Shown: positions 1 to 36,872 of the stretch, piece by piece
How positions within the stretch are numbered: position 1 is the first letter of the stretch
Layout of the letters: each line of letters starts with the position of its first letter
Notes under the pieces: generated by a model
The model's input: the letters and a program-made list of their open reading frames with translations, nothing else
The model's database searches: none
What the model was told of the DNA's origin: nothing
DNA from: Bacillota bacterium
Lineage (GTDB): Bacteria; Bacillota; Bacilli; Alicyclobacillales; SLC66
DNA: 36,872 nt
Reading direction: 5' to 3'
Assembly: GCA_021821025.1 (NCBI GenBank)
Contig: JAKACY010000002.1
Coordinates: 1-36,872 of the forward strand
Position numbers and translations under genes: made by a program

Positions 1-349
1 GAAGTTTTTGGCCGAGTCCGAACAAGGCTTTGCGCACGTGGAAAACTGGTACACCGAGATTCCTGTTTAGACGAATGTACCAGTGGGCCATCGAGTGGTG
101 ACGAATCGCTTGATTGAGGCGATTTTGAATGGATCGCAGGACTTAACGGCCCATGGTCCGGAAGGCATCAACGGACTGACGCTCGCCAATGGCATCATGC
201 TGTCATCATTCACCCACCGCACGGTCGAGGTGCCGTTTGATGCGAATGAATACGAAGGCATCTTGCAGGACCTCATCCGCAATTCGAAGTTTGCAAAGCC
301 GGTGGTTCAAGGTGCGCAGCTTAACATGAAGGAATCGTTCAACGTCTGA
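1..349 (+). pseudogene. Gfo/Idh/MocA-type oxidoreductase, C-terminal part, interrupted by an in-frame TAG at 68-70; 5' end lies outside the window
   Basis: Frame 2 is open from the window edge (KFLAESEQGFAHVENWYTEIPV) to TAG 68-70. The same frame continues through GTG 83 to the stop at 347-349. The stretch VVTNRLIEAILNGSQDLTAHGPEGINGLTLANGIMLSS matches the F..AI..G..P...G...L..A...S pattern of the Gfo/Idh/MocA C-terminal domain. Alternative reading: an upstream gene ends at 70 and 83..349 is a separate small ORF. Confidence 0.4.
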
Positions 350-391
350 GTACCTGAGAGTCATGAATTACAATAGAGGGGAAGATGGCCG

Positions 392-1795
392 ATGGTTAAG
401 TTTCTAGATAAGAACTTTTTGTTGACCAATCAGACTGCGGTTGCACTATATAACGATTTTGCGAAAGATATGCCGATTATTGACTACCATTGTCACCTGA
501 GCCCGCAGCAGATTTACGAGAATCATCGGTTTAAGACGATTACGGAAATATGGCTCGGCGGCGATCACTATAAGTGGCGCGTGATGCGGGCAAACGGTAT
601 CGATGAGTCTCTGATCACGGGTAACGCGAGTGACTATGAGAAATTTCTCGCGTATGCCAGGACGGTCCCTATGACACTTGGCAATCCGCTATATCACTGG
701 TCGCACCTTGAGTTGCAGCGCTTCTTTGGCATTGACACCCTGATTAATGAGCGTACGGCGGATGGGATTTGGCAAAAGGCGAATGCGATGCTAAGCGGTG
801 AGGGGTTCAGTACGCGGGATCTTATTAAAAGGTCGAATGTGAAAGTGATTTGCACCACAGATGATCCGAGCGATGGATTGGAGTATCATTTGAAACTCAA
901 AGAGGATCATGACTTCGACGTGAGAGTTGTGCCATCGTTTCGACCGGATAAGGCGTTGGAGATTCGACGTGACACCTTTTCTCCGTGGCTTCTAAAATTA
1001 AGCCGCGCCGCCGGACAAAACATCGTAAACTACGCTGATCTGTTACATGCGCTCGAATCGCGGGCACAGTATTTCCACCGGTTAGGGTGCCGCGTTTCTG
1101 ATCATGCCTTAGATGTCGTCCCATTTGAGCATACGACCCTGGAGCAGGCTAGTGCGATCTTTGCAAAGGCGCTAAGTGGCGAGGCCCTTACTACATTAGA
1201 GGAGCATCAATACAAGACTTATACGATGGTATTTCTCGGGAAACTTTACGCTCGTCTCGGGTGGGTGATGCAACTGCATATGCACGCAAGGCGCAACAAC
1301 AATTCGCGCATGTTCCGCCAACTTGGCCCCGACACTGGGTATGACTCCCTGCAAGACGGTCACCTTGCAAATGCTCTAGGTCAATTGCTCAACACACTTG
1401 AAGAGGAAGAATTGCTGCCGAAGACGATTTTGTATTCACTGAATCCGAAAGATTATGCGGTGTTAGCGGCGCTGATGGGCAGCTTTCAAGGAGGCGGCAT
1501 CCCAGGGAAGCTGCAACTAGGAGCTGCATGGTGGTTCAATGATACGAAAGACGGCATGATTGAACAGATGAGGACGTTAGCCAACATAGGACTCTTGAGT
1601 CGGTTTGTAGGTATGCTGACGGATTCACGGAGTTTCTTGTCGTATACACGCCACGAGTATTTTCGACGCCTGCTTTGTAACATGTTAGGGGAATGGGTCG
1701 AGAGTGGAGAAGCGCCAGATGATATGGAGCTATTGGGTGACATCGTGCGGCGCATCTCTTATGTCAATGCGAAGGAGTATTTCGAATTCGAATAA
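392..1795 (+). CDS. uxaC: Uronate (glucuronate) isomerase
   Basis: 467-aa ORF with RBS AGAGGGGAAG 7 nt upstream of ATG 392. The N-terminus FLDKNFLLTNQTAVALYNDFAKDMPIIDYHCHL and the later WWFND / RHEYFRR motifs are hallmark UxaC sequences. Confidence 0.95.
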   Translation: MVKFLDKNFLLTNQTAVALYNDFAKDMPIIDYHCHLSPQQIYENHRFKTITEIWLGGDHYKWRVMRANGIDESLITGNASDYEKFLAYARTVPMTLGNPLYHWSHLELQRFFGIDTLINERTADGIWQKANAMLSGEGFSTRDLIKRSNVKVICTTDDPSDGLEYHLKLKEDHDFDVRVVPSFRPDKALEIRRDTFSPWLLKLSRAAGQNIVNYADLLHALESRAQYFHRLGCRVSDHALDVVPFEHTTLEQASAIFAKALSGEALTTLEEHQYKTYTMVFLGKLYARLGWVMQLHMHARRNNNSRMFRQLGPDTGYDSLQDGHLANALGQLLNTLEEEELLPKTILYSLNPKDYAVLAALMGSFQGGGIPGKLQLGAAWWFNDTKDGMIEQMRTLANIGLLSRFVGMLTDSRSFLSYTRHEYFRRLLCNMLGEWVESGEAPDDMELLGDIVRRISYVNAKEYFEFE

Positions 1796-1855
1796 GTGGG
1801 CGAGTGGTTTGCGGGCAAGTGTATGAGGATGCTCGTAGGAGGCAACTGGACATGA

Positions 1856-1890
1856 GAAGATCGCGGTATGTTTTCGTAATCGCGATCTTC
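1856..1890 (+). terminator. Candidate hairpin downstream of uxaC
   Basis: Perfect 10-bp inverted repeat GAAGATCGCG ... CGCGATCTTC. The loop is large (15 nt) and the T-tract is weak (TCGTCC). Confidence 0.3.
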
Positions 1891-1981
1891 TCGTCCACTT
1901 GTTGCCTGAAAGGGGTCGGTCCATCAGTATTGGTCGATACTACCAGAATTATGAATTCCTCCCTGAAGTTATCACGCCCTA

Positions 1982-2028
1982 TTGACTATTCTGAAAATTT
2001 GTTTTATAGTTTAATAACAACGTTGTTA
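1982..2028 (+). promoter_or_regulatory. Sigma-A-like promoter (TTGACT-17-TATAGT) followed by the 14-bp perfect palindrome TAACAACGTTGTTA (2015..2028), a LacI-family-type operator
   Basis: TTGACT at 1982-1987, a 17-nt spacer, then TATAGT at 2005-2010. The palindrome starts 4 nt after the -10 box. An identical 14-mer recurs at 5679..5692. Confidence 0.55.
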
Positions 2029-2146
2029 AAGGAGGCGATTAAGGATATCAACATAAGCGCAACGTGTTAGGTAACAACGCGAATATACATCTCAGAGATT
2101 GAAACGTAGACAAGAAGAATATTTTCCATAGAAAAGGAAGGTTGCG

Positions 2147-4195
2147 ATGAACGTTTCCGAACGAAAAAGAAGAAAGCGTTTACTATCCTTGAGCATCCTT
2201 TCCAGTGCAGGCATGATGGGGTTAGTCTTTGGTGGTGTGTTGACCCAAGCAAGTGCATCGACAAGTTCCATCACCATTACGGAACCTGCGATGTCGACCC
2301 GAGATCCCACACAAAACGGGCCAGAGGTCCTTCTCGACCAAGGGACAATTTTAGAAGGGCTATACGGGTATAACGCAAGTAATCAACTGATCCCAAAGAT
2401 TGCGAAAAGTTATAAGGTAAGTGACGGAGGAAAAGTTTGGACCTTCTATCTCCGGAATAATGCGAAGTGGTCTAATGGCGAACCTGTCACCGCCAACGAC
2501 TTCTATTACGCATGGATGCGATTGTTAGATCCAAAAGACAATACTGGGGCCGTATGGCAGAGTGTCTTAACCGATGTACAGGGTGCCAATCAGTACCATG
2601 CCGGACAGGTTCCAGCGAATCAGGTCGGAATCAAGGTGCTCGGTCCATATGCGATCCAACTGACTCTGACCGCCCCACACGACATCCGAGGCATGTTGGC
2701 TATCGCCGGTTCTATGCCGCTCTACCCTGGTGACGTAAAAGCGCATCCCAGTGACTGGTTTATGCCGCAAAACTTTGTGGGTGATGGGCCCTATGTGGTG
2801 AAGTCATTCACCGTTAACGGGGCCATGACGTTACAAAAGAATCCGTATTATGTGCCAGCACCTGGCGACACGGGGGCAAACGTTGACCAAGTCAACATCG
2901 TTCCGACACCAACCGTGCCAGTAGAAGACTTCATGGCGAACAAACTAGATCTCGCTTGGATCACGAATCCATCTGACTTCCGTTATATCGAGACGCATCC
3001 TTCGCTAAAATCAGAAGTTCAACTTCAACCAGGTTACGAAGCATTCTCATTGGAATTCGACAAGTCGTCTGCCGCATCCCCGCTGGATAACAAATTGGTA
3101 CGCCAGGCCATCGCGATGGCAATTAACCGCACACCGATCGTGCAGGCGGTGCTCCATGGAATGGGCGGCGCAACCACAACCTTTGGCCCGCCACAATGGC
3201 CACCAACAAAGTATGAGCATGGGATTGCGTTCAACCTCACCAAAGCAAAGCAACTATTGGCGCAAGCCGGCTATCCGAACGGCAAAGGAATACCCACGCT
3301 GTACCTATACTGTAAGACCACTGCAGACGATCCGGTTCAGGTGTCTGTCGCGGAGGCGCTCGCGCAAGAGTTCCAGCAGGAATTGGGCATCAACTTCAAG
3401 ATCAGCCCAGTCGCCAGCTCCATTCTTGGGCAAATGGTGTATAACGGTCTCGTACCAGGCGTTAAGCCAGGCTACGTGATTGCGGGTGGCAATGCACCTT
3501 GGATCGACTCTGGCTATCTGCCGCTGCAAGCGAACCAGATGGCATCTCGCCCGGGGACAGTTGGGCCAGCTTCCTATAGGCAGCATTTTCAGCCTTGGTA
3601 CTTTGATACCACCAACCCTGCAGATGTCTCGAAGTATGGTAATCCGAACGATTCTAACATGGGGACAAAATGGTCACAGTGGTCTGCACTGAACAAAGAG
3701 GCCACTACGGATATGGCTTGGCTGTCGGCATGGATGAATAGGCAACCAAAGTGGTATCAGCAGTTGAACCAACCGGCACCAGGACAATCCAATCAGGAAA
3801 TCTGGAGCGGTCTGATTCAGCAGTGGAAGGCAGCAAAAACCGCTGCTGATAAGCATCAGATCTGGGTTACCGCCTACCAAATGGTGAGTAATTACTCCAT
3901 CGGGAACGCGCTGGCTTCGATTGGTCTCAGCGGTCAGGTTTATGTGGATCAACACGAGCCGACGTTCGTTTACGACCAGATCTTAGAGACTGCAAAATTG
4001 GGTTCTGTAACAAACTTGCAACAGGGGTATAAACTGGCAGCGCAGATTGCTGATCAGGTTATTCAATCCGGATACCGCGAACCGCTTTACTACAACTACA
4101 ACATCTTCTTGGAGCGCTCAAACTTTACGGGAGCCCAGTCGAGCCCGTATGGTTGGTTAAACTTCCATGACCTACAGTATATCAAGGCCAAATGA
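2147..4195 (+). CDS. Extracellular solute-binding protein, family 5 (OppA/DppA-like), secreted; no cognate permease genes adjacent
   Basis: 682-aa ORF with RBS AAGGAAGG. The basic N-terminus plus hydrophobic stretch ending ASA|ST indicates a type-I signal peptide. SBP_bac_5-like motifs are present (NAKWSNGEPVTANDF, LQKNPYY). Confidence 0.8.
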   Translation: MNVSERKRRKRLLSLSILSSAGMMGLVFGGVLTQASASTSSITITEPAMSTRDPTQNGPEVLLDQGTILEGLYGYNASNQLIPKIAKSYKVSDGGKVWTFYLRNNAKWSNGEPVTANDFYYAWMRLLDPKDNTGAVWQSVLTDVQGANQYHAGQVPANQVGIKVLGPYAIQLTLTAPHDIRGMLAIAGSMPLYPGDVKAHPSDWFMPQNFVGDGPYVVKSFTVNGAMTLQKNPYYVPAPGDTGANVDQVNIVPTPTVPVEDFMANKLDLAWITNPSDFRYIETHPSLKSEVQLQPGYEAFSLEFDKSSAASPLDNKLVRQAIAMAINRTPIVQAVLHGMGGATTTFGPPQWPPTKYEHGIAFNLTKAKQLLAQAGYPNGKGIPTLYLYCKTTADDPVQVSVAEALAQEFQQELGINFKISPVASSILGQMVYNGLVPGVKPGYVIAGGNAPWIDSGYLPLQANQMASRPGTVGPASYRQHFQPWYFDTTNPADVSKYGNPNDSNMGTKWSQWSALNKEATTDMAWLSAWMNRQPKWYQQLNQPAPGQSNQEIWSGLIQQWKAAKTAADKHQIWVTAYQMVSNYSIGNALASIGLSGQVYVDQHEPTFVYDQILETAKLGSVTNLQQGYKLAAQIADQVIQSGYREPLYYNYNIFLERSNFTGAQSSPYGWLNFHDLQYIKAK

Positions 4196-4234
4196 GCCTG
4201 AGATGAAGTGCTAGAAGAAATAACGCTGTTATTA

Positions 4235-4269
4235 CAATCGCTGGTCGAAAACACCTCGACCAGCGATTG
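4235..4269 (+). terminator. Hairpin downstream of the SBP5 gene
   Basis: Perfect 14-bp stem CAATCGCTGGTCGA / TCGACCAGCGATTG with a 7-nt loop, starting 40 nt after the stop codon. No clear U-tract follows. Confidence 0.45.
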
Positions 4270-4474
4270 GACCGCATGCATAGTTTGAATCGAAGGGGTG
4301 ACTCCTCAATCGATGCGCAGAAGTACCTTCACAAGGTGAAATAGTACGGTGATTTGATTCTGGATATTGCTAGAGACCACTACGGGCCATTTCCATAAGC
4401 GTGGATAACCGCATTGTCAAGGTAGATGGTGGTACGCAGGTATCACTTGTCTCTTTGGGTGGACCAAAATAGCT

Positions 4475-5638
4475 GTGTCAAGAGATGAATTTGAAGAGGA
4501 TGATGATCGGATGTATACGTCGGCAAGTGTTTCGCCAGATGCATTCTTAAAGCAGTTATATGATGAGCGCGAGACTGCGCGTAAACGAATTCTGGGGACC
4601 TGGCAAGAGAAAGCTGATCGAATCAAGAGAGAGTTGATTGAGTCGTTAGGGGATTTTGGCTTGAATGCACCTACGAACGACCGGCAAGTTAGGTTAGGCC
4701 ATGAAACTCGTGTCAACGGGGTTTCGGAAGTTGACGCAAGCGGGGAACCCCTACTTGATCCCATCCTATTGGAGCGGGTGGAGCTGGACGAAGTGATCCG
4801 TGAACGGGTGGAGTTTACGACCGTGGGCGGATTGCGGATGCAGGCGTTCGTGGTTATCCCGATGTCATTTACAGCAGGGGGGAAGCGGCCTGCCGTTTTG
4901 CTCTGGCATGGGCATGGGAACGGCAGCAGGTCATTGGTCGGCCTTCAGGCCGACGGCACACCTGTAACGACGACTGGAAAGCCTGCGGATAACCTGGCGC
5001 TGGAGTTTGCGCGTCGTGGAATGGTTGCGATGGCACCAGAGATTGTGGGCTTCGGGGATCGACGACTGGAGCGGGATTTACGGAGCAATCCCAACATCAA
5101 TAATTCTTGTTTCAACCTCTCTGTGTCGCTCCTCATGTCCGGCAAGACGACGGCAGGATTACGGACGTGTGAAGCGATTCGAGCGATGGACTACTTGGCG
5201 TCAAGGCCGGAAGTAGATGCACAGAGAGTCGGGAACATGGGGCACTCGGGTGGTGGGATGGTGGCTTCCTTGTCGGCCGCGCTCGATACCAGGATTAAGG
5301 CCTCAGTTGTGGGGATTTACCCCAATACCTTTCAAGGAAGTATCCTCGCGATGCAACACTGTCTTTGCAACTACATCCCGCGCATACTGGATCATGCCGA
5401 AATGCCGGATCTACTTGGCTTGATTGCTCCGCGCTATCTATTTATTGAGGCGGGACTGGATGACCCGATCTTCCCCATCGCGACGACTAGGGTTTGTTTG
5501 GCACAACTGGAAGCAATCTACCGCCAGATGGGGTTTGAGGGCCGTTTGGAATCGCATCTATTTGAAGGCAGTCATGAGATATCCGGGGAGAGATCTATTG
5601 ACTGGTTGGCTCAAATTTTGTCTAGGAGTGTTCTCTGA
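4475..5638 (+). CDS. Alpha/beta-fold hydrolase (Abhydrolase_7 / dienelactone-hydrolase-like), putative carbohydrate esterase
   Basis: 387-aa ORF with a nucleophile elbow GHSGGG (GxSxG), LLWHGHGN, and a C-terminal His (EGSHE). The start is uncertain: GTG 4475 or ATG 4511. Confidence 0.7.
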   Translation: MSRDEFEEDDDRMYTSASVSPDAFLKQLYDERETARKRILGTWQEKADRIKRELIESLGDFGLNAPTNDRQVRLGHETRVNGVSEVDASGEPLLDPILLERVELDEVIRERVEFTTVGGLRMQAFVVIPMSFTAGGKRPAVLLWHGHGNGSRSLVGLQADGTPVTTTGKPADNLALEFARRGMVAMAPEIVGFGDRRLERDLRSNPNINNSCFNLSVSLLMSGKTTAGLRTCEAIRAMDYLASRPEVDAQRVGNMGHSGGGMVASLSAALDTRIKASVVGIYPNTFQGSILAMQHCLCNYIPRILDHAEMPDLLGLIAPRYLFIEAGLDDPIFPIATTRVCLAQLEAIYRQMGFEGRLESHLFEGSHEISGERSIDWLAQILSRSVL

Positions 5639-5664
5639 AAACGCTGTCTAGGTGTCAGAAAGCG

Positions 5665-5692
5665 TGATATACTATCATTAACAACGTTGTTA
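5665..5692 (+). promoter_or_regulatory. Extended -10 promoter (TGaTATACT) followed by a second copy of the TAACAACGTTGTTA operator (5679..5692)
   Basis: TG at 5665-5666 and TATACT at 5668-5673. The palindrome starts 5 nt downstream, 71 nt upstream of the 5763 start codon. Confidence 0.5.
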
Positions 5693-5762
5693 CCGCTGTA
5701 AAATAAGAACTTGAGAGCATTGCACCCTGGGACGTAGACTGATTCAGCAAGGAGAGAGTTGG

Positions 5763-7103
5763 ATGAGGAAGAGCTACTGTATTGTGGGGACGGGTCATCG
5801 AGGAATCGGAATGTATGCGCAGGATTTGATCACAAACTACGCTGATGTCGCAGATTTGACAGGTTTATGCGACCTGAATCCGGGGCGCCTGGAATACACT
5901 CAAAAGCTGTTAAAGATGGACATTCCGATATTTACTGATTTTGATGAGATGTTGGACAGCGTTTCTTGTGATGTAGTCATCGTCACGACGAAAGACGCGA
6001 CTCACGACGATTTCATCATACGGGCCATGCGCCGAGGCAAAGATGTCATCACAGAGAAGCCGATGACGACGGATGCAGATAAGTGCAGAGCCATCCTGAA
6101 GGTGGAACAGGAAACAGGCCGGACGTTGAAGGTGGCCTTCAACTATCGCTATGCACCTTACAAGACTGAGATTAAACGCCTTCTAAAAGAGGGGATCGTC
6201 GGAGAATTGCATTCCGTCGAGTTTCGCTGGTTTCTGGATACCATCCACGGTGCGGACTATTTCCGTCGGTGGCACGCGCAAAAGCAGAACAGCGGTGGAC
6301 TCCTTATCCATAAGGCAAGCCACCATTTCGATCTGATAAACTGGTGGTTGGATGCGGAACCCAGTGAGGTGGCCGCGATGGGGTCACGCCAGTATTACCT
6401 ACCCGAACGTAAGCCAGGGCATGGTGAGCGTTGCTCGACTTGTGACATTGCGGAGTCATGTGAATTTTATTTAGACCTCGCGGCCGACAAAGTATTGCAC
6501 GCACTATATCAGGAAAATGAGAAGTATGACGGCTATCATCGGGATGGATGTGTATTCTCCAAACGCATTGACATTGAGGACACCATGTCGGTGATTGTGC
6601 GGTACAACCGAGGGATTCAATTGACTTACGGGTTGACAGCCGCTACTTCGTTTGAGGGTTGGCAGGTCGCTTTTAACGGAAGCAAGGGCCGATTGGAAGC
6701 CTTTGAGCCTGAAGCCTTTATCACGGCTGAAGATCAGACCAAGTTCGTCGAACGAGCATCTGGCAGGGTGCGCAGAACAGTTGATTGGCGCAACGGCAAC
6801 TTGGCGGACCTCAAGGAGTTTGATTCGCTGGAGGCACGGTTCTACCCACTTTTTGGCGGGGTGCAGACCTTTAAAGTTCCATTTGTAAAAGAGGGACACG
6901 GCGGAGGCGATCGTAGATTAAGAGACCATCTTTTTCGCGATGATTCGTACGATCCGCTGGGCCACGTAGCCGGTAGCCGCGCAGGCGCGATGGCGATGCT
7001 GGTAGGCGCTGCCGCTAACATCTCTATGGCCAACGGGATATTCGTAAAGATAGACGATTTGCTCAATCCATCGAGTACTGGAAATTCATCGATATCGACA
7101 TGA
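5763..7103 (+). CDS. Gfo/Idh/MocA family NAD(P)-dependent oxidoreductase
   Basis: 446-aa ORF with RBS AAGGAGAGAG. Rossmann N-terminus CIVGTGHRGIGMY and the EKPM motif (ITEKPMT) are present. Confidence 0.85.
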   Translation: MRKSYCIVGTGHRGIGMYAQDLITNYADVADLTGLCDLNPGRLEYTQKLLKMDIPIFTDFDEMLDSVSCDVVIVTTKDATHDDFIIRAMRRGKDVITEKPMTTDADKCRAILKVEQETGRTLKVAFNYRYAPYKTEIKRLLKEGIVGELHSVEFRWFLDTIHGADYFRRWHAQKQNSGGLLIHKASHHFDLINWWLDAEPSEVAAMGSRQYYLPERKPGHGERCSTCDIAESCEFYLDLAADKVLHALYQENEKYDGYHRDGCVFSKRIDIEDTMSVIVRYNRGIQLTYGLTAATSFEGWQVAFNGSKGRLEAFEPEAFITAEDQTKFVERASGRVRRTVDWRNGNLADLKEFDSLEARFYPLFGGVQTFKVPFVKEGHGGGDRRLRDHLFRDDSYDPLGHVAGSRAGAMAMLVGAAANISMANGIFVKIDDLLNPSSTGNSSIST

Positions 7104-8065
7104 TCAATATCAAAGACATCGCAAAGCTGGCTGGGGTCAGTTACAGTACCGTTTCCAAGGCGCTCAACGGCAGCTCACTTGTTAAGCCTGCGACCAAGTC
7201 CAAAATATTGGAGATCGCTGAAAAGTATGGCTACCAGAAGAACCTTCTGGCCACCCAATTGGTGTCAGGCCGAAGCAGGCTAGTGGGATTCGTGGTGGAC
7301 AACGTGCGCAATCCCATTTTTGCGCATATGGCAAACGACCTGCACCTGGAACTCCAAAACCATGACTATCACATGCTGCTTGCTATTTCGCCAGATGGAG
7401 TGGAACTTCTCAATCAACTTCGGGTGGAAGGGATCATCATTTGGGGTGATCTCATCCACTCTGATCCTGATTTCCTCAAGAGGTTTCACGACCTGAATGT
7501 GCCCGGATTCATTTTGGGGACGGACGAGGTGCTCAGAATCCCGCACATCCTCATCGACCGTAAGGCGTGCATCCATGAAGCGGTGCGATACTTGATCGCG
7601 CACGGGCATCGTAAGATTGGATTTGTAGGAGGATCACAGGAGATCAAGGTGAATGCCTTTCGAGAAGCAATCTCCGAGATGGGGCTTGAAACTTCAGAAG
7701 ACTGGCTCATCCCGGCTGATTCGACCTGGGAAGGCGGTTATCGGGTGATTCGAGATTATGCTTTTCACAAGGAGTCGCCAACGGCATTTATTGGTCTGAA
7801 CAATTTGATTACCAAGGGCGTGTTGCGGGCACTTTTGGAACGTGGATTTTCGGTACCCGCAGATATTTCACTCGTCGGCTACGACAACCTTCCAGAATTA
7901 AAGAACGCGGAAGTGCCCTTGACTACCGTCGGACCGTCTTTGGAGGAAATGGTGTCGAAATCAGTCTCTTTGCTGCAGACCTTGATTGAACGACCAGGCA
8001 ATGCTCTCCCAGTCGTTTTAAAGCCAGCCCTCGTGGAGAGGGCATCTGTCGGACCACGCAGGTGA
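7100..8065 (+). CDS. LacI family transcriptional regulator (LacI #1)
   Basis: ATGA overlap with the upstream gene suggests translational coupling. The N-terminal HTH is INIKDIAKLAGVSYSTVSKALNG, followed by a periplasmic-binding-protein-like sugar domain. Confidence 0.9.
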   Translation: MINIKDIAKLAGVSYSTVSKALNGSSLVKPATKSKILEIAEKYGYQKNLLATQLVSGRSRLVGFVVDNVRNPIFAHMANDLHLELQNHDYHMLLAISPDGVELLNQLRVEGIIIWGDLIHSDPDFLKRFHDLNVPGFILGTDEVLRIPHILIDRKACIHEAVRYLIAHGHRKIGFVGGSQEIKVNAFREAISEMGLETSEDWLIPADSTWEGGYRVIRDYAFHKESPTAFIGLNNLITKGVLRALLERGFSVPADISLVGYDNLPELKNAEVPLTTVGPSLEEMVSKSVSLLQTLIERPGNALPVVLKPALVERASVGPRR

Positions 8066-8259
8066 ACTTTAGAGCTGCGAATTTGAAAGGGAAGACTCTA
8101 CTGATTAGCCAAGGGCAAGGGATTCTATCTTTTGATGCGGGGCATTGAGGAATTTGTCTATGCCGCGAAGTCGCACGCGAACATTCCCCTATATGTGTTC
8201 AAGGCGACATAGTTATCCGGCCGACCCAGACCATAGCATGAGAGATTTTCGATGAGTGG

Positions 8260-8741
8260 TTATTGCAACTGCCCAATCTTATCCACTAGGCGCCAACAGA
8301 AAGTCCACTCTCGAACAGACAGCGGCATATCGGCGTACTTGATTCCGCATTCCGAGCAAATCTTGCTCGATTCAAACCGCCTGTCCGCCACAGTGAGCTT
8401 TGCGCCATGCATCGCCGTCTTGTATTCCAATTGCCGTCGAAACTCATGAAACCCCATATCACTAATTGCACGTGCTAAACGATGATTCGCCAACAGGCCG
8501 CGTACATTCAAATTTTCGATGGGGTAAACATGATGGTAATCCTGGTTTGAAGGTCCTTTGGAAAGGACTTGTCGGCTTGAGGACCTAACCACAATGTGGG
8601 GGATTCTTCATCCAACGTGATTTATGGGTAATGCTAAGGGCTTTAGCCATAGGGCGGTTCAGGATACAGTTCATCTCCGCCGCCTTTAGACTTTGCATCA
8701 ACCTTGTATGATTCATAATAGCAAAGGCAGGCAGGAATCGG
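8260..8741 (-). pseudogene. tnpB: Fossil of an IS200/IS605-family tnpB (RNA-guided nuclease OrfB): N-terminally truncated, frameshifted, C-terminus degenerate
   Basis: ORF 8260..8592 reads PIENLNVRGLLANHRLARAISDMGFHEFRRQLEYKTAMHGAKLTVADRRFESSKICSECG...PLSVREWTFC. This is the RuvC-II / zinc-finger region of TnpB. The following DRD..NAA.NI block is missing or degenerate. The upstream piece (ITHKSRWM, frame of ORF 8585..8776) is in a different frame. No tnpA gene and no element ends were recognised. Confidence 0.6.
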
Positions 8742-9419
8742 TCAAGTGAAGAAGACAATCGTGCGCTCGCATGCATTTTTCAGGTGCGTGGCCATGGCTT
8801 GAACGGCTCTAGTTGTATCTCGGGATTGGAGCGCCGTCAGAATGTCATGGTGCTCCATCCATTCTGCTTCGCTGAAATCGGCTTGGGTAAAGATGGCGAT
8901 ATAGTTGAGATACCTTTGGATACGGGCGATGTGTTCGTTCACAGCGGCAGCGAGGACGTCGTTGTCGCAGTACTTGAGCACAACGCCATGGACCGAATTG
9001 TTTATCGACTCAATCCAGTTGCGAAACCCGCTTGCGCTTATCACGGTGGGACTGGACAACTGCTGGAGGTGTTCTTGAACAGCAAGAAGTTCCCACTGCG
9101 GGATGACCGGGGTGGCCTTTTCTACGGCGTATGATTCAAGAACCCGCCGAATTTCGAAGATGCTATGCAGTTCCTTACGAGAGATGTGCGAGACAAAGGT
9201 ACCTTTAAATGGAACTGTCTCGACGAACCCCTCAGATGCTAGTCTGGACAGCGCCTCTCGGATAGGAATGTTGCTGACCTCCCACTTTCTGGAGAGTTGA
9301 TCGATATTGATACGATCCCCCGACTTCAGTTGATAAGAGAGAATTTGCTGCTTGATCAGCTTGTATAGTTCATCGGTCAAAACATAGCGCATCGGGCGAT
9401 TTTTCAAGGACTCCTCCAC
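8742..9419 (-). CDS. GntR family transcriptional regulator (FadR/FCD subfamily)
   Basis: 225 aa. Winged-helix motif LKSGDRINIDQLSRKWEVSNIPIREALSRLASEGFVETVPFKGTFV, followed by a helical FCD-like C-terminal domain. Confidence 0.9.
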   Translation of the reverse strand: MEESLKNRPMRYVLTDELYKLIKQQILSYQLKSGDRINIDQLSRKWEVSNIPIREALSRLASEGFVETVPFKGTFVSHISRKELHSIFEIRRVLESYAVEKATPVIPQWELLAVQEHLQQLSSPTVISASGFRNWIESINNSVHGVVLKYCDNDVLAAAVNEHIARIQRYLNYIAIFTQADFSEAEWMEHHDILTALQSRDTTRAVQAMATHLKNACERTIVFFT

Positions 9420-9718
9420 CTTCTTAAGGTCTTTCGGTTGTTAATTCCATCACACTCGCTACATAGTCACTAGGCTAGCCTTCTGCCGTCGTCGCATAGT
9501 TCATATCTGGCATGTTTTTTAATGATCGTCTCAAATTGTCTCATTGTTGCATTTTCAGTCCATGGTGTCTACTTTTTTATCCTAGGATCCTAAAATCAGT
9601 TATTTCTGGTGCTCAGGTATATGCAATATGAGTATAGGTTTTTGTGATCTTGCAGTGCTTATTCGTGATGATTTGCAATGGATTTCAGAACCTATCGATT
9701 TGGTCTTCGTGTGAAGAG

Positions 9719-9748
9719 GTGCCAGCCCAGCAAAGCGTGGGCTGGCAC
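9719..9748 (-). terminator. Hairpin terminating the ABC importer operon
   Basis: 11-bp GC-rich stem GTGCCAGCCCA / TGGGCTGGCAC with an 8-nt loop, 33 nt past the stop of the SBP gene on the minus strand. The T-tract is weak. Confidence 0.5.
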
Positions 9749-9780
9749 TCCGTCGAAGCTTGAGTTTGAAATCCTATGCA

Positions 9781-11454
9781 TCAACCTTTCTTGTTGAGGC
9801 CCTCTAGGAACTTGATGTCCTTTTCGCTTTTCGTGAATGAACTAGTGTTAAACGGCTTACCCATGTATTGCTGGGTGGTTTGCAGGTACTGCTGCAGTCC
9901 AAGACCATTGAGTCCTTGGATGTAGGTGTTCCAGTCCTTGCTAAGAGACTTGGTGCCGGCGATAAACTGGTCCATCCACTGGTTTACGTAGTTGTCGATA
10001 TTCGTCTGGTACATAGCATACTGCTGGACTTGGTCGGACGGAATCCATGCAAATCCAGGGTACACCAGTTTCGGTTGATGCCCGGTGTTATTCATCTCAG
10101 TTTCCAACTGGAGCATGGATTCTGATCCTTCACCGGTGTTCGGCGGATACGCGACGTAACCGTTTCTCCACTTGAAAGATTGGTACATCGGGCCGAGCTG
10201 ATTCCAGCCCCAGTTCTGTTGGGAACTTCCATTGTAGAATTCATTAAAGTTGGTGTTGAATATCGCCTGAGTACCCATGAGCCCTTTCTGGCCCTTTTTG
10301 GCGTATGTCCAATATTTTCCTTCGGGTCCAAAGTCCATCATCTGTGTCCCCAGCGGCGTATAAAGGAAGTTGATGAGCTTCATCACGGCAATCTGTTGCG
10401 CCGGCGTTGATGTATTCGTCAACGCGAAGGTGGCGCCAGAAGGTGGCAGTCCGTAAAAGGGAGAGTAATTAATGCCCTTCGGCCCTTTCAGCGGAGCCAT
10501 GGATACCCAGTCATTGAAGTGACTTTGTGGTGTACCGTAATTGTTGATGACGCACTGTTTACATCCGTAAGGGAAAACGCCGACCTTTCCGCTGTTCACT
10601 TGTGCTTGCAATTGCGTGTTGTTCTGCGTCATTGCAGTTTTATCCATCAGACCATTGGCGTACAGGGTATGCAGGTACTCCAAACCTTGCTTCCAACCGG
10701 ATTGCGCGGGTGCGAAAGCCAACTTGCCCTTAGGGTTGATGAAAAAGTAATCCGAGTTGGAGCCGTTTTCGTCATCGTACACGAAGGAGTTCATCAGAAA
10801 GGTGGTGGGATTCGAATGCCATCCACCGCCAGGACCGACGGTCGCGCCAACTAGTGGATCGATGCCATGTTTCTTAAAGACTTCCAGCACATTTTCAAAC
10901 TGACCGGTTGTTGTCGGCATGGACAGATGGAATTTTTTTAAAAGTTTTACGTTGATCCACATCTTTGCGGACCAGTCGCAATGCCAGCACCAGTTGTACG
11001 CAGGCAAGCCGTAGATGTCCCCGTTTGGCGCGGTGACGCCCTGTTTAAATCCGGGAACGGTGTTGATGGCTTTCCAGGCGTTTGGCGCGTATTTCTTCAG
11101 GAGATTGTTCAGGGGGAGGAAAATTCCCTCTGTGCCGTACTGAAGCTCTTGCACCGGCGTGAAGCTTCCGCCCCAGAAGACAGGGGGGTATTTGCCGCTC
11201 TCTAAAAGAAGAGATTCCTTGGTCTGTTCGTCGCTAGCCGGTGCTTCCACCCAGGTGATATTCATGTTGAATTTCTTCTCGACGTACTTTGTGAACCAGT
11301 TGGTATTCATATTGATGATCTGCGTACTCGGTGAGGCGAACATCGACACCTGCACGGGGGATGCAGCCTCAGCGGCGGGAATTGAAAGAGGCGCAGTAAG
11401 CCCCAACATCGCCATCGCAGAGGCGATAAACCCGAACTTTTTCCATAATTTCAT
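9781..11454 (-). CDS. Large family-1 extracellular solute-binding protein (LplA-like) of a carbohydrate ABC importer
   Basis: 557 aa. Signal peptide MKLWKKFGFIASAMAMLGLTAPLSIPAAEA|AS with no lipobox Cys. Size and sequence style match LplA-type oligosaccharide binders. It is the last gene after two permease genes. Confidence 0.85.
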   Translation of the reverse strand: MKLWKKFGFIASAMAMLGLTAPLSIPAAEAASPVQVSMFASPSTQIINMNTNWFTKYVEKKFNMNITWVEAPASDEQTKESLLLESGKYPPVFWGGSFTPVQELQYGTEGIFLPLNNLLKKYAPNAWKAINTVPGFKQGVTAPNGDIYGLPAYNWCWHCDWSAKMWINVKLLKKFHLSMPTTTGQFENVLEVFKKHGIDPLVGATVGPGGGWHSNPTTFLMNSFVYDDENGSNSDYFFINPKGKLAFAPAQSGWKQGLEYLHTLYANGLMDKTAMTQNNTQLQAQVNSGKVGVFPYGCKQCVINNYGTPQSHFNDWVSMAPLKGPKGINYSPFYGLPPSGATFALTNTSTPAQQIAVMKLINFLYTPLGTQMMDFGPEGKYWTYAKKGQKGLMGTQAIFNTNFNEFYNGSSQQNWGWNQLGPMYQSFKWRNGYVAYPPNTGEGSESMLQLETEMNNTGHQPKLVYPGFAWIPSDQVQQYAMYQTNIDNYVNQWMDQFIAGTKSLSKDWNTYIQGLNGLGLQQYLQTTQQYMGKPFNTSSFTKSEKDIKFLEGLNKKG

Positions 11455-11569
11455 AGAATCACAGCCTCCTCACTTGACCTTCTGGATATGGCATACGTTG
11501 GTATGCCCCTGTCTGCTTTGAATCTGTTTTGAATCTGTTTTCTGTGCATGTAGGACCTGCTGCGGTTGC

Positions 11570-12517
11570 TCAGTCTTTCAAAGATCCAATCATCACCCCT
11601 TTGACGAAGTATCGTTGGGCCAGCGGATATAAAGCGACCATCGGAATGCTGCCGATGACGATGAGTGAGTATTTAAGGAGGGTTGCAACGTTTTGGTAGT
11701 AGATCAACTCTTGTGGAGATAGGGTGCTCATGAAACCAAACCCTCCCATGCTAACATTGTTAAACTCGAGAATCGAACGCAACACCATGATGAGTGGATA
11801 CAGTGAAGTTGAATTCAGGAAGATAAGTGCTGGAAAGTATGAGTTCCAGTCTGTGACCATGGTTAGCAGCGCAATGACGGCGATGATAGGCTTTGAAATG
11901 GGGATGACGATACGCATGAAGAATCCGAAATCACTCGCACCGTCAATCTCGGCAGCCTCGCGCAGTGCCTGCGGCACACTGGCTTGGAAAAACGTCTTCG
12001 CCAGGATGATTAGAAACACGTTTAATGCAAAGGGTACAATCTGTGACCATATGGTGTTGAGCATGCCGAGGTCTTGGACGACGATGTAAAATGGGATAAG
12101 CCCCCCGTTGAACATCAAGGCAAACAGTAAGAGCCAGACGAAAATCTTGCGACCCACGAGGTCTCGGACGGACAGAGGATAGGCCATTAGCAAGGTCAGG
12201 ATGACTGTTAACAGCGTGCCGCCTACTGAGTAGATAATAGAGTGCCAGAGCCCCGGTAATACCGTGTTGTAGCGAAAGACGGCAGAGTACCCATCGAGCG
12301 TAAAGTGGACCGGCCATAACCAGACCTTCCCGTCGATGACAGCCGCACCGGAACTTAGGGATGAGCTGATAATGTAGATCATCGGGTAGACAACTGCAAT
12401 GCCTATAGCGGTCAAGGAGCTATAGATAAGGATGAGAAATAGTCGGTCGCCCGTTGATTCCCGAACATGATTTCTATGCTCAGACGATTTTGTGAATTGG
12501 GTGCTTGGCAGTGACAT
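11570..12517 (-). CDS. Carbohydrate ABC transporter permease (LplC-like)
   Basis: 315 aa, multi-TM. The EAA-type loop reads ALREAAEIDGASDFGFFMRIVIP. Confidence 0.9.
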   Translation of the reverse strand: MSLPSTQFTKSSEHRNHVRESTGDRLFLILIYSSLTAIGIAVVYPMIYIISSSLSSGAAVIDGKVWLWPVHFTLDGYSAVFRYNTVLPGLWHSIIYSVGGTLLTVILTLLMAYPLSVRDLVGRKIFVWLLLFALMFNGGLIPFYIVVQDLGMLNTIWSQIVPFALNVFLIILAKTFFQASVPQALREAAEIDGASDFGFFMRIVIPISKPIIAVIALLTMVTDWNSYFPALIFLNSTSLYPLIMVLRSILEFNNVSMGGFGFMSTLSPQELIYYQNVATLLKYSLIVIGSIPMVALYPLAQRYFVKGVMIGSLKD

Positions 12518-12553
12518 CCAGTTTCCCCCCGTGCTCGATAAGATTATGTAGAC

Positions 12554-13528
12554 TTAGAACAGGCTGGTATCGGACACATATCGAGCAACGATATTGGCGA
12601 TGACCAATAGAATGAATCCGATGACGGAGTTGAATAGACCGACTGCGGTTGCAAACGAGAAGTTCGCGTCGACCAATCCTACCTGGTAGGTGTAGGTCGA
12701 GATGACCTGAGATGTGCTCATGTTCAGTGGGTTCTGCATGAGAAAGACCTCCTCCAAGGATGCGGCGTTCAACAGTCCACCAATTGCAAGAATCACGAGG
12801 ACGATGACGGTAGGTTTGATACCTTGCCAATCAATGTTTAGAATCCTCTGAAATCTCGAAGCGCCATCAATGCGCGCGGCGTCGTATAGTTCTGGATTTA
12901 CGTTAGATAAGGCTGCCAAGTAGATTACGGCTCCATATCCAGTTGTTTGCCAGACGCCAGACCAGACGTATAAAGATGAGAATGCGCCGGGGCTGGACAT
13001 CCAATCAGGGACGTTGCTCACGCCAAACAGGTGGAACAAGCCTGCAAGCGGGCTTGCGCTAGGCGCGAGCAAAATCTGCATCATTCCCACCAGGACCACG
13101 GCGGAAACAAAGTAGGGAATATAGGTAATGGTCTGGATTGTCTTTTTGAACCACAAGTGCTTGACTTCATTAAGCGCGATGGCGAGAACGATGGAAGCGA
13201 TGGTGCCGATGATGAGAGAGTAAACTCCGATGGTCAGTGTGTTATCGAGAGTCGGCCAAAAGTAGGGGGACTGGAGCCAGAACTGCATCTCCTGCATGCC
13301 TATCCACGGGCTGTGCCAGATTCCTCCAACGGGATTGTACATACGAAAGGCAATCTGAATTCCAAGCATCGGCCAATAGTTGAAAATAGCCAAAAAAGCA
13401 AGCGGAAGACTGATCATCGCGTACAGTTGCCAGTGTCGGATGATTCGCTTTGCCAGACTCTTTCTTCTGATACCGGCACCGATAGACACTTCGTTGGATG
13501 CGTTGACAGCGTTGATTGGGATCCCCAT
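12554..13528 (-). CDS. Carbohydrate ABC transporter permease (LplB-like)
   Basis: 324 aa with RBS AAGGGGAGGG. The N-terminus RHWQLYAMISLPLAFLAIFNYWPMLG and the loop YDAARIDGASRFQRILNI are typical of LplB/YteP permeases. No ATPase gene is present, as is usual for CUT1 systems that use a shared MsmX-type ATPase. Confidence 0.9.
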   Translation of the reverse strand: MGIPINAVNASNEVSIGAGIRRKSLAKRIIRHWQLYAMISLPLAFLAIFNYWPMLGIQIAFRMYNPVGGIWHSPWIGMQEMQFWLQSPYFWPTLDNTLTIGVYSLIIGTIASIVLAIALNEVKHLWFKKTIQTITYIPYFVSAVVLVGMMQILLAPSASPLAGLFHLFGVSNVPDWMSSPGAFSSLYVWSGVWQTTGYGAVIYLAALSNVNPELYDAARIDGASRFQRILNIDWQGIKPTVIVLVILAIGGLLNAASLEEVFLMQNPLNMSTSQVISTYTYQVGLVDANFSFATAVGLFNSVIGFILLVIANIVARYVSDTSLF

Positions 13529-13809
13529 ATAAACCCTCCCCTTATGTGTAACTTTAACCAGAGTCTTTTATTCAATTTTACATGTCACCCAACTACGTAC
13601 TCGCACCTCGAATTCAGTATGGAGTTTTCTGCAAGATTTAAAGAGATTTAAACTGCGGTCAGTTCTTTTAATATCGTGCTGCTGACTTTCAGGTAGTGCC
13701 AGAGGGTAGATCCCGTTATCGTGAAGTGATAGGTCAGATTATCACGGAGTAGGTCATGATGCGTGAGTCGATGATGGGTTAAATTGTAAAATAGGCTGGT
13801 CACCGAGAA

Positions 13810-13871
13810 AATCATACATGATTTATTGTTGTAACTGCCGACATTCTATTACGAATTTTCCGACTTGTCAA
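13810..13871 (-). promoter_or_regulatory. Minus-strand promoter TTGACA-17-TAGAAT with downstream operator AATCATGTATGATT (plus coordinates 13810..13823), upstream of the ABC importer operon
   Basis: The reverse complement reads ggTTGACAagtcggaaaattcgtaaTAGAATgtcggcagttacaacaataAATCATGTATGATT. The -35 box is at 13866-13871 and the -10 box at 13843-13848. The same 12-mer core occurs at 13932 and 20421. Confidence 0.5.
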
Positions 13872-13900
13872 CCATCAAGAGCGGTTTCTTGACTCTGGAA

Positions 13901-13943
13901 TTGACTATTCATAATAATATTAATAGACTAAATCATGTATGAT
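13901..13943 (+). promoter_or_regulatory. Plus-strand promoter TTGACT-17-TAGACT with abutting operator ATCATGTATGAT (13932..13943)
   Basis: TTGACT at 13901-13906, a 17-nt AT-rich spacer, TAGACT at 13924-13929, 2 nt, then ATCATGTATGAT. The architecture and spacing are the same as at 20390..20439. Confidence 0.55.
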
Positions 13944-14035
13944 GTATAATATTTGTGGTGTTCGATAAGTTTGCTAAGTCGATCTCAGAGGAGTCGCATG
14001 AAGCAACCGCTCGGAGGCAGACAGGGGGAATATCG

Positions 14036-14436
14036 GTGAAAATCATCAACGTGGAAGCGTATACACTTCAGGAGCCAGTTGCACCACCGTTTGTTTGGAG
14101 ACGGGGGCTTCCTGGGTCGGGAACGATGAATGAGCTGATCTCGTTCGCACGAGTACTGGGTTAAAAGGCGGAATTACGGGTGCGCTTAGAATTGCACATC
14201 TAGCAGATTCATTTGGTATGAAAGCGGAAATACACGGGGGTGGCTTACCTAACCTTCACCTTGCGTGCGCAATCCCTAACAATTCCTATTATGAAATCCT
14301 GGTCTTTGGGGAACCTGCACAATTCGCCCACAATATAGGGCCAGATAGCTGCATTTTTGTGCCTAATGATCCAGGTATCGGATATCAATTCGATTGGGAG
14401 GAATTGAAACAAAAAGCAGTTCTGAAGATTGAATAA
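14036..14436 (+). pseudogene. Enolase-superfamily (mandelate racemase/muconate lactonizing enzyme-like) dehydratase with a large internal deletion
   Basis: GTG 14036 (RBS GGGGGA) opens VKIINVEAYTLQEPVAPPFVWRRGLPGSGT, a typical capping-domain N-terminus. From about 14134, in a different frame, the sequence reads ADLVRTSTGLKGGITGALRIAHLADSFGMKAEIHGGG...PNNSYYEIL...PGIGYQFDWEEL, a typical barrel C-terminus. The roughly 250 codons carrying the KxK/D/E/E catalytic residues are absent. Confidence 0.65.
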
Positions 14437-14691
14437 GACCATCCGGGATCGGTCCGGGCAGTATTGAATCGGAACTCATCATGTTCAGGTAGATCGAACA
14501 ATGGTTGGGAGAAATACCGCAACTCACGATTCAGAATATTCATCAGCTTGTGTATGATAGTAAAGGATCGTAGCATGGTAGGATGGTATTTTGGCCAGTG
14601 AGGAGTCCGGTTACGGGGAATTAGTGGGTCCTTTTGAAAAGTAAAGTACGAGAAGCTTTAAATTCCTTAAGACACGGTGGGGTGGATCAGA

Positions 14692-15528
14692 ATGGACCGG
14701 ATTGACGCGCACCAACACTACTGGAAGTTGGATCGTGGAGACTACGCCTGGTTGACTCCGGAGTATGGTCCCTTGTACCGGGACTTTCTTCCGCAGGACC
14801 TTCGTCCCTATTTAGACAGTTGTGGTATTTCAAAGACAATTGTTGTACAGGCTGCGCCGACCGTGGAAGAAACAGAGTTCTTACTCAAACTTGCTGACAA
14901 CCACCCTTCCATTGCCGGTGTTGTCGGTTGGTTGAATTTGGAGTCCGATGATTTTCCTGCAAAATTGCAACGCATGTCTCGGCATCCAAAGTTTGTAGGC
15001 ATTCGGCCCATGCTTCAGGATCTGCCGCAAGACGATTGGATCCTGAGACGGCAAGTAGTGGACAATGTCGCGATTATAGTGGAGCAAGAAATTCCGATGG
15101 ACATCCTGGTTTTCCCACGCCACCTACCGTACATTTCTCGCCTCTTACAAATGTTCCCCAAGCTGCATGGGGTCATTGACCATTTAGCCAAGCCGCCGAT
15201 CCATGCGCGGGTTTTGGAACCTTGGCGTTCCCTCATCGCTGAAATTGCAGAGTATCCATCTGTCATGTGCAAACTTTCCGGGATGGTGACAGAAGCAGAT
15301 CATGAAAACTGGAAGCCATCTGACCTACGTCCATACGTTGAACATGTCCTAAGCGTCTTCGGACCGGATCGAGTGATGTTCGGCAGTGACTGGCCAGTGT
15401 GTACAGCGGTTGCCGATTATGAGACGGTTTACCAGACTCTTCAGGATCTGCTACCGAAGGACTTATCTCATGAGAAATGGGATCTTATCTTTGGTGGAAA
15501 TGCCGCAAGATTTTACGGAATCGAGTGA
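14692..15528 (+). CDS. Amidohydrolase_2 (COG3618) family; candidate L-fucono-/L-galactono-1,5-lactonase
   Basis: ATG 14692 follows GGTGGGGTGGA. The N-terminus MDRIDAHQHYW, then VIDHLAKPPI, CKLSGMVTEA and MFGSDWPVC, match the COG3618 sugar-lactonase pattern. Confidence 0.8.
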   Translation: MDRIDAHQHYWKLDRGDYAWLTPEYGPLYRDFLPQDLRPYLDSCGISKTIVVQAAPTVEETEFLLKLADNHPSIAGVVGWLNLESDDFPAKLQRMSRHPKFVGIRPMLQDLPQDDWILRRQVVDNVAIIVEQEIPMDILVFPRHLPYISRLLQMFPKLHGVIDHLAKPPIHARVLEPWRSLIAEIAEYPSVMCKLSGMVTEADHENWKPSDLRPYVEHVLSVFGPDRVMFGSDWPVCTAVADYETVYQTLQDLLPKDLSHEKWDLIFGGNAARFYGIE

Positions 15529-15570
15529 GCACTCGTTCGTTCTCATATTTCGAAAGGGGCGTGAAATGAA

Positions 15571-16827
15571 TTGCCCAAAGACTGTAAACAACCGTGGTGG
15601 CAAGAAGCGAAATACGGAATGTTCATTCACTGGGGACTGTATGCTCAGTTAGCCGGAGAATGGAAGGGAATTCGGACACCCCATATCGGGGAATGGATCA
15701 TGAAGCATCTGGGCATCCCCGTCGATGAATATGAACAGGTGGCTCGACAGTTCAATCCGATCGATTTCGACGCATATCAATGGGTACGTTTGGCGAAAGA
15801 AGCTGGTATGAAGTACATCGTGATCACTGCGAAACACCATGACGGTTTCGCCATGTTTCATTCAACATGCTCGCCCTATAATATCGTGGATGCAACGCCT
15901 TTTAAAAGGGATCCCATCGCAGAATTGGCGCAAGCTTGTCAAGATGCGGGTATCAAGTTGTGTTTTTACTACTCCCAGGCTCAGGACTGGCATGACCCGA
16001 ATGGATATGGCTATGGGCCGATTCCAGATGAAAACAAAGACTTTTCAAAGTATCTCGAAGAAAAGTGCAAACCTCAACTTAGGGAACTGCTCACCCAATA
16101 CGGGGATGTTGGCCTCATTTGGTTTGACACGCCGCTGATTATGTCGGAGCAACATAGCAGGGAATTGGCGCAGTATGTCAAAAGTATACAGCCCAACTGC
16201 CTGGTCAGCGGTCGGATCGGCAATCAGATTGGAGACTATATGTCCACCGGAGACAATATGATTCCAGCTTTGCCGTACTATGGGGACTGGGAGGTTCCGG
16301 CGACGCTGAATGATACCTGGGGTTATAAATCATTCGACACCAACTGGAAATCTCCTAAAGACATCCTTCAGTTATTGGTCAAGATCAATAGTCGCGGCGG
16401 GAATTATTTATTAAACGTTGGCCCGGATGCGCGCGGAATTATTCCAGAAGCCAGTGCTCAGATTTTGCGGGAGGTTGGTCAATGGCTCGCTCGAAATGGC
16501 GCAAGCATTTACGGCACACAACCGGTTCCTGTTTTTCCGTACGAGTTGCCTTGGGGAACCTTCACCTACAAGCCAGGGAAATTGTATTTGCACGTCTTTG
16601 ACTGGCAAAAAGACATTCATATTCACGGCCTAGCCAATGATATGACAAAGGCTTATTGGCTTTCCACCGGGGCAGCGGTTCCCGTTGAACGTCGTTATAT
16701 TCCTTCACTCAAGCAACATCGAACTACCTTCCATCTTGGATCGACACCACAGGATTCGCTGGATTCTGTCATTTGTCTAGAGTTATATGGTGATCGCCTG
16801 ATGTTTGATTCACTGGATACCTTGTAA
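15571..16827 (+). CDS. GH29 alpha-L-fucosidase (paralog 1), no signal peptide
   Basis: TTG start; an in-frame TGA lies 9 nt upstream. Motifs: YGMFIHWGLY, TAKHHDGFAMF, GLIWFDTP (nucleophile Asp context) and GGNYLLNVGPDARG. Confidence 0.9.
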   Translation: MPKDCKQPWWQEAKYGMFIHWGLYAQLAGEWKGIRTPHIGEWIMKHLGIPVDEYEQVARQFNPIDFDAYQWVRLAKEAGMKYIVITAKHHDGFAMFHSTCSPYNIVDATPFKRDPIAELAQACQDAGIKLCFYYSQAQDWHDPNGYGYGPIPDENKDFSKYLEEKCKPQLRELLTQYGDVGLIWFDTPLIMSEQHSRELAQYVKSIQPNCLVSGRIGNQIGDYMSTGDNMIPALPYYGDWEVPATLNDTWGYKSFDTNWKSPKDILQLLVKINSRGGNYLLNVGPDARGIIPEASAQILREVGQWLARNGASIYGTQPVPVFPYELPWGTFTYKPGKLYLHVFDWQKDIHIHGLANDMTKAYWLSTGAAVPVERRYIPSLKQHRTTFHLGSTPQDSLDSVICLELYGDRLMFDSLDTL

Positions 16828-16901
16828 GGGCTCCTATTCGGAGTTGAATTCAACCTGTCTTACTACTATTTCCCATTTGGAAAGAAAGCGAGGATACCTC
16901 A

Positions 16902-17867
16902 ATGTCTAAATCTTTTGCCTCTCATCGTCCACTCGGTAGTACTGGACTAGTGGTCACGTCGCTCTGCGTTGGCGGTGCTCCATTGGGTGATATGCCAGAA
17001 ACCTTTGCCTACAGTGCACCAGAAGAGAATGCGCTAGCCACCATTCGTGCCGCCTTTGCAAGTCCCATCAACTTTCTCGATACTGCGGCCGCATATGGAG
17101 ATGGAGAAAGCGAGCGTCGAATTGGCAAGGTGATTCGCGAGATGGGCGGACTCCCAGCGGGCTTTGTATTAGCCACCAAAGCTGATCGCCATTTGCAAAC
17201 AGGAGACTTTAGTGGCGAACAAATCAAGCGTTCCATCGAAGGAAGTCTTCAGCGATTGGGACTTGACCGCTTGCAATATGTATATATCCACGATCCAGAA
17301 CACACCACTTTCGAAAATGTCATGGGATCGTGCGGACCGCTTGAAGTGTTGAAGAACTTTAAGGAGCAAGGAGTTATTGATCACATTGGTATATCCGGCG
17401 GTCCCATCGACATGCTGATTCGCTATGTACAAACAGGAGAGTTCAGCGCTGTGGAGACCCATAATCGCTACACCCTGCTCAACCGATCCGCGGAGCCTTT
17501 ACTGGATGTTGCCAATCAACTACATGTTGCGGTCATCAATGCGGCGCCCTACGGGAGCGGCATCTTAGCGAAAGGGCCAGATGCCTACGCTCGTTATGCA
17601 TACGATGATGCGCCCCCGGCGTTGCTTGAACGCGCTCGAGGGCTTGCAAGGGTCTGCCAGGAATACAATGTGCCGCTGGCAGCTGTGGCACTTCAATTCT
17701 CTCTAAGGGATCCCCGGATTACGAGCACTGTCGTTGGCATGACAAAGCCGGAACGCATCAGCCAGACTATGGAACTTGCCAGTTATCCCATTCCCGCGGA
17801 TATTTGGCCAAAACTAGATGCCATTGGGTTTGATACGGACAATCCCGAGGCCAATAGATTTAGATGA
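16902..17867 (+). CDS. Aldo/keto reductase; candidate L-fucose (D-threo-aldose) 1-dehydrogenase
   Basis: 321 aa with an AKR fold pattern (LDTAAAYGDGESERRIG, ATKADR, IHDPE, GISGG). The functional guess rests on the operon context and on the known AKR-type L-fucose dehydrogenase of Pseudomonas. Confidence 0.75.
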   Translation: MSKSFASHRPLGSTGLVVTSLCVGGAPLGDMPETFAYSAPEENALATIRAAFASPINFLDTAAAYGDGESERRIGKVIREMGGLPAGFVLATKADRHLQTGDFSGEQIKRSIEGSLQRLGLDRLQYVYIHDPEHTTFENVMGSCGPLEVLKNFKEQGVIDHIGISGGPIDMLIRYVQTGEFSAVETHNRYTLLNRSAEPLLDVANQLHVAVINAAPYGSGILAKGPDAYARYAYDDAPPALLERARGLARVCQEYNVPLAAVALQFSLRDPRITSTVVGMTKPERISQTMELASYPIPADIWPKLDAIGFDTDNPEANRFR

Positions 17868-17899
17868 ACACACGTCATGGCTAGGTAGGTGAAAACGCA

Positions 17900-18334
17900 A
17901 TGTTAATAGGGATTCCTGAAGTAATTTCTCCAGATTTGCTGAAGATCTTGATGGAGATGGGGCATGGAGACGAAATCGTATTGGCGGATGGAAACTTTCC
18001 GGCGGTAAGTCACGCTAATCGCTTAGTGAGAGCAGATGGGCACGGGATAGTCACTTTATTAGACGCAATTCTTGAGCTATTCCCACTGGATGCCTACGTC
18101 GATCATCCAGTTGCCCTCATGCAGGTTGTTCCCGGAGATACCGTGGAAACCCCAATTTGGGATACTTTCGCAGCTGTCCTTGGTGAGCGGACCGGAGTAA
18201 GTCAGCCATTTGAGTACATGGAGCGATTCTCATTCTACGAAAGGGCGCGCAAGGCGTATGCAATTGTTGCTACCGGTGAACGGGCATTGTACGCAAACAT
18301 GATCCTGAAAAAAGGCGTAATTTGCAAAAAATAG
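17900..18334 (+). CDS. fucU: L-fucose mutarotase (RbsD/FucU family)
   Basis: 144 aa. ISPDLLKILMEMGHGDEIVLADGNFP ... RFSFYERARKAYAIVATGERALYANMILKKGV is near-colinear with E. coli FucU as I recall it. Confidence 0.9.
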   Translation: MLIGIPEVISPDLLKILMEMGHGDEIVLADGNFPAVSHANRLVRADGHGIVTLLDAILELFPLDAYVDHPVALMQVVPGDTVETPIWDTFAAVLGERTGVSQPFEYMERFSFYERARKAYAIVATGERALYANMILKKGVICKK

Positions 18335-18343
18335 CCACGTTGG

Positions 18344-18628
18344 ATGAAGAATCTCCCACACGAAGAGGCGCGGAGTCAATTGAACTACATGTCGGATATC
18401 ATTCAGTGGGTTGCAGGTATCCGACCGCGCTTTTTCAGGCCTCTATATGGCGCTTTGAACGACGAAACGATTCGGATGGTCATGTGCTTGGGTTATAAGA
18501 TTCTGTTTTGGGATGTCGACAGTTTGGATTGGGCTGGAATGACCGCTACACAAGTGTCAAACAATGTATTGTCTCATACCGGGCCCGGCTCCGGGTATGC
18601 GGCCAAAACAGTTCTACCTAGCGCCTGA
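18344..18628 (+). pseudogene. Fragment of a CE4 (NodB-type) polysaccharide deacetylase
   Basis: RPRFFRPLYGALNDETIRMVMCLGYKILFWDVDSLDW matches the central FRPPYG...W.vDs.DW block of NodB domains. The N-terminal TFDDG/HxxxH metal site and the C-terminal LHD block are missing. No RBS is evident. Confidence 0.55.
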
Positions 18629-18647
18629 TCAACTTTTTTTCTAGAAG

Positions 18648-20183
18648 TTAGCGTAAGCCAAGCCGAAGTAACTGCTCTTCCGGTGCCCCGAGTTCCTTAA
18701 GCGTATTTTTGAGTCGCAACTGGAGTTCGGCCACCTTGTCGGGGTGGGACCGTGATAGGTTGATAAGTTCGTTCGGATCATTTTCTTTATCGCTAAGCCA
18801 CGTCTCAGTTTCCCATGAAACGCAATGATGGACCTGACGCCGGCCTGGGCGATAGGAGTGAACGGTCAGTGACTCGTCAGATGGCTCGCTCTCATACGGC
18901 CCTAACTCATAGGGGAGAAAGCGAGCCATGTGATGTCCATACCAGTAAAGCGGTTGGTTATCCTGGCAAGGCGATTGGTGAAGGATCCAGCGACCGTCAG
19001 TTAATGTGACGCTTTTTCCAAACTGTCCGGCTATGGCATACGATCGAATCGAGGTGTTAGGATCCAGCAGGACGGGATGGAGGTCTATTCCATGCCGTCC
19101 GGGTGGGCACGGTTTGTTCAGGGCACTGAGGACGGTCGGATATATGTCTACGAGTTGCACCAACTGACTTCGGCGTGTTCCAGCCTTTGCATCCGGGTGT
19201 GCCACAATAAAGGGGATATGTCCTACCGCGTCGTGTTCGTGTGTCTGCAGCTTTCCCAGTCTGCCGTGGTCCCCGTTATAAGTACCATGATCAGAAGTAA
19301 AAATAACCATCGTGTTGCGCCATAGGTTTAGTTCGTCCATCTTGTCGAGGAGTTTTCCCAACCACTTATCCACTAGCATCACGTGAGCGGCATAGCGGGC
19401 TTGGTAGTGACGTAGTTCATCGAAGGACATGTGGTTTCGCCAATGGTCGTAGGGGGCCATCGAACGCCAATGAGGTATATTGTAGCCGCGCGGGTCGAAT
19501 CGTTTAACCAGTTTCTCAGGCGCGTCCCAAGGTTCGTGCGGATCAAAACAGTCTACGTGAAGGTAGAACCCCTCATATGTGTGGTTATGTTCCAGCCAAT
19601 CTGCCGCCTTCGTAAAAACCTGAGCTGAAAAAGTATCCTTTTCATCGTGGTGCGTAAGGTGGACATTGCGAAAATGACGTTCTGTTTTATGAAAGGGTGG
19701 GTCTGGGTTAGGAAATGTGACAGGGTTAGTTTTCCAAGCGTCCGCCTCGTGCCCGCGAATAAACTCAAATCCGGAGTAACCCATATGGTAGTTACCTGAT
19801 CCTTGCTCCCACAAGTGAAAATGATCTGTGACGAGATAACTAATCGAAAAGCCTTCCGCTTGTACCTTTGCAAGCGACTGATTGGGTGGGCCCGAAACTT
19901 GACGAGGCAGATCCAGGTCTTCGTCCTCTAAAGGTCCCCAGCCGCGTTCGAGAAACTCATAGCGTCCTGTATAGATATCTCTACGAGCTGGCATACACGG
20001 GGTTGATCCGCACCATGCATGATCAAATACCACTCCGCGGGCAGCAAGCCGATCCATGTTCGGCGTCGGAACAGTCCATTCTGCCTGCTCCGGGCCTGTT
20101 ACCTGAGAGAGTGGCAGGCCATGATGATAAGGGCCACAATGATCCCTGCGTAGAGTATCACATAAGATAACGATGCAATTCAT
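18648..20183 (-). CDS. Cys-type (formylglycine-dependent) sulfatase, no signal peptide
   Basis: 511 aa. N-terminal metal-site context IVILCDTLRRDH. The CxPxR motif TPCMPARRDIYTGRY is encoded at 19983..19997 (reverse complement tgt atg cca gct cgt). A later block reads FTSDHG. Confidence 0.85.
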   Translation of the reverse strand: MNCIVILCDTLRRDHCGPYHHGLPLSQVTGPEQAEWTVPTPNMDRLAARGVVFDHAWCGSTPCMPARRDIYTGRYEFLERGWGPLEDEDLDLPRQVSGPPNQSLAKVQAEGFSISYLVTDHFHLWEQGSGNYHMGYSGFEFIRGHEADAWKTNPVTFPNPDPPFHKTERHFRNVHLTHHDEKDTFSAQVFTKAADWLEHNHTYEGFYLHVDCFDPHEPWDAPEKLVKRFDPRGYNIPHWRSMAPYDHWRNHMSFDELRHYQARYAAHVMLVDKWLGKLLDKMDELNLWRNTMVIFTSDHGTYNGDHGRLGKLQTHEHDAVGHIPFIVAHPDAKAGTRRSQLVQLVDIYPTVLSALNKPCPPGRHGIDLHPVLLDPNTSIRSYAIAGQFGKSVTLTDGRWILHQSPCQDNQPLYWYGHHMARFLPYELGPYESEPSDESLTVHSYRPGRRQVHHCVSWETETWLSDKENDPNELINLSRSHPDKVAELQLRLKNTLKELGAPEEQLLRLGLR

Positions 20184-20389
20184 CTATCCATCACCACTCA
20201 GTCCTTTGAAGTAGATGTTCCAGTTTTGTGTCAATCATGGCAGACGATTCGCCCATGGGGCCGGCTAATCGGAAGACTTCGGGTGTTGTGCCACCTCTAG
20301 AATCGTTGAGTGCATAAGACAGAAAAAGAAGGTCTGGTTCGCAATTATATGACTGTCAATCGATGATAGCGATTTTCCGGTTAGGGTAA

Positions 20390-20439
20390 TTGACTTATCT
20401 GAATATTATGCTTAGACTGAATCATGTATGATACATGAT
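20390..20439 (+). promoter_or_regulatory. Promoter TTGACT-17-TAGACT with the 19-bp perfect palindrome operator ATCATGTAT-G-ATACATGAT (20421..20439)
   Basis: TTGACT at 20390-20395, a 17-nt spacer, TAGACT at 20413-20418, 2 nt, then the palindrome. The layout matches 13901..13943. Confidence 0.6.
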
Positions 20440-20550
20440 GTTTGCAGCATTTTATCGAGCGTCTTTAACGCTTTGATCTACACTGTCATCATGTAGTTTC
20501 GCTGGTGATCATGTGATTTTTAGATAAGGTTGAGAAAGTGAGGAGTTGCC

Positions 20551-21648
20551 GTGAAGATCACGAAGGTGGAAAGCTTCGTCCTGCACGTACCACTCAATCC
20601 CCCGATTACCGATGCCATTAATTCACCTACGCATTGGGGGTTGCCTGGAGTACGGATATTTACGGACGAGGGTATCGTGGGATACGGCTATACCGGAACT
20701 TGCGCGTTAGGTGATGAGATGATCGCGGACACAATTGATCGGTACTACGCCCCCGCACTATTGCAGCGCGATCCATTTCTGGTCCGGGATATCTGGCAGA
20801 GTCTGCGTTATGGTGACTTGCACTGGGTAGGTAGGGCGGGCATCACGCAGATGGCGTTGGCCGCGGTGGATATCGCGCTGTGGGACATCATGGCTAAAGC
20901 CGCGGGAGAGCCATTGTGGCGGTATTTGGGCGGGCATAAGACAGACGGAATAAAGGCATACAACACGAATGGCGGATGGTTAAACTGGACGACTGACCGC
21001 CTGCTGCAGGATATAACCACCTTCGTTGATGAGGGTTTTACGGGCGTGAAGATGAAGGTGGGCAAACCGGACCCGAAAGAAGATTACGAACGGGTCAAGG
21101 CGGTGCGCCAAGCCATCGGAGACGACGTAGACCTGATGTTGGATGTCAATCAGGGCTGGAACATTACTACGGCGATGCGATGGGGTAAAAAGCTCGAAGA
21201 TTTTGACCCGCTATGGTTGGAAGAACCTCTGAACCCGGATGATACGATTGGCCATAAGAAATTGGCTGATGAACTCAACACGGCCATCGCGCTCGGGGAG
21301 CACCTATACACGAAGTACGCTTTTCGAGATTACATCCATCAAGGTGCGGTGGAGTACGTGCAGGTCGATGCGACCCGGGTCGGCGGTATCACAGAATGGT
21401 TGGAAGTCGCCGGGCTTGCGGCGGCGTATGACCTGCCCATCGTCCCACACGTTGGTGACATGGGCCAAATACACCAGCACTTGGTTGCAGCGACGAGAAA
21501 TGCGCCGATGCTGGAGTATATTCCGTGGATTCGGCATATCTTTGTTGAGCCGGTACAAGTGGAGAAAGGTCGTTACAGGTTGCCTGAATTGCCGGGAGCT
21601 GCGACGGAGGTCTCTCCGGAGGCGTTTGAAAGGTACCGCGTTCGCTAA
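20551..21648 (+). CDS. Enolase-superfamily, MR-subgroup acid-sugar dehydratase; candidate L-fuconate/L-galactonate dehydratase
   Basis: GTG start 5 nt after GAGGAG. Motifs: KxK (GVKMKVG), metal ligands in LMLDVNQGW, WLEEP and ALGEH, and the Asp/His dyad in VQVDATRVGGITE and IVPHVG. Specificity is inferred from context only. Confidence 0.8.
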   Translation: MKITKVESFVLHVPLNPPITDAINSPTHWGLPGVRIFTDEGIVGYGYTGTCALGDEMIADTIDRYYAPALLQRDPFLVRDIWQSLRYGDLHWVGRAGITQMALAAVDIALWDIMAKAAGEPLWRYLGGHKTDGIKAYNTNGGWLNWTTDRLLQDITTFVDEGFTGVKMKVGKPDPKEDYERVKAVRQAIGDDVDLMLDVNQGWNITTAMRWGKKLEDFDPLWLEEPLNPDDTIGHKKLADELNTAIALGEHLYTKYAFRDYIHQGAVEYVQVDATRVGGITEWLEVAGLAAAYDLPIVPHVGDMGQIHQHLVAATRNAPMLEYIPWIRHIFVEPVQVEKGRYRLPELPGAATEVSPEAFERYRVR

Positions 21649-21773
21649 AGACGCTTCTCATAAAATGGCCGCAGTCTTAAAATAGATGCTTCCTTAGCAT
21701 ATCGCATGAAAAATGAGTCCCGGCCGCAAGTTCAGTTCGCACAAGGAAAACAAATATTGAGGAGGGGATATCG

Positions 21774-23024
21774 ATGGCAGCCATACATCCAGGTGCCCAG
21801 TGGTTTCCGGACGCAAAGCTGGGTATGTTCATTCATTGGGGCCCGTATTCACTAAGAGGGATTGAGGCTTCGTGGCCGCTTCAGCCGCACAGCCATCAGT
21901 ATATCGCGACTGAGGAGTACGAGGCGTTGGCCCTGGACTTTTGCCCTGAACACTACGATCCTGTTAAATGGGCTCGCATGGCTAAAGAGGCGGGAGCCAA
22001 GTACGTCGTGCTGACGGCAAAGCACCACGATGGCTACTGTCTGTTTGATACCAAGACCACCGACTACTGTGCGCCGAAAACAGGGCCTGGCGTTGATCTC
22101 ATCACTCCGTATGTGGAGGCCGTACGCGCTGCTGGGCTCAAGGTCGGATTCTACTTCACCACGATTGATTGGCACGATCCTGATTTTGCTACTATTCCTA
22201 TCAAGTCCTACATCCAGTCTCCTAAACCATTTGTTTATGATCCGCAGCGCTGGTACAGTTTTCACCAACGTTTTATGACCCAACTCACGGAGTTATTGAC
22301 GAACTACGGGCAAATTGACCTGATCTGGTTTGACGTGCCAGGGTTCGGTGCGGATCGCTGGCGCAGCTATGAAGTCAAGCAGATGATGCTCAATCTACAG
22401 CCACACATCGTCATCAACGATCGGCTTCCTGAAGTGGGAGACTACGCAACACCGGAGCAGTTTATCCCACACCATCCACCGAAAGGCTGGTGGGAGACCT
22501 GCATGACCATGAACCATCAATGGGCGTATCACCCAGACGGGTCTACTTACAAGGATGTCCGCACCTTGATTCGAACCCTTACGGAGGTGGTGCACAAAGG
22601 GGGAAACCTGCTTTTGAACGTCGGACCGAAGCCGGACGGAACCTTTCCTCAGGAGGCTGTACAGCGCCTTGAGAGCATCGGCCAGTGGATGGGACATTCG
22701 GGATCCAGTCTGTACGGAACACGCCCTGCGCCTGAAGGTGCTTCAGAGTGTTTCTATGGGCCGCTGACAACTAAGGATAACACAGTGTTCCTGCACGTGT
22801 TGGACATTCCGCAAGGGCCTGTCGAACTGCGAGGCGTTGCTGGCGAGGTCGTGAGCGTTACACTGATGTCGACAGGGGATCCGCTATCATACCGAGTACA
22901 TAACGCACCACACTTCTGGGACTCTAGCGAGCAGCGACTTGAAGTGGATTTGTCCCGTGAGCAGTGCGATCCGTACAATACCGTCATCGCGGTTGAGTTT
23001 GCGCAACCCCCTTTGTGGCCGTAG
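21774..23024 (+). CDS. GH29 alpha-L-fucosidase (paralog 2), no signal peptide
   Basis: RBS GAGGAGGGG. Motifs: LGMFIHWGPY, TAKHHDGYCLF, DLIWFDVPG and GGNLLLNVGPKPDG. Confidence 0.9.
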   Translation: MAAIHPGAQWFPDAKLGMFIHWGPYSLRGIEASWPLQPHSHQYIATEEYEALALDFCPEHYDPVKWARMAKEAGAKYVVLTAKHHDGYCLFDTKTTDYCAPKTGPGVDLITPYVEAVRAAGLKVGFYFTTIDWHDPDFATIPIKSYIQSPKPFVYDPQRWYSFHQRFMTQLTELLTNYGQIDLIWFDVPGFGADRWRSYEVKQMMLNLQPHIVINDRLPEVGDYATPEQFIPHHPPKGWWETCMTMNHQWAYHPDGSTYKDVRTLIRTLTEVVHKGGNLLLNVGPKPDGTFPQEAVQRLESIGQWMGHSGSSLYGTRPAPEGASECFYGPLTTKDNTVFLHVLDIPQGPVELRGVAGEVVSVTLMSTGDPLSYRVHNAPHFWDSSEQRLEVDLSREQCDPYNTVIAVEFAQPPLWP

Positions 23025-23053
23025 ATTTTGGGTGATAGGGAGGACGGTGCTCG

Positions 23054-23344
23054 GTGGCAAGGTATGGAATGGTCATCAAGGTGATGCCGGGAAAAGTCGA
23101 GGAGTATGTGCGGTTGCAACAAGCCGTGTGGCCTGAGGCTACTCCATCTTTTTGAAAGACGATCTGCTTTTTAGTTACTACGAGTAACAGGTGAGGATTA
23201 CGAGGGAGATATGGCGAAGATGGCCGCCGATTCGATGACGAAAAAATGGTGGGCACTTTGCGAACCTTGTCAGGACCCATTGCAGACGCGGGCCCCTGGC
23301 GAATGGTGGCCCAGATGGAGGAAGTGTTCCGACTGGACGAATGA
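23054..23344 (+). pseudogene. Decayed L-rhamnose-mutarotase-family (RhaM/YiiL, DUF718) gene, paralog of 35763..36089
   Basis: GTG 23054 reads VARYGMVIKVMPGKVEEYVRLQQAVWPE, then about 30 nt are missing relative to the intact copy. A 1-nt deletion creates TAA (YYE*), and another 1-nt deletion lies near the end (GEWW/QMEEVFRLDE*). The nucleotide alignment to 35763..36089 is obvious by eye and includes the RBS region. Confidence 0.7.
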
Positions 23345-23417
23345 AGGCTGCGTGGTTCGTGGTGTCCGATGAATCTATGGAATTAGCGGATTTGATATAC
23401 CCGAAGGAGTGTGGAGA

Positions 23418-24719
23418 ATGGCAAAACTGCTGAGTAAGACAGAGTATGAGCAAAACGTGGCTGAGAGTCGCGATCGGCGGATGGCTTGGTGGCGAGAAGC
23501 CCGCTTTGGGATGTTCGTGCACTTTGGACTATACGCGCTCATTGGTAGAAACGAATGGGCGATGTCCTTGGAGAATTACCCAATTGCTGAGTATGAGAAG
23601 TTGGCCCAACAATTCAATCCAAAGCCTGGTGCGCCGAGGGAATGGGCGAAGCTAGCTAAGGCGGCAGGGATGAAGTACATGGTATTGACCACGCGGCATC
23701 ATGATGGCTTCAGCCTGTGGGATTCCAAGGTGAATCCGTACAATAGCGTGAACATCGGGCCGAAGCGGGACATCGTGCGCGAGTTCGTCGATGCTTGTCG
23801 GGAGTTCGACCTGCGCATTGGCTTTTACTCTTCGTTGATGGACTGGCACCATCCGGACGGTGGTCGTGCCGCGTATGATCGCGAGGCTCGCGCTCGCTTC
23901 ACAGCTTATGTGAAGGGGTTGAATCGCGAGCTCATGACGCAGTACGGAAAGATCGATGTACTATGGTACGACGTTGCTCTGCCCATGGAGACGTGGGAAG
24001 GTTGGGATTCGCTGACGATGAATCAGATGGTGCGCGAACTGCAACCGGATATCATTCTCAACAACCGCAGCAGACTGGACGAGGATTTCGGAACACCTGA
24101 GGAACACCTGACCGCGATGGACAGGGACTGGGAAGCGTGCATGACATTCAACGGCATCAGTTGGGGATATGTGGATTCTAAACAGGCGATGCCGTACAGC
24201 TATAATGCACAGCGCATCATCCGCATGCTAAATACCGTCACGGCAGGAGGAGGAAACCTACTTCTTAATATTGGCCCGGCGCCGGATGGATCTGTACCGC
24301 AGGAGGCCCAGGTACCGCTGGAAACGGTAGGGAGGTGGCTTGCGAGAAACGGGCAGGCGGCCTACGGGGTCAAGCAAAGAACGGAGTTTAGTAGGGCAAG
24401 TGGGGTATGCGGTAGTTCCCGCGAAGGCAACCGTGTATATCTGTGGAACTGGGTGTGGCCACGTGAGGGGCAGATGGCCCTCGGAGGGTTCGTAACACCC
24501 GTGAAGACTATTCGACTGGTGGAGGATGGTAAGCCGATTGAATTTGAACAACGCGGCCACCGCATTATTTTGAAAAACCTGCCCGCATCGTCGCCGGATG
24601 AAATTGCGGGTATCGCAGTTTTGGAACTGGAGTTTGAGGAACCTCCTGTGTTTCACTTCGCCAGTTACTTTCCGCAGCTGCACGGTGGTTTCGATTACGC
24701 AGAAAACGGGAAATTGTAG
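23418..24719 (+). CDS. GH29 alpha-L-fucosidase (paralog 3), no signal peptide
   Basis: ATG 23418 lies 8 nt after GAAGGAG. Motifs: RFGMFVHFGLY, TTRHHDGFSLW, DVLWYDVAL and GGNLLLNIGPAPDG. Confidence 0.9.
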   Translation: MAKLLSKTEYEQNVAESRDRRMAWWREARFGMFVHFGLYALIGRNEWAMSLENYPIAEYEKLAQQFNPKPGAPREWAKLAKAAGMKYMVLTTRHHDGFSLWDSKVNPYNSVNIGPKRDIVREFVDACREFDLRIGFYSSLMDWHHPDGGRAAYDREARARFTAYVKGLNRELMTQYGKIDVLWYDVALPMETWEGWDSLTMNQMVRELQPDIILNNRSRLDEDFGTPEEHLTAMDRDWEACMTFNGISWGYVDSKQAMPYSYNAQRIIRMLNTVTAGGGNLLLNIGPAPDGSVPQEAQVPLETVGRWLARNGQAAYGVKQRTEFSRASGVCGSSREGNRVYLWNWVWPREGQMALGGFVTPVKTIRLVEDGKPIEFEQRGHRIILKNLPASSPDEIAGIAVLELEFEEPPVFHFASYFPQLHGGFDYAENGKL

Positions 24720-24761
24720 GGAAAGCAGGATTGCGAGGGTTCAGCACAAACTTAGGAGGTT

Positions 24762-26108
24762 ATGGAGATGGCTTACTATGGGTGGCCGGATAAGTACGGG
24801 AATCCGGACTGGTTAGTAAACGCTCGCTTTGGACTATTCATCCACTGGGGACTATACGCTGCCGCAGCGCGCCACGAGTGGGTGATGAATCGGGAGAAAA
24901 TCAATTCTGAGAAGTATCGCAAGTACTTTGAGCATTTCGACCCGGATCTATACGATCCGACAGTTTGGGCGGACGCGGCTAAGGACGCAGGCATGAAGTA
25001 CTTCGTCATCACGACGAAGCATCATGAGGGCTTCTCCCTCTGGGACTCACAGTTGACCGATTATAAGGCAACGAATACGCCTGCCGGACGCGACTTGCTT
25101 CGTCCGATGTTAGATGCATTTCGTAGTAGAGGATTGAAGGTAGGCATGTATCATTCCCTCATCGACTGGCATCATCCGGACTTCCCGATCGACGGCTTGC
25201 ATCCGATGCGCGACGACGAGGCATTCCGAGAGCAGGAGAAAGATCGGAAAATGGAGCGCTACGTCGAATATCTGCACGGACAAGTGAGGGAATTGCTGAC
25301 GAACTACGGGAAGATAGACTACCTGTGGTTTGACTTCTCGTATTCCAAGATGGATTGGGGCTGGTCGAAAGGAAAGGGTGCTCTGGACTGGCAGTCTGAG
25401 GCCTTGGAACGGCTGGTCTTGGAACTGCAACCCGATATCCTGTTAAATGATAGGCTTGAACTGGGTCGCGGCGTTGTCACCCCGGAGCAGTACCAACCTC
25501 GGCAGGCCATCACGCAGGGCGGGCAACCAGTTATCTGGGAGGCTTGCCAGACGTTAAATGGGAGTTGGGGATACGACCGAGACAACCACGATTACAAGTC
25601 CGTCGAGATGCTGGTCAAGATGCTGATCGACAGCGTATCAAAAGGGGGCAACTTGCTGCTCAACGTCGGCCCCACAGGGCGCGGAGAGTTTGATGAGCGA
25701 GCATTGTCGAGCTTGCAGGGAATTGGAAAATGGATGCGCCAGCATTCACGATCGATTTACGGAGCAGGTAGTAGCGAATTTGACGCACCAGTAGATTGTC
25801 GTTATACACAACGAGGCGATCGGCTGTACTTGCATATCTACTCTTGGCCCTACCGTCACATTCACTTAAGCGGATTGGCTGGACGCATCAGTTACGCCCA
25901 GCTATTGCACGATGCTTCGGAAGTCAAGTATGTCGAGCACACGGGCCGTCAATCCGAATCGCCTATCGACGTCGCCGAGACAGACGGTACAGTCACTTTA
26001 GAGTTGCCAGTTCAACAACCAAATGTGGTAGTCCCTGTGGTCGAGTTGTTCTTGAACCACGGGAAGTATCCCGAAGGCGTGCGTAGAGTTCGACACGTGT
26101 CAGGGTGA
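24762..26108 (+). CDS. GH29 alpha-L-fucosidase (paralog 4), no signal peptide
   Basis: AGGAGG upstream; the start is ATG 24762 or, with better spacing, ATG 24768. Motifs: RFGLFIHWGLY, TTKHHEGFSLW, DYLWFDFSY and GGNLLLNVGPTGRG. Confidence 0.9.
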   Translation: MEMAYYGWPDKYGNPDWLVNARFGLFIHWGLYAAAARHEWVMNREKINSEKYRKYFEHFDPDLYDPTVWADAAKDAGMKYFVITTKHHEGFSLWDSQLTDYKATNTPAGRDLLRPMLDAFRSRGLKVGMYHSLIDWHHPDFPIDGLHPMRDDEAFREQEKDRKMERYVEYLHGQVRELLTNYGKIDYLWFDFSYSKMDWGWSKGKGALDWQSEALERLVLELQPDILLNDRLELGRGVVTPEQYQPRQAITQGGQPVIWEACQTLNGSWGYDRDNHDYKSVEMLVKMLIDSVSKGGNLLLNVGPTGRGEFDERALSSLQGIGKWMRQHSRSIYGAGSSEFDAPVDCRYTQRGDRLYLHIYSWPYRHIHLSGLAGRISYAQLLHDASEVKYVEHTGRQSESPIDVAETDGTVTLELPVQQPNVVVPVVELFLNHGKYPEGVRRVRHVSG

Positions 26109-26235
26109 GAATCTGCAAAATTGAGCAATTCGTTCATATTGCGCTATTTGTCGCTGAGCTGCGTCGGTGTTCCAAGAGGAACAGTCGTGGACTCGGCGAC
26201 GTTCGCGTTTCCAGCGATTTGCCCCGGGTGTGAAT

Positions 26236-26476
26236 ATGATCCGTCAAGGGAGATTGTTCACCGAGTCAGACCTTGAAATGATTCGGAGGGTTATTGCCAG
26301 GTGCTCAGGCACGTTATATCGTTAAGCATGAAGATATGCTCTTGGCCGTGATCGGTTTTGGTGCTGCCGCTTGGAAAGTAGCTGCTCGCGACTCCTTTAT
26401 CGGTTGGAAGGCAGCTCAGCGCGCCGAAGAGGAAGGACAGCCATTGAACTCACAAAAAGCGACCTCTAGCAGATAA
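26236..26476 (+). pseudogene. Internally deleted remnant of a DUF4338-family (DruA-like) gene
   Basis: ATG 26236 reads MIRQGRLFTESDLEMIRRVIA, an N-terminal-like segment. After a frame change it reads ARYIVKHEDMLLAVIGFGAAAWKVAARDSFIGW, which matches the remembered DUF4338 core (RYL....L..LgFsaAAWk.a.RD.fIGW). The downstream NNsRFLILPWV block is absent. Confidence 0.4.
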
Positions 26477-26540
26477 GGAGAGTTCCCGCTGGATTGATAT
26501 GACCGCAGACGGCCTGGTCCGGCGAAGATGCTCGCATGCA

Positions 26541-27566
26541 TCAGTTCTCGTTTGGTTGCCTAAGCAGAACTGACTGTCTAAGGGCTAAACTGTACGGTAG
26601 AGCTAATTTGAACGGCGCCTGAATCAAGTTGCCGTTAATTCGATTTAGCAGAACTTCGATCGCTTTTGTTCCAAATTGTCGTACTGGCAGTTCGGCTGAG
26701 GTTAAAAACTTATCCATGGAAGGATAGGGATTTGAGTCTCCAAAGCATGCGACGGACAGGTCATGTGGCACGCTGATATTCTTTCGAAGTAGAATTTGTA
26801 AAACTTGCGACGCCTCGAATTGGCTCCCAGCAATAATTGCGGTGGGTCTGGGATTGCACTGTAAAATGGAGTCAAGCACTTGCTGCAGTGCCCCTTCGTG
26901 TGGAAAACTAGGGAAATGGAAGACATCGCCCTCAGAAGGATTCAATCCAGCTTCCTTAAAGGCCTTTTGATAACCTGTTAACAATTCTCGCCATGGGGAA
27001 ATCGAGTATTTACCAACCATAAAGGCGATCCGTTTGTGCCCCATCTCCAGCAGATATTTGACAAGCTGCGCTGCACCTTCTTCATGCATCCCCTTGACGA
27101 TATCCGCCTCTATGCCGTAAACAGGCCGATCAATGAGCACAAATGGTATTCCGAAGGATTGTAACTTGTGTAAATTGCTGAGTGACTCATCACCTGATGC
27201 CATAATTGCAATGCCTTCGACCCGAATGGAATAGGACATTTCGATGTAATCGTATTCTTTTTCCGGATTTTCATCCGTGTTACATAAAATGATGCGGTAT
27301 CCTCTCTCGTTGGCTGCATCTTCCGCGCCTCGTACGACTGCCGTGAAAAATGGATTTCGAATATCCGGGACGATCACAGCCAAGGTTCGACTTTCTCCTC
27401 GATATAGGGCGTTGGTTAGTTGATTGGGTACATAGTTAAGATCGCGCATGGCCTGAAGGACGTGCTGCCGGGTGCTTTCTTTCACGAGCGGGCTGTGATT
27501 CAATACGCGTGACACGGTCATCACGGATACTTTGGCATGTTTCGCTACGTCTTGTATGTTGGGCAT
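26541..27566 (-). CDS. LacI family transcriptional regulator (LacI #2)
   Basis: The start is taken at ATG 27566 (RBS GAGGAG 7 nt upstream), giving MPNIQDVAKHAKVSVMTVSRVLN, the canonical HTH position. The longer ORF reaching 27674 adds a non-homologous extension. Confidence 0.9.
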   Translation of the reverse strand: MPNIQDVAKHAKVSVMTVSRVLNHSPLVKESTRQHVLQAMRDLNYVPNQLTNALYRGESRTLAVIVPDIRNPFFTAVVRGAEDAANERGYRIILCNTDENPEKEYDYIEMSYSIRVEGIAIMASGDESLSNLHKLQSFGIPFVLIDRPVYGIEADIVKGMHEEGAAQLVKYLLEMGHKRIAFMVGKYSISPWRELLTGYQKAFKEAGLNPSEGDVFHFPSFPHEGALQQVLDSILQCNPRPTAIIAGSQFEASQVLQILLRKNISVPHDLSVACFGDSNPYPSMDKFLTSAELPVRQFGTKAIEVLLNRINGNLIQAPFKLALPYSLALRQSVLLRQPNEN

Positions 27567-27616
27567 GTAGACACTCCTCGCTGTCGCCATTGTATCATTG
27601 ATGAAATCAAAAATAT

Positions 27617-27660
27617 GTACAATATTTGTACTTGACAGAATGTTATATATAAACAATAAT
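27617..27660 (+). promoter_or_regulatory. Inverted repeat GTACAA-TAT-TTGTAC abutting a candidate promoter TTGACA-17-AATAAT for the TIM-barrel gene
   Basis: The repeat is at 27617-27631, TTGACA at 27632-27637 and AATAAT at 27655-27660. It lies in the divergent LacI #2 / 27739 intergenic region. An extended -10 box (TGaTACAAT) for LacI #2 sits on the minus strand at 27589-27597. Confidence 0.3.
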
Positions 27661-27738
27661 AGCTTCGAAGACAATTGTCTAGGCTAATCAGTTCAGTTTT
27701 GAGCATGGGGTTTAAAACTTTCCCGTCGAGGTGATGGT

Positions 27739-28512
27739 GTGGCAGCGTTTTCAATTGGTTCTTGGTCGTTTCACGAGCTGTTTGAAGCAGGGAAGATGAA
27801 CCTGTTTGGTTATTTGGAGAGTCTCAAGTATCGATATCATTTACGAGACGCTGATATATGGTCAGAGATGATCCTGTCTGTTGAGGATGACTATATTCAA
27901 CTCTTGAAACACACGTTGGAAGAAGAGGATATTTCTCTGGCGTGTCTTGCATCTGACGGAACGGGTATCTGGCATCGTGACCCAGAGATTCGTGAGCAAC
28001 ACCATCAATTGGCCCTTCGTTACCTTGATATTGCAACGACACTTGGCGCCCATATGCTGCGAATCGATCCAGGGTCGACGGGTGCTGAATTGACAGAAGA
28101 AGAGTTTGATTTTGTGGTCAATCGTTATCGAGAGTATGCGCACATTGCCAGAGAAAGAGGCTTTTACGTAGGACCGCAGACGCATCAACCTGCAGTTCAG
28201 GTTCCAACAAACGTAAAGCGATTATATGATGCCATTTCATCTGATGCATTTGGAATCGTCCTCGATGTGGACCGTTGGTTAGTTGACGAAAGCGTGGGAG
28301 ATGAGATGTGCGCCCCGTATGCCCGCCATGTTCACTTTGATAGCAGCAGAACGAAGTCGTCTAATGAACTGGAGGGCAAGGTGGCGATTTTGCAAAAAGC
28401 AGGCTATAGCGGCTGTTGGGCATTGGAATACAGGCTTGGCAGCAGCGAGTATCTGGGCGTTGCGGTGGATTTGGCTGAACTAAAAAGAGCAGTCTGGAAC
28501 TCTGCTAGATAG
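27739..28512 (+). CDS. Sugar phosphate isomerase/epimerase (xylose-isomerase-like TIM barrel, AP_endonuc_2 family)
   Basis: 257 aa with a GTG start. The pattern LGAHMLRIDPG ... GPQTHQ ... LDVDRW ... HVHFD ... GYSGCWALEY is typical of this family. Confidence 0.75.
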   Translation: MAAFSIGSWSFHELFEAGKMNLFGYLESLKYRYHLRDADIWSEMILSVEDDYIQLLKHTLEEEDISLACLASDGTGIWHRDPEIREQHHQLALRYLDIATTLGAHMLRIDPGSTGAELTEEEFDFVVNRYREYAHIARERGFYVGPQTHQPAVQVPTNVKRLYDAISSDAFGIVLDVDRWLVDESVGDEMCAPYARHVHFDSSRTKSSNELEGKVAILQKAGYSGCWALEYRLGSSEYLGVAVDLAELKRAVWNSAR

Positions 28513-28569
28513 TTCCGTAACGCTTGATCATCAATATTCATGGAGAGGAAATGCCGATGTAGGTTGCCA

Positions 28570-28647
28570 ATGATTCGTCGACTTGGTCACGTTGCGCTGA
28601 CGGTGGGGGACATGGAAAAATCCCTGGATTTTTATTATACAAGATGA
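28570..28647 (+). pseudogene. N-terminal 25-codon stub of a glyoxalase/VOC-family gene
   Basis: MIRRLGHVALTVGDMEKSLDFYYTR* matches the first beta-alpha-beta unit of VOC proteins (HV.L.V.D.e.S..FY), then stops. Confidence 0.4.
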
Positions 28648-28692
28648 AGGATAAGTTTGAAGGCAGTCTGTTTGGTTCCTGGAATCCCGTAG

Positions 28693-28824
28693 CTTTTTAA
28701 GTATCTAAAGATCGGATACGCATCTGCAATAGGATGGATTCTGCTCGTCATTGCTTTGATCGGTACGATTGGCCTGTTGCTGTTAACAGGCCAAATTGGT
28801 AGTCGCACTCACGATTTAGGTTAG
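28693..28824 (+). pseudogene. C-terminal stub of a sugar ABC permease
   Basis: LFKYLKIGYASAIGWILLVIALIGTIGLLLLTGQIGSRTHDLG* resembles the last TM helix and tail of MalF/LplB-type permeases (GYASA....L.vi....t). There is no upstream coding continuity. Confidence 0.35.
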
Positions 28825-28936
28825 CGACTTATTGATTTATTTGTCGATATGGGTTTTGGGGTGCTCTTTTCGGCTAAAGATAGGTTCTTGATCAACTCAT
28901 CTTAGCCTTACGGAAAGCACCTTCAGTAATTATCGG

Positions 28937-29064
28937 AAGTGGCGATCTAGCAAAAAACAGCTTACAGCGGCTGTTGGGCCCTAGAATACAGACTCGGTGG
29001 CAGTGAAGAGCTGGGCGAAGCGGTGGACTTGGCTGAACGAAACGGAGCAGTATGTCTGCGATAG
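28937..29064 (+). pseudogene. 3'-terminal remnant of a second TIM-barrel isomerase gene (paralog of 27739..28512)
   Basis: 28951..29064 reads QKTAYSGCWALEYRLGGSEELGEAVDLAERNGAVCLR*. The intact gene reads LQKAGYSGCWALEYRLGSSEYLGVAVDLAELKRAV. Nucleotide similarity to 28395..28510 is visible by eye. Confidence 0.65.
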
Positions 29065-29909
29065 GCTGCGGGAGTTGAATTCGTGTGTTTGACAAACGTT
29101 CGATGAAAATGGGGGAGGCTAGAAAATCCGCACAATTCCGCAATGACCGCAATATTGTCCTCTGTGTTGCATAAAAGCTCACGCGCCAGGATGATTCTCT
29201 TGACGGTGATGTAGTCGACGAAGCTCATACCTGTCATCTGCCGAAATACGCGGCTAAAGTGCGAGGAACTGACGTTGACTTGATTTGAGAGTTCATGTAG
29301 GGAAATGGGATTTACAAAATTTTCCTCGATATAATGTAGCGCCTTATTCAACCACCTAGGTCCGAGTGAATCCATATTCGCCGAATGATCGGAGAACTGG
29401 AAAACCTCCCTATAGAGCTGCAGGAGCATCATTCGCAATTCTAGCACGACCGCACTGCGGTACCCGAACTGTTGCCGGTTCATCTCATCGAAGAGGATAT
29501 CGATTTTAGTCTGCACCACTGTTTGATGACTTGGTGCCAGTGGGAAGCGATAGATTTTATTTTTGGCGGTTTCTTCCATCACGCGGTGATAAGAAAATGG
29601 ATCACCGAGTGTTTCTGATAGAATGATCGGTGGTCGAAAGAATATGGCGGTGGATGTAACTGGTTGTGCGCTGTCCGGTATCGCTCTGTGAATCGTGTTA
29701 GCTGGAATCACAAATAGATCGCCAGCTGACATGGTATAAACGGTGTTGTCGATAAAGAATATTCCATTGCCGCCGTACACATAAACGATTTCATGCCAGT
29801 CGTGGAAATGATCCGGTAGTTCGTGATCCGGGATCTTCGTATCACGATAGACGAGTGTAAAGGGAAACAGTGTGCTATGCATCTGCATGTCCTTACGAAG
29901 CGGATTCAA
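28962..29909 (-). CDS. AraC family transcriptional regulator (cupin sensor plus HTH)
   Basis: N-terminal cupin motif HDWHEIVYVYGGNGIFFIDN...GDLFVIPANTIH. C-terminal HTH_18 (ISLHELSNQVNVSSSHFSRVFRQMTG ... GFSSLPHFHRTFVKHTNSTPAAYRR). The last 29 or so codons are non-homologous and antisense to the remnant at 28937..29064. Confidence 0.85.
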   Translation of the reverse strand: MNPLRKDMQMHSTLFPFTLVYRDTKIPDHELPDHFHDWHEIVYVYGGNGIFFIDNTVYTMSAGDLFVIPANTIHRAIPDSAQPVTSTAIFFRPPIILSETLGDPFSYHRVMEETAKNKIYRFPLAPSHQTVVQTKIDILFDEMNRQQFGYRSAVVLELRMMLLQLYREVFQFSDHSANMDSLGPRWLNKALHYIEENFVNPISLHELSNQVNVSSSHFSRVFRQMTGMSFVDYITVKRIILARELLCNTEDNIAVIAELCGFSSLPHFHRTFVKHTNSTPAAYRRHTAPFRSAKSTASPSSSLPPSLYSRAQQPL

Positions 29910-30091
29910 GGCTCAATTCCTCCTCGTCAATCTTGGTCTCAGTATATATCAAAATGAGGTACATATATGCGCAATTTTGACATTTTCATATAGAAACGAT
30001 GCATTATGATGAAAGTACAGGGCGAGCTGGCAATGAGGTGGACCCTTGGTTCTTGAGGACGGGGCGGGTTGGAGTTGAAGGGAGTCCAGTT

Positions 30092-31120
30092 ATGAAGGCG
30101 ATTTCTTGTATAAAACCATTTGAATTTCAGTTGGTGGATATCGAAAAACCTGCGAAGCGCGCTGGGGAAGCACTGATTCACGTAAGGCGAGTAGGGGTGT
30201 GTGGCACAGATATTCATGCGTTTCATGGTAACCAACCGTATTTTACCTATCCGCGGATACTGGGGCATGAGATCGCGGGCGTGATCGAGGAACTTGATGA
30301 TGGTGTGGATGGATTTTTCGTGGGTGATCAGGTCGCAGTCGTTCCGTACATGCACTGCGGCAAATGCATCGCCTGTCGCAACGGCAAGCCGAACTGCTGT
30401 ACAGATATGCGAGTTCTCGGCGTGCATATCGATGGGGCCATGGCAGAGTGGATCAGCGTTCCGGTTACGCACCTGGTTAAAACGAACGATCTGACTCTGG
30501 ACCAGTCGGCAATCATTGAGCCTTTGAGTATCGGTGCGCATGCGGTACGCCGCTCCGGCATTACGAAAAATGATTCGGTTCTAGTGATCGGTGGGGGTCC
30601 CATAGGGCTTGGAGTGATGGCTTTTGCTAAACGCAAAGGGGCCAATGTGGTCGCGATGGATACGAATGTAGAACGCTTAGAGTTTTGTCGAACTTGGGCA
30701 CACATCAATGCGAGTGTAAGCGCTTTTGACCAACCGATGGAGGCAATTACAGCGCAAATCACCGCGAACTTCGGAGGTGAATATCCCACTGCCGTGTTTG
30801 ATGCGACAGGCAGTGTGGGATCGATGAACTCAGCGCTGCAGTACGTGGCTCATGGCGGCAAACTGATTTTTGTTGGGCTGGTGAAAGAAAACGTCACATT
30901 CCCGGATCCTGAATTTCACAAGCGTGAAACGACTTTGCTAAGTAGCCGCAACGCCACACGGGAGGATTTTCAAGAGGTTCATAAGGCGATGGTAGAGGGA
31001 TTTATCGATGATACGAAATACATCACTAACCGCATCGCATTTGCTGATCTCGCAGATGAATTTGAGCGGATCACAAGCCCTGAGGCGAAAGCGATCAAGG
31101 TGATCGTGGACCTTATTTAG
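30092..31120 (+). CDS. Zn-dependent medium-chain dehydrogenase, L-galactonate 5-dehydrogenase (LgoD/YjjN)-like
   Basis: ATG 30092 lies 7 nt after GAAGGGAG. Motifs: VGVCGTDIHAFHGNQPYFTYPRILGHE, a structural-Zn Cys cluster (HCGKCIACRNGKPNCC), GGGPIGLG and FPDPEFHKRETTLLSSRNAT. It is close to my recollection of E. coli LgoD. The specific substrate is inferred. Confidence 0.85.
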   Translation: MKAISCIKPFEFQLVDIEKPAKRAGEALIHVRRVGVCGTDIHAFHGNQPYFTYPRILGHEIAGVIEELDDGVDGFFVGDQVAVVPYMHCGKCIACRNGKPNCCTDMRVLGVHIDGAMAEWISVPVTHLVKTNDLTLDQSAIIEPLSIGAHAVRRSGITKNDSVLVIGGGPIGLGVMAFAKRKGANVVAMDTNVERLEFCRTWAHINASVSAFDQPMEAITAQITANFGGEYPTAVFDATGSVGSMNSALQYVAHGGKLIFVGLVKENVTFPDPEFHKRETTLLSSRNATREDFQEVHKAMVEGFIDDTKYITNRIAFADLADEFERITSPEAKAIKVIVDLI

Positions 31121-31200
31121 CAGTGTACATCCAGAAAATGTGGAGATCAGGAACCGTTACAAGAAGTTTTGTCTATTCTTCGCCGTATTCGTGATGTCAC

Positions 31201-33225
31201 ATGCTCGAGCTGATTGCCGACTTATCGATATTGGGGGTAGATTTAGTGGATCAAGTATTGGAGTTTCCGAAACGAACTATTCATTTAGACTTTCATACGG
31301 GGCCATGGGTACCTGATGTCGGTAAGGACTTCGATCCGGAGCGGTTTGCCGCCACGTTTAAGAAAGCGCACGTGGATAGCGTGACGGTCTTTGCTATGTG
31401 TCACCATGGGCACTTGTATTACGACACTGAGCATTCGGCGCGTCATCCGAGCCTTCCTCAGGGGCTTGATCTGTTGGGAGAGCAGATTACAGCGCTTCAC
31501 AACGTTGGTATCCGGGCGCCGATTTATATCAGTGTGCAGTGCAACGAATATGCGGCCAATACGCACCCGGAGTGGCTCGCTCTCACCCCTGATCTTCAGC
31601 AGGTCAAGTGGGGCAAGTCCGCCTTTCGGCCCGGATGGCAAATCCTAGACATGTCCAGCCCTTATCAGGATTATGTGGCAGATATTTTGGCTGATGTATT
31701 GGATCGATTTGCGCCAGTGGATGGGATTTTTATGGATATGTGCTGGGATCAGCCTAGTTCCTCCAAATGGGCGATCGCAGCGATGTTGGAACGCGGCTAT
31801 GATCCCGCCAATGAATTAGATCGTTCAAAGTATGCGCGAGAATTGGTCCACCAATATATGAAACGTTACCGCGATATGGTAGAGCAAGCCCAGAGGCAGT
31901 TTAAACCTGCGGGAGTTTGGTTTAACAGTAGACCAAAGACTAATTTGAATGAAGAGAAAAAGTTTCTTCGCCACGTGGAAATTGAGGCCCTTCCCACGGG
32001 GGGATGGGGATATGCGTATTTTCCTTACGTGGCGCGTTTTGTTAGGCCGCTGGGTTTGCCTACTTTGAGCCATACTGGACGTTTCTTCAAGAGTTGGGGC
32101 GACAATACTTCGTTAAAACCGAAGATGGCTCTTAAATATGAGTGTTGCCAGATTTTAAGTCAAGGTATGACGAGTGGCGTTGGCGATCTGCTTCATCCTC
32201 GCGGTGTCCCGAATCAAGCAGTGTATGATTTGATCGGAGAGGTTTACGAATATATTGAGGCCTGCGAACCGTACGTAGAGGGAGGGAAGCTACTCAGTCA
32301 AATCGCTGTGATTACCGATCCCAAATTAGGAGATAACCCTGGGCCATCTGGTGTTGGCACTGTTCGGGCATTGCAACAATTACGCCATCAATTTGACATC
32401 TTATCATCTAAATCGGAACTCACTCCTTATGAACTGGTTATCATTCCTGAAACTACGCATGTCGATGAAAACCTCAAAGAAAAACTTGAAATCTATTTGC
32501 AAGGTGGAGGGTCTTTGATCGTTTGTGGCCCGGCCGCACTGGATGATCATGGTCAACCTATCATGCCTGAGTTGGGTGTTGAAGCTCATGGGCAGAGCCC
32601 GTTTACTCATACATTTTTGCATGCTGCCCAGCAGGTCTCTGAAGGTCTTGAAGATTACGGATATGTGATGTATGAACCTGGGTTCCGTATGACTGCGTTA
32701 CCAGAGGCTGAAACGCTTGTGCTTGTGGGCGAGCCTTATTTTGAACGGGCATTCAATCATTTTTCGGGTCATGACTACACACCAGAAGATCAGTTGACCT
32801 CGTACGCTGCGGCTGTGAAGAATGGCAAGGTGATCACATTTTCTGTGCCTATTCTTGAAGCGTATGGCAAGCATGCGGCCCCAAATTATCGCACGCTTTT
32901 CGGCAATTGCATCAAGCTTTTAATGTCTGAACCGATCATTAAAGATGAGGGACCAAGCAAATTAGAGACTACGGTCGTGCGAAAGGGAACCACCACGGTA
33001 GTTCATCTACTCAGCTTTTGTCCGGAGAGGCGCGCCGCCGACCTCGATATTGTGGAAGATCCATTTCCTATCGTCGACATGCCCATCGCTGTCAAAGTGA
33101 ACCGTCAACCCCGTCGGGTTTTCTTGGCGCCCGTAGAAAGGGAACTGCCTTTTGCGTACAAGGATGGCTATGTTCATACAACAGTTACTGTGTTAGATGG
33201 CCACGCGATGTTAGTCATCGAGTAG
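31201..33225 (+). CDS. Uncharacterised putative glycoside hydrolase (GHL6-like N-terminal TIM barrel plus GH42-type trimerisation-like middle domain)
   Basis: 674-aa ORF. GTG 31246 has the better RBS (GGGGG, 8-nt spacing). IHLDFHTGPWVPDVGKDFDPERFAATFKKAHVDSVTVFAMCHHGHLYYDT matches the remembered GHL6 (PF14871) signature. No signal peptide. Confidence 0.7.
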   Translation: MLELIADLSILGVDLVDQVLEFPKRTIHLDFHTGPWVPDVGKDFDPERFAATFKKAHVDSVTVFAMCHHGHLYYDTEHSARHPSLPQGLDLLGEQITALHNVGIRAPIYISVQCNEYAANTHPEWLALTPDLQQVKWGKSAFRPGWQILDMSSPYQDYVADILADVLDRFAPVDGIFMDMCWDQPSSSKWAIAAMLERGYDPANELDRSKYARELVHQYMKRYRDMVEQAQRQFKPAGVWFNSRPKTNLNEEKKFLRHVEIEALPTGGWGYAYFPYVARFVRPLGLPTLSHTGRFFKSWGDNTSLKPKMALKYECCQILSQGMTSGVGDLLHPRGVPNQAVYDLIGEVYEYIEACEPYVEGGKLLSQIAVITDPKLGDNPGPSGVGTVRALQQLRHQFDILSSKSELTPYELVIIPETTHVDENLKEKLEIYLQGGGSLIVCGPAALDDHGQPIMPELGVEAHGQSPFTHTFLHAAQQVSEGLEDYGYVMYEPGFRMTALPEAETLVLVGEPYFERAFNHFSGHDYTPEDQLTSYAAAVKNGKVITFSVPILEAYGKHAAPNYRTLFGNCIKLLMSEPIIKDEGPSKLETTVVRKGTTTVVHLLSFCPERRAADLDIVEDPFPIVDMPIAVKVNRQPRRVFLAPVERELPFAYKDGYVHTTVTVLDGHAMLVIE

Positions 33226-33334
33226 GCTTGTACGGAGGACTCGTCATATTGGATCGATTCTCAAGAGACGCTGTGACTTTGTTGTTGTGCACTTTGCAGG
33301 CGAAGATGATGACTTCTATCGAGGAATGATCCTT

Positions 33335-34045
33335 ATGTCGTCGTTTCATGTAGCATCCAGGGGGACGAAGATTAGGCATTGGACGCTGTGGATCATTAGT
33401 GGGGCTTCGTCCCTTTTGATAGCGGGTGCTGTCTGGTTTTATGTTCATATCCAACCAAGCGTGCAGTCAGATCGTTCGGGCCCTTATTTTTCGCAAAGTC
33501 CAATCCCCTTAAAGCAAGGAACTCAGGTGGGGCTATTATTTGCCCCGTACGGTGATCAACCATCAGGAGGTCAGGGGATGCCCGTTGACGCAATAGCGGC
33601 TGATCGAACGGATCAGGACGCGTATCATACGCATGTGCATCTAAGCCTGTACGTGAACGGGAAACAGGCGGCGGTTCCGGCTGGTATTGGTATTGTTCCT
33701 CCCTGGATAGGTTCGCCCAACGTATTTATTGATGGTGGACGCGCCATGTACTGGCTTCATACGCATGACAATACAGGCATTATTCACATCGAGTCTCCTG
33801 GAAGACGGAACTTTACCCTCGGAAACTTCTTCGATATCTGGGGAGTTAAATTGTCGCAGAATCAATTTTTGAATATCCGGACTAAAGTCACCACTTTTGT
33901 TAACGGCATCCTGTACAAAGGAGATCCAACCACTATTGAGTTGACGCCTCATAAACAGATTACCCTGGAGCTGGGGGCCCCAATTGTGTTGCCTGAGAAA
34001 TACGCATGGCCGGCCTCCCTGCTGAAAACAGAAACGGTACATTGA
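33335..34045 (+). CDS. Membrane-anchored hypothetical protein with two His-rich motifs
   Basis: The preferred start is ATG 33335 (GAGGA 9 nt upstream); the ORF is open from GTG 33287. It has one N-terminal TM helix (WTLWIISGASSLLIAGAVWFYV), then the motifs YHTHVHLSLYVNGKQ and YWLHTHDNTGIIHIESP. I can assign no function. Confidence 0.6.
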   Translation: MSSFHVASRGTKIRHWTLWIISGASSLLIAGAVWFYVHIQPSVQSDRSGPYFSQSPIPLKQGTQVGLLFAPYGDQPSGGQGMPVDAIAADRTDQDAYHTHVHLSLYVNGKQAAVPAGIGIVPPWIGSPNVFIDGGRAMYWLHTHDNTGIIHIESPGRRNFTLGNFFDIWGVKLSQNQFLNIRTKVTTFVNGILYKGDPTTIELTPHKQITLELGAPIVLPEKYAWPASLLKTETVH

Positions 34046-34068
34046 TACTTTAGTGTTATTTTAGCTGA

Positions 34069-34260
34069 CTTGGCTTTTGTCTCATCGGCCCAGACCGGAT
34101 TATGTACGGCAGCGATTGGCCTGTGTGTCTATTGGCTGCAACATATGATGATGTTTACACAATAGCTAATGAATCGCTTCCACAGAATTTATCACAGGAG
34201 GAAAGGGAACAAATCTTTGGCAAAGCAGCTATCAAATTTTACAAGTTCATACGAGGAGTG
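34069..34260 (+). pseudogene. 3'-terminal remnant of a second COG3618 lactonase gene, in frame with the downstream GH29
   Basis: LIGPDRIMYGSDWPVCLLAATYDDVYTIANESLPQNLSQEEREQIFGKAAIKFY parallels the C-terminus of 14692..15528 (FGPDRVMFGSDWPVCTAVADYETVYQTLQDLLPKDLSHEKWDLIFGGNAARFY). Everything upstream of it is missing. Confidence 0.7.
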
Positions 34261-34266
34261 ATGAGG

Positions 34267-35694
34267 ATGAAGATGGAAATTGCACGGGGACCCTTTGAAC
34301 CTACCTGGGAGTCTCTTAGACAGTTTGACTGCCCGGAATGGTTCCGCGACGCTAAACTTGGCATATGGTCTCATTGGGGGCCGCAATCGGTGCCGATGTA
34401 CGGGGATTGGTATGCGCGCAACATGTATATGGAAGGGTCAGATCAGTACCGGTACCACCTGCGCAAGTATGGTCACCCGTCGAAATTTGGCTATAAGGAT
34501 GTGGTCAAATTATGGCGGGCAGAACACTTTGATCCAGACGCCTTGATGGATTTGTATGTCGCTGCTGGCGCACGCTATTTTACGGCGCAAGCTGCCCATC
34601 ACGACAACTTCCATAACTGGAATAGCCGTCATCACCACTGGAACGCCTTTGAGATGGGGCCGAATAAGGACATCGTCGGCATGTGGCGCGATGCTGCGTT
34701 GAAACGAGGACTGCGATTTGGGATTACGGAGCATATTGGCGCGTCATTTTCGTGGAGTAAGCCGAATAAGGGCGCGGATGAGAGTGGTCCGTATGCGGGT
34801 ATTTCATATGATGGCGCCAATCCTGATTGGGTGGATCTTTATTTGCCGAATCAAAATGACACGAAAGATTGGTACACAGACGACCCCAGTTGGCATGAAA
34901 AGTGGTTTTTGTATATGAAAGATTTGATCGATCAATACCAGCCCGACTTGCTCTACTCAGACGGTGGCGTCCCGTTTGGCGATGTTGGACTCTCTGCCAT
35001 CGCTCATTTGTACAACACCAGCGCGCAGCAAAACAGCGGCGTGAATCAGGCGGTGTATAACCAGAAGGATCGAGACGAAAAGGTATATCAGGTCGGGGTA
35101 CTTGATATTGAGCGAAGTCAGCTCCCAGATATAAGGAAGGATGTATGGCAGACAGACACCTGCGTCGGGCACTGGTTTTACGATGTTCGGGCAGTCTATA
35201 AGACGCCCAAACAGGTCGCAGAAATCCTCGTCGATATCGTGAGTAAAAATGGCAATCTCCTATTGAACATTCCACAACGTCCAGACGGGACGCTCGATGA
35301 TGAATGCTTATGGGTCCTCGAAGGGATGGCCAAATGGATTCGGGTTAACGGGGAAGGGATCTACGGTACACGCCCATGGATGCAGGCAGGGGAAGGACCA
35401 TCACAGGTTGTCATCGACCACTTTAAGGAGAACACAGTGGATTGGACGATCGAAGATTTCCGATTTACCAGTAAGGGAAATGCAGTTTATGCCTTCCAAA
35501 TGAAGTGGCCGGAGGGCGGACGGACGGTCATTCGCAGTATGGCTGGTGGCAAAGTGGGGCGTGTGGCATCCGTGGAGTTGTTGGGTGTGAAAGAAGCGTT
35601 ACAGTTCGAACAGACCGAGCGTGGGTTGGTGATTGCATTGCCGGCTCAAAAATCATCCGATTATACGCAATGTTTAAAAGTGGTGTTCGAATAG
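34267..35694 (+). CDS. GH29 alpha-L-fucosidase (paralog 5, divergent subtype), no signal peptide
   Basis: ATG 34267 lies 8 nt after GAGGAG. Motifs: KLGIWSHWGPQ, QAAHHDNFHNWNS, DLLYSDGGV and NGNLLLNIPQRPDG. It is longer (475 aa) and clearly more divergent than paralogs 1-4. Confidence 0.85.
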   Translation: MKMEIARGPFEPTWESLRQFDCPEWFRDAKLGIWSHWGPQSVPMYGDWYARNMYMEGSDQYRYHLRKYGHPSKFGYKDVVKLWRAEHFDPDALMDLYVAAGARYFTAQAAHHDNFHNWNSRHHHWNAFEMGPNKDIVGMWRDAALKRGLRFGITEHIGASFSWSKPNKGADESGPYAGISYDGANPDWVDLYLPNQNDTKDWYTDDPSWHEKWFLYMKDLIDQYQPDLLYSDGGVPFGDVGLSAIAHLYNTSAQQNSGVNQAVYNQKDRDEKVYQVGVLDIERSQLPDIRKDVWQTDTCVGHWFYDVRAVYKTPKQVAEILVDIVSKNGNLLLNIPQRPDGTLDDECLWVLEGMAKWIRVNGEGIYGTRPWMQAGEGPSQVVIDHFKENTVDWTIEDFRFTSKGNAVYAFQMKWPEGGRTVIRSMAGGKVGRVASVELLGVKEALQFEQTERGLVIALPAQKSSDYTQCLKVVFE

Positions 35695-35762
35695 ACTTTG
35701 TCGGTTGCGCCAATATGGAAGATCGATCTGAATGAGTGCAGCCTCGAAAGGACGGCGTGACG

Positions 35763-36089
35763 ATGAAAAGATATGGGATGGTCATCAGATTGAGACCTGA
35801 AAAACGCGAAGAGTATATCGAGTTGCACCGTGCTGTTTGGCCCGGTGTGCTAGAGACGATACGCCAGTGCAAGATCACGAACTACTCCATTTTCCTAAAA
35901 GACGACCTTCTCTTTAGTTACTATGAGTACATCGGTGAGGATTACGAGGCTGACATGCGTAAAATGGCTGACGATCCGGTGACACAAAAATGGTGGACCC
36001 TATGCGATCCTTGTCAGCAACCTTTGGAAGCTTGTGCCGAGGGTGAGTGGTGGGCGCAGATGGCGGAGGTCTTTCATTTTGAATCGTGA
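35763..36089 (+). CDS. L-rhamnose mutarotase family protein (RhaM/YiiL, DUF718)
   Basis: 108 aa from ATG 35763. MKRYGMVIRLRPEKREEYIELHRAVWPGVLETIRQCKITNYSIFL...WW is the family pattern. Confidence 0.8.
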   Translation: MKRYGMVIRLRPEKREEYIELHRAVWPGVLETIRQCKITNYSIFLKDDLLFSYYEYIGEDYEADMRKMADDPVTQKWWTLCDPCQQPLEACAEGEWWAQMAEVFHFES

Positions 36090-36184
36090 GTATTGCCGAC
36101 CCGATCCCCAATGTGGGCGCAGGTGTTGCGGTCCTGGAACATTGAGTTTGTTGAGCCGCCGACATGGTGGATTGGATTTCGACG

Positions 36185-36221
36185 GCGATATCAGCCTTTA
36201 AGACGAAAAGGCTGATATCGC
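36185..36221. terminator. Perfect 15-bp hairpin between convergent genes (candidate bidirectional terminator)
   Basis: GCGATATCAGCCTTT / AAAGGCTGATATCGC with the 7-nt loop aagacga. U-tracts are weak on both strands. Confidence 0.5.
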
Positions 36222-36288
36222 ATCCAAACGACGCCCAACGTCTCTTTCACTTAGGCGTGGGGCTACTTTACTTCTAAAAGAAGGCACG

Positions 36289-36872
36289 TTAAGGGTGAAC
36301 CGCCAGGGCCTGTGAAACTTCACGGTTGTACTGATCTCTGAGTACGCTTAGCGCTGTAAGCGAATAACCGTATGTAGTCAGCTTTGCGCGCAGGGCGAAT
36401 AAAATACTATTCACTTGGTCTTGCGCATTATTTTCTAACGATGCGATTTGCGGGTAATATTGCCGTTCGATCGCAGCCTTTGATCCTTTTCCTGCATGAT
36501 ACGCCGCGCGTGCCTGGTTGTAGATGGCGGTTGCGGCTCCGACATACTGCGCCTGCAAGGCATTAAGTTGTGACGAATAGATGCTCACGATCTGCGATTC
36601 TGAAGGTTTAGTTGTAGTCGTTTTGGTGGTTGAGGACGAGCCTGAACTCCCGCGATTTGGTGTTGATCTGTTTGTTGTCAAACCGCTTTGCGCCAAACCT
36701 GTCCCAGCCGACTCTGCAGGAAGGTGATGCGATTTTGTGCTGCTGCGACTGATCGGAGTGGTCTGCGATACTCTGGATGTGCCGTTTGCTGTCGAAACGT
36801 TGGCTGTTCTCGGTGGCTTGGCGCCTGCTTCATTCTGGTTTGGTCCGTTGTGGACCGCAGTAGTCCCGTTCT
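36289..36872 (-). CDS. Hypothetical protein, 5'-partial (open to the window edge): S/T/N-rich low-complexity region plus a helical C-terminal domain
   Basis: The minus-strand frame stays open from 36872 down to the stop at 36289. The upstream part is low complexity (NGTSRVSQTTPISRSSTKS...SSGSSSTTKTTTTKPS). The C-terminal 90 or so aa are Ala/Gln-rich and helical. No family was recognised. Confidence 0.5.
   Translation of the reverse strand, partial: NGTTAVHNGPNQNEAGAKPPRTANVSTANGTSRVSQTTPISRSSTKSHHLPAESAGTGLAQSGLTTNRSTPNRGSSGSSSTTKTTTTKPSESQIVSIYSSQLNALQAQYVGAATAIYNQARAAYHAGKGSKAAIERQYYPQIASLENNAQDQVNSILFALRAKLTTYGYSLTALSVLRDQYNREVSQALAVHP

Follow-up and report, generated by a model that had tools for sequence, protein, structure and literature searches.

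A Probable Gene Cluster for the Import and Intracellular Digestion of Fucose-Bearing Sugars, with a Leaderless Sulfatase, in a Bacillota Bacterium from Acid Mine Drainage

The Locus and Its Source

Why a bacterium should keep a set of GH29 genes, an oligosaccharide importer and a formylglycine sulfatase side by side, and whether the sulfatase takes part in the same pathway, is the question raised by contig JAKACY010000002.1. The window analysed here is the whole stretch of 36,872 nucleotides of this contig, which was obtained from a mine-drainage metagenome; its host is an acid-mine-drainage Bacillota, kin to Alicyclobacillus and Paenibacillus. The same gene order was found on a second, independent contig (L001), which backs the assembly of the locus, and the read depth, of about 6x, is even over both junctions of the sulfatase gene. 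Transcripts of the locus were not found in three metatranscriptomes of the same study. We consider it fairly probable that the whole is a Gram-positive-type PUL for alpha-L-fucosylated oligosaccharides, in which the sulfatase desulfates imported fucose or fucosides.

Six Fucosidase-Type Enzymes and an Importer

A sequence-only reading had proposed five GH29 genes; all are intact, lie where it had placed them, and match Pfam PF01120 (Alpha_L_fucos) far above its cutoff of 25.2 bits. Four of them, on the forward strand, are of the GH29-A type: GH29_1 (15571..16827, 287 bits), GH29_2 (21774..23024, 299 bits), GH29_3 (23418..24719, with an alternative start at 23409; 277 bits) and GH29_4 (24762..26108, 293 bits). 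They share 32–37% identity with each other; the best PDB matches of GH29_1 are 9RZX/9RZY (1e-104) and AlfC (2e-84), and 6GN6 is the top match of GH29_2 (5.5e-88), GH29_3 (1.4e-73) and GH29_4 (2.9e-121). The fifth, GH29_5 (34267..35694, +; PF01120 292 bits, with a Fucosidase_C domain, PF16757), is divergent, being 21–25% identical to the others. Since the long ORF from 34102 carries a 55-residue amidohydrolase remnant fused in frame to GH29_5, 34267 is the sensible start. The motif blocks reported for these proteins are present, but the strings depart slightly from those quoted: HHDGF in GH29_1 and GH29_3, HHDGY in GH29_2, HHEGF in GH29_4 and HHDNF in GH29_5; IWFD in GH29_1 and GH29_2, LWYD in GH29_3, LWFD in GH29_4 and LYSD in GH29_5; GGNYLLNV in GH29_1, GGNLLLNV/I in GH29_2–4 and NGNLLLNI in GH29_5. 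In addition, the 'GHL6' protein (31201..33225, +; GHL6 plus a GH42 trimerisation domain) matches PDB 6TVK, a solved GH151 alpha-L-fucosidase, end to end (E 3.5e-94); it is a full-length GH151 homologue, and therefore the fucosidase-type genes of the locus are six.

Secretion was assessed from the hydropathy and charge of the N-termini. The sequences of the GH29s, of the sulfatase and of the GHL6 protein start right in their catalytic domains, in agreement with the earlier claim that they have no signal peptide, and a basic n-region with a hydrophobic h-region behind it was observed only in two binding proteins (9781-11454 and 2147-4195), both of which lack a lipobox cysteine. The idea that binding proteins are the sole exported parts holds for this secreted-looking pair, but the permeases and a one-TM protein (33287..34045) are membrane or exported components as well. 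The first binding protein (9781..11454, −) is a secreted solute-binding protein of LplA ('aldouronate') type; a signal peptide is present, no Pfam family was matched, its homologues are named aldouronate-transport SBP, with SBP_bac_1/8, and its best named matches are from Alicyclobacillus (55–56%). With two permeases (11570..12517 and 12554..13528, −; PF00528; 7 and 4 TM-like segments), it forms an LplABC-type ABC importer, for which no ATPase gene was found in the window.

Such a set had been regarded as unusual for a Firmicute ABC-importer locus, and this view is contradicted by the related loci. Orthologous importers accompany GH29, FucU, aldo-keto reductase and RhaM genes in Alicyclobacillus fastidiosus, in Paenibacillus humicola and in a closest relative, about 85% identical (locus L085); moreover, in at least five Paenibacillus/Cohnella species the orthologue of the sulfatase belongs to an ABC-importer operon, where it adjoins a GH151-like gene. 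In L085 both permeases are 85% identical to ours, the importer is joined directly to the dehydratase-GH29 operon, and orthologues of GH29_2 (80%) and GH29_4 (86%) are present; A. fastidiosus has one of GH29_4 (67%) and P. humicola one of GH29_5 (54%). Unlike the locus studied here, these Alicyclobacillus, Paenibacillus and L085 loci combine the importer with GH29 and fucose genes and lack a sulfatase.

Fucose-Catabolic Genes and Probable Regulation

Interspersed with the fucosidase genes, and like them on the forward strand, are those for FucU, an aldo-keto reductase, a lactonase and an enolase-type dehydratase, which together make up the upper half of oxidative L-fucose catabolism. The FucU-type L-fucose mutarotase (17900..18334; PF05025, 150 bits) scores 139.4 bits against the NCBIfam L-fucose mutarotase model, whose cutoff is 141. 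The aldo-keto reductase (16902..17867; PF00248), a candidate L-fucose 1-dehydrogenase, had no NCBIfam equivalog, and such a gene also adjoins FucU in A. fastidiosus (L086). The sugar lactonase, of the Amidohydrolase_2 (cog3618) type (14677..15528; PF04909, 180 bits), is a candidate L-fucono-1,5-lactonase, with 252 bits against the NCBIfam model of that name, under the 400-bit cutoff. The dehydratase (20551..21648; MR_MLE_N/C), an acid-sugar dehydratase of the mandelate racemase subgroup of the enolase superfamily, is a candidate L-fuconate dehydratase; its top NCBIfam match is talarate/galactarate dehydratase (281 bits, under the 500-bit cutoff), its top PDB match is 3TJ4/4H19 (2.5e-109), and FucD matches it partially (1e-53). 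A RhaM-family mutarotase (35736..36089, +; PF05336) has an orthologue (71%) among the GH29 genes of L085. Genes for the later fucose-pathway steps were not found in the window.

A GntR/FCD-family regulator (8742..9419, −; Pfam GntR and FCD), with a 64% orthologue in L085, is the candidate repressor of the locus. Each of the three exact copies of the 12-nt, operator-like motif ATCATGTATGAT lies at a promoter-like site, one for the importer, one for the lactonase and one for the dehydratase operon, so that the importer operon and the two operons with GH29 genes all have it at their promoters; the chance expectation for the exact 12-mer is roughly 0.004. Two copies are in the divergent promoter region 13811..13955 (13811-13822 on the − strand, 13932-13943 on the + strand), which also contains a 57-nt duplicate (13899-13955) of the dehydratase-gene promoter. 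A further region, 20388..20444, has a promoter-like site, TTGACT-17-TAGACT, followed by the perfect 19-bp palindrome ATCATGTATGATACATGAT (20421-20439), and separates the sulfatase from the dehydratase operon; a 16/19 variant of the palindrome occurs in the equivalent intergenic region of L085.

The Sulfatase and Its Relatives

The Cys-type (formylglycine) S1 sulfatase had been correctly recognised: the leaderless product of 18648..20183 (−) matches PF00884 (116 bits) and carries C63-M-P-A-R67, of which C63, P65 and R67, like D9, D298, H299 and K311, do not vary among 20 homologues. It belongs to a conserved, uncharacterised family of leaderless proteins of about 500 residues, 53–71% identical across Bacillota, Chloroflexota, Spirochaetota, Lentisphaerota and haloarchaea. 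All its PDB matches are distant (E 6e-21 or weaker). Neither an FGE nor an anaerobic maturase gene was found in the window.

Among the neighbours that recur beside the orthologues are GH151-like or GH29 genes, FucU, fucokinase, and sugar-oxidation genes with transporters for small sugars, and in several phyla the orthologues neighbour fucose or rhamnose catabolic genes. In an HMM scan of the first 27 orthologue loci (53–71% identity) and of 56 loci of 30–38% paralogues, GH151-like or GH29 genes were found within 10 kb in 7 and 0 loci, respectively (Fisher p = 2e-4, loci counted regardless of phylogeny); an eighth positive, Halocatena (L091), was among five loci fetched later. A GH151-like gene is adjacent to the orthologue in five Paenibacillus/Cohnella loci and one Lentisphaerae MAG, and GH29 is present in Salinarchaeum and Halocatena. 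Elsewhere the order is SBP-permease-permease-sulfatase-sulfatase-SDR-FucU, without a glycosidase but with a radical-SAM/SPASM gene in the locus (L089), or the orthologue has nearby an MFS transporter and a fucokinase/GDP-fucose pyrophosphorylase (L023), a Sugar_tr transporter and a second sulfatase (Ktedonobacter, L007), aldo-keto reductase and lactonase homologues (Spirochaetia), an FGGY kinase and Fe-ADH (L092), or an enolase-type dehydratase gene that overlaps the stop codon of the sulfatase gene (L088). FGE genes adjoin the orthologues in L005, L006 and L082. Because of this recurrence beside fucosidase, FucU, fucokinase and sugar-oxidation genes, the context suggests that sulfated fucose or sulfated fucosides are desulfated in the cytoplasm. 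A sulfur-scavenging role would be unlikely, since mine drainage is rich in sulfate.

The suggestion of sulfated substrates thus gains plausibility from the orthologues' neighbours, but our gene is a single unit on the strand opposite to its neighbours, convergent with FucU, and it is absent from the available 13 kb of L085, and therefore a recent, lineage-specific neighbour. The sulfatase gene is also flanked by gene fragments, of which a CE4 fragment adjoins it, and lies just beyond a 9.7-kb block with a 25-nt inverted repeat at its ends. Hence, in an otherwise identical fucoside locus, the sulfatase could be a passenger landed by rearrangement and serving another imported sulfated sugar (rhamnose, galactose, N-acetylhexosamine) or an unrelated ester, which we hold to be a lesser, though real, possibility. 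The orthologue contexts are mixed in this respect, with GH78 rhamnosidase, GH42 and FAH hydrolase genes (L009), GH38 and an esterase (L083) or a GH20b-like gene (L088); around the orthologue of a Planctomycetota MAG (L084) sugar genes are missing altogether. On the other hand, fucosidase-family or FucU/Fkp neighbours occur in at least six lineages and in none of the paralogue loci, and the full palindrome sits in the intergenic region common to the sulfatase and the dehydratase-GH29 operon.

Which Sugars Are Taken Up?

The marine candidates proposed earlier, fucoidan and porphyran, fit poorly with a contig from mine drainage, for which reason brown-algal fucoidan is unlikely, and with a sulfatase distant from the solved S1_15/S1_16 enzymes (E 1e-7 to 1e-12); in a preprint, S1_15/16/17/22/25 are counted as fucoidan backbone families.

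The earlier remark that GH29 holds alpha-L-galactosidases was pertinent, as among solved enzymes GH29_5 comes closest to the exo-alpha-L-galactosidase BpGH29 (7LJJ, E 1e-88), whose Asp327, which binds O6 of L-galactose, aligns with WQTDT of GH29_5, so that the Asp is kept. The L-galacto configuration is often accepted by L-fucose dehydrogenases, by lactonases of the cog3618 type and by fuconate dehydratases. Alpha-L-galactosidase activity has been reported for a narrow GH29 clade (preprint 10.64898/2026.05.19.726164). The locus as a whole, or else its right-hand part, might thus target alpha-L-galactosides instead of, or besides, fucosides, for instance in L-galactose- or L-galactose-6-sulfate-containing galactans of acidophilic algae, in which case L-galactose would enter the oxidative pathway. 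We regard this as rather unlikely: GH29_1–4 and the GH151 homologue are closest to characterised fucosidases, FucU is in the locus, the sulfatase is far from the L-galactose-6-sulfatase 7LHA (E 1.6e-15), and the Asp need not discriminate between the two activities, the clade of GH29_5 including the fucosidases 4NI3 and 9LXL.

Finally, it is very improbable that the 'sulfatase' is a promiscuous PMH/PehA-type phosphonate-monoester or phosphodiester hydrolase with no glycan role: PMH-type enzymes also use formylglycine, and Rhizobium PMH 2VQR (5.8e-21) and PehA are its top PDB and NCBIfam matches, but the resemblance, which falls mostly within residues 250-374, is weak (106 bits, where the cutoff is 900), and the orthologues belong to operons for sugar transport and sugar oxidation, which often include a second sulfatase and an FGE.

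Proposed Mechanism

The proposal that fucosylated oligosaccharides are imported and digested inside the cell agrees with the ABC importer, the six leaderless fucosidase-type enzymes, the interleaved fucose-catabolic genes and the operator-like motif common to three promoters. From the family assignments, missing leaders, gene order, repeated motif and synteny elsewhere, we infer substrates, reaction order, regulation and whatever part the sulfatase may have in the fucose pathway as follows. The secreted LplA-type binding protein and the two permeases would import small fucosides, from which the four GH29-A paralogues, the BpGH29-like GH29 and the GH151 homologue would free L-fucose, and possibly also L-galactose, in the cytoplasm, acting on various linkages. 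FucU, the aldo-keto-reductase dehydrogenase, the cog3618 lactonase and the enolase-type dehydratase would then catalyse the first four non-phosphorylative steps, and the GntR/FCD repressor would probably govern the operon of the importer and the two with GH29 genes via their common ATCATGTATGAT operator. The leaderless sulfatase most likely would strip sulfate in the cytoplasm, from imported sulfated fucose or from a sulfated non-reducing-end fucose of an oligosaccharide, and this desulfation would let the GH29s and the dehydrogenase act. The import-then-digest cluster for fucose-bearing sugars is itself of an ordinary kind, here with six fucosidase-type genes and, in addition, one leaderless sulfatase of a conserved family.

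Fucosidase Genes of the Locus

The five GH29 genes named by the sequence-only reading, all on the forward strand (GH29_1, 15571-16827; GH29_2, 21774-23024; GH29_3, 23418-24719; GH29_4, 24762-26108; GH29_5, 34267-35694), were confirmed by Pfam, as their products matched the PF01120 catalytic (beta/alpha)8 domain at 277–299 bits against a gathering cutoff of 25.2 bits. The clustered paralogues GH29_1 to GH29_4 shared 32–37% pairwise identity, and GH29_5, which additionally carries a Fucosidase_C domain, was 21–25% identical to them. The family motifs listed in the same reading are present, with small deviations in GH29_2 (HHDGY), GH29_1 (GGNYLLNV) and GH29_5 (NGNLLLNI). In the alignment, the W(F/Y)D block of the nucleophile Asp reads IWFD, IWFD, LWYD, LWFD and LYSD from GH29_1 to GH29_5, while the acid/base Glu block WE(V/T/A) was found in GH29_1 to GH29_4; at this position GH29_5 has WQ instead of WE, and it has the sequence DIER in common with BpGH29.

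The nearest solved relatives of GH29_1 were 9RZX/9RZY (1e-104), followed by AlfC; a search for literature on the PDB entries 9RZX, 9RZY and 9S0X found none. GH29_2, GH29_3 and GH29_4 were closest to iso1 of Paenibacillus thiaminolyticus (6GN6), with E values from 1e-73 to 3e-121 (GH29_4 at 2.9e-121), but the identities to this homologue are moderate. Judged by PDB matches, the top solved relatives of all five proteins fall on the GH29-A side, for which TmFuc, BT_2970, AlfC, 6GN6 and FUCA1 served as references; the references for GH29-B were AfcB and BT_2192, and AfcB was matched by GH29_3 only, at 1e-22.

The closest solved relative of GH29_5 was the exo-alpha-L-galactosidase BpGH29 from the porphyran locus of Bacteroides plebeius (7LJJ/7LK7; 1e-88). 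The Asp of WQTDT in GH29_5 aligns with Asp327 of BpGH29, reported to bind the O6 of L-galactose (PMC9774334), and the residue aligned with Trp335 is also conserved. Since the equivalent of Asp327 is kept, GH29_5 may have alpha-L-galactosidase activity. BpGH29 is periplasmic, belongs to a SusC/D locus and acts after an S1_11 L-galactose-6-sulfatase, whereas GH29_5 is leaderless, and the sulfatase of the window is distant from the L-galactose-6-sulfatase 7LHA. As for the start of GH29_5, the open reading frame from 34102 begins with a 55-residue Amidohydro_2 C-terminal fragment (34102-34266), which shares 48% identity with the C-terminal end of the window's intact lactonase and is fused in frame to the glycosidase; thus, position 34267 had been chosen correctly, and the fusion indicates that a lactonase-GH29 gene pair once existed twice.

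To these genes we can add a sixth of fucosidase type, the GHL6 protein at 31201-33225 (+), which aligns end to end (residues 25-674 of 674, E 3.5e-94) with 6TVK, the GH151 alpha-L-fucosidase ALfuk2 of P. thiaminolyticus. The homologue is full-length, of moderate identity, and combines the GHL6 domain with a GH42 trimerisation domain in the same three-domain architecture as ALfuk2.

Import and Oxidative Catabolism of Fucose

The importer of the locus consists of a binding protein of the LplA ("aldouronate") type (9781-11454) and two permeases (11570-13528), all on the reverse strand; the best named relatives of the binding protein are from Alicyclobacillus, at 55–56% identity. A hydropathy and charge check of all N-termini bore out the view that solute-binding proteins are the only exported components, and just two proteins, encoded at 2147-4195 and 9781-11454, look secreted. 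Both have Sec-type signal peptides and no lipobox cysteine, which is unusual for monoderm Bacillota, where lipid anchoring is normal. The other membrane components are the permeases and a protein of 252 residues with one predicted transmembrane segment and no Pfam family, whose gene (33287-34045, +) is flanked by the GH151 gene and the remnant of the amidohydrolase. Encoded at the left end of the window (392-8065) are UxaC (glucuronate isomerase), an SBP_bac_5 protein, an esterase, a LacI regulator and a long oxidoreductase of the GFO/IDH/MocA type; the SBP_bac_5 protein (682 residues) is an orphan, with no adjacent permeases.

Interleaved with the GH29 genes are an Amidohydro_2 lactonase, whose best NCBIfam match is L-fucono-1,5-lactonase (252 bits, cutoff 400), and an aldo-keto reductase (AKR); a FucU (L-fucose mutarotase, 139.4 bits, cutoff 141) and a dehydratase of the mandelate-racemase subgroup are also encoded. 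From their sequences, these four proteins appear to correspond to the initial four steps of the non-phosphorylative L-fucose pathway described for Xanthomonas (FucD) and Burkholderia (cog3618 L-fucono-1,5-lactonase), in which mutarotase, dehydrogenase, lactonase and dehydratase act; the lactonase, FucU and dehydratase scores lie below the NCBIfam equivalog cutoffs. Here, however, the candidate dehydrogenase is the AKR, and the dehydratase is not a FucD orthologue: identification as FucD was rejected, as FucD matches the C-terminal domain only (1e-53) and 3TJ4/4H19, the best solved relative, matches at 2.5e-109. No gene for the later enzymes of the pathway (2-keto-3-deoxy-fuconate dehydrogenase, hydrolase or aldolase) lies in the window.

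Gram-positive polysaccharide utilisation loci (PULs) that combine ABC import with intracellular glycosidases include the Paenibacillus LplABC "aldouronate" systems and the fucosyllactose clusters of Bifidobacterium. The window resembles them in combining leaderless exo-glycosidases with a local regulator and an importer made of two permeases and a secreted binding protein, and differs from them in the six fucosidase-type genes, the oxidative rather than phosphorylative fucose route and the added cytoplasmic sulfatase. The arrangement had been thought unusual for an ABC-importer locus of a Firmicute; this did not hold, as orthologous importers accompany GH29 genes in three further loci. In the roughly 85%-identical relative L085 (L numbers denote the fetched comparison loci), we found the binding protein (84%), the dehydratase (86%), GH29_2 (80%), GH29_4 (86%), RhaM and GntR; the importer locus of Alicyclobacillus fastidiosus has two GH29 genes, an AKR and two FucU genes, and that of Paenibacillus humicola has GH29 genes and a GH42. 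In Bacillota of the Alicyclobacillus and Paenibacillus type it is thus common for one locus to encode several GH29 enzymes together with an ABC importer; with transporter, regulator and glycosidases co-located and an operator-like 12-mer common to three promoters, the locus is probably one more of a known class of Gram-positive PULs. Fucoside import and hydrolysis are well supported and ordinary for these bacteria. The sulfatase is absent from the importer-orthologue loci of L085, A. fastidiosus and P. humicola.

Operator-like Motif and Promoters

Three exact copies of the 12-mer ATCATGTATGAT are present in the window (13811-13822, -; 13932-13943, +; 20421-20432, +), the third lying within a perfect 19-bp palindrome (20421-20439). 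All three sites adjoin promoter-like hexamers, those of the importer, of the lactonase-GH29_1-AKR-FucU operon and of the dehydratase-GH29_2-3-4 operon, and a 57-nt promoter block is present twice (13899-13955 and 20388-20444) with 77% identity. The equivalent intergenic region of L085 (about 7648-7668) holds a 16/19 variant of the palindrome. The product of the GntR/FCD gene (8742-9419), which is conserved in L085 as well, would be the obvious candidate regulator acting through this motif. Since a generic promoter and terminator scan remained at shuffle background (28 found and 22 expected, 16 and 17, respectively), its matches were discarded unless they coincided with the repeated 57-nt block. 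No matching contigs were found in three metatranscriptomes of the same study, which are uninformative on expression.

Rearrangements around the Sulfatase

The importer and the dehydratase-GH29 operon of L085 are divergent direct neighbours, whereas in the window a block composed of lactonase, GH29_1, AKR, FucU, a CE4 fragment and the sulfatase lies between the two. A 25-nt inverted repeat (24/25 complementary; 8595-8619 and 18336-18360) brackets exactly the 9.7 kb from GntR to FucU, with the sulfatase (18648-20183, reverse strand) just outside, and looks like the footprint of an inversion or of a module insertion. Its left arm abuts a 110-residue open reading frame (8260-8592, -) that matches the TNB domain only (PF07282, E 5.8e-11) and is the C-terminal fragment of a truncated TnpB/Cas12f-like transposon-associated nuclease; the right arm overlaps the start of the C-terminal fragment of a CE4 polysaccharide deacetylase (18344-18628). 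The same arrangement was found in a second contig (L001), and the read depth was even, at ~6x, over both sulfatase junctions.

Other remnants are less clear. A weak MR_MLE_C C-terminal fragment (14218-14436) scored below the Pfam cutoff (E 6e-4), and the region 13955-14436 was rejected as a remnant of the intact dehydratase, as blastx showed no similarity to any of the proteins encoded in the window; it is at best the remnant of a different enolase-family gene, and blastx and Pfam gave no support for 13955-14164 as part of it. At 26294-26476 (+), a 60-residue open reading frame matches part of the interior of DruA, a Druantia protein (PF14236, E 1.4e-9); the metagenome contig depth at 26294-26421 was ~50x, compared to ~6x in the flanks, indicating that this segment is repeated in the genome or elsewhere in the community.

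A Family of Leaderless Sulfatases

The sulfatase matches PF00884 at 116 bits and has the C/S-x-P-x-R motif as C63-M-P-A-R67, with C63 aligned to the formylglycine position of 9IHK; C63, P65, R67, D9, D298, H299 and K311 are invariant across 20 aligned homologues. An insertion of ~14 residues (ESEPSDESLTVHSY, residues about 435-450) was seen in the window protein and in 0 of 19 aligned homologues. All solved matches are distant, the best being a PMH-type enzyme (5.8e-21) and an S1_30 enzyme (1.1e-19). A preprint lists S1_15, S1_16, S1_17, S1_22 and S1_25 as the fucoidan backbone sulfatase subfamilies; solved S1_15 and S1_16 entries match at 1e-7 to 1e-12 only, so that a close relation was not found. 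In marine Bacteroidota, Verrucomicrobiota and Planctomycetota, fucoidan loci (GH29/95/107/141/168 and the S1 subfamilies above) co-locate GH29 and formylglycine sulfatase genes, as observed here, but their enzymes are secreted or periplasmic and include endo-fucanases and numerous sulfatases (preprint); by contrast, the window, which is of non-marine origin, encodes an ABC importer and a single leaderless sulfatase from another lineage, and no endo-fucanase. Marine fucoidan was set aside as a substrate on the source environment of the contig, a mine-drainage metagenome.

Leaderless homologues of ~500 residues, 53–71% identical, are encoded in Paenibacillus, Cohnella, Ktedonobacter and other Chloroflexota, Spirochaetia, Lentisphaerae, Latescibacteria, Planctomycetota and haloarchaea. 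We compared the neighbourhoods of 32 such orthologues with those of 56 more distant paralogues (30–38% identity). By HMM scan, GH29 or GH151-like genes occurred in 7 of the first 27 orthologue loci and in 0 of 56 paralogue loci (Fisher p = 2e-4, uncorrected for phylogeny, the five Paenibacillaceae loci being one evolutionary event). In these five species of Paenibacillus and Cohnella, the orthologue ends an operon of histidine kinase, AraC response regulator, two permeases and SBP, and adjoins a 675–711-residue protein that is a full-length 6TVK homologue (E 1.2e-58 in P. hemerocallicola), with an FGE gene 1.3 kb downstream in two of the five. A GH151-like gene adjoins the orthologue in a Lentisphaerae MAG; in the haloarchaeon Salinarchaeum laminariae, a GH29, an FGE and additional sulfatases all lie within 5 kb, and another haloarchaeon, Halocatena marina, combines a GH29 and a second sulfatase with SBP_bac_5, a DHDPS-type aldolase and three dehydrogenases of the GFO type.

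Other neighbourhoods hold genes for sugar uptake and catabolism. The locus L089 (sulfatase 70% identical) encodes a radical-SAM/SPASM protein, ROK, SBP, two permeases, a sulfatase, the orthologue, an SDR and FucU, and no glycosidase; an Anaerolineae locus (L023) combines an MFS transporter and a bifunctional fucokinase/GDP-fucose pyrophosphorylase with a second sulfatase; Ktedonobacter has a Sugar_tr transporter and a second sulfatase, Spirochaetia have homologues of the window's AKR and lactonase, and the haloarchaeon Halomontanus a GH78 rhamnosidase and a GH42 next to a hydrolase of the FAH family. In L088 an enolase-type dehydratase overlaps the sulfatase stop codon, and L092 carries FGGY kinase, Fe-ADH and aldolase genes. 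Taken together, the neighbourhoods point most often to L-fucose, and in one case to rhamnose. Some contexts do not fit, namely a Planctomycetota locus without sugar genes and Anaerolineae loci in which an esterase and a GH38 accompany the sulfatase.

A second, different S1 sulfatase (430–570 residues) is very often present in the orthologue operon (L007, L023, L082, L083, L088, L089, L091 and L092), unlike in the window, which holds one sulfatase only. SBP_bac_5 and GFO genes, present at the left end of the window, also flank orthologues in Halocatena (L091) and Spirochaetia (L020). The alpha/beta-hydrolase esterase at 4475-5638, with weak AXE1 and glucuronoyl-esterase matches, is ~33% identical to esterases directly downstream of the orthologue in three Anaerolineae loci (L012, L013 and L083), and may be a functional partner of the sulfatase, e.g. 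in deacetylation.

Possible Role of the Sulfatase

The neighbourhoods would be explained most economically by a cytoplasmic 6-deoxy-L-hexose sulfatase. The enzyme would act on a small imported sulfated 6-deoxy-L-hexose, as the free sugar or at the non-reducing end of an oligosaccharide, and the desulfated product would feed oxidative, phosphorylative or salvage routes. A similar logic is reportedly followed by the ats2 cluster of Bifidobacterium breve, with a transporter, an intracellular sulfatase and an anaerobic maturase for N-acetylglucosamine-6-sulfate: a small sulfated sugar is imported and then desulfated in a Gram-positive cytoplasm, as would be the case for operons of the L089 type. 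However, the sugar differs, and so, probably, does the maturation system, as FGE genes adjoin several orthologues (L005, L006 and L082), with a radical-SAM/SPASM gene in L089.

Pfam found no maturase (FGE or anSME) within the 36.9-kb window; because of this, and because the sulfatase is a recent neighbour on the opposite strand, its role on a sulfated sugar in the window is only inferred. If this role were wrong, the locus would simply be another Gram-positive fucoside utilisation cluster. Sulfur scavenging, on the other hand, would be hard to reconcile with the sulfate-rich habitat. As substrates in mine drainage, one could speculate on sulfated fucose-containing exopolymers of acidophilic microalgae or biofilms.

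The family appears uncharacterised in the searchable literature: no published description of it or of the arrangement was found among papers on fucoidan, sulfatases, GH29, Paenibacillus and GH151, nor any on an intracellular or cytoplasmic sulfatase with fucoidan and ABC transport. We propose, tentatively and with considerable doubt, that it is a dedicated cytoplasmic sulfatase for sulfated L-fucose, or for sulfated 6-deoxy-L-hexoses more broadly. Sulfated fucose-containing polymers are among the most recalcitrant glycans, and the organisms known to degrade them, marine Bacteroidota and representatives of the Planctomycetota-Verrucomicrobiota group, do so with secreted or periplasmic sulfatases. 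The sulfatase, the one element of the locus worth an experiment, is a concrete and testable candidate for a cytoplasmic fucose-sulfate sulfatase conserved in several phyla. If the proposal is true, it would reveal a widespread route of importing first and desulfating later, which feeds oxidative or salvage pathways, differs from the secreted or periplasmic desulfation of marine fucoidan degraders, and would explain the use of sulfated fucose-containing exopolymers by non-marine microbes.

What the first reader, a model, noticed from the sequence alone, without database searches (positions are those of the whole stretch)
13810..13943. Divergent control region with two promoter-locked copies of an ATCATGTATGAT palindrome (predicted GntR-type operator)
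Seen directly: the intergenic region between the ABC importer operon (minus strand) and the lactonase-GH29-AKR-fucU operon (plus strand) holds two sigma-A-like promoters, each followed by the same 12-mer in the same orientation relative to transcription.
- Minus strand: TTGACA-17-TAGAAT, then 19 nt, then AATCATGTATGATT (plus coordinates 13810-13823).
- Plus strand: TTGACT-17-TAGACT, then 2 nt, then ATCATGTATGAT (13932-13943).

The core is an inverted repeat (ATCAT-GT-ATGAT). A third copy sits at 20421. Operators that overlap or closely follow the -10/+1 region are the classical repressor position. AT-rich GT...AC-containing palindromes are the general style of GntR/FadR-family sites. The only GntR regulator in the window (8742..9419) lies just past the 3' end of the importer operon. 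Assigning this motif to that regulator is inference.
Basis: partly seen in the sequence, partly recalled or inferred. Interest (0 to 1): 0.7.

Follow-up and report, generated by a model that had tools for sequence, protein, structure and literature searches.

The report
Operator sites of a fucose-locus GntR repressor
Three copies of a short DNA palindrome sit on the promoters of a fucose-sugar utilisation locus and are almost certainly the binding sites of the GntR-type repressor encoded next door, because 70 of 72 related bacterial loci carry the same motif, mostly right beside their own copy of that regulator gene; this is a well-supported but ordinary kind of gene switch.

Summary
ATCATGTATGAT occurs exactly three times, at 13811-13822 (-), 13932-13943 (+) and 20421-20432 (+). 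Each copy lies just downstream of a sigma-A-like promoter.

Comparative genomics now supports it strongly.
- In 72 Paenibacillus, Cohnella and Gorillibacterium loci encoding homologs of the window's GntR/FCD protein (38-49% identical), the motif with at most one mismatch occurs 138 times in 1.40 Mb. Permuted control 12-mers average 7.2.
- 111 of the 138 hits lie within 150 nt of the regulator gene's ends, which is 1.5% of the sequence.
- The targets are the regulator itself, SDR-enolase-lactonase operons, orthologs of the window's ABC importer, and other sugar transporters.
- A matrix built only from those genomes ranks the three window sites first (22-25 of 25.3 bits).
- The closest relative (L083, regulator 66% identical) keeps -35, -10, a 2-nt gap and a 19-bp composite operator in front of its enolase operon.

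Consensus: ATCRT-GT-AYGAT, a loose FadR-subfamily GT-N2-AC palindrome, often with a third half-site 7 bp away.

Most likely mechanism: a DgoR-like local repressor occludes the promoters and is released by a fucose-pathway sugar acid. The effector is inferred.

Verdict: new member of a known kind, modest interest.

The parts
13811..13822 (-). Operator C. ATCATGTATGAT read on the minus strand, 20 nt downstream of the -10 box of the ABC-importer promoter (about +15 to +26).
   Evidence: Exact match. External matrix score 25.1 of 25.3 bits. Promoters of perm1 orthologs in 8 Paenibacillus/Cohnella loci carry the motif, usually as two sites. The site is not conserved in L083.
13843..13871 (-). Promoter of the ABC importer (and probably GntR) operon: TTGACA-17-TAGAAT.
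   Evidence: 11 of 12 consensus match, the best in 8200-21000. The -35 region ATGGTTGACA is conserved in L083.
13901..13929 (+). Promoter A: TTGACT-17-TAGACT. It drives the enolase remnant, lactonase, GH29, AKR and FucU genes.
   Evidence: It aligns with promoter B and with the L083 enolase promoter TTGACA-17-TAAAAT.
13932..13950 (+). Operator A: ATCAT-GT-ATGAT plus a third half-site GT-ATAAT. It starts 2 nt after the -10 box and so covers the transcription start.
   Evidence: Exact match. 23.7 bits; the overlapping second register scores 12.2 bits. It aligns with the 19-bp composite operator of L083.
20390..20418 (+). Promoter B: TTGACT-17-TAGACT. It drives the enolase gene and three GH29 genes.
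20421..20439 (+). Operator B: the perfect 19-bp palindrome ATCATGTAT-G-ATACATGAT, made of two overlapping 12-mers offset by 7 bp. It starts 2 nt after the -10 box.
   Evidence: Scores of 22.4 and 17.5 bits. L083 has ATCGTGTATGATACATGAT at the same position of its enolase promoter.
8742..9407 (-). GntR-family regulator with an FCD ligand domain (FadR subfamily). The probable start is TTG at 9407, after a GGAGG ribosome-binding site (221 aa). This is the predicted repressor that binds the operators.
   Evidence: Pfam GntR 4.8e-14 and FCD 5.2e-16. Translation. 61 homologs with E-values of 1e-41 or better. Motif co-localisation with homologs.
9781..13528 (-). ABC importer genes: two permeases (12554-13528, 11570-12517) and a large solute-binding protein (9781-11454). 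Predicted regulon member.
   Evidence: Pfam BPD_transp_1. Orthologs at 52-59% identity lie downstream of the GntR gene with operators in Paenibacillus and Cohnella.
14037..14436 (+). Remnant of an enolase-superfamily gene. An N-terminal 43 codons and a C-terminal 72 codons survive, and about 700 nt are missing.
   Evidence: ORFs. MR_MLE_C E=6e-4. Only faint similarity to the intact enolase gene.
14677..18334 (+). Lactonase (Amidohydro_2, similar to L-fucono-1,5-lactonase), GH29 alpha-L-fucosidase, aldo-keto reductase and FucU mutarotase. Predicted regulon members.
   Evidence: AKR (77-78% identity) and lactonase orthologs lie beside the GntR gene in L025 and L038, with a motif copy about 70 bp upstream of the lactonase gene, i.e. 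between the two genes.
20551..26108 (+). Enolase-superfamily acid-sugar dehydratase (20551-21648) followed by three GH29 fucosidase genes. Predicted regulon members.
   Evidence: The enolase ortholog (72-79% identity) is next to the GntR gene in most of the 72 loci and is 86% identical in L083.
8701..8712 (+). Degenerate motif copy (ACCTTGTATGAT), 30 nt past the GntR stop codon. Probably a relic of an ancestral downstream operator.
   Evidence: Two mismatches and 7.4 bits. 46 of 72 homolog loci have an operator at the same position. The adjacent gene is a TnpB fragment.

Best explanation
The 12-mer is the core operator (consensus ATCRT-GT-AYGAT) of a clade of FadR-subfamily (FCD-domain) GntR repressors found in Paenibacillaceae-like Firmicutes. 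The protein encoded at 8742-9407 is one of them.

A repressor dimer binds the 5+5 inverted repeat, one half-site per winged helix. At promoters A and B the site starts 2 nt after the -10 hexamer and extends to a third half-site 7 bp further on. Bound protein would therefore cover the transcription start and block RNA polymerase. At the importer promoter the single site lies at about +15 to +26 and would block escape or elongation.

The three promoters control uptake (ABC importer, probably with the regulator gene itself by read-through), release (GH29 fucosidases) and oxidative, non-phosphorylative catabolism of L-fucose (mutarotase, AKR dehydrogenase, lactonase, enolase-type dehydratase).

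Induction most likely occurs when a pathway sugar acid binds the FCD domain and releases the DNA, as D-galactonate does for E. coli DgoR. L-fuconate or 2-keto-3-deoxy-L-fuconate are the likely candidates.

Shown: the sites, their promoter positions, their conservation, and their exclusive association with this regulator clade. Inferred: physical binding, the sign of regulation, the effector, and co-transcription of the regulator with the importer.
For: 1. Sites and promoters are present as described.
2. The only GntR/FCD gene in the window lies at the 3' end of the importer operon. No terminator-like site lies between the binding-protein gene and the regulator gene on that strand.
3. Seventy-two homolog loci were recovered. 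They hold 49 exact and 138 one-mismatch copies in 1.40 Mb, against 0.21 and 7.2 for 200 permuted 12-mers.
4. 70 of 72 loci have a copy.
5. 111 of 138 copies lie within 150 nt of the regulator gene's ends. Density there is 4.7-5.6 per kb, against 0.007 per kb beyond 2 kb, which is the chance level.
6. 114 of 138 copies are intergenic and within 400 nt upstream of a gene start. By nearest downstream gene the main targets are the regulator (46), enolase (14), perm1 (8) and lactonase (3). Clustering the unlabelled target genes adds an SDR family (20 genes), binding-protein and MFS transporters, and a GDSL esterase.
7. Promoter layouts are conserved: the site lies in the -35/-10 spacer or directly after the -10 box, and often as two inverted sites 20-26 bp apart.
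8. The matrix built from other genomes ranks the three window sites first.
9. L083 (regulator 66%, permease 85%, enolase 86% identical) has TTGACA-17-TAAAAT-aa-ATCGTGTATGATACATGAT, and its promoter spacer has diverged from the window's.
10. The DNA-binding domain is conserved and the recognition helix is invariant.
11. Negative controls: eight proteobacterial and other loci with 27-35% identical GntR proteins have no copy. Seven loci (L084-L090) with 69-78% identical permeases but no GntR gene have no copy with fewer than two mismatches; the only weaker matches are two 2-mismatch chance hits in L088 and L089.
12. The motif fits the FadR-subfamily scheme of GT-N2/3-AC palindromes, and extra half-sites at 7-12 nt are a known feature (PMC4494728).
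13. The DgoR precedent: a sugar-acid effector and two inverted repeats overlapping the promoter (PMC11705089).
Against: - No binding, expression or transcription-start data exist.
- The window's regulator gene, and its two closest homologs on short contigs (L081 at 76% and L082 at 65% identity), have no motif upstream of their own genes, unlike most Paenibacillus homologs. A stem-loop without a T-run follows the binding-protein gene (seen directly), and a weak promoter-like site lies at 9571-9543. Autoregulation in this lineage is therefore uncertain.
- Site C is not conserved in L083.
- All three window sites have A/T at positions 4 and 9, where the canonical family signature is GT...AC.
- The invariant, asymmetric GT centre is not explained by a simple symmetric dimer.
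- The FCD domain is only 32-40% identical to the Paenibacillus homologs, so the effector could differ.
- Several genomes carry two paralogs with the same motif (for example L009/L053 and L014/L062), so the one-to-one assignment of regulator to site is not strict.
Confidence: 0.85

Rival explanations
1. The sites are bound by the same GntR protein, but it acts as an activator or dual regulator rather than a simple repressor.
For: No expression data exist. Site C lies well downstream of the start rather than on the -10 box. The -10 hexamers TAGACT are weak (9 of 12 overall), and weak promoters sometimes need activation.
Against: The sites lie from about -4 to +15 at promoters A and B, and inside the -35/-10 spacer in many homolog promoters. 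A bound protein in those positions competes with RNA polymerase. Characterised sugar-acid FadR-type regulators such as DgoR are repressors.
Confidence: 0.07
2. A different transcription factor recognises the motif, for example one of the two LacI proteins or the AraC protein in the window, or a global regulator such as CcpA. On this view the association with the GntR gene is incidental.
For: The window encodes LacI (7100-8065, 26541-27674) and AraC (28962-29909) regulators.
Against: - The motif follows the GntR gene across 70 of 72 genomes, including loci that lack enolase or fucosidase genes nearby (L002-L011). No LacI or AraC gene is consistently present in those loci.
- The motif lacks the central CG of LacI and cre sites.
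- A separate LacI-style palindrome, TAACAACGTTGTTA, occurs twice in the window at other promoters, next to the LacI gene at 7100.
- L084 has an orthologous transporter with LacI-type regulators and no motif.
Confidence: 0.04
3. The repeats are only leftovers of a duplicated promoter segment (paralogous DNA) and have no operator function.
For: Promoters A and B align over about 65 bp and share the unusual hexamers TTGACT and TAGACT. The locus shows several gene remnants, which implies rearrangement.
Against: Between A and B the spacer and flanks have diverged, while the -35 box, the -10 box and the 12-mer are intact. Site C sits in an unrelated promoter. The same motif is conserved in genomes whose regulators are only 38-49% identical.
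Confidence: 0.03
4. The element works at the RNA level, as a hairpin in the 5' leader, rather than as a DNA operator.
For: In the window all three copies lie downstream of the -10 box and in the same orientation, so at least parts of them would be transcribed.
Against: - In many homolog promoters the motif lies between the -35 and -10 boxes and so is not transcribed. It also occurs in both orientations relative to transcription.
- A 5-bp A/U-rich stem with a 2-nt loop is not a stable hairpin (general RNA-folding knowledge; not computed here).
- There are no Rfam hits in the window.
Confidence: 0.01

Closest known systems
E. coli DgoR (GntR family, FadR subfamily; repressor of the D-galactonate operon)
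   Same: - It has the same domain organisation, a winged helix plus an all-helical effector domain.
- It is a local regulator of a sugar-acid pathway that uses an enolase-superfamily dehydratase.
- It represses by binding inverted repeats that overlap the promoter, often two closely spaced (PMC11705089). Homologs of the window protein use the same two-site layout.
   Different: - The operator sequence differs: TTGTAGTACAA for DgoR, ATCRTGTAYGAT here.
- No significant sequence match to a DgoR structure appeared in the PDB search. The best matches were Thermotoga TM0439-type entries 3fms and 3sxy, at E=1e-18.
- The predicted effector and pathway differ (L-fucose branch).
- DgoR is the first gene of its operon. 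Here the regulator is the last gene of the importer operon.
Bacillus subtilis GntR and the generic FadR-subfamily operator scheme (NyGT-N2/3-ACNy; TKGT/ACMA boxes)
   Same: - The operator is an A/T-rich inverted repeat.
- When positions 4 and 9 are G and C, the motif reads ATC-GT-GT-AC-GAT, which is GT-N2-AC. PMC4494728 lists the GntR, HpxS, HypR, MdcY and PrpR groups with this 2-nt spacing.
- Additional weaker half-sites at 7-12 nt are described there, and they are seen here at 7 bp.
   Different: - Positions 4 and 9 are often A and T (77 of 133 and 122 of 133 sites), and this is so in all three window sites. The hallmark GT/AC is therefore frequently absent.
- The flanking TK/MA boxes are replaced by ATC/GAT.
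- The 2-bp centre is an invariant, non-palindromic GT.
Bacteroides thetaiotaomicron FucR (GntR-family L-fucose-responsive repressor)
   Same: It is a GntR-family local repressor of L-fucose utilisation genes (from my own knowledge of Hooper et al. 1999; not checked here).
   Different: It controls the phosphorylative fucRIAK pathway and senses L-fucose itself. It belongs to a different phylum. No sequence or motif comparison was made here.
Campylobacter jejuni FucR (IclR family)
   Same: It regulates an L-fucose utilisation locus (PMC12566272, title and abstract listed). It is a functional analogue.
   Different: It belongs to a different transcription-factor family (IclR), which implies a different operator type.

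Membership tests
GntR family, FadR subfamily (FCD) regulator with its cognate operator | N-terminal GntR-type winged helix-turn-helix domain | tested here: met
   Pfam PF00392 E=4.8e-14, residues 15-76. This is the most conserved part of the clade alignment.
GntR family, FadR subfamily (FCD) regulator with its cognate operator | C-terminal all-helical FCD effector and oligomerisation domain | tested here: met
   Pfam PF07729 E=5.2e-16, residues 87-214. The best solved relatives are FCD-type GntR proteins 3fms and 3sxy, at E=1e-18.
GntR family, FadR subfamily (FCD) regulator with its cognate operator | Operator is an inverted repeat that fits NyGT-N(2-3)-ACNy with TKGT/ACMA boxes (PMC4494728) | tested here: inconclusive
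   The clade consensus ATCRT-GT-AYGAT becomes GT-N2-AC only when R=G and Y=C. The three window sites have A and T at those positions. The inverted-repeat symmetry (5+5 with a 2-bp centre) and A/T richness are met. The TK/MA boxes are not.
GntR family, FadR subfamily (FCD) regulator with its cognate operator | Sites lie in promoters of the regulator's own or neighbouring operons (local regulon) | tested here: met
   65 of 72 homolog loci have a site within 150 nt of the regulator gene. In the window, sites lie on the promoter of the operon that ends in the regulator gene and on two nearby catabolic operons. There is no site directly upstream of the window's regulator gene.
GntR family, FadR subfamily (FCD) regulator with its cognate operator | The protein binds the site as a dimer, and binding is relieved by a small-molecule effector | not testable with these tools
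   Needs gel-shift, footprinting or ITC experiments with purified protein.
DgoR-like sugar-acid-responsive repressors | The effector is a sugar acid bound through a divalent metal in the C-terminal domain | not tested
   Invariant N131, H135, H181 and H203 in the clade alignment are compatible with a metal site as I recall it from FCD structures. No structural comparison was made.
DgoR-like sugar-acid-responsive repressors | Two closely spaced inverted repeats overlap the regulated promoter | tested here: met
   Many homolog promoters have two 12-mers in inverted orientation 20-26 bp apart, overlapping the -35/-10 region. In the window, site B is two overlapping 12-mers and site A has a third half-site. 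Site C is single.

The most novel reading that the evidence does not exclude
This clade would be the first defined regulator of oxidative (non-phosphorylative) L-fucose and fucoside utilisation in Firmicutes. On this reading it senses L-fuconate or 2-keto-3-deoxy-L-fuconate. Its operator is an array of 5-bp ATCAT/ATGAT half-sites phased every 7 bp around an invariant asymmetric GT centre. That layout would imply binding by more than a simple symmetric dimer, for example a dimer plus an extra subunit, or a tetramer as in Atu1419. In many promoters the -10 hexamer itself would serve as the third half-site.
Probability: 0.3. Interest if true: 0.45.

Novelty: new member of a known kind. Interest (0 to 1): 0.3.

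Why it matters
- It gives a concrete, testable operator (ATCRTGTAYGAT) and regulon for a regulator clade that is only generically annotated and is widespread in Paenibacillus and Cohnella.
- It links an ABC importer, GH29 fucosidases and an oxidative L-fucose pathway into one regulatory unit.
- That helps to annotate fucose and fucosylated-glycan utilisation loci in soil and plant-associated Firmicutes.
- The operator and repressor could serve as a fucose- or fuconate-responsive switch.
- It does not change how GntR-type regulation is understood.

Tried and rejected
- A genome-collection scan with the single GntR protein found no relatives. It succeeded only with an alignment of homologs.
- The two closest GntR homologs (76% and 65% identical) lie on 1.6-2.1 kb contigs and have no motif. 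They gave no footprint.
- Most close homologs of the permease (69-78% identical; L084-L090) come from other, often high-GC, organisms. Their loci have no GntR gene and no convincing motif. They served only as negative controls.
- I tested whether the broken enolase gene after site A is a recent copy of the intact enolase at 20551. It is not: the only similarity is 40% over 35 residues.
- I tested whether the conserved unit is the 19-bp perfect palindrome of site B. Across genomes the 3' extension is weak (C at position 14 in only 16 of 133 sites), so the 12-mer is the conserved core.
- DNA looping between sites C and A was considered. Their centres are 121 bp apart, about 11.5 helical turns, which is out of phase, so there is no support for it.
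- The Rfam scan of the window gave nothing.
- Literature searches for the motif strings and for GntR, fuconate and Paenibacillus found no prior description in the held library.
- One Python control run timed out and was redone in vectorised form.

Full report
OBSERVATION

The 12-mer ATCATGTATGAT occurs exactly three times in the window: at 13811-13822 on the minus strand, and at 13932-13943 and 20421-20432 on the plus strand. All three copies share the 13-mer AATCATGTATGAT.

- TTGACA-17-TAGAAT on the minus strand (13871..13843). At 11 of 12 it is the best match between 8200 and 21000.
- TTGACT-17-TAGACT at 13901-13929 and again at 20390-20418 on the plus strand.

The 12-mer starts 2 nt after the -10 hexamer at the two plus-strand promoters and 20 nt after it at the minus-strand promoter. 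It has the same orientation relative to transcription in all three cases.

Two details were missed. The copy at 20421 is part of a perfect 19-bp palindrome, ATCATGTAT-G-ATACATGAT (20421-20439). The copy at 13932 is followed by a third half-site (ATCAT-GT-ATGAT-GT-ATAAT).

Promoters A and B align with each other. The -35 box, the -10 box and the operator are intact, while the spacer and flanks have diverged.

CHANCE

Within the window, matches with up to two mismatches number 12 against 4.35 expected, and none of 100 shuffles reaches 12. A triple 12-mer is not in itself rare after the fact, however. In 53 of 300 Markov-simulated windows, some 12-mer is present three or more times. The case therefore rests on position and on outside evidence.

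GENE CONTEXT

- Minus strand: two ABC permeases (12554-13528, 11570-12517), a large solute-binding protein (9781-11454) and a GntR/FCD regulator. The regulator ORF is 8742-9419. Its likely start is TTG at 9407, after a GGAGG site.
- Plus strand, first operon: an Amidohydro_2 lactonase (best NCBIfam match L-fucono-1,5-lactonase), a GH29 fucosidase, an aldo-keto reductase and FucU.
- Plus strand, second operon: a 365-aa enolase-superfamily dehydratase (20551-21648) and three GH29 genes.

Between promoter A and the lactonase gene lies the remnant of a different enolase-superfamily gene (14037-14436). The window also encodes two LacI regulators and one AraC regulator.

WHOSE SITE IS IT?

A protein search found 61 close homologs of the regulator, almost all from Paenibacillus and Cohnella, at 42-48% identity. 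Two metagenomic relatives are 76% and 65% identical. Searching genome collections with an alignment of these returned 72 Paenibacillus, Cohnella and Gorillibacterium loci with up to 10 kb of flank on each side. Their regulators are 38-49% identical to the window's over the full alignment.

- In these 1.40 Mb the 12-mer occurs 49 times exactly and 138 times with at most one mismatch. For 200 permuted 12-mers the means are 0.21 and 7.2, and the maxima 4 and 26.
- 70 of 72 loci have a copy.
- 111 of the 138 copies lie within 150 nt of the ends of the regulator gene, which is 1.5% of the sequence. Density there is 4.7-5.6 per kb. Beyond 2 kb it is 0.007 per kb, no more than chance.
- 114 of 138 copies are intergenic and within 400 nt upstream of a gene start. 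Most of the rest are artefacts of over-extended ORF calls.
- By nearest downstream gene, the main targets are the regulator itself (46), the ortholog of the window's enolase (14; 72-79% identical), orthologs of the window's permease (8; 52-59%) and the lactonase (3). Clustering the target genes that have no window ortholog adds an SDR dehydrogenase family (20 genes), binding-protein and MFS sugar transporters, and a GDSL esterase.

The promoter sequences show two recurring layouts. In one, the site lies inside the -35/-10 spacer or overlaps the -10 box, for example TTGATA-N-ATCATACATGAT-ATATT upstream of the regulator genes. In the other, the site starts 1-2 nt after a TATAAT-like box, as in the window. 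Promoters of the downstream operons often carry two copies in inverted orientation 20-26 bp apart.

A weight matrix built only from these foreign sites scores the three window sites 25.1, 23.7 and 22.4 bits out of 25.3. The second register of site B scores 17.5. Nothing else in the window exceeds 10 bits apart from overlaps of the same sites. The best score in 100 shuffled windows is 20.1.

CLOSEST RELATIVE

A Logan contig, L083, carries a permease 85% identical, an enolase 86% identical and a GntR 66% identical to those of the window. Its enolase operon diverges from its ABC operon, and the intergenic DNA aligns with the window's divergent region.

The enolase promoter there reads TTGACA-17-TAAAAT-aa-ATCGTGTATGATACATGAT. 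That is the same -35 box, -10 box, 2-nt gap and 19-bp composite operator as window sites A and B, with a different spacer.

The importer-side site C is not conserved in L083 (7 of 12 positions match). It is either lineage-specific or was lost there. More distant Paenibacillus and Cohnella loci do carry operators upstream of their permease orthologs.

NEGATIVE CONTROLS

Eight loci from Proteobacteria and other phyla, with 27-35% identical GntR proteins, have no copy. Seven loci (L084-L090) have 69-78% identical permeases but no GntR gene in view. One of them has LacI-type regulators instead. None has a copy with fewer than two mismatches, and only L088 and L089 hold a single 2-mismatch match of chance quality.

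LacI1 in the window appears to have its own, different palindrome, TAACAACGTTGTTA. It occurs twice, at the promoters of the 2147 and 5763 operons.

PROTEIN SIDE

Between the window protein and 27 homologs, the winged-helix domain is 64% identical (57-69%). The FCD domain is only 35% identical (32-40%). The recognition-helix segment VSNIPIREALSRL is invariant. This fits a shared DNA specificity and leaves room for a diverged ligand pocket.

THE MOTIF

The consensus is ATCRT-GT-AYGAT. Positions 4 and 9 vary symmetrically in kind (A/G and T/C). All other positions, including the non-palindromic central GT, are nearly invariant.

With G and C at positions 4 and 9 the site reads GT-N2-AC. This is the FadR-subfamily scheme described by Suvorova et al. 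(PMC4494728). The same paper notes that weaker extra half-sites at 7-12 nt are common. Here extra ATNAT half-sites sit 7 bp from the core. In many Paenibacillus promoters the extra half-site coincides with the -10 hexamer. The window's three sites use A/T at positions 4 and 9, so they lack the canonical GT/AC.

MECHANISM

The best-supported model is a local, DgoR-like repressor (PMC11705089). A dimer sits on each 12-mer. It occludes the start site at promoters A and B and acts as a roadblock at about +15 to +26 on the importer promoter. A pathway sugar acid would release it.

The regulon content suggests uptake of fucosylated oligosaccharides or fucose, release of L-fucose, and the oxidative route through L-fucono-lactone and L-fuconate. 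The relevant genes are the importer, six GH29 genes in the window, a mutarotase, an AKR, a cog3618-type lactonase and an enolase-type dehydratase.

The effector, the sign of regulation and co-transcription of the regulator with the importer are inferences. On the last point the evidence is mixed. No terminator-like site was called between 9781 and 9419 on the minus strand. A stem-loop without a T-run does follow the binding-protein gene (seen directly in the sequence), and a weak promoter-like site lies at 9571-9543. There is no operator directly upstream of the regulator gene in the window, in L081 or in L082.

RIVALS

- A different regulator. This is excluded in practice by the co-localisation statistics and by LacI1 having its own distinct palindrome.
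- Mere promoter duplication. This is contradicted by conservation across distant genomes and by divergence of the spacers.
- An RNA element. This is contradicted by copies in non-transcribed spacers and in both orientations.
- Activation rather than repression. This is unlikely given the positions of the sites.

NOVELTY

No paper in the searchable library reports this motif or this regulator. The kind of system is thoroughly familiar: an FCD-type GntR repressor with a palindromic operator on the promoters of neighbouring sugar-acid genes. I rate it a new member of a known kind. It is useful for annotation and as a possible inducible switch, and its general interest is modest.

Noticed in passing
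window 2013-2028 and 5679-5692: A second, unrelated palindrome, TAACAACGTTGTTA, has the central CG typical of LacI-family operators. It occurs twice. One copy starts 2 nt after a TTGACT...TAGTTT promoter upstream of the SBP_bac_5 gene (2147). The other follows a TATACT box upstream of the GFO oxidoreductase-LacI operon (5763-8065). It is probably the operator of the LacI regulator at 7100-8065.
   Followed up: partly
window 14037-14436: Remnant of an enolase-superfamily gene, with 43 N-terminal and 72 C-terminal codons and about 700 nt missing. It lies between promoter/operator A and the lactonase gene. It is not a recent copy of the intact enolase at 20551.
   Followed up: partly
window 8260-8712: A degenerate operator copy (ACCTTGTATGAT, 8701-8712) lies 30 nt after the GntR stop codon. 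This is the position where 46 of 72 homolog loci have a functional-looking operator for the downstream SDR-enolase or ABC operon. Here the next gene is a TnpB (Cas12f1-like TNB domain) fragment (8260-8592, minus strand). That suggests an insertion-sequence-associated rearrangement split an ancestral GntR-enolase arrangement.
   Followed up: partly
window 34102-34265: The extended ORF of the GH29 gene at 34102-35694 begins with about 49 residues that match the C-terminal end of Amidohydro_2 (lactonase). This is a truncated lactonase fragment directly upstream of a fucosidase gene, mirroring the intact lactonase-GH29 pair at 14677-16827. The real fucosidase start is probably near 34266.
   Followed up: partly
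window 18344-18628: A 94-aa ORF matches only the last third of the polysaccharide deacetylase domain (profile positions 71-123 of 124). It is another gene fragment in this locus.
   Followed up: no
window 20012-20023: The fully palindromic variant ACCATGCATGAT lies inside the sulfatase ORF (18648-20183, minus strand). Its matrix score is low (9.5 bits), so it is probably chance.
   Followed up: partly
window 13529-13842 (minus strand): A leader of about 310 nt separates the importer promoter from the first permease start codon. Parts of it align with the relative L083, and it has no Rfam match. Its function, if any, is unknown.
   Followed up: partly
loci L009/L053, L011/L020, L014/L062, L015/L068, L037/L054, L041/L057, L049/L056: Several Paenibacillus genomes carry two paralogs of this regulator, at different loci, with the same operator motif. 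One subgroup sits after an ABC importer and a 1518-aa alpha-galactosidase/CBM_X2/CE2 protein and ahead of a GDSL esterase. This implies cross-talk, or one shared regulon served by two sensors.
   Followed up: no
window 20551-21648: The regulon's dehydratase is a 365-aa enolase-superfamily protein. It is closest to the uncharacterised Agrobacterium structure 3tj4/4h19 (E=2.5e-109) and to L-talarate/galactarate dehydratase models (below cutoff). It is not close to the canonical 441-aa L-fuconate dehydratase, which matches only the C-terminal domain. Its substrate is inferred from context only.
   Followed up: partly

Follow-up and report, generated by a model that had tools for sequence, protein, structure and literature searches.

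The stretch of DNA analysed here (the window, 36,872 nucleotides) encodes the first four enzymes of a non-phosphorylating L-fucose route that is itself already known. It is rather likely that the locus is a fucoside-utilisation island with an upper oxidative L-fucose module, whose lower unit (type-2 KDF dehydrogenase plus FAH hydrolase) would most likely lie on unsampled DNA or be partly replaced by a diverged FAH-family gene on contig C110. We infer all substrate assignments at the island, and the route would run as follows. The ABC importer would bring oligosaccharides into the cell, and five GH29 enzymes, together with one of the GHL6 type, would free L-fucose in the cytoplasm, sulfate possibly being taken off beforehand by a sulfatase. 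FucU would provide the correct L-fucose anomer, the aldo-keto reductase (AKR) would oxidise it to L-fucono-1,5-lactone, the COG3618 amidohydrolase would open the lactone ring, and the 365-aa mandelate-racemase (MR)-subgroup enzyme would dehydrate L-fuconate to 2-keto-3-deoxy-L-fuconate (L-KDF).

Genes and control elements of the island

Using Pfam and NCBIfam profiles, we recovered the genes for FucU, the AKR, the lactonase, the dehydratase, the LgoD-like enzyme and UxaC at the positions given in a preliminary description (Table 1). These genes with their catalytic motifs, the common promoter-operator cassettes and the neighbourhoods conserved in relatives were observed directly.

Table 1. Features of the island and its surroundings (positions in the window)
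Feature	Position	Strand	Evidence or remark
UxaC glucuronate isomerase, at most a putative member of the fucose route	392-1795	+	Pfam UxaC 7e-220
GntR/FCD-type regulator, likely repressor of the regulon	8742-9419	-	Pfam GntR + FCD
ABC importer: 557-aa binding protein, two permeases	9781-13528	-	Pfam BPD_transp_1 on both permeases
Divergent control region, two ATCATGTATGAT operators, each directly 3' of a sigma-70-like promoter	13811-13943		exact copies and promoters
Operator ATCATGTATGAT, exact copy	13811-13822	-	heads importer operon
Promoters of divergent region	13871-13843; 13901-13929	-; +	sigma-70-like
Operator ATCATGTATGAT, exact copy	13932-13943	+	lactonase-side operon
Dead enolase-superfamily gene that has lost the barrel core and kept N- and C-terminal parts	13955-14436	+	MR_MLE_C 14125-14400, 47.8 bits
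COG3618 amidohydrolase, predicted L-fucono/L-galactono-1,5-lactonase	ORF 14677-15528, ATG 14692	+	Pfam Amidohydro_2 1.4e-52
GH29 alpha-L-fucosidase, cytoplasmic	15571-16827	+	Pfam Alpha_L_fucos 2.6e-85
AKR, predicted NAD(P)+-dependent L-fucose/L-galactose 1-dehydrogenase	16902-17867	+	Pfam Aldo_ket_red 1.9e-45
FucU-type L-fucose mutarotase	17900-18334	+	Pfam RbsD_FucU 6.6e-44
Cytoplasmic Cys-type sulfatase	18648-20183	-	Pfam Sulfatase 2.8e-33
Third promoter-operator cassette, heads dehydratase operon	20390-20439	+	promoter TTGACT-17-TAGACT at 20390-20418; operator 20421-20432, overlapping inverted copy 20428-20439
MR-subgroup acid-sugar dehydratase (365 aa), predicted L-fuconate dehydratase	20551-21648	+	Pfam MR_MLE_N + MR_MLE_C
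Three more GH29 paralogues	21774-23024; 23409-24719; 24762-26108	+	Pfam Alpha_L_fucos 8e-89; 3e-82; 6e-87
RhaM-like pseudogene, between GH29 paralogues	23051-23338	+	remnant match
AraC-type regulator, divergent from LgoD-like operon	28962-29909	-	Pfam HTH_18, AraC_binding
LgoD-like Zn-dependent dehydrogenase, candidate L-galactonate 5-dehydrogenase	30092-31120 (ORF 29999-31120)	+	46% identity over 326 aa to E. coli LgoD; homology from residue 32, i.e. start at 30092
GHL6-type glycosidase	31201-33225	+	Pfam
252-aa ORF	33287-34045	+	no assigned family
Lactonase C-terminal remnant	34075-34250	+	48% identity to residues 225-280
GH29 with Fucosidase_C	about 34267-35694	+	Pfam
RhaM-family mutarotase	35736-36089	+	NCBIfam YiiL_rotase 1.2e-12

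The lactonase carries the motifs DAHQH (N-terminus) and GSDWPV (C-terminus), and its sole PDB relative (4DLF/4DNM/4DO7, 1.3e-47) is presumably the Burkholderia multivorans L-fucono-1,5-lactonase (BmulJ_04915). No curated NCBIfam equivalog cut-off was reached by the lactonase (252 bits against 400 for L-fucono-1,5-lactonase), by FucU (139.4 bits, just below the 141 for L-fucose mutarotase) or by the dehydratase (top score 281 against 500 for TalrD/GalrD). The AKR has the catalytic tetrad D60/Y65/K93/H130 and its best five PDB matches (2e-37 to 2e-33) are without exception L-galactose dehydrogenases, in line with the earlier proposal of a fucose/galactose route; its orthologues (75-87% identity) often bear the source label D-threo-aldose 1-dehydrogenase. 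Bacteroides BVU_0219 belongs to the L-galactose dehydrogenase cluster (PMC12632266). A GH29 gene and the sulfatase gene, the latter with a C-M-P-A-R motif and no signal peptide, also lie within the previously described interval, where they had gone unmentioned.

The window contains four matches to the operator ATCATGTATGAT, where 0.34 would be expected, and a search of the whole MAG found exact copies on the island's contig only, at 13811(-), 13932(+) and 20421(+). The promoter TTGAC(T/A)-17-TAGA(C/A)T lies 2-3 bp before each operator copy. Three operons thus carry the operator directly after a promoter: that of the importer (promoter and operator spanning 13871-13811), that of the lactonase, GH29, AKR and FucU, and that of the dehydratase with three GH29 genes. 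This places them under common control, in one predicted GntR regulon. In related loci the motif (at most one mismatch) was found in 49 of 80, against 0.09 expected per locus; orthologues of the GntR regulator (44-49% identity) adjoin the dehydratase in 44 of the 80, and the three protein clusters of the importer adjoin it in relatives as well. It had been suggested that the Gfo/Idh/MocA gene (5763) or the TIM barrel (27739) performs the missing steps of the route; this found no support. Both lie in LacI-associated units apart from the regulon that lack the GntR operator, and the TIM barrel matched no NCBIfam model or solved structure.

Assignment of the dehydratase

The dehydratase has the residues K167-x-K169, D198, E224, E250, D273 and H300. 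Its closest solved relative is 3TJ4/4H19, a 372-aa member of the mandelate racemase family that aligns over the full length (1-362, 2.5e-109) and that we take to be the Agrobacterium tumefaciens protein EFI-502087; a literature search found no published function for it. TalrD/GalrD (about 1e-63) and FucD (about 1e-53) follow. Like the island enzyme, FucD/ENOSF1 (PDB 2HXT, 1YEY, 4A35) is an MR-subgroup member of the enolase superfamily; the two have in common K-x-K, the D/E/E metal ligands, a His-Asp dyad and the predicted reaction, but the N-terminal capping domain of the island enzyme is about 75 residues shorter. The enzyme is indeed shorter than FucD, as had been remarked (FucD chains in the PDB have 436-444 aa). 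Orthology to FucD was ruled out, FucD aligning at barrel residues 132-360 alone.

The specificity of the dehydratase had been left open; a link to L-fucose enzymes now comes from the gene neighbourhoods of its 80 orthologues in Paenibacillaceae (73-80% identity). Immediately upstream of the dehydratase, 52 of the 80 loci have an SDR whose best solved relative (1e-56) is human HSD17B14, reported as an L-fucose dehydrogenase (PMC11293516). In 25 loci the dehydratase adjoins a pair of genes for an SDR and an FAH hydrolase; the best solved relative of this SDR is 4DQX, the marker of type-2 L-KDF dehydrogenase, whose activity was assayed for a Paenibacillus ehimensis enzyme (PMC11199699). From these two associations, the best reading of the enzyme is as an L-fuconate dehydratase. 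A lactonase is present in 15 loci, a GH29 or GH95 fucosidase in 32, and RhaM orthologues (55-62% identity) in seven, directly 3' of the dehydratase in at least two (L011, L039).

Fucose specificity may not extend to the whole family. The closest orthologues (L006-L009, 79-80% identity) neighbour an ABC transporter, a two-component system and a CoA-transferase, with no fucose genes within 10 kb. Alphaproteobacterial homologues (47-48% identity) have TRAP transporters and no fucose genes beside them, so these proteins may differ in function. In two loci (L015, L016), the AKR is directly preceded by a UxaA-family ORF that could act as fuconate dehydratase there; the sampled MAG has no FucD-type or UxaA-type dehydratase.

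The lower half of the pathway

In Paenibacillaceae the lower half consists of two genes, encoding a type-2 L-KDF 4-dehydrogenase (SDR) and an FAH-family 2,4-diketo-3-deoxy-L-fuconate hydrolase; such a unit yields pyruvate and L-lactate. Pfam scans of all ORFs of at least 100 aa detected no SDR, FAH, DHDPS or HpcH genes in the window, and tblastn (E <= 1e-3) with the relatives' dehydrogenase and hydrolase found no match or remnant there, which agrees with the earlier view of an upper module that lacks its lower steps. The MAG, 81% complete, contains no orthologue of the KDF dehydrogenase (best SDR match 34%) and no aldolase candidate, its sole DHDPS gene being the housekeeping dapA in an asd-dapG-dapA-rnj cluster; classical FucI or FucA was not found in its sampled part. 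For the idea that the lower steps are encoded elsewhere in the genome, the sampled MAG offered one candidate gene, a diverged FAH on C110 (55-59% identical to operon FAHs, which are about 70% identical to each other). About 19% of the genome is unsampled, and 55 of the 80 related loci lack an FAH within 10 kb of the dehydratase; in four (L015, L016, L010, L008) the SDR-FAH pair lies elsewhere in the same genome. In addition, the contig of the island looks horizontally acquired or mis-binned: its tetranucleotide profile is the 7th least typical among the 85 contigs, and none of 20 taxonomic relatives has the dehydratase. This atypical composition and phylogeny weakens arguments from the rest of the genome.

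An improbable alternative is that an MDR Zn-dehydrogenase on C110 (14377-15375, -) oxidises L-KDF at C4 and that the FAH (12448-13320), two genes downstream in the same operon, splits the diketone to pyruvate and L-lactate. This FAH, the only one in the MAG, resembles the hydrolases paired with type-2 KDF dehydrogenase and retains their invariant metal ligands E135/E137/D166 and H94-x-x-E97 dyad, a His/Glu dyad being a hydrolase signature (PMC6336799). However, C110 lacks the GntR operator, and its operon, which also has genes for an aldose epimerase, an esterase and a glycerate kinase, resembles a piece of a different sugar-oxidation route. Nor is the pairing of MDR and FAH conserved: across 300 further genomes from the same class, identity of the best MDR matches reaches only 43-50%, and the one genome in which both matches were placed (G020) has them on different contigs. 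Should contig C239 be foreign to the bin, C110 would have no bearing on the route.

Because the island has dead enolase-type, lactonase and RhaM copies, and a TIM-barrel fragment besides, the route may be decaying. The dead enolase gene, the first behind the promoter of the lactonase operon, has an internal TGA, and neither the 80 loci nor the MAG contain a close homologue of it. A truncated route, with L-fucose oxidised only to L-fuconate or L-KDF for excretion or cross-feeding, or a recently acquired and partly eroded fragment, would also fit the missing KDF dehydrogenase and aldolase and the atypical contig, but it is slightly less probable still: the intact state of the four upper-pathway genes, of six glycosidases and of all three promoter-operator cassettes argues for selection, and both the unsampled DNA and the frequent unlinking of the SDR-FAH pair in relatives stand against it.

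L-galactose and relation to known routes

L-fucose, L-galactose and D-arabinose derivatives have the C2-C4 stereochemistry in common and are all accepted by characterised members of these enzyme families; the upper module therefore probably handles L-galactose as well. An L-galactose branch at the island, as proposed previously, is plausible: the Zn-dehydrogenase is LgoD-like as described (E 2e-100 to E. coli LgoD; best PDB match RspB, 4e-51), but its gene lies in another, AraC-type unit, and altronate dehydratase (GD_AH family) was undetected in the sampled 81% of the genome. It is unlikely that the AKR and lactonase serve mainly a Bacteroides-type L-galactose route, in which the LgoD-like enzyme would convert L-galactonate to D-tagaturonate and the MR dehydratase would be a side branch or act on another acid sugar. 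The window contains each of the three enzyme families that make up the Bacteroides vulgatus pathway (BVU_0219 AKR, BVU_0220 lactonase, BVU_0222 dehydrogenase); the LgoD-like gene has the same orientation as glycosidases and a mutarotase and is apparently co-transcribed with them, and in a fucose locus (L038) a 58% orthologue is flanked by the SDR-FAH pair and the dehydratase. On the other hand, the LgoD-like gene lacks the GntR operator linking the AKR, lactonase and dehydratase; unlike in the Bacteroides pathway, the AKR and lactonase of the island share their regulation with FucU and an MR dehydratase. FucU, the five GH29 genes and the HSD17B14-like/KDF dehydrogenase context of the dehydratase indicate 6-deoxy-L-galactose. 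UxaC lies 28 kb off with no GntR operator nearby, and is not required for D-tagaturonate.

The oxidative L-fucose reading has its counterpart in route 3 of Xanthomonas campestris (XCC4065-4070) and the Paenibacillus ehimensis cluster (PMC11199699), with the same order of mutarotase, 1-dehydrogenase, 1,5-lactonase and dehydratase and the same COG3618 lactonase family; its type-2 KDF dehydrogenase and FAH hydrolase are those adjoining the Paenibacillaceae orthologues of the dehydratase. The island differs in having an AKR instead of an SDR as dehydrogenase and a 365-aa MR-subgroup dehydratase instead of a roughly 440-aa FucD, and in lacking the KDF dehydrogenase and hydrolase genes on its contig. 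The Bifidobacterium fum cluster (route 1, KDF aldolase; PMC6817895), Gram-positive too, likewise combines GH29/GH95 fucosidases and an ABC importer with a mutarotase, a lactonase and an MR-family dehydratase, but its last step is a DapA-type aldolase, whereas the only DHDPS gene of the MAG is the housekeeping one. The island thus represents a known pathway with non-orthologous enzyme substitutions, some enzyme types being swapped, in which the fucose-releasing GH29 enzymes are tied to the upper-pathway genes through one common predicted repressor site.

Gene content and common control of the island

The locus encodes the upper half of a known pathway, the oxidative L-fucose route, and is located in a fucosidase-rich, GntR-controlled island. 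It departs from the standard route in two enzymes, an aldo-keto reductase (AKR)-type dehydrogenase and an MR-type dehydratase that is not of the FucD type. The preliminary description had read these genes as an apparently incomplete L-fucose/L-galactose route that may branch at the aldonate stage; this finding is real and was mostly read correctly, and each gene that it named was recovered when all window ORFs of at least 100 aa were scanned with Pfam and NCBIfam (see table).

Features of the window with the matches or motifs recorded for them
Feature	Position	Strand	Match or motif
UxaC	392-1795		Pfam UxaC, 7e-220
GntR/FCD regulator	8742-9419	minus	
ABC importer	9781-13528	minus	
COG3618 amidohydrolase (lactonase)	14677/14692-15528		Pfam Amidohydro_2, 1.4e-52
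Aldo-keto reductase (AKR)	16902-17867		Pfam Aldo_ket_red, 1.9e-45
FucU	17900-18334		Pfam RbsD_FucU, 6.6e-44
Cytoplasmic Cys-type sulfatase	18648-20183	minus	C-M-P-A-R
MR-subgroup enolase-superfamily protein, 365 aa (dehydratase)	20551-21648		Pfam MR_MLE_N + MR_MLE_C
Zn-dehydrogenase (LgoD-like)	30092-31120		ADH_N, ADH_zinc_N
GHL6-type glycosidase	31201		
Five GH29 alpha-L-fucosidases	15571, 21774, 23409, 24762, about 34267		
RhaM-type mutarotase	35736		

Across the entire metagenome-assembled genome (MAG; 2.5 Mb, 261 contigs, 81% complete, 1.1% contamination), the 12-bp operator ATCATGTATGAT, the presumed site of the GntR/FCD regulator, has three exact copies, all on C239, the contig that the window covers in full (13811, minus strand; 13932 and 20421, plus strand). 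With a fourth, overlapping copy at 20428 that has one mismatch, the window contains four matches versus 0.34 expected. Every copy lies 2-3 bases after a TTGAC(T/A)-17-TAGA(C/A)T promoter. This common cassette heads three units, namely the importer operon, a second operon with a dead enolase gene, the lactonase, a GH29 gene, the AKR and FucU, and the dehydratase gene with three GH29 genes, which are therefore under one promoter-operator type. With at most one mismatch, the operator was also detected in 49 of 80 related loci built around dehydratase orthologues (0.09 expected per locus). A search for unlinked regulon members revealed no exact copy in the MAG outside C239, and one-mismatch matches were at about the chance level.

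The sulfatase possesses the C-x-P-x-R motif and lacks a signal peptide, and the window has no maturase gene of either the formylglycine-generating or the anSME type. Its gene diverges from the dehydratase operon and may use the control region 20390-20439 in common with it.

Orthologues of the AKR that are 75-87% identical were found in Paenibacillus, Alicyclobacillus, Ammoniphilus and Caldilineaceae, often labeled at the source as D-threo-aldose 1-dehydrogenase, an enzyme also called L-fucose dehydrogenase. The catalytic residues D60, Y65, K93 and H130 are intact, and the five best solved relatives are all L-galactose dehydrogenases, a cluster in which Bacteroides BVU_0219 has been placed (PMC12632266). 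We predict that the AKR is an aldose 1-dehydrogenase of a family with proven L-fucose/L-galactose activity. The sole PDB relative of the lactonase is 4DLF/4DNM/4DO7 (1.3e-47), which we take to be the Burkholderia multivorans L-fucono-1,5-lactonase; the NCBIfam equivalog NF052480 gave 252 bits, under its cut-off of 400. The score of FucU for NCBIfam L-fucose mutarotase (139.4 bits) was slightly short of the cut-off of 141.

The dehydratase and its neighborhoods in related organisms

The 365-aa protein has the features of the MR subgroup, including the K-x-K motif on strand 2 (K167-x-K169), the D/E/E metal ligands (D198, E224 and E250) and the His-Asp dyad on strands 7 and 6 (H300 and D273), and these residues were invariant in 12 diverse homologues. 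Its placement was based on HMM and phmmer scores. Orthology to FucD was ruled out: FucD/ENOSF1 proteins (436-444 aa) align to the barrel only (residues 132-360, ~1e-53), no full-length or capping-domain homology to these enzymes (2HXT, 1YEY and 4A35) was observed, and other MR families outscore FucD. The 372-aa protein 3TJ4/4H19 aligns over the full length (2.5e-109), and TalrD/GalrD reach ~1e-63. None of the NCBIfam equivalog cut-offs was reached; the best score was 281 bits, versus a cut-off of 500, for L-talarate/galactarate dehydratase (NF047820). A literature search for a published function of 3TJ4/4H19/EFI-502087 gave nothing relevant, and the names among 120 listed dehydratase homologues are generic only. 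One promoter-operator cassette is found before both the dehydratase operon and the lactonase-AKR-FucU operon, which puts the dehydratase under common control with the other upper-module genes. Its orthologues have HSD17B14-like and type-2 KDFDH SDRs as neighbors, and it is predicted to be an L-fuconate dehydratase.

To place this protein in its genomic contexts, we scanned one genome per species and obtained 580 loci, of which the best 80 (dehydratase 73-80% identical) were examined for neighbor genes by tblastn and positional filters. All 80 belong to Paenibacillus, Cohnella or related Bacillales (Gordoniibacillus, 'Bacillus' sp. and a Pseudogracilibacillus MAG). A GntR orthologue was found near the dehydratase in 44 of the 80 loci, a GH29 or GH95 fucosidase in 32 and a COG3618 lactonase in 15. 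In 52 loci an SDR lies directly upstream of the dehydratase (class A, 35-43% identical to class B); the best solved relative of its representative is human HSD17B14 (1e-56), which has been reported as L-fucose dehydrogenase (PMC11293516). An SDR-FAH pair was present within 10 kb in 25 of the 80 loci. The class B SDRs, defined by at least 65% identity to a representative, are within 300 bp of the FAH gene in 24 of 25 cases, and their best solved relative is 4DQX, the structural neighbor used for the "type 2" 2-keto-3-deoxy-L-fuconate (L-KDF) 4-dehydrogenase, whose activity was demonstrated for a Paenibacillus ehimensis enzyme (PMC11199699). The dehydratase loci of four genomes (L008, L010, L015 and L016) are without the pair, and in these genomes a class B SDR gene and an FAH gene adjoin each other elsewhere. 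Given these class A SDR, class B SDR and FAH neighbors, the usual Paenibacillaceae arrangement is the known route 3, with a predicted SDR L-fucose dehydrogenase, short MR dehydratase, type-2 KDF dehydrogenase and FAH hydrolase. In the window, as in L015 and L016, an AKR replaces the class A SDR.

Several other contexts weaken a uniform functional assignment of the dehydratase family. The four closest orthologues (L006-L009) are accompanied by a transporter, a two-component system and a CoA-transferase and by no fucose genes, and alphaproteobacterial homologues (47-48% identical) occur in TRAP-transporter contexts. In L015 (4335-7088) and L016, from Paenibacillus oryzisoli and Paenibacillus sp. 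Soil766, the AKR-lactonase-GntR-MR dehydratase genes directly follow an ORF of 918 aa that contains altronate/galactarate dehydratase (UxaA family) domains in two sets, and thus each of these fucose loci has two candidate acid-sugar dehydratases. A 2026 review names as characterized L-fuconate dehydratases only X. campestris FucD, human ENOSF1 and a Paraburkholderia mimosarum enzyme (PMC13406643); the P. mimosarum genes, described as a heteromeric L-fuconate dehydratase, fall within a phylogenetic analysis of UxaA/GarD-family enzymes (PMC6336799). Neither a FucD-type nor a UxaA-type dehydratase was found in the MAG, which is 81% complete.

Lower pathway and L-galactose branch

The usual lower half in this enzyme lineage, the SDR and FAH pair, is not on C239. 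Pfam scans revealed no SDR, FAH, DHDPS or HpcH domain in any window ORF, and tblastn with the SDR or FAH of relatives gave neither a match nor a remnant in the window, which bears out the earlier statement that the lower steps are absent here. The suggestion that a Gfo/Idh/MocA protein (5763) or a TIM-barrel protein (27739) might supply them was not sustained, as nothing links either gene to the pathway. A role of the latter as an IolO-like epimerase was also dismissed; the protein has no solved or NCBIfam relative.

The only FAH gene of the MAG is located on another contig (C110:12448-13320). Its product has 55-59% identity to the operon hydrolases, compared with about 70% among those hydrolases, and it retains the H-x-x-E dyad and the metal ligands; the His/Glu dyad is a C-C hydrolase signature (PMC6336799). 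The surrounding cluster (C110, 10531-16555) encodes a glycerate kinase, an MDR Zn-dehydrogenase, an aldose 1-epimerase, this H-x-x-E type hydrolase and an esterase, alongside an AKR and an amidohydrolase in divergent orientation, and it has the appearance of a segment of a different route of sugar oxidation, one that lacks its own dehydratase. The best SDR match of the MAG to type-2 KDF dehydrogenase was 34%. It is conceivable that L-fuconate dehydration arose a second time in the enolase superfamily, with the lineage of the 365-aa protein recruited independently of FucD/ENOSF1, and, at the same time, that the pathway is closed without an SDR, L-KDF being oxidized by an MDR Zn-dehydrogenase (either the C110 enzyme beside FAH or the LgoD-like enzyme in the fucosidase operon). 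If true, this would mean that Bacillota can oxidize a deoxy-hexose with a new combination of enzymes. The C110 FAH operon has no adjacent SDR and no GntR operator, and its MDR-FAH pairing is not conserved, being unseen in the 20 closest relatives of the MAG and in a sample of 300 genomes of the class; we consider the two-part reading quite improbable.

Among other candidates in the MAG, the DHDPS gene on C246, the only one found, is dapA in an asd-dapG-dapA-rnj cluster and was rejected as a KDF aldolase. HpcH gave one weak match inside a 625-aa ORF. On C198 (6285-9287), an operon of three genes begins with an MR-family dehydratase of 462 aa, whose best solved relative is 2QQ6, and continues with two SDRs; it was not accepted as a FucD-type fucose module, with no FucD among its solved relatives and SDRs only 24-35% identical to fucose-pathway SDRs. 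Classical FucI and class II FucA were not found in the 81% complete MAG. A Fucose_iso_C match on C222 is weak and falls in a 457-aa protein beside a PFK-family kinase, which was not taken as FucI. A class II FBP aldolase, truncated to 142 aa, is encoded next to them, and a GntR/UTRA regulator controls the group (C222, 2006-5059); these genes are an unassigned ketose-phosphate route other than the classical fuc operon. The only Aldolase_II match is within a 707-aa ORF, far longer than a stand-alone FucA and presumably resembling the fused rhamnulose-1-phosphate aldolase/dehydrogenase.

Dual use of the locus for L-fucose and L-galactose is plausible, because characterized enzymes of these families take L-fucose, L-galactose and D-arabinose derivatives. 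Here the AKR, the lactonase and the LgoD-like Zn-dehydrogenase together represent all three families of the L-galactose route in Bacteroides vulgatus. The Zn-dehydrogenase has 46% identity to E. coli LgoD across 326 residues and scored 210 bits with NCBIfam PRK10083, under the cut-off of 376; in Gordoniibacillus kamchatkensis, a 58% identical orthologue has the SDR-FAH pair on one side and the dehydratase on the other. Three observations count against a complete branch: no altronate dehydratase (GD_AH family) match was found in the MAG (81% complete), UxaC is unnecessary for D-tagaturonate, and the LgoD-like gene is in an AraC-associated operon of its own that lacks the GntR operator. In the search for a tagaturonate reductase and an altronate dehydratase to continue the branch, the MAG yielded two Mannitol_dh-family genes.

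Gene remnants and origin of the contig

Taken together, the remnants show a high gene-fossil load in the island. Of a second COG3618 lactonase, the last ~50 codons are left (34075-34266), matching residues 225-280 of the intact lactonase at 48% identity and in frame at the start of an ORF that runs on into a GH29 fucosidase; the remainder is gone, and its upstream place is taken by a 252-aa ORF (33287-34045) without a Pfam match. Behind its intact promoter-operator, the lactonase operon starts with a dead enolase-superfamily gene (13955-14436), which keeps N- and C-terminal pieces, contains an internal TGA and has lost the barrel core; it showed no likeness to the 365-aa dehydratase or to any gene of the 80 related loci. 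A RhaM-family pseudogene (23051-23338) lies between two GH29 genes, and a fragment at 28825-29052 is a paralogue of the TIM-barrel gene's C-terminus.

The dehydratase was detected at E <= 1e-60 in none of the 20 closest GTDB relatives (16 of them at least 90% complete), and the 12 that belong to the same family (8 at least 90% complete) also lack the lactonase. The tetranucleotide correlation of C239 with the bin is 0.83 versus a median of 0.93, which puts it 7th from the bottom among the 85 contigs of 10 kb or longer. The housekeeping RNase J of the bin is closest to Ferroacidibacillus (84%), with Effusibacillus, Kyrpidia, Tumebacillus and Alicyclobacillus at 71-77% among the matches listed, and Paenibacillus is absent among the 120 listed. 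With 75-87% identity to Paenibacillus proteins, the dehydratase and AKR are above the 71-78% of RNase J with listed matches outside its own uncultured group and Ferroacidibacillus. Atypical composition, absence from relatives and Paenibacillus-like genes therefore indicate that the island was either horizontally acquired or mis-binned. If C239 is mis-binned, the search of the other contigs is uninformative on this pathway. "Incomplete" is true of the window; for the organism it may or may not apply, given an 81% complete MAG and a possibly foreign contig.

What is new here is limited to non-orthologous enzyme types inside a known pathway, and no open question of its biology depends on this locus. 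Pathway-completeness calls from MAGs are unreliable where a sugar island has been horizontally acquired or mis-binned. Among soil Bacillota, fucose-pathway modules are shuffled, with an AKR or SDR dehydrogenase and an SDR-FAH pair that is linked or unlinked. A widespread 365-aa MR-subgroup family with an L-fuconate dehydratase role would add a further type of this enzyme and give these proteins a more accurate label than the generic "mandelate racemase family".

Follow-up and report, generated by a model that had tools for sequence, protein, structure and literature searches.

The 19-bp perfect palindrome at positions 20421–20439 is very probably the operator of a GntR repressor of the FadR subfamily, encoded at 8742–9419 of the same stretch of DNA (36,872 nucleotides in its full length, hereafter the window). 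Comparison of sequences gives good support to the view that this element is bound by the GntR/FCD regulator of the window and that it overlaps the predicted transcription start of an operon encoding a dehydratase and three GH29 enzymes. A dimer of the regulator would bind the 12-bp inverted repeat ATCAT-GT-ATGAT (20421–20432), and the following seven nucleotides, ACATGAT, would act as an auxiliary third box in 7-bp phase. The elements of this site and of its two counterparts in the window are the following:

20421 to 20439: 19-bp perfect palindrome, composed of ATCATGTAT (20421–20429), G (20430) and ATACATGAT (20431–20439).
20388 to 20395, plus strand: -35 region AATTGACT of the operon-2 promoter, with the hexamer TTGACT at 20390–20395; the same letters are found at 13899–13906.
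20413 to 20418, plus strand: -10 hexamer TAGACT of the operon-2 promoter, 17 nt past the -35 hexamer and followed by GA.
20421 to 20432: operator core O3, ATCATGTATGAT, in which ATCAT and its inverted partner ATGAT flank a central GT; the two-fold axis falls between 20426 and 20427.
20433 to 20439: auxiliary downstream box ACATGAT, which holds a third ATGAT pentamer in 7-bp phase and completes the 19-bp palindrome.
13899 to 13943, plus strand: sister cassette O2, heading operon 1, with its -35 at 13901–13906, its -10 at 13924–13929 and its core at 13932–13943.
13811 to 13822, minus strand: operator core O1, within the leader of the operon for the ABC importer; the promoter of that operon, TTGACA-17-TAGAAT, extends from 13871 to 13843 on the minus strand.

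The genes concerned, as mapped by Pfam and NCBIfam scans, are:

8742 to 9419, minus strand: regulator of the GntR family with an FCD effector domain (FadR subfamily; Pfam PF00392 and PF07729), the presumed repressor.
9781 to 13528, minus strand: putative ABC importer, with permeases at 12554–13528 and 11570–12517 and a putative solute-binding protein of 557 aa at 9781–11454.
14036 to 18334, plus strand: operon 1, with an enolase pseudogene remnant (14036–14436) in first position.
14677 to 15528, plus strand: L-fuconolactonase-like amidohydrolase of operon 1.
15571 to 16827, plus strand: GH29 gene of operon 1.
16902 to 17867, plus strand: aldo-keto reductase of operon 1.
17900 to 18334, plus strand: FucU mutarotase of operon 1.
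18648 to 20183, minus strand: sulfatase.
20551 to 26108, plus strand: operon 2, with an acid-sugar dehydratase of the enolase superfamily (20551–21648, 365 aa).
21774 to 23024, 23409 to 24719 and 24762 to 26108, plus strand: the GH29 genes of operon 2, assigned by Pfam.

The letters of the 9+1+9 palindrome are those given by an earlier interpretation of this DNA from its letters alone (the sequence-only reading). Under a first-order Markov model, 0.59 perfect palindromes with 9-nt arms are expected per 36.9-kb window, and 43% of the simulated windows hold at least one, so that a single such palindrome is not above chance. The significance of the site thus derives from the three exact 12-mers, their promoter context and their conservation across genomes, and not from the lone palindrome. 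The exact 12-mer ATCATGTATGAT is found three times in the window (13811–13822 on the minus strand; from 13932 and from 20421 on the plus strand), always in intergenic DNA and near a promoter. The combination AATTGACT-N17-TAGACT has exactly two matches (13899–13929 and 20388–20418; 0.23 expected), both of which continue with RA (AA or GA) and then with the 12-mer (13932–13943 and 20421–20432). The 17-nt spacer of the cassette at 20388–20432 is A/T-rich. The sequence-only reading had described this shared layout with the right spacing, letters and ends, and only the starts that it assigned to the cassettes lie 2 nt late: these positions, 13901 and 20390, mark the beginning of TTGACT instead of that of AATTGACT. 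It had also counted the site as the third copy of one cassette, which is accurate for the 12-mer; the copy at 13811, however, lacks the rest of the cassette, has a different promoter, and places its core 20 nt past the -10, versus 2 nt at both plus-strand cassettes. The operon-2 promoter itself, TTGACT-17-TAGACT, scores 9/12 over both hexamers with a weak -10, and such matches are no commoner than in shuffled sequences; it is the sole promoter-like site that a promoter scan detected in 20100–20600.

A palindrome of this type is expected about 0.6 times per window by chance, the hairpin alone folds at -7 kcal/mol (z = -2.4), and both cassettes precede enolase-type genes, which means that they could stem from one duplication. 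A site bound by no protein—be it a palindrome that arose by chance, what is left of a promoter after duplication, or a hairpin formed by the 5′ end of the RNA—is nonetheless extremely improbable, as the core is conserved over dozens of species and tracks the regulator, and the predicted start site lies inside the palindrome. A recent segmental duplication was considered and rejected. Identity between the enolase genes is only about 32%, and divergence has affected the spacers and leaders as well (the two 17-nt spacers are identical at 9/17 positions, counted by eye), whereas identity is 100% in the -35, the -10 and the core; identical elements amid diverged spacers argue for selection rather than for recent duplication. 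An RNA element was also discarded, with no Rfam match in the window, a leader that folds no better than shuffled sequences (z = -0.75), and no terminator-like site. As for CcpA, the window holds four weak matches to its cre site (4.8 expected), none of them in the intergenic regions of these promoters.

The distribution of the core among relatives provides the main evidence for a protein-bound site. A sample of 160 related loci (80 genome loci plus metagenome loci, with windows of about 10 kb on either side) was compared, in 47 of which a GntR orthologue adjoins the dehydratase. The core ATC(A/G)TGTA(C/T)GAT is conserved in 55 of the 160: it is present in all 47 loci with a GntR orthologue and absent from 105 of the 113 without one, and the remaining eight hold the motif without the regulator. 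This co-occurrence (47/0/8/105) yields a Fisher p of 1.5e-32, uncorrected for phylogeny and hence ignoring shared ancestry. The motif therefore tracks the regulator rather than the dehydratase. The sequence-only reading had staked its interpretation on conservation in related genomes, and such conservation is indeed found for the 12-bp core. A looser pattern, ATC(A/G)TNNA(C/T)GAT, occurs at 120 places in 61 of 80 Paenibacillaceae loci, versus about six in shuffled sequences, and nearly all of its intergenic hits have GT or AC at the centre.

In these relatives, the core precedes gntR, dehydratase, lactonase, ABC-permease and GH29 genes. Orthologous permease operons with the core motif are found in L042, L049, L050, L051, and L056. 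Ten of the 80 genome loci have the 12-mer itself, or a one-base variant ATCATACACGAT (ATCGTGTATGAT on the other strand), in the 400 nt that precede the dehydratase start: L002, L003, L004, L006, L007, L008, L010, L011, and L024, which are among the closest dehydratase orthologues, and the more distant L062. In eight of these ten the 12-mer or its variant is located 80 nt or less from the start codon, and in L024 and L062 it is some 150–210 nt upstream. In L025, a typical relative, gntR and the operator are followed by SDR, enolase, Amidohydro_2, SDR, and FAH hydrolase genes, which make up the full enzyme set of the oxidative L-fucose route (PMC5507952, PMC6336799). The closest relatives of the dehydratase of the window belong to Paenibacillus and Cohnella genomes (up to 79% identity; best metagenome hit, 78%), and none of the genome and metagenome hits exceeds the 80% identity sought for examining conservation of the exact site. 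On this basis, the window derives from a Paenibacillaceae species not yet represented. An exact-protein look-up gave contigs of the same organism only, and the identical sequence is also present in the MAG GCA_027344195.1.

With respect to the promoter, the core adopts two main positions in the family. In the first, it begins 2 nt past the -10 hexamer, as in both plus-strand cassettes of the window (-35, 17 nt, -10, 2 nt, core). This arrangement is observed in 16 of 60 scored family sites (19 sites by a stricter test), level with the second one (16), in which the core lies within the -35/-10 spacer, often with another core 20–21 bp downstream, so that the pair brackets the -10. In the 19 sites of the first class, the upstream outer box of the operator is the -10 hexamer itself; likewise, TAGACT at 20413–20418 occupies the upstream outer box position of the family operator.

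Two full cores 20–21 bp apart are seen in L027–L029, L042, L051, L054, L056, L057, L061, L062, L069, L075, and L085 (26 bp in L051 and L056), and L006 has a core pair 28 bp apart. In such tandems, one core usually lies in the -35/-10 spacer and the other just past the -10. Tandem full cores like those of many relatives are absent from all three sites of the window. Two weak core-like sequences were noted on its plus strand: CTTGTGTATGAT (14547–14558; two mismatches), some 130 nt ahead of the lactonase gene, a position at which relatives carry a complete operator, and GTGGTGTTCGAT (13955–13966; three mismatches), 23 bp past the operon-1 core, a distance near the 20–21 bp tandem spacing of the relatives.

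The position of the symmetry axis is a point on which the present analysis departs from the sequence-only reading, which had taken the palindrome as probably the full-length site. On that view, the full 19-bp palindrome would be the dimer site, with the axis at G20430 and half-sites ATCATGT and ACATGAT 14 bp apart, and the other 12-mers would be truncated and weaker versions. To locate the axis without pre-selecting the 12-mer, AYGAT boxes near gntR were used as 5-mer anchors. An inverted partner 7 bp upstream was found for 155 of the 282 boxes (151 of these pairs with a GT/AC centre), and a direct partner 7 bp downstream for only 46. These counts place the conserved two-fold axis at the centre of the 12-mer (20426/20427), not at G20430. 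The 80 genome loci supplied 92 non-identical family sites, which are informative in their flanks as well; the family majority has G at position 4. When 99 non-identical sites from all 160 loci were inspected for a pentamer matching at least 4/5 bases 7 bp outside the inner box, one was present in 56% at -6 and in 23% at +15, versus about 2% at other offsets.

The seven nucleotides that the palindrome adds to the core can be judged from the 19 family promoters with the same geometry (-10, 2 nt, core). Positions 13–19 of these sites read AYATKAW (A 14/19, T 14/19, A 18/19, T 17/19, G or T 17/19, A 18/19, and T or A 19/19), a partial conservation that is weaker than that of the core, as positions 1–12 are near-invariant in the family. 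In this promoter class, the downstream box cannot be a -10 hexamer, yet it is conserved. ACATGAT at 20433–20439 matches AYATKAW at 7/7 positions, and the corresponding box of O2, GTATAAT, at 5/7. A dimer site of 19 bp would account for the perfect symmetry, for the recurrence of the exact 19-mer before gntR in Paenibacillus plantarum (L021), for the conservation of positions 13–19 within this class, and for the fit of GT (20426–27) and AC (20433–34) to the generic GntR formula NyGT-Nx-ACNy (PMC4494728). It is nevertheless quite improbable: the C at position 14 is present in only 5/19 sites, the inverted 7-bp pair outnumbers the third box as counted above, and a GT-N5-AC arrangement is unlike the 2–3 nt spacing of the FadR subfamily (PMC4494728). 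Moreover, the site of L021 is the only one of the 99 family sites with the perfect palindrome. Symmetry over all 19 bp arises incidentally, from an outer box that fits the consensus combined with an AC spacer that mirrors the central GT.

As a consequence, the designation of the palindrome as the full-length site is right in that the extra seven nucleotides match a conserved auxiliary box, which gives a site of about 19 nt, and mistaken as to the axis and the role of the palindromy. The suggestion that it is also the site of highest affinity finds no backing in the family weight matrix, which assigns it 24.9 bits; the other two sites of the window score 24.6 and 23.2, and all of these scores fall in the lowest quarter of the family. 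Extra ATCATGT heptamers in the leader, at 20488 and 20508, were considered as auxiliary operators and discarded, as the window holds 11 such heptamers (7.7 expected) and both are poor core matches.

The 7-bp phase of the outer boxes raises the question of whether more than one dimer is bound. Up to four phased pentamers spread over 26 bp, ATMAT-WW-ATCRT-GT-AYGAT-AY-ATKAT, could accommodate at least two dimers, either cooperatively or in overlapping registers, which at this site would be 20421–32 and 20428–39, with the -10 hexamer as the upstream outer box. The exact phase of the third and fourth boxes, the many relatives with two full cores bracketing the -10, and the cooperative binding of three dimers of E. 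coli NanR, another member of the FadR subfamily, to (GGTATA)3 (PMC8012715) are all consistent with such an array. However, the outer boxes are often -10 hexamers (TATCAT, TATAAT, TATGAT), so that part of their conservation may be due to the promoter, and the second register of the window, ATCATGTATCAT, has a mismatch at an otherwise invariant position; on balance, higher-order binding is unlikely. If the four-box array were real, the perfect palindrome would offer two equivalent registers, and the repressor and the sigma factor would compete for the very same bases.

Under the preferred interpretation, a single dimer on the 12-bp core with an auxiliary third box, the geometry suggests how the switch would operate. 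Since the core begins 2 nt past the -10 of a sigma-A-type promoter, it would cover approximately -5 to +8, and the site with its extra box would reach approximately +15. Transcription is predicted to start at about 20424–20427 for operon 2 and at about 13935–13938 for operon 1. Bound repressor would thus block the binding of RNA polymerase or the formation of the open complex, and repression by occlusion is likely. That the regulator represses and does not activate is inferred, as are the sugar specificity, the effector and the point where transcription starts. The same regulator is expected to act on the two further copies of this 12-mer, one at 13932 in the promoter of operon 1 and one at 13811 in the leader of the importer. 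Fucose/fucoside uptake, the GH29 fucosidases, and the oxidative L-fucose pathway would in this manner be switched on jointly once the repressor has been released by an intermediate of the pathway. Judging from the FCD domain and the metabolic context, the releasing effector would most plausibly be a carboxylate, such as L-fuconate or 2-keto-3-deoxy-L-fuconate. The assignment of operon 2 to the regulon of the importer and the first operon, already made by the sequence-only reading, is sustained by the identical 12-mer at all three promoters or leaders and by its co-occurrence with GntR across genomes.

The regulator proposed for these sites has the domain structure of the FadR subfamily. The GntR domain PF00392 spans residues 15–76 (E = 4.8e-14; 52.2 bits versus a cut-off of 27) and the FCD domain PF07729 residues 87–214 (E = 5.2e-16), and the closest solved structures are those of the FCD-type GntR regulators 3fms and 3sxy. 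Its identity to the orthologues (37–48% overall and 53–70% in the wHTH) is within the family spread, and conservation of at least 95% is seen in the recognition helix, VSNIPIRE, among 48 orthologues, including that of the window. Together with the loci in which motif and orthologue coincide and the lack of any locus with GntR and no motif, this conservation strengthens the case for the window GntR as the likely regulator, as had been supposed from the sequence alone. The protein falls far below the cut-offs of all the curated NCBIfam equivalogs compared (PhnR, CsiR, LldR, NanR, UxuR, ExuR, PdhR, and HutC), the best scores being those for PhnR (77.9 bits; cut-off 271.5) and CsiR (59; cut-off 218), with NanR at 33.8 (cut-off 260). 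Most relatives appear to autoregulate gntR. In contrast, the gntR of the window has no operator of its own, as no match within two mismatches precedes it.

Several observations were made in the vicinity of this gene. A G+C-rich hairpin without a T-run, GTGCCAGCCCA...TGGGCTGGCAC, lies at 9720–9760 on the minus strand, after the binding-protein gene and before gntR. Just downstream of gntR, a 110-aa ORF (8260–8592, minus strand) holds a Cas12f1-like/TnpB TNB domain and is probably the remnant of an IS200/IS605-type element. A core-like 12-mer with two mismatches, ACCTTGTATGAT, at 8701, adjoins this ORF.

Regarding the predicted regulon, the genes of the oxidative route in the window are the lactonase-like gene, the aldo-keto reductase, FucU, and the enolase-superfamily dehydratase; SDR and FAH genes of the route are absent from the 36.9 kb. 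In the NCBIfam comparison, the L-fuconolactonase-like gene scores 252 bits (cut-off 400) and FucU 139.4 (cut-off 141), and the best hit of the dehydratase, also below its cut-off, is L-talarate/galactarate dehydratase; we infer the substrate of the dehydratase from its context. Terminator-like hits between the genes of operon 2 number four, no more than in shuffled sequences (mean 3.7).

The remnant that heads operon 1 is a decayed enolase-superfamily gene, with pieces of about 43 aa (N-terminal) and about 89 aa (C-terminal) and a missing middle of about 700 bp, and it is about 32% identical to the intact dehydratase. One of the two enolase-type genes that stand behind the identical promoter-operator cassettes is therefore dead. 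In operon 2, a frameshifted RhaM-like (L-rhamnose mutarotase) gene, read by eye, occupies approximately 23050–23345 on the plus strand, within the 384 bp that separate the first GH29 gene from the second; relatives have an intact RhaM directly after the dehydratase, and the intact RhaM of the window is at 35736–36089. In the region 33287–35694, the first 49 aa of a GH29 ORF (34102–35694, plus strand) match the C-terminal end of Amidohydro_2, and a 252-aa ORF ahead of it has no Pfam hit; a lactonase with a frameshift may have become joined here to a fucosidase, or else the MAG may be misassembled. The leader of the importer operon would comprise about 300 nt on the minus strand, between a start predicted near 13836 and the ATG of the permease at 13528, whereas in orthologous permease operons the operator is located within 70 nt of the start codon.

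On the other hand, control of the sulfatase gene, on the other side of the intergenic region, through this site finds no support. The sequence-only reading had suggested that it might also be affected. However, the palindrome lies about 240 bp from the sulfatase start codon, and the only minus-strand promoter element near the site is an isolated TATAAT (20349 to 20344), about 70 bp from the palindrome and without a usable -35, for which reason a sulfatase promoter under operator control was rejected. A functional link of the sulfatase to the pathway via sulfated fucans is plausible, and nothing supports its regulation through 20421–20439. A minus-strand TTGACA is found 30–32 bp upstream of the -35 of both plus-strand cassettes (20353–20358 and 13866–13871). 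At 13871, it is part of the importer promoter, and at 20358 the corresponding -10 position reads CAGACC. The TTGACA at 20358 may be what is left of a decayed back-to-back divergent promoter, which would suggest that the sulfatase replaced an older divergent operon.

The proposed system resembles the FadR-subfamily GntR repressors of sugar-acid catabolism (B. subtilis GntR, E. coli DgoR, UxuR/ExuR, LldR, PdhR), which likewise combine a wHTH GntR domain with an all-helical FCD domain and bind a short A/T-rich inverted repeat over the promoter of catabolic or transport operons. By analogy with these repressors, a carboxylate intermediate of the pathway would likewise be expected as effector. Operators of the subfamily follow NyGT-N(2-3)-ACNy with TKGT/ACMA boxes; here the half-site is ATCRT (box TCRT), and the canonical G/C are replaced by A/T in the window, where the three cores read ATCAT-GT-ATGAT and thus have A/T at positions 4 and 9, at which the GT...AC of a canonical GntR site would fall. 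In the family-majority core, ATCGT-GT-ACGAT, GT and AC are 2 nt apart, as in the GntR/UxuR/HypR group (PMC4494728). A further difference is the target, the oxidative use of L-fucose and fucosides in Paenibacillaceae, and the regulator is an orthologue of no curated family.

Additional boxes also have precedents. GntR-family operators can be flanked, on one side or on both, by extra half-sites whose distance from the centre is 7–12 nt (Suvorova, Korostelev and Gelfand 2015, PMC4494728), and the centre of the box at 20435–20439 is likewise 10.5 nt from that of the core; unlike those half-sites, the upstream extra box doubles here as the -10 hexamer. The regulator and its motif are not listed in that paper, and neither a 'fuc' entry nor any of the three 12-mer variants searched is present in its supplements. 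NanR of E. coli, also an FCD protein of the FadR subfamily, binds as cooperative dimers to a three-box operator with 7–8 bp periodicity located over the promoter (PMC8012715). However, the NanR boxes are direct repeats, whereas here the inverted pair is primary and the third box optional.

Local control of L-fucose utilisation loci, each including a transporter, is known from regulators of other families or lineages, most of which control the phosphorylative FucIKA pathway and not the oxidative route. E. coli FucR belongs to the DeoR family and Campylobacter jejuni FucR to the IclR family. Besides these two (for C. jejuni, PMC12566272), such regulators include the FucR predicted in Halomonas (PMC5507952) and, within the GntR family, FucR from Bacteroides thetaiotaomicron (PMC3878776). 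A literature search for six variants of the core 12-mer found none in a relevant paper, and nothing relevant on a fucose GntR regulon in Paenibacillus. The present analysis thus points to a specific regulon for the use of fucosides and L-fucose in Paenibacillaceae, in which a single GntR/FCD repressor would act through the 12-bp core ATCRTGTAYGAT on three promoters of the window. It would also tie a so far uncharacterised clade of 365-aa enolase-superfamily dehydratases to the L-fucose pathway, which may aid their annotation. The proposed mechanism is ordinary for a bacterial gene switch and is the one usually employed by local sugar-acid repressors.

Follow-up and report, generated by a model that had tools for sequence, protein, structure and literature searches.

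Alpha-L-fucosidase activity has been demonstrated for members of CAZy family GH151, namely Blon_0346, isoenzyme 2 of Paenibacillus thiaminolyticus (ALfuk2), and Mfuc3, and there is one crystal structure for the family, 6TVK (PMC10154630, PMC4723247). GH151 enzymes hydrolyze aryl-alpha-L-fucoside and the disaccharides Fuc-Gal/Fuc-GlcNAc, and they can transfucosylate (PMC10154630, PMC4723247), retention of configuration being itself deduced from this transglycosylation (PMC10154630). In ALfuk2, the functional residues are the nucleophile Asp154, the acid/base Glu235, and His503, which comes from the neighboring subunit (PMC10154630). The natural substrates are poorly defined, with activity seen only on aryl-fucoside and disaccharides (PMC10154630, PMC4723247). 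When given 2'-FL and 3-FL, Mfuc3 liberated 0–2% of their fucose, and it has been questioned by some authors whether GH151 members are genuine fucosidases (PMC4723247).

The window, i.e. the whole 36,872-nucleotide stretch of DNA analyzed here, carries an island of fucose catabolism that comprises five GH29 genes, a lactonase, an aldo-keto reductase (AKR), an enolase-superfamily dehydratase, a mutarotase, a sulfatase, and ABC importer genes. We focus on a further gene of this island, for which a preliminary description had proposed a new glycosidase activity.

Gene product, family, and fold

The gene is an intact reading frame on the forward strand (31201–33225), encoding 674 aa when counted from ATG 31201; residue numbering throughout refers to this frame. 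The in-frame GTG 31246 is the more likely start, giving a predicted GH151-family alpha-L-fucosidase gene at 31246–33225 with a 659-aa product. This start is preferred because a Shine-Dalgarno-like GGGGGT run (31233–31238) lies ahead of it, orthologues are ∼656–665 aa long with N termini ∼5 residues ahead of the LxFPKR motif, and residues 1–17 have a pLDDT below 50 in the AlphaFold model. The N terminus has no hydrophobic stretch, and the first barrel strand is found already at residue 25, which leaves no room for a signal peptide. As judged from its sequence, the gene product is an intact, cytoplasmic enzyme. The 660–674-aa cytoplasmic protein announced in the preliminary description is borne out, and the peptide quoted there (IHLDFHTGPW...HLYYDT) corresponds to residues 27–76.

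As assessed by a Pfam HMM search, the best domain match of the protein is GHL6 (PF14871; 1.6e-31, 109.7 bits versus a cut-off of 35), which covers residues 45–180 and the full profile (positions 1–132). A profile search of the genome sequence finds the same domain at 31333–31740 (113.7 bits), and a search of NCBIfam with the protein gave no match. The GHL6 assignment made earlier therefore stands, whereas the accompanying statement that this family lacks an experimentally defined activity is outdated, since Blon_0346, ALfuk2, and Mfuc3 are active (PMC10154630, PMC4723247) and Mfuc3 is explicitly described as matching pfam14871 (PMC4723247). GHL6 is the catalytic domain of CAZy GH151, not an orphan family.

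The fold leads to the same family. A phmmer search matched PDB 6TVK (P. thiaminolyticus ALfuk2) over its full length (residues 25–674 versus 33–686; E 3.5e-94, 319.7 bits). In the AlphaFold model (pLDDT 88.5, pTM 0.88), we found the three-domain GH151 architecture. The catalytic (beta/alpha)8 barrel, whose strand/helix alternation is seen by DSSP, spans residues ∼25–360, with its GHL6-matching core at 31333–31740 (+). It is followed by a central alpha/beta domain resembling the GH42 trimerization (middle) domain (32293–32880, +; residues ∼365–560), delimited by a Glyco_hydro_42M match and the secondary structure of the model, and by a C-terminal beta-sandwich (32923–33222, +; residues ∼575–674, all-beta over 580–673) that aligns with the C-terminal domain of 6TVK. 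The top Foldseek match is again 6TVK (E 6e-62, TM 0.91/0.93, rmsd 2.4 Å, 30% identity over 669 columns). The protein thus resembles ALfuk2 in being collinear over its full length, in fold, and in lacking a signal peptide, and it resembles Mfuc3 (soil metagenome, GenBank KJ626338) in combining GHL6 with a beta-galactosidase middle domain at a similar size (75.6 kDa for Mfuc3).

Two other families had to be weighed. The GH29 profile PF01120 gives a partial match only (38.2 bits, profile positions 92–274 of 345), outscored by GHL6, and the sole GH29 enzyme among the PDB chains matched is 6GN6, weakly (E 0.0094). The barrels of the two families are distantly homologous, and both families are expected to retain configuration by means of an Asp nucleophile, but GH29 enzymes have other middle and C-terminal domains, and the GH151 active site is completed by a neighboring subunit. 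Membership in GH29 was rejected on the strength of the partial, outscored profile match and the weak PDB match. A GH42-like beta-galactosidase or alpha-L-arabinopyranosidase is suggested by the three-domain architecture and by the Glyco_hydro_42M match (residues 389–443), which at 26.9 bits just exceeds the cut-off of 25.8. GH42 beta-galactosidases and GH164 beta-mannosidases, which also combine a barrel, an alpha/beta middle domain, and a beta-sandwich, indeed form the second tier of Foldseek matches (TM ∼0.65, 10–15% identity; GH42 structures 0.62–0.69). However, there is no Pfam Glyco_hydro_42 catalytic-domain match, and the GH42 structures align at 11–15% identity with an rmsd of 6–8 Å (the same rmsd range applies to GH164), against 30% and 2.4 Å for GH151. 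The PDB sequence search returned no GH42 chain within E 0.01, and Mfuc3, in which these two domains are likewise paired, is inactive on pNP-beta-Gal, pNP-beta-Glc, and pNP-beta-Lac (PMC4723247). GH42 and GH164 enzymes also differ in stereochemistry and specificity. Because the middle domain alone matches and fold and identity are far closer to GH151, we rejected a GH42 enzyme, which we consider extremely improbable.

Predicted active site and subfamily

The catalytic residues of ALfuk2 were taken from a review (PMC10154630) and mapped by hand through a HMMER alignment to 6TVK, whose chain numbering is offset by 29, a value confirmed at two positions (Asp154 and His503). The preliminary description had looked to a structure comparison for a catalytic acid/nucleophile pair. 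Such a pair is present, predicted from the alignment to be Asp179 and Glu262. Asp179 (codon 31735–31737, +) aligns with ALfuk2 Asp154 and is the predicted nucleophile. It is the last residue of a strand in the model (176–179, the end of strand 4) and is invariant in 40 orthologues as well as in the ALfuk2-type and L033-type paralogues. Glu262 (codon 31984–31986, +), in the motif HVEIEALPTGGWGY, aligns with Glu235 and is the predicted general acid/base. It ends strand 6 (259–262) and is likewise invariant in the 40 orthologues, the corresponding residue being Glu in ALfuk2-type paralogues and Asp in L033. His524 (codon 32770–32772, +), the counterpart of ALfuk2 His503, is invariant both in the 40 orthologues and in all 28 sequences of an alignment that includes three paralogue types. 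It sits in a loop of low pLDDT (57–72) in the monomer model and, by analogy with what is reported for ALfuk2, probably reaches into the adjacent subunit to complete its active site.

Taken together, the sequence, the GHL6 domain, the modeled architecture, and the predicted catalytic pair identify the 31201–33225 product as a member of GH151. HMM and structure comparisons thus place it in a glycoside hydrolase family of known specificity, and the new activity once proposed gives way to one more predicted fucose-releasing enzyme of the island, since GHL6 corresponds to GH151 with its known fucosidases. The barrel-strand motifs HLDFHT, CHHG, and LPTGGWGY, common to the protein and to ALfuk2-type paralogues, point together with the conserved catalytic residues to the release of fucose itself. 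We found no support for the earlier suggestion that the enzyme removes a sugar capping or underlying the fucose.

The protein belongs to a widespread group. At least 120 relatives were found, all matches listed being at least 59% identical to it and coming from Bacillota, Spirochaetota, Lentisphaerota, Planctomycetota, Sumerlaeota, and Chloroflexota; the nearest among them share 76–78% identity. Close relatives are labeled "alpha-amylase family protein" or "hypothetical protein" by NCBI. In a quick IQ-TREE phylogeny with SH-aLRT support only, this window-type clade is deeply split from the ALfuk2 type, with 28–30% identity and long branches. Three residues, Asp183, Trp240, and Arg294, are invariant in the window-type clade, versus Val/Glu, Phe, and Lys in the ALfuk2 type. 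Some Paenibacillus genomes carry both types at once, and this coexistence suggests non-redundant specificities; the true ALfuk2 orthologues in these genomes score 967–989 bits against 6TVK. ALfuk2, the characterized enzyme compared here, thus falls outside the window-type clade, and the window protein belongs by sequence to a deep GH151 subfamily apart from the 6TVK type.

These differences could also signal that the GH151 fold acts here on a different or modified glycone, either as an alpha-L-galactosidase or as an enzyme that releases sulfated fucose or needs a sulfated substrate, working alongside sulfatases rather than after them. The distance from the ALfuk2 type, the clade-specific invariants, and the coexistence of both types all fit such a reading, as does the fact that the literature treats the true GH151 substrate as unsettled; sequence alone cannot discriminate between an L-fucose and an L-galactose glycone. 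On the other hand, the catalytic residues and the three motifs are those of the proven fucosidase type, and the sequence data give no specific sign of an L-galactose or a sulfate-binding pocket.

Gene neighborhood in the window and at orthologue loci

The genes around the GH151 gene are largely those of the preliminary description, with some amendments. Upstream, a divergent AraC-family gene (28962–29909, − strand; Pfam cupin/AraC_binding and HTH_18) is the presumed regulator of a unit made of dehydrogenase, GH151, GH29, and mutarotase genes. No copy of the GntR operator palindrome of the island was found between 28646 and 36872, suggesting that control is separate from that of the upstream GntR-regulated operons. 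Promoter and terminator scans yielded sites no more numerous than in shuffled sequence and are thus uninformative on co-transcription. The first gene of the unit encodes a Zn-dependent medium-chain dehydrogenase (30092–31120, +; ADH_N and ADH_zinc_N) of RspB/LgoD-like type. Its best PDB match is RspB (4ILK, 1.3e-50); its best NCBIfam match is PRK10083, at 209.8 bits, below the cut-off of 376. An alpha-L-galactosidase downstream of it would fit such a dehydrogenase. The last two genes are the fifth and most divergent GH29 alpha-L-fucosidase of the window (34267–35694, +), which has a Fucosidase_C domain and shares 21–25% identity with the other four GH29 paralogues, and a RhaM-family mutarotase (35736–36089, +; Pfam rhaM, 1.4e-32). 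The neighbors of the GH151 gene, including GH29, a fuconolactonase-like gene, an enolase-superfamily dehydratase, and the mutarotase, are overwhelmingly fucose-related, which argues against a modified glycone.

Two elements that the preliminary description leaves out separate GH151 from GH29. One is an ORF of 252 aa (33287–34045, +) with a hydrophobic start and clustered His motifs, which has no Pfam or NCBIfam match and interrupts the sugar operon. The other (34075–34242, +) is what remains of an amidohydrolase-2 gene (L-fucono-1,5-lactonase-like), reduced to its last 56 codons. By tblastn, this remnant is 48% identical to residues 225–280 of the intact paralogue at 14677–15528, the first 224 residues of which have no counterpart beside it, and it matches positions 236–289 of 289 in Pfam Amidohydro_2 and 238–285 in the NCBIfam L-fucono-1,5-lactonase model. 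The decayed stretch spans 33226–34266, and in none of the ∼25 orthologue loci are the GH151 and GH29 genes separated by an intact lactonase. Because the remnant and the inserted ORF indicate that the operon is decaying, expression of the GH151 gene is not assured. The same two elements could mean that the GH151 gene is itself an inactive or decaying relic of a degenerating operon. Nevertheless, its reading frame runs unbroken for 2 kb, it keeps all family-invariant residues along with the high identity to its nearest listed relatives noted above, and it yields a high-confidence model. A pseudogene was rejected on these grounds, and we regard a relic as very unlikely.

We compared ∼25 orthologue contexts, in which the fucose-related company of the gene is recurrent. 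GH29 directly adjoins the GH151 orthologue in three of them (L003, L015, and L020) and an MR_MLE dehydratase in two (L010 and the P0053 contig), while an ADH, AKR, or rhaM gene is close by in L020, L005, L026, L021, and the P0009 contig. A Zn-ADH lies immediately upstream in L020, at 32–37% identity; an ADH of 59% identity is found ∼7 kb away in L016, and the rhaM of L021 is 64% identical. The comparison also brought out sulfatases, which directly adjoin the GH151 orthologue in L002, L005, L013, and the P0009 contig and lie at most 8 kb away in L016, L019, and the P0053 contig. With 7 of ∼25 contexts having a sulfatase within 8 kb, the association is recurrent, not universal. No space for a signal peptide is left in the sulfatases of L002, L005, and L016 or in one of the L013 sulfatases, and the intergenic gap between GH151 orthologue and sulfatase is often almost nil. 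The sole sulfatase of the window, encoded at 18648–20183 and likewise leaderless, is located 11 kb from the GH151 gene, in another operon. Direct adjacency of sulfatases in several lineages adds to what favors a modified glycone; weighed against the shared fucosidase motifs and the fucose-related neighbors, we judge that possibility improbable.

Predicted role in fucose catabolism

On the basis of sequence and model, the gene product is most probably a retaining exo-alpha-L-fucosidase of CAZy GH151 that works in the cytoplasm as an oligomer. Fuco-oligosaccharides would enter the cell through an ABC importer, for instance the one encoded at 9781–13528, and the five GH29 enzymes and GH151 would then trim them in the cytoplasm. 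By analogy with characterized members, GH151 presumably prefers very short substrates, roughly the size of a disaccharide. The L-fucose set free would be anomerized by the RhaM-type mutarotase and then oxidized by the non-phosphorylative route of the island, via AKR or Zn-ADH, lactonase, and enolase-superfamily dehydratase. Counted against the predicted fucosidase role were the ∼30% identity to the sole structurally characterized GH151 enzyme and the weak activity of characterized members on natural substrates.

The earlier view of the protein as a candidate for a new activity is sound insofar as GH151 natural substrates are poorly defined, but family activity is already established on alpha-L-fucosides. 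Blon_0346 (Bifidobacterium longum subsp. infantis), reported like Mfuc3 to be active on alpha-L-fucosides, belongs to a human-milk-oligosaccharide context, whereas the window gene is part of a fucose-catabolism island in which a sulfatase is also encoded. Because close orthologues repeatedly adjoin leaderless sulfatases, in many cases nearly without a gap, the subfamily probably acts in nature on sulfated-fucan oligosaccharides, which would be cleaved after cytoplasmic desulfation. A more specific version, which we offer as possible but rather unlikely, is that window-type GH151 enzymes are the cytoplasmic partners of leaderless sulfatases, specialized for sulfated-fucan oligosaccharides, and may tolerate or need a sulfated or L-galactose glycone. 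If this is true, loci of this type would show what GH151 acts on in nature.

These findings have a bearing on annotation, as the Pfam name of PF14871 is still "Hypothetical glycosyl hydrolase 6", although the domain marks GH151 alpha-L-fucosidases with a solved structure. The island accordingly holds six fucosidase-type genes, not five plus one of unassigned role. For the family, a phylum-spanning GH151 subfamily, apart from the crystallized enzyme and linked to cytoplasmic sulfatases and fucose catabolism, provides a testable lead on the natural substrate of GH151.

A GH151 protein matching GHL6

As described previously, an unbroken ORF spans 31201-33225 (+) and encodes 674 aa counted from the first ATG, which is the frame used for residue numbers here. 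Translation probably begins at an in-frame GTG (31246), giving a protein of 659 aa, because a ribosome-binding-like GGGGGT run lies just upstream (31233-31238), relatives are ∼656-665 aa long with a consensus start ∼5 residues ahead of the LxFPKRTIHLDFHTGP block, and residues 1-17 are disordered in an AlphaFold model. The N-terminal peptide quoted in the preliminary description corresponds to residues 27-76. The protein displays neither a signal peptide nor a hydrophobic N terminus, indicating that it is cytoplasmic. There is one GH151 gene in the assembly, a 2.5-Mb MAG in 261 contigs that is 81% complete.

A Pfam search identifies GHL6 (PF14871, 1.6e-31) at residues 45-180, as had been recognized from the sequence, together with a weaker and partial GH29 match and a marginal match to the GH42 trimerisation domain. 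The decisive evidence comes from a search of solved structures, in which residues 25-674 are collinear with residues 33-686 of PDB 6TVK (E 3.5e-94). This entry is α-L-fucosidase isoenzyme 2 (ALfuk2) from Paenibacillus thiaminolyticus, which represents CAZy family GH151 structurally (PMC10154630). The AlphaFold model, built on 40 relatives (mean pLDDT 88.5, pTM 0.88), superposes on 6TVK with TM-scores of 0.91/0.93 and an rmsd of 2.4 Å at 30% identity. The runners-up, three-domain enzymes of GH42 and GH164, score far lower (TM ∼0.65, 10-15% identity). [quoted passage not shown] Mfuc3, which hydrolyzes pNP-fucoside, was reported in 2016 to match "GHL6 (pfam14871)" and a β-galactosidase middle domain (PMC4723247). 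The GHL6 domain is thus the GH151 catalytic barrel and no orphan family, and the earlier view that it has no defined activity is outdated.

In ALfuk2, the nucleophile Asp154 ends strand 4, the acid/base Glu235 ends strand 6, and the pocket is completed by His503 of the adjacent monomer (PMC10154630). Using an offset of 29 for 6TVK chain numbering, checked independently at the Asp and the His in the structure-search alignment, these residues align with Asp179 (motif IFMDMC), Glu262 (motif HVEIEALPTGGWGY), and His524 (motif FSGHDY), all of which are invariant in 40 orthologues. In the model, the predicted strands 176-179 and 259-262 end in Asp179 and Glu262, respectively. His524 lies in a loop of low confidence in the monomer model, as expected if this segment is ordered only in the oligomer.

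The fucose-utilisation island

The window is a fucose-utilisation island. Besides regulators and ABC importer genes, it encodes five GH29 enzymes, a leaderless sulfatase, an aldo-keto reductase, a dehydratase of the enolase superfamily, and an intact lactonase of the amidohydrolase-2 type. The immediate context of the GH151 gene is as originally reported, with a divergent AraC-family regulator (28962-29909, −) and a Zn-dependent dehydrogenase of the RspB/LgoD-like group (30092-31120) upstream, and a GH29 gene (about 34267-35694) and a RhaM-family mutarotase (35736-36089) downstream. Copies of the GntR operator palindrome ATCATGTATGAT occur at positions 13811, 13932, and 20421, and none was found at ≤2 mismatches in the AraC-ADH-GH151-GH29 region (28646-36872); this unit is therefore probably regulated apart from the rest of the island.

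The stretch separating the GH151 gene from the GH29 gene (33226-34266) holds two further features, which the preliminary description does not include. One is a stump of an amidohydrolase-2, fuconolactonase-like lactonase consisting of the last 56 codons (34075-34242), which shares 48% identity with the corresponding end of its intact paralogue (14677-15528) and is joined in frame to the GH29 ORF with no intervening stop codon. The first ∼224 codons are missing and their space within this sugar operon is filled by the other feature, an unrelated 252-aa ORF (33287-34045) that begins with a hydrophobic stretch, contains clustered His motifs (HTHVH, LHTHD), and has no Pfam or NCBIfam match. Either true decay of the operon or a join made in assembling the MAG could account for the remnant.

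A GH151 subfamily and its genomic neighbors

The closest relatives among the matches listed are very many (59-78% identity), variously named "hypothetical protein," "alpha-amylase family protein," "Beta-galactosidase trimerisation domain...," or "alpha-L-fucosidase," and are found in Paenibacillus and in uncultured Spirochaetota, Lentisphaerota, Planctomycetota, Sumerlaeota, Chloroflexota, and others. Alongside a window-type copy (70-74% identity), three Paenibacillus genomes encode paralogues with just 28-36% identity to it. Against 6TVK, two of the paralogues reach 967-989 bits, compared with only 320 bits for the window protein, and are thus true ALfuk2 orthologues; a third paralogue type (L033) scores 384 bits. 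In a quick maximum-likelihood tree, the 24 window-type sequences form one clade (SH-aLRT 99) separated by long branches from the ALfuk2 clade, which places the window gene in a distinct GH151 subfamily. The crystallized enzyme ALfuk2 falls outside this subfamily.

The third type (L033:1492-3555, Paenibacillus psychroresistens) is 34-36% identical to either other type, with Asp replacing the acid/base Glu and the LPTGGWGY motif carrying QTS instead of GGW. All three types share an invariant Glu two positions before the acid/base (Glu260 in the window protein). Paenibacillus glycanilyticus carries two window-type copies ∼25 kb apart on one contig (L001 and L003), both with 74% identity to the window protein. 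One follows an ABC importer, and the other is flanked by a GH29 gene and a GH106-like gene of 1255 aa. At another locus, a second, shorter GHL6 protein (L024:13109-14950, 613 aa) with a weak GHL10 match is encoded 2 kb downstream of the GH151 orthologue and may represent another uncharacterized GHL6 architecture.

Gene neighbors vary among the ∼25 orthologue loci compared, and the same themes return. GH29 is an immediate neighbor at L003, L015, and L020, and an MR_MLE dehydratase at L010 and on the P0053 contig; Zn-ADH, AKR, RhaM, and xylose-isomerase-like TIM-barrel genes and ABC importers also recur. Sulfatases abut the orthologue at L002 (two), L005, L013 (both sides), and on the P0009 contig, and lie ≤8 kb away at L016, L019, and on the P0053 contig. 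Most adjacent sulfatases are leaderless, since their catalytic domain begins ∼10-20 residues after the ORF start. A cassette of FGGY kinase, Zn-ADH, GatZ/KbaZ-like, aldo-keto reductase, and Fe-ADH genes also recurs beside close orthologues (L026:238-6696; L005:682-4470; L027:2189-4729), possibly an alternative pathway of reductive/phosphorylative type for L-fucose or a different 6-deoxyhexose.

Predicted function

The window protein is likely a plain exo-α-L-fucosidase. The non-fucose activity proposed in the preliminary description found no support. L-Fucose and L-galactose glycones are indistinguishable by sequence, and the dehydrogenase upstream is RspB/LgoD-like; an altered glycone or substrate is improbable. 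On the most economical reading, fucose-rich oligosaccharides, probably from sulfated fucans, would be taken up and would lose their sulfate in the cytoplasm; this GH151 enzyme and the GH29 set would cut the desulfated products down to L-fucose, and the freed sugar would enter the oxidative pathway. This fucan link fits current views and is not new, because fucoidan-degradation papers already name GH151 among the expected exo-fucosidases. Characterized GH151 enzymes are active on aryl-fucoside and disaccharides only and perform poorly on natural glycans of larger size (PMC10154630, PMC4723247), and two papers openly question their standing as genuine fucosidases or the identity of their natural substrate. 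The coupling of the window-type subfamily, which excludes the only structurally characterized relative, to cytoplasmic sulfatases offers a modest lead on the natural substrate of GH151.
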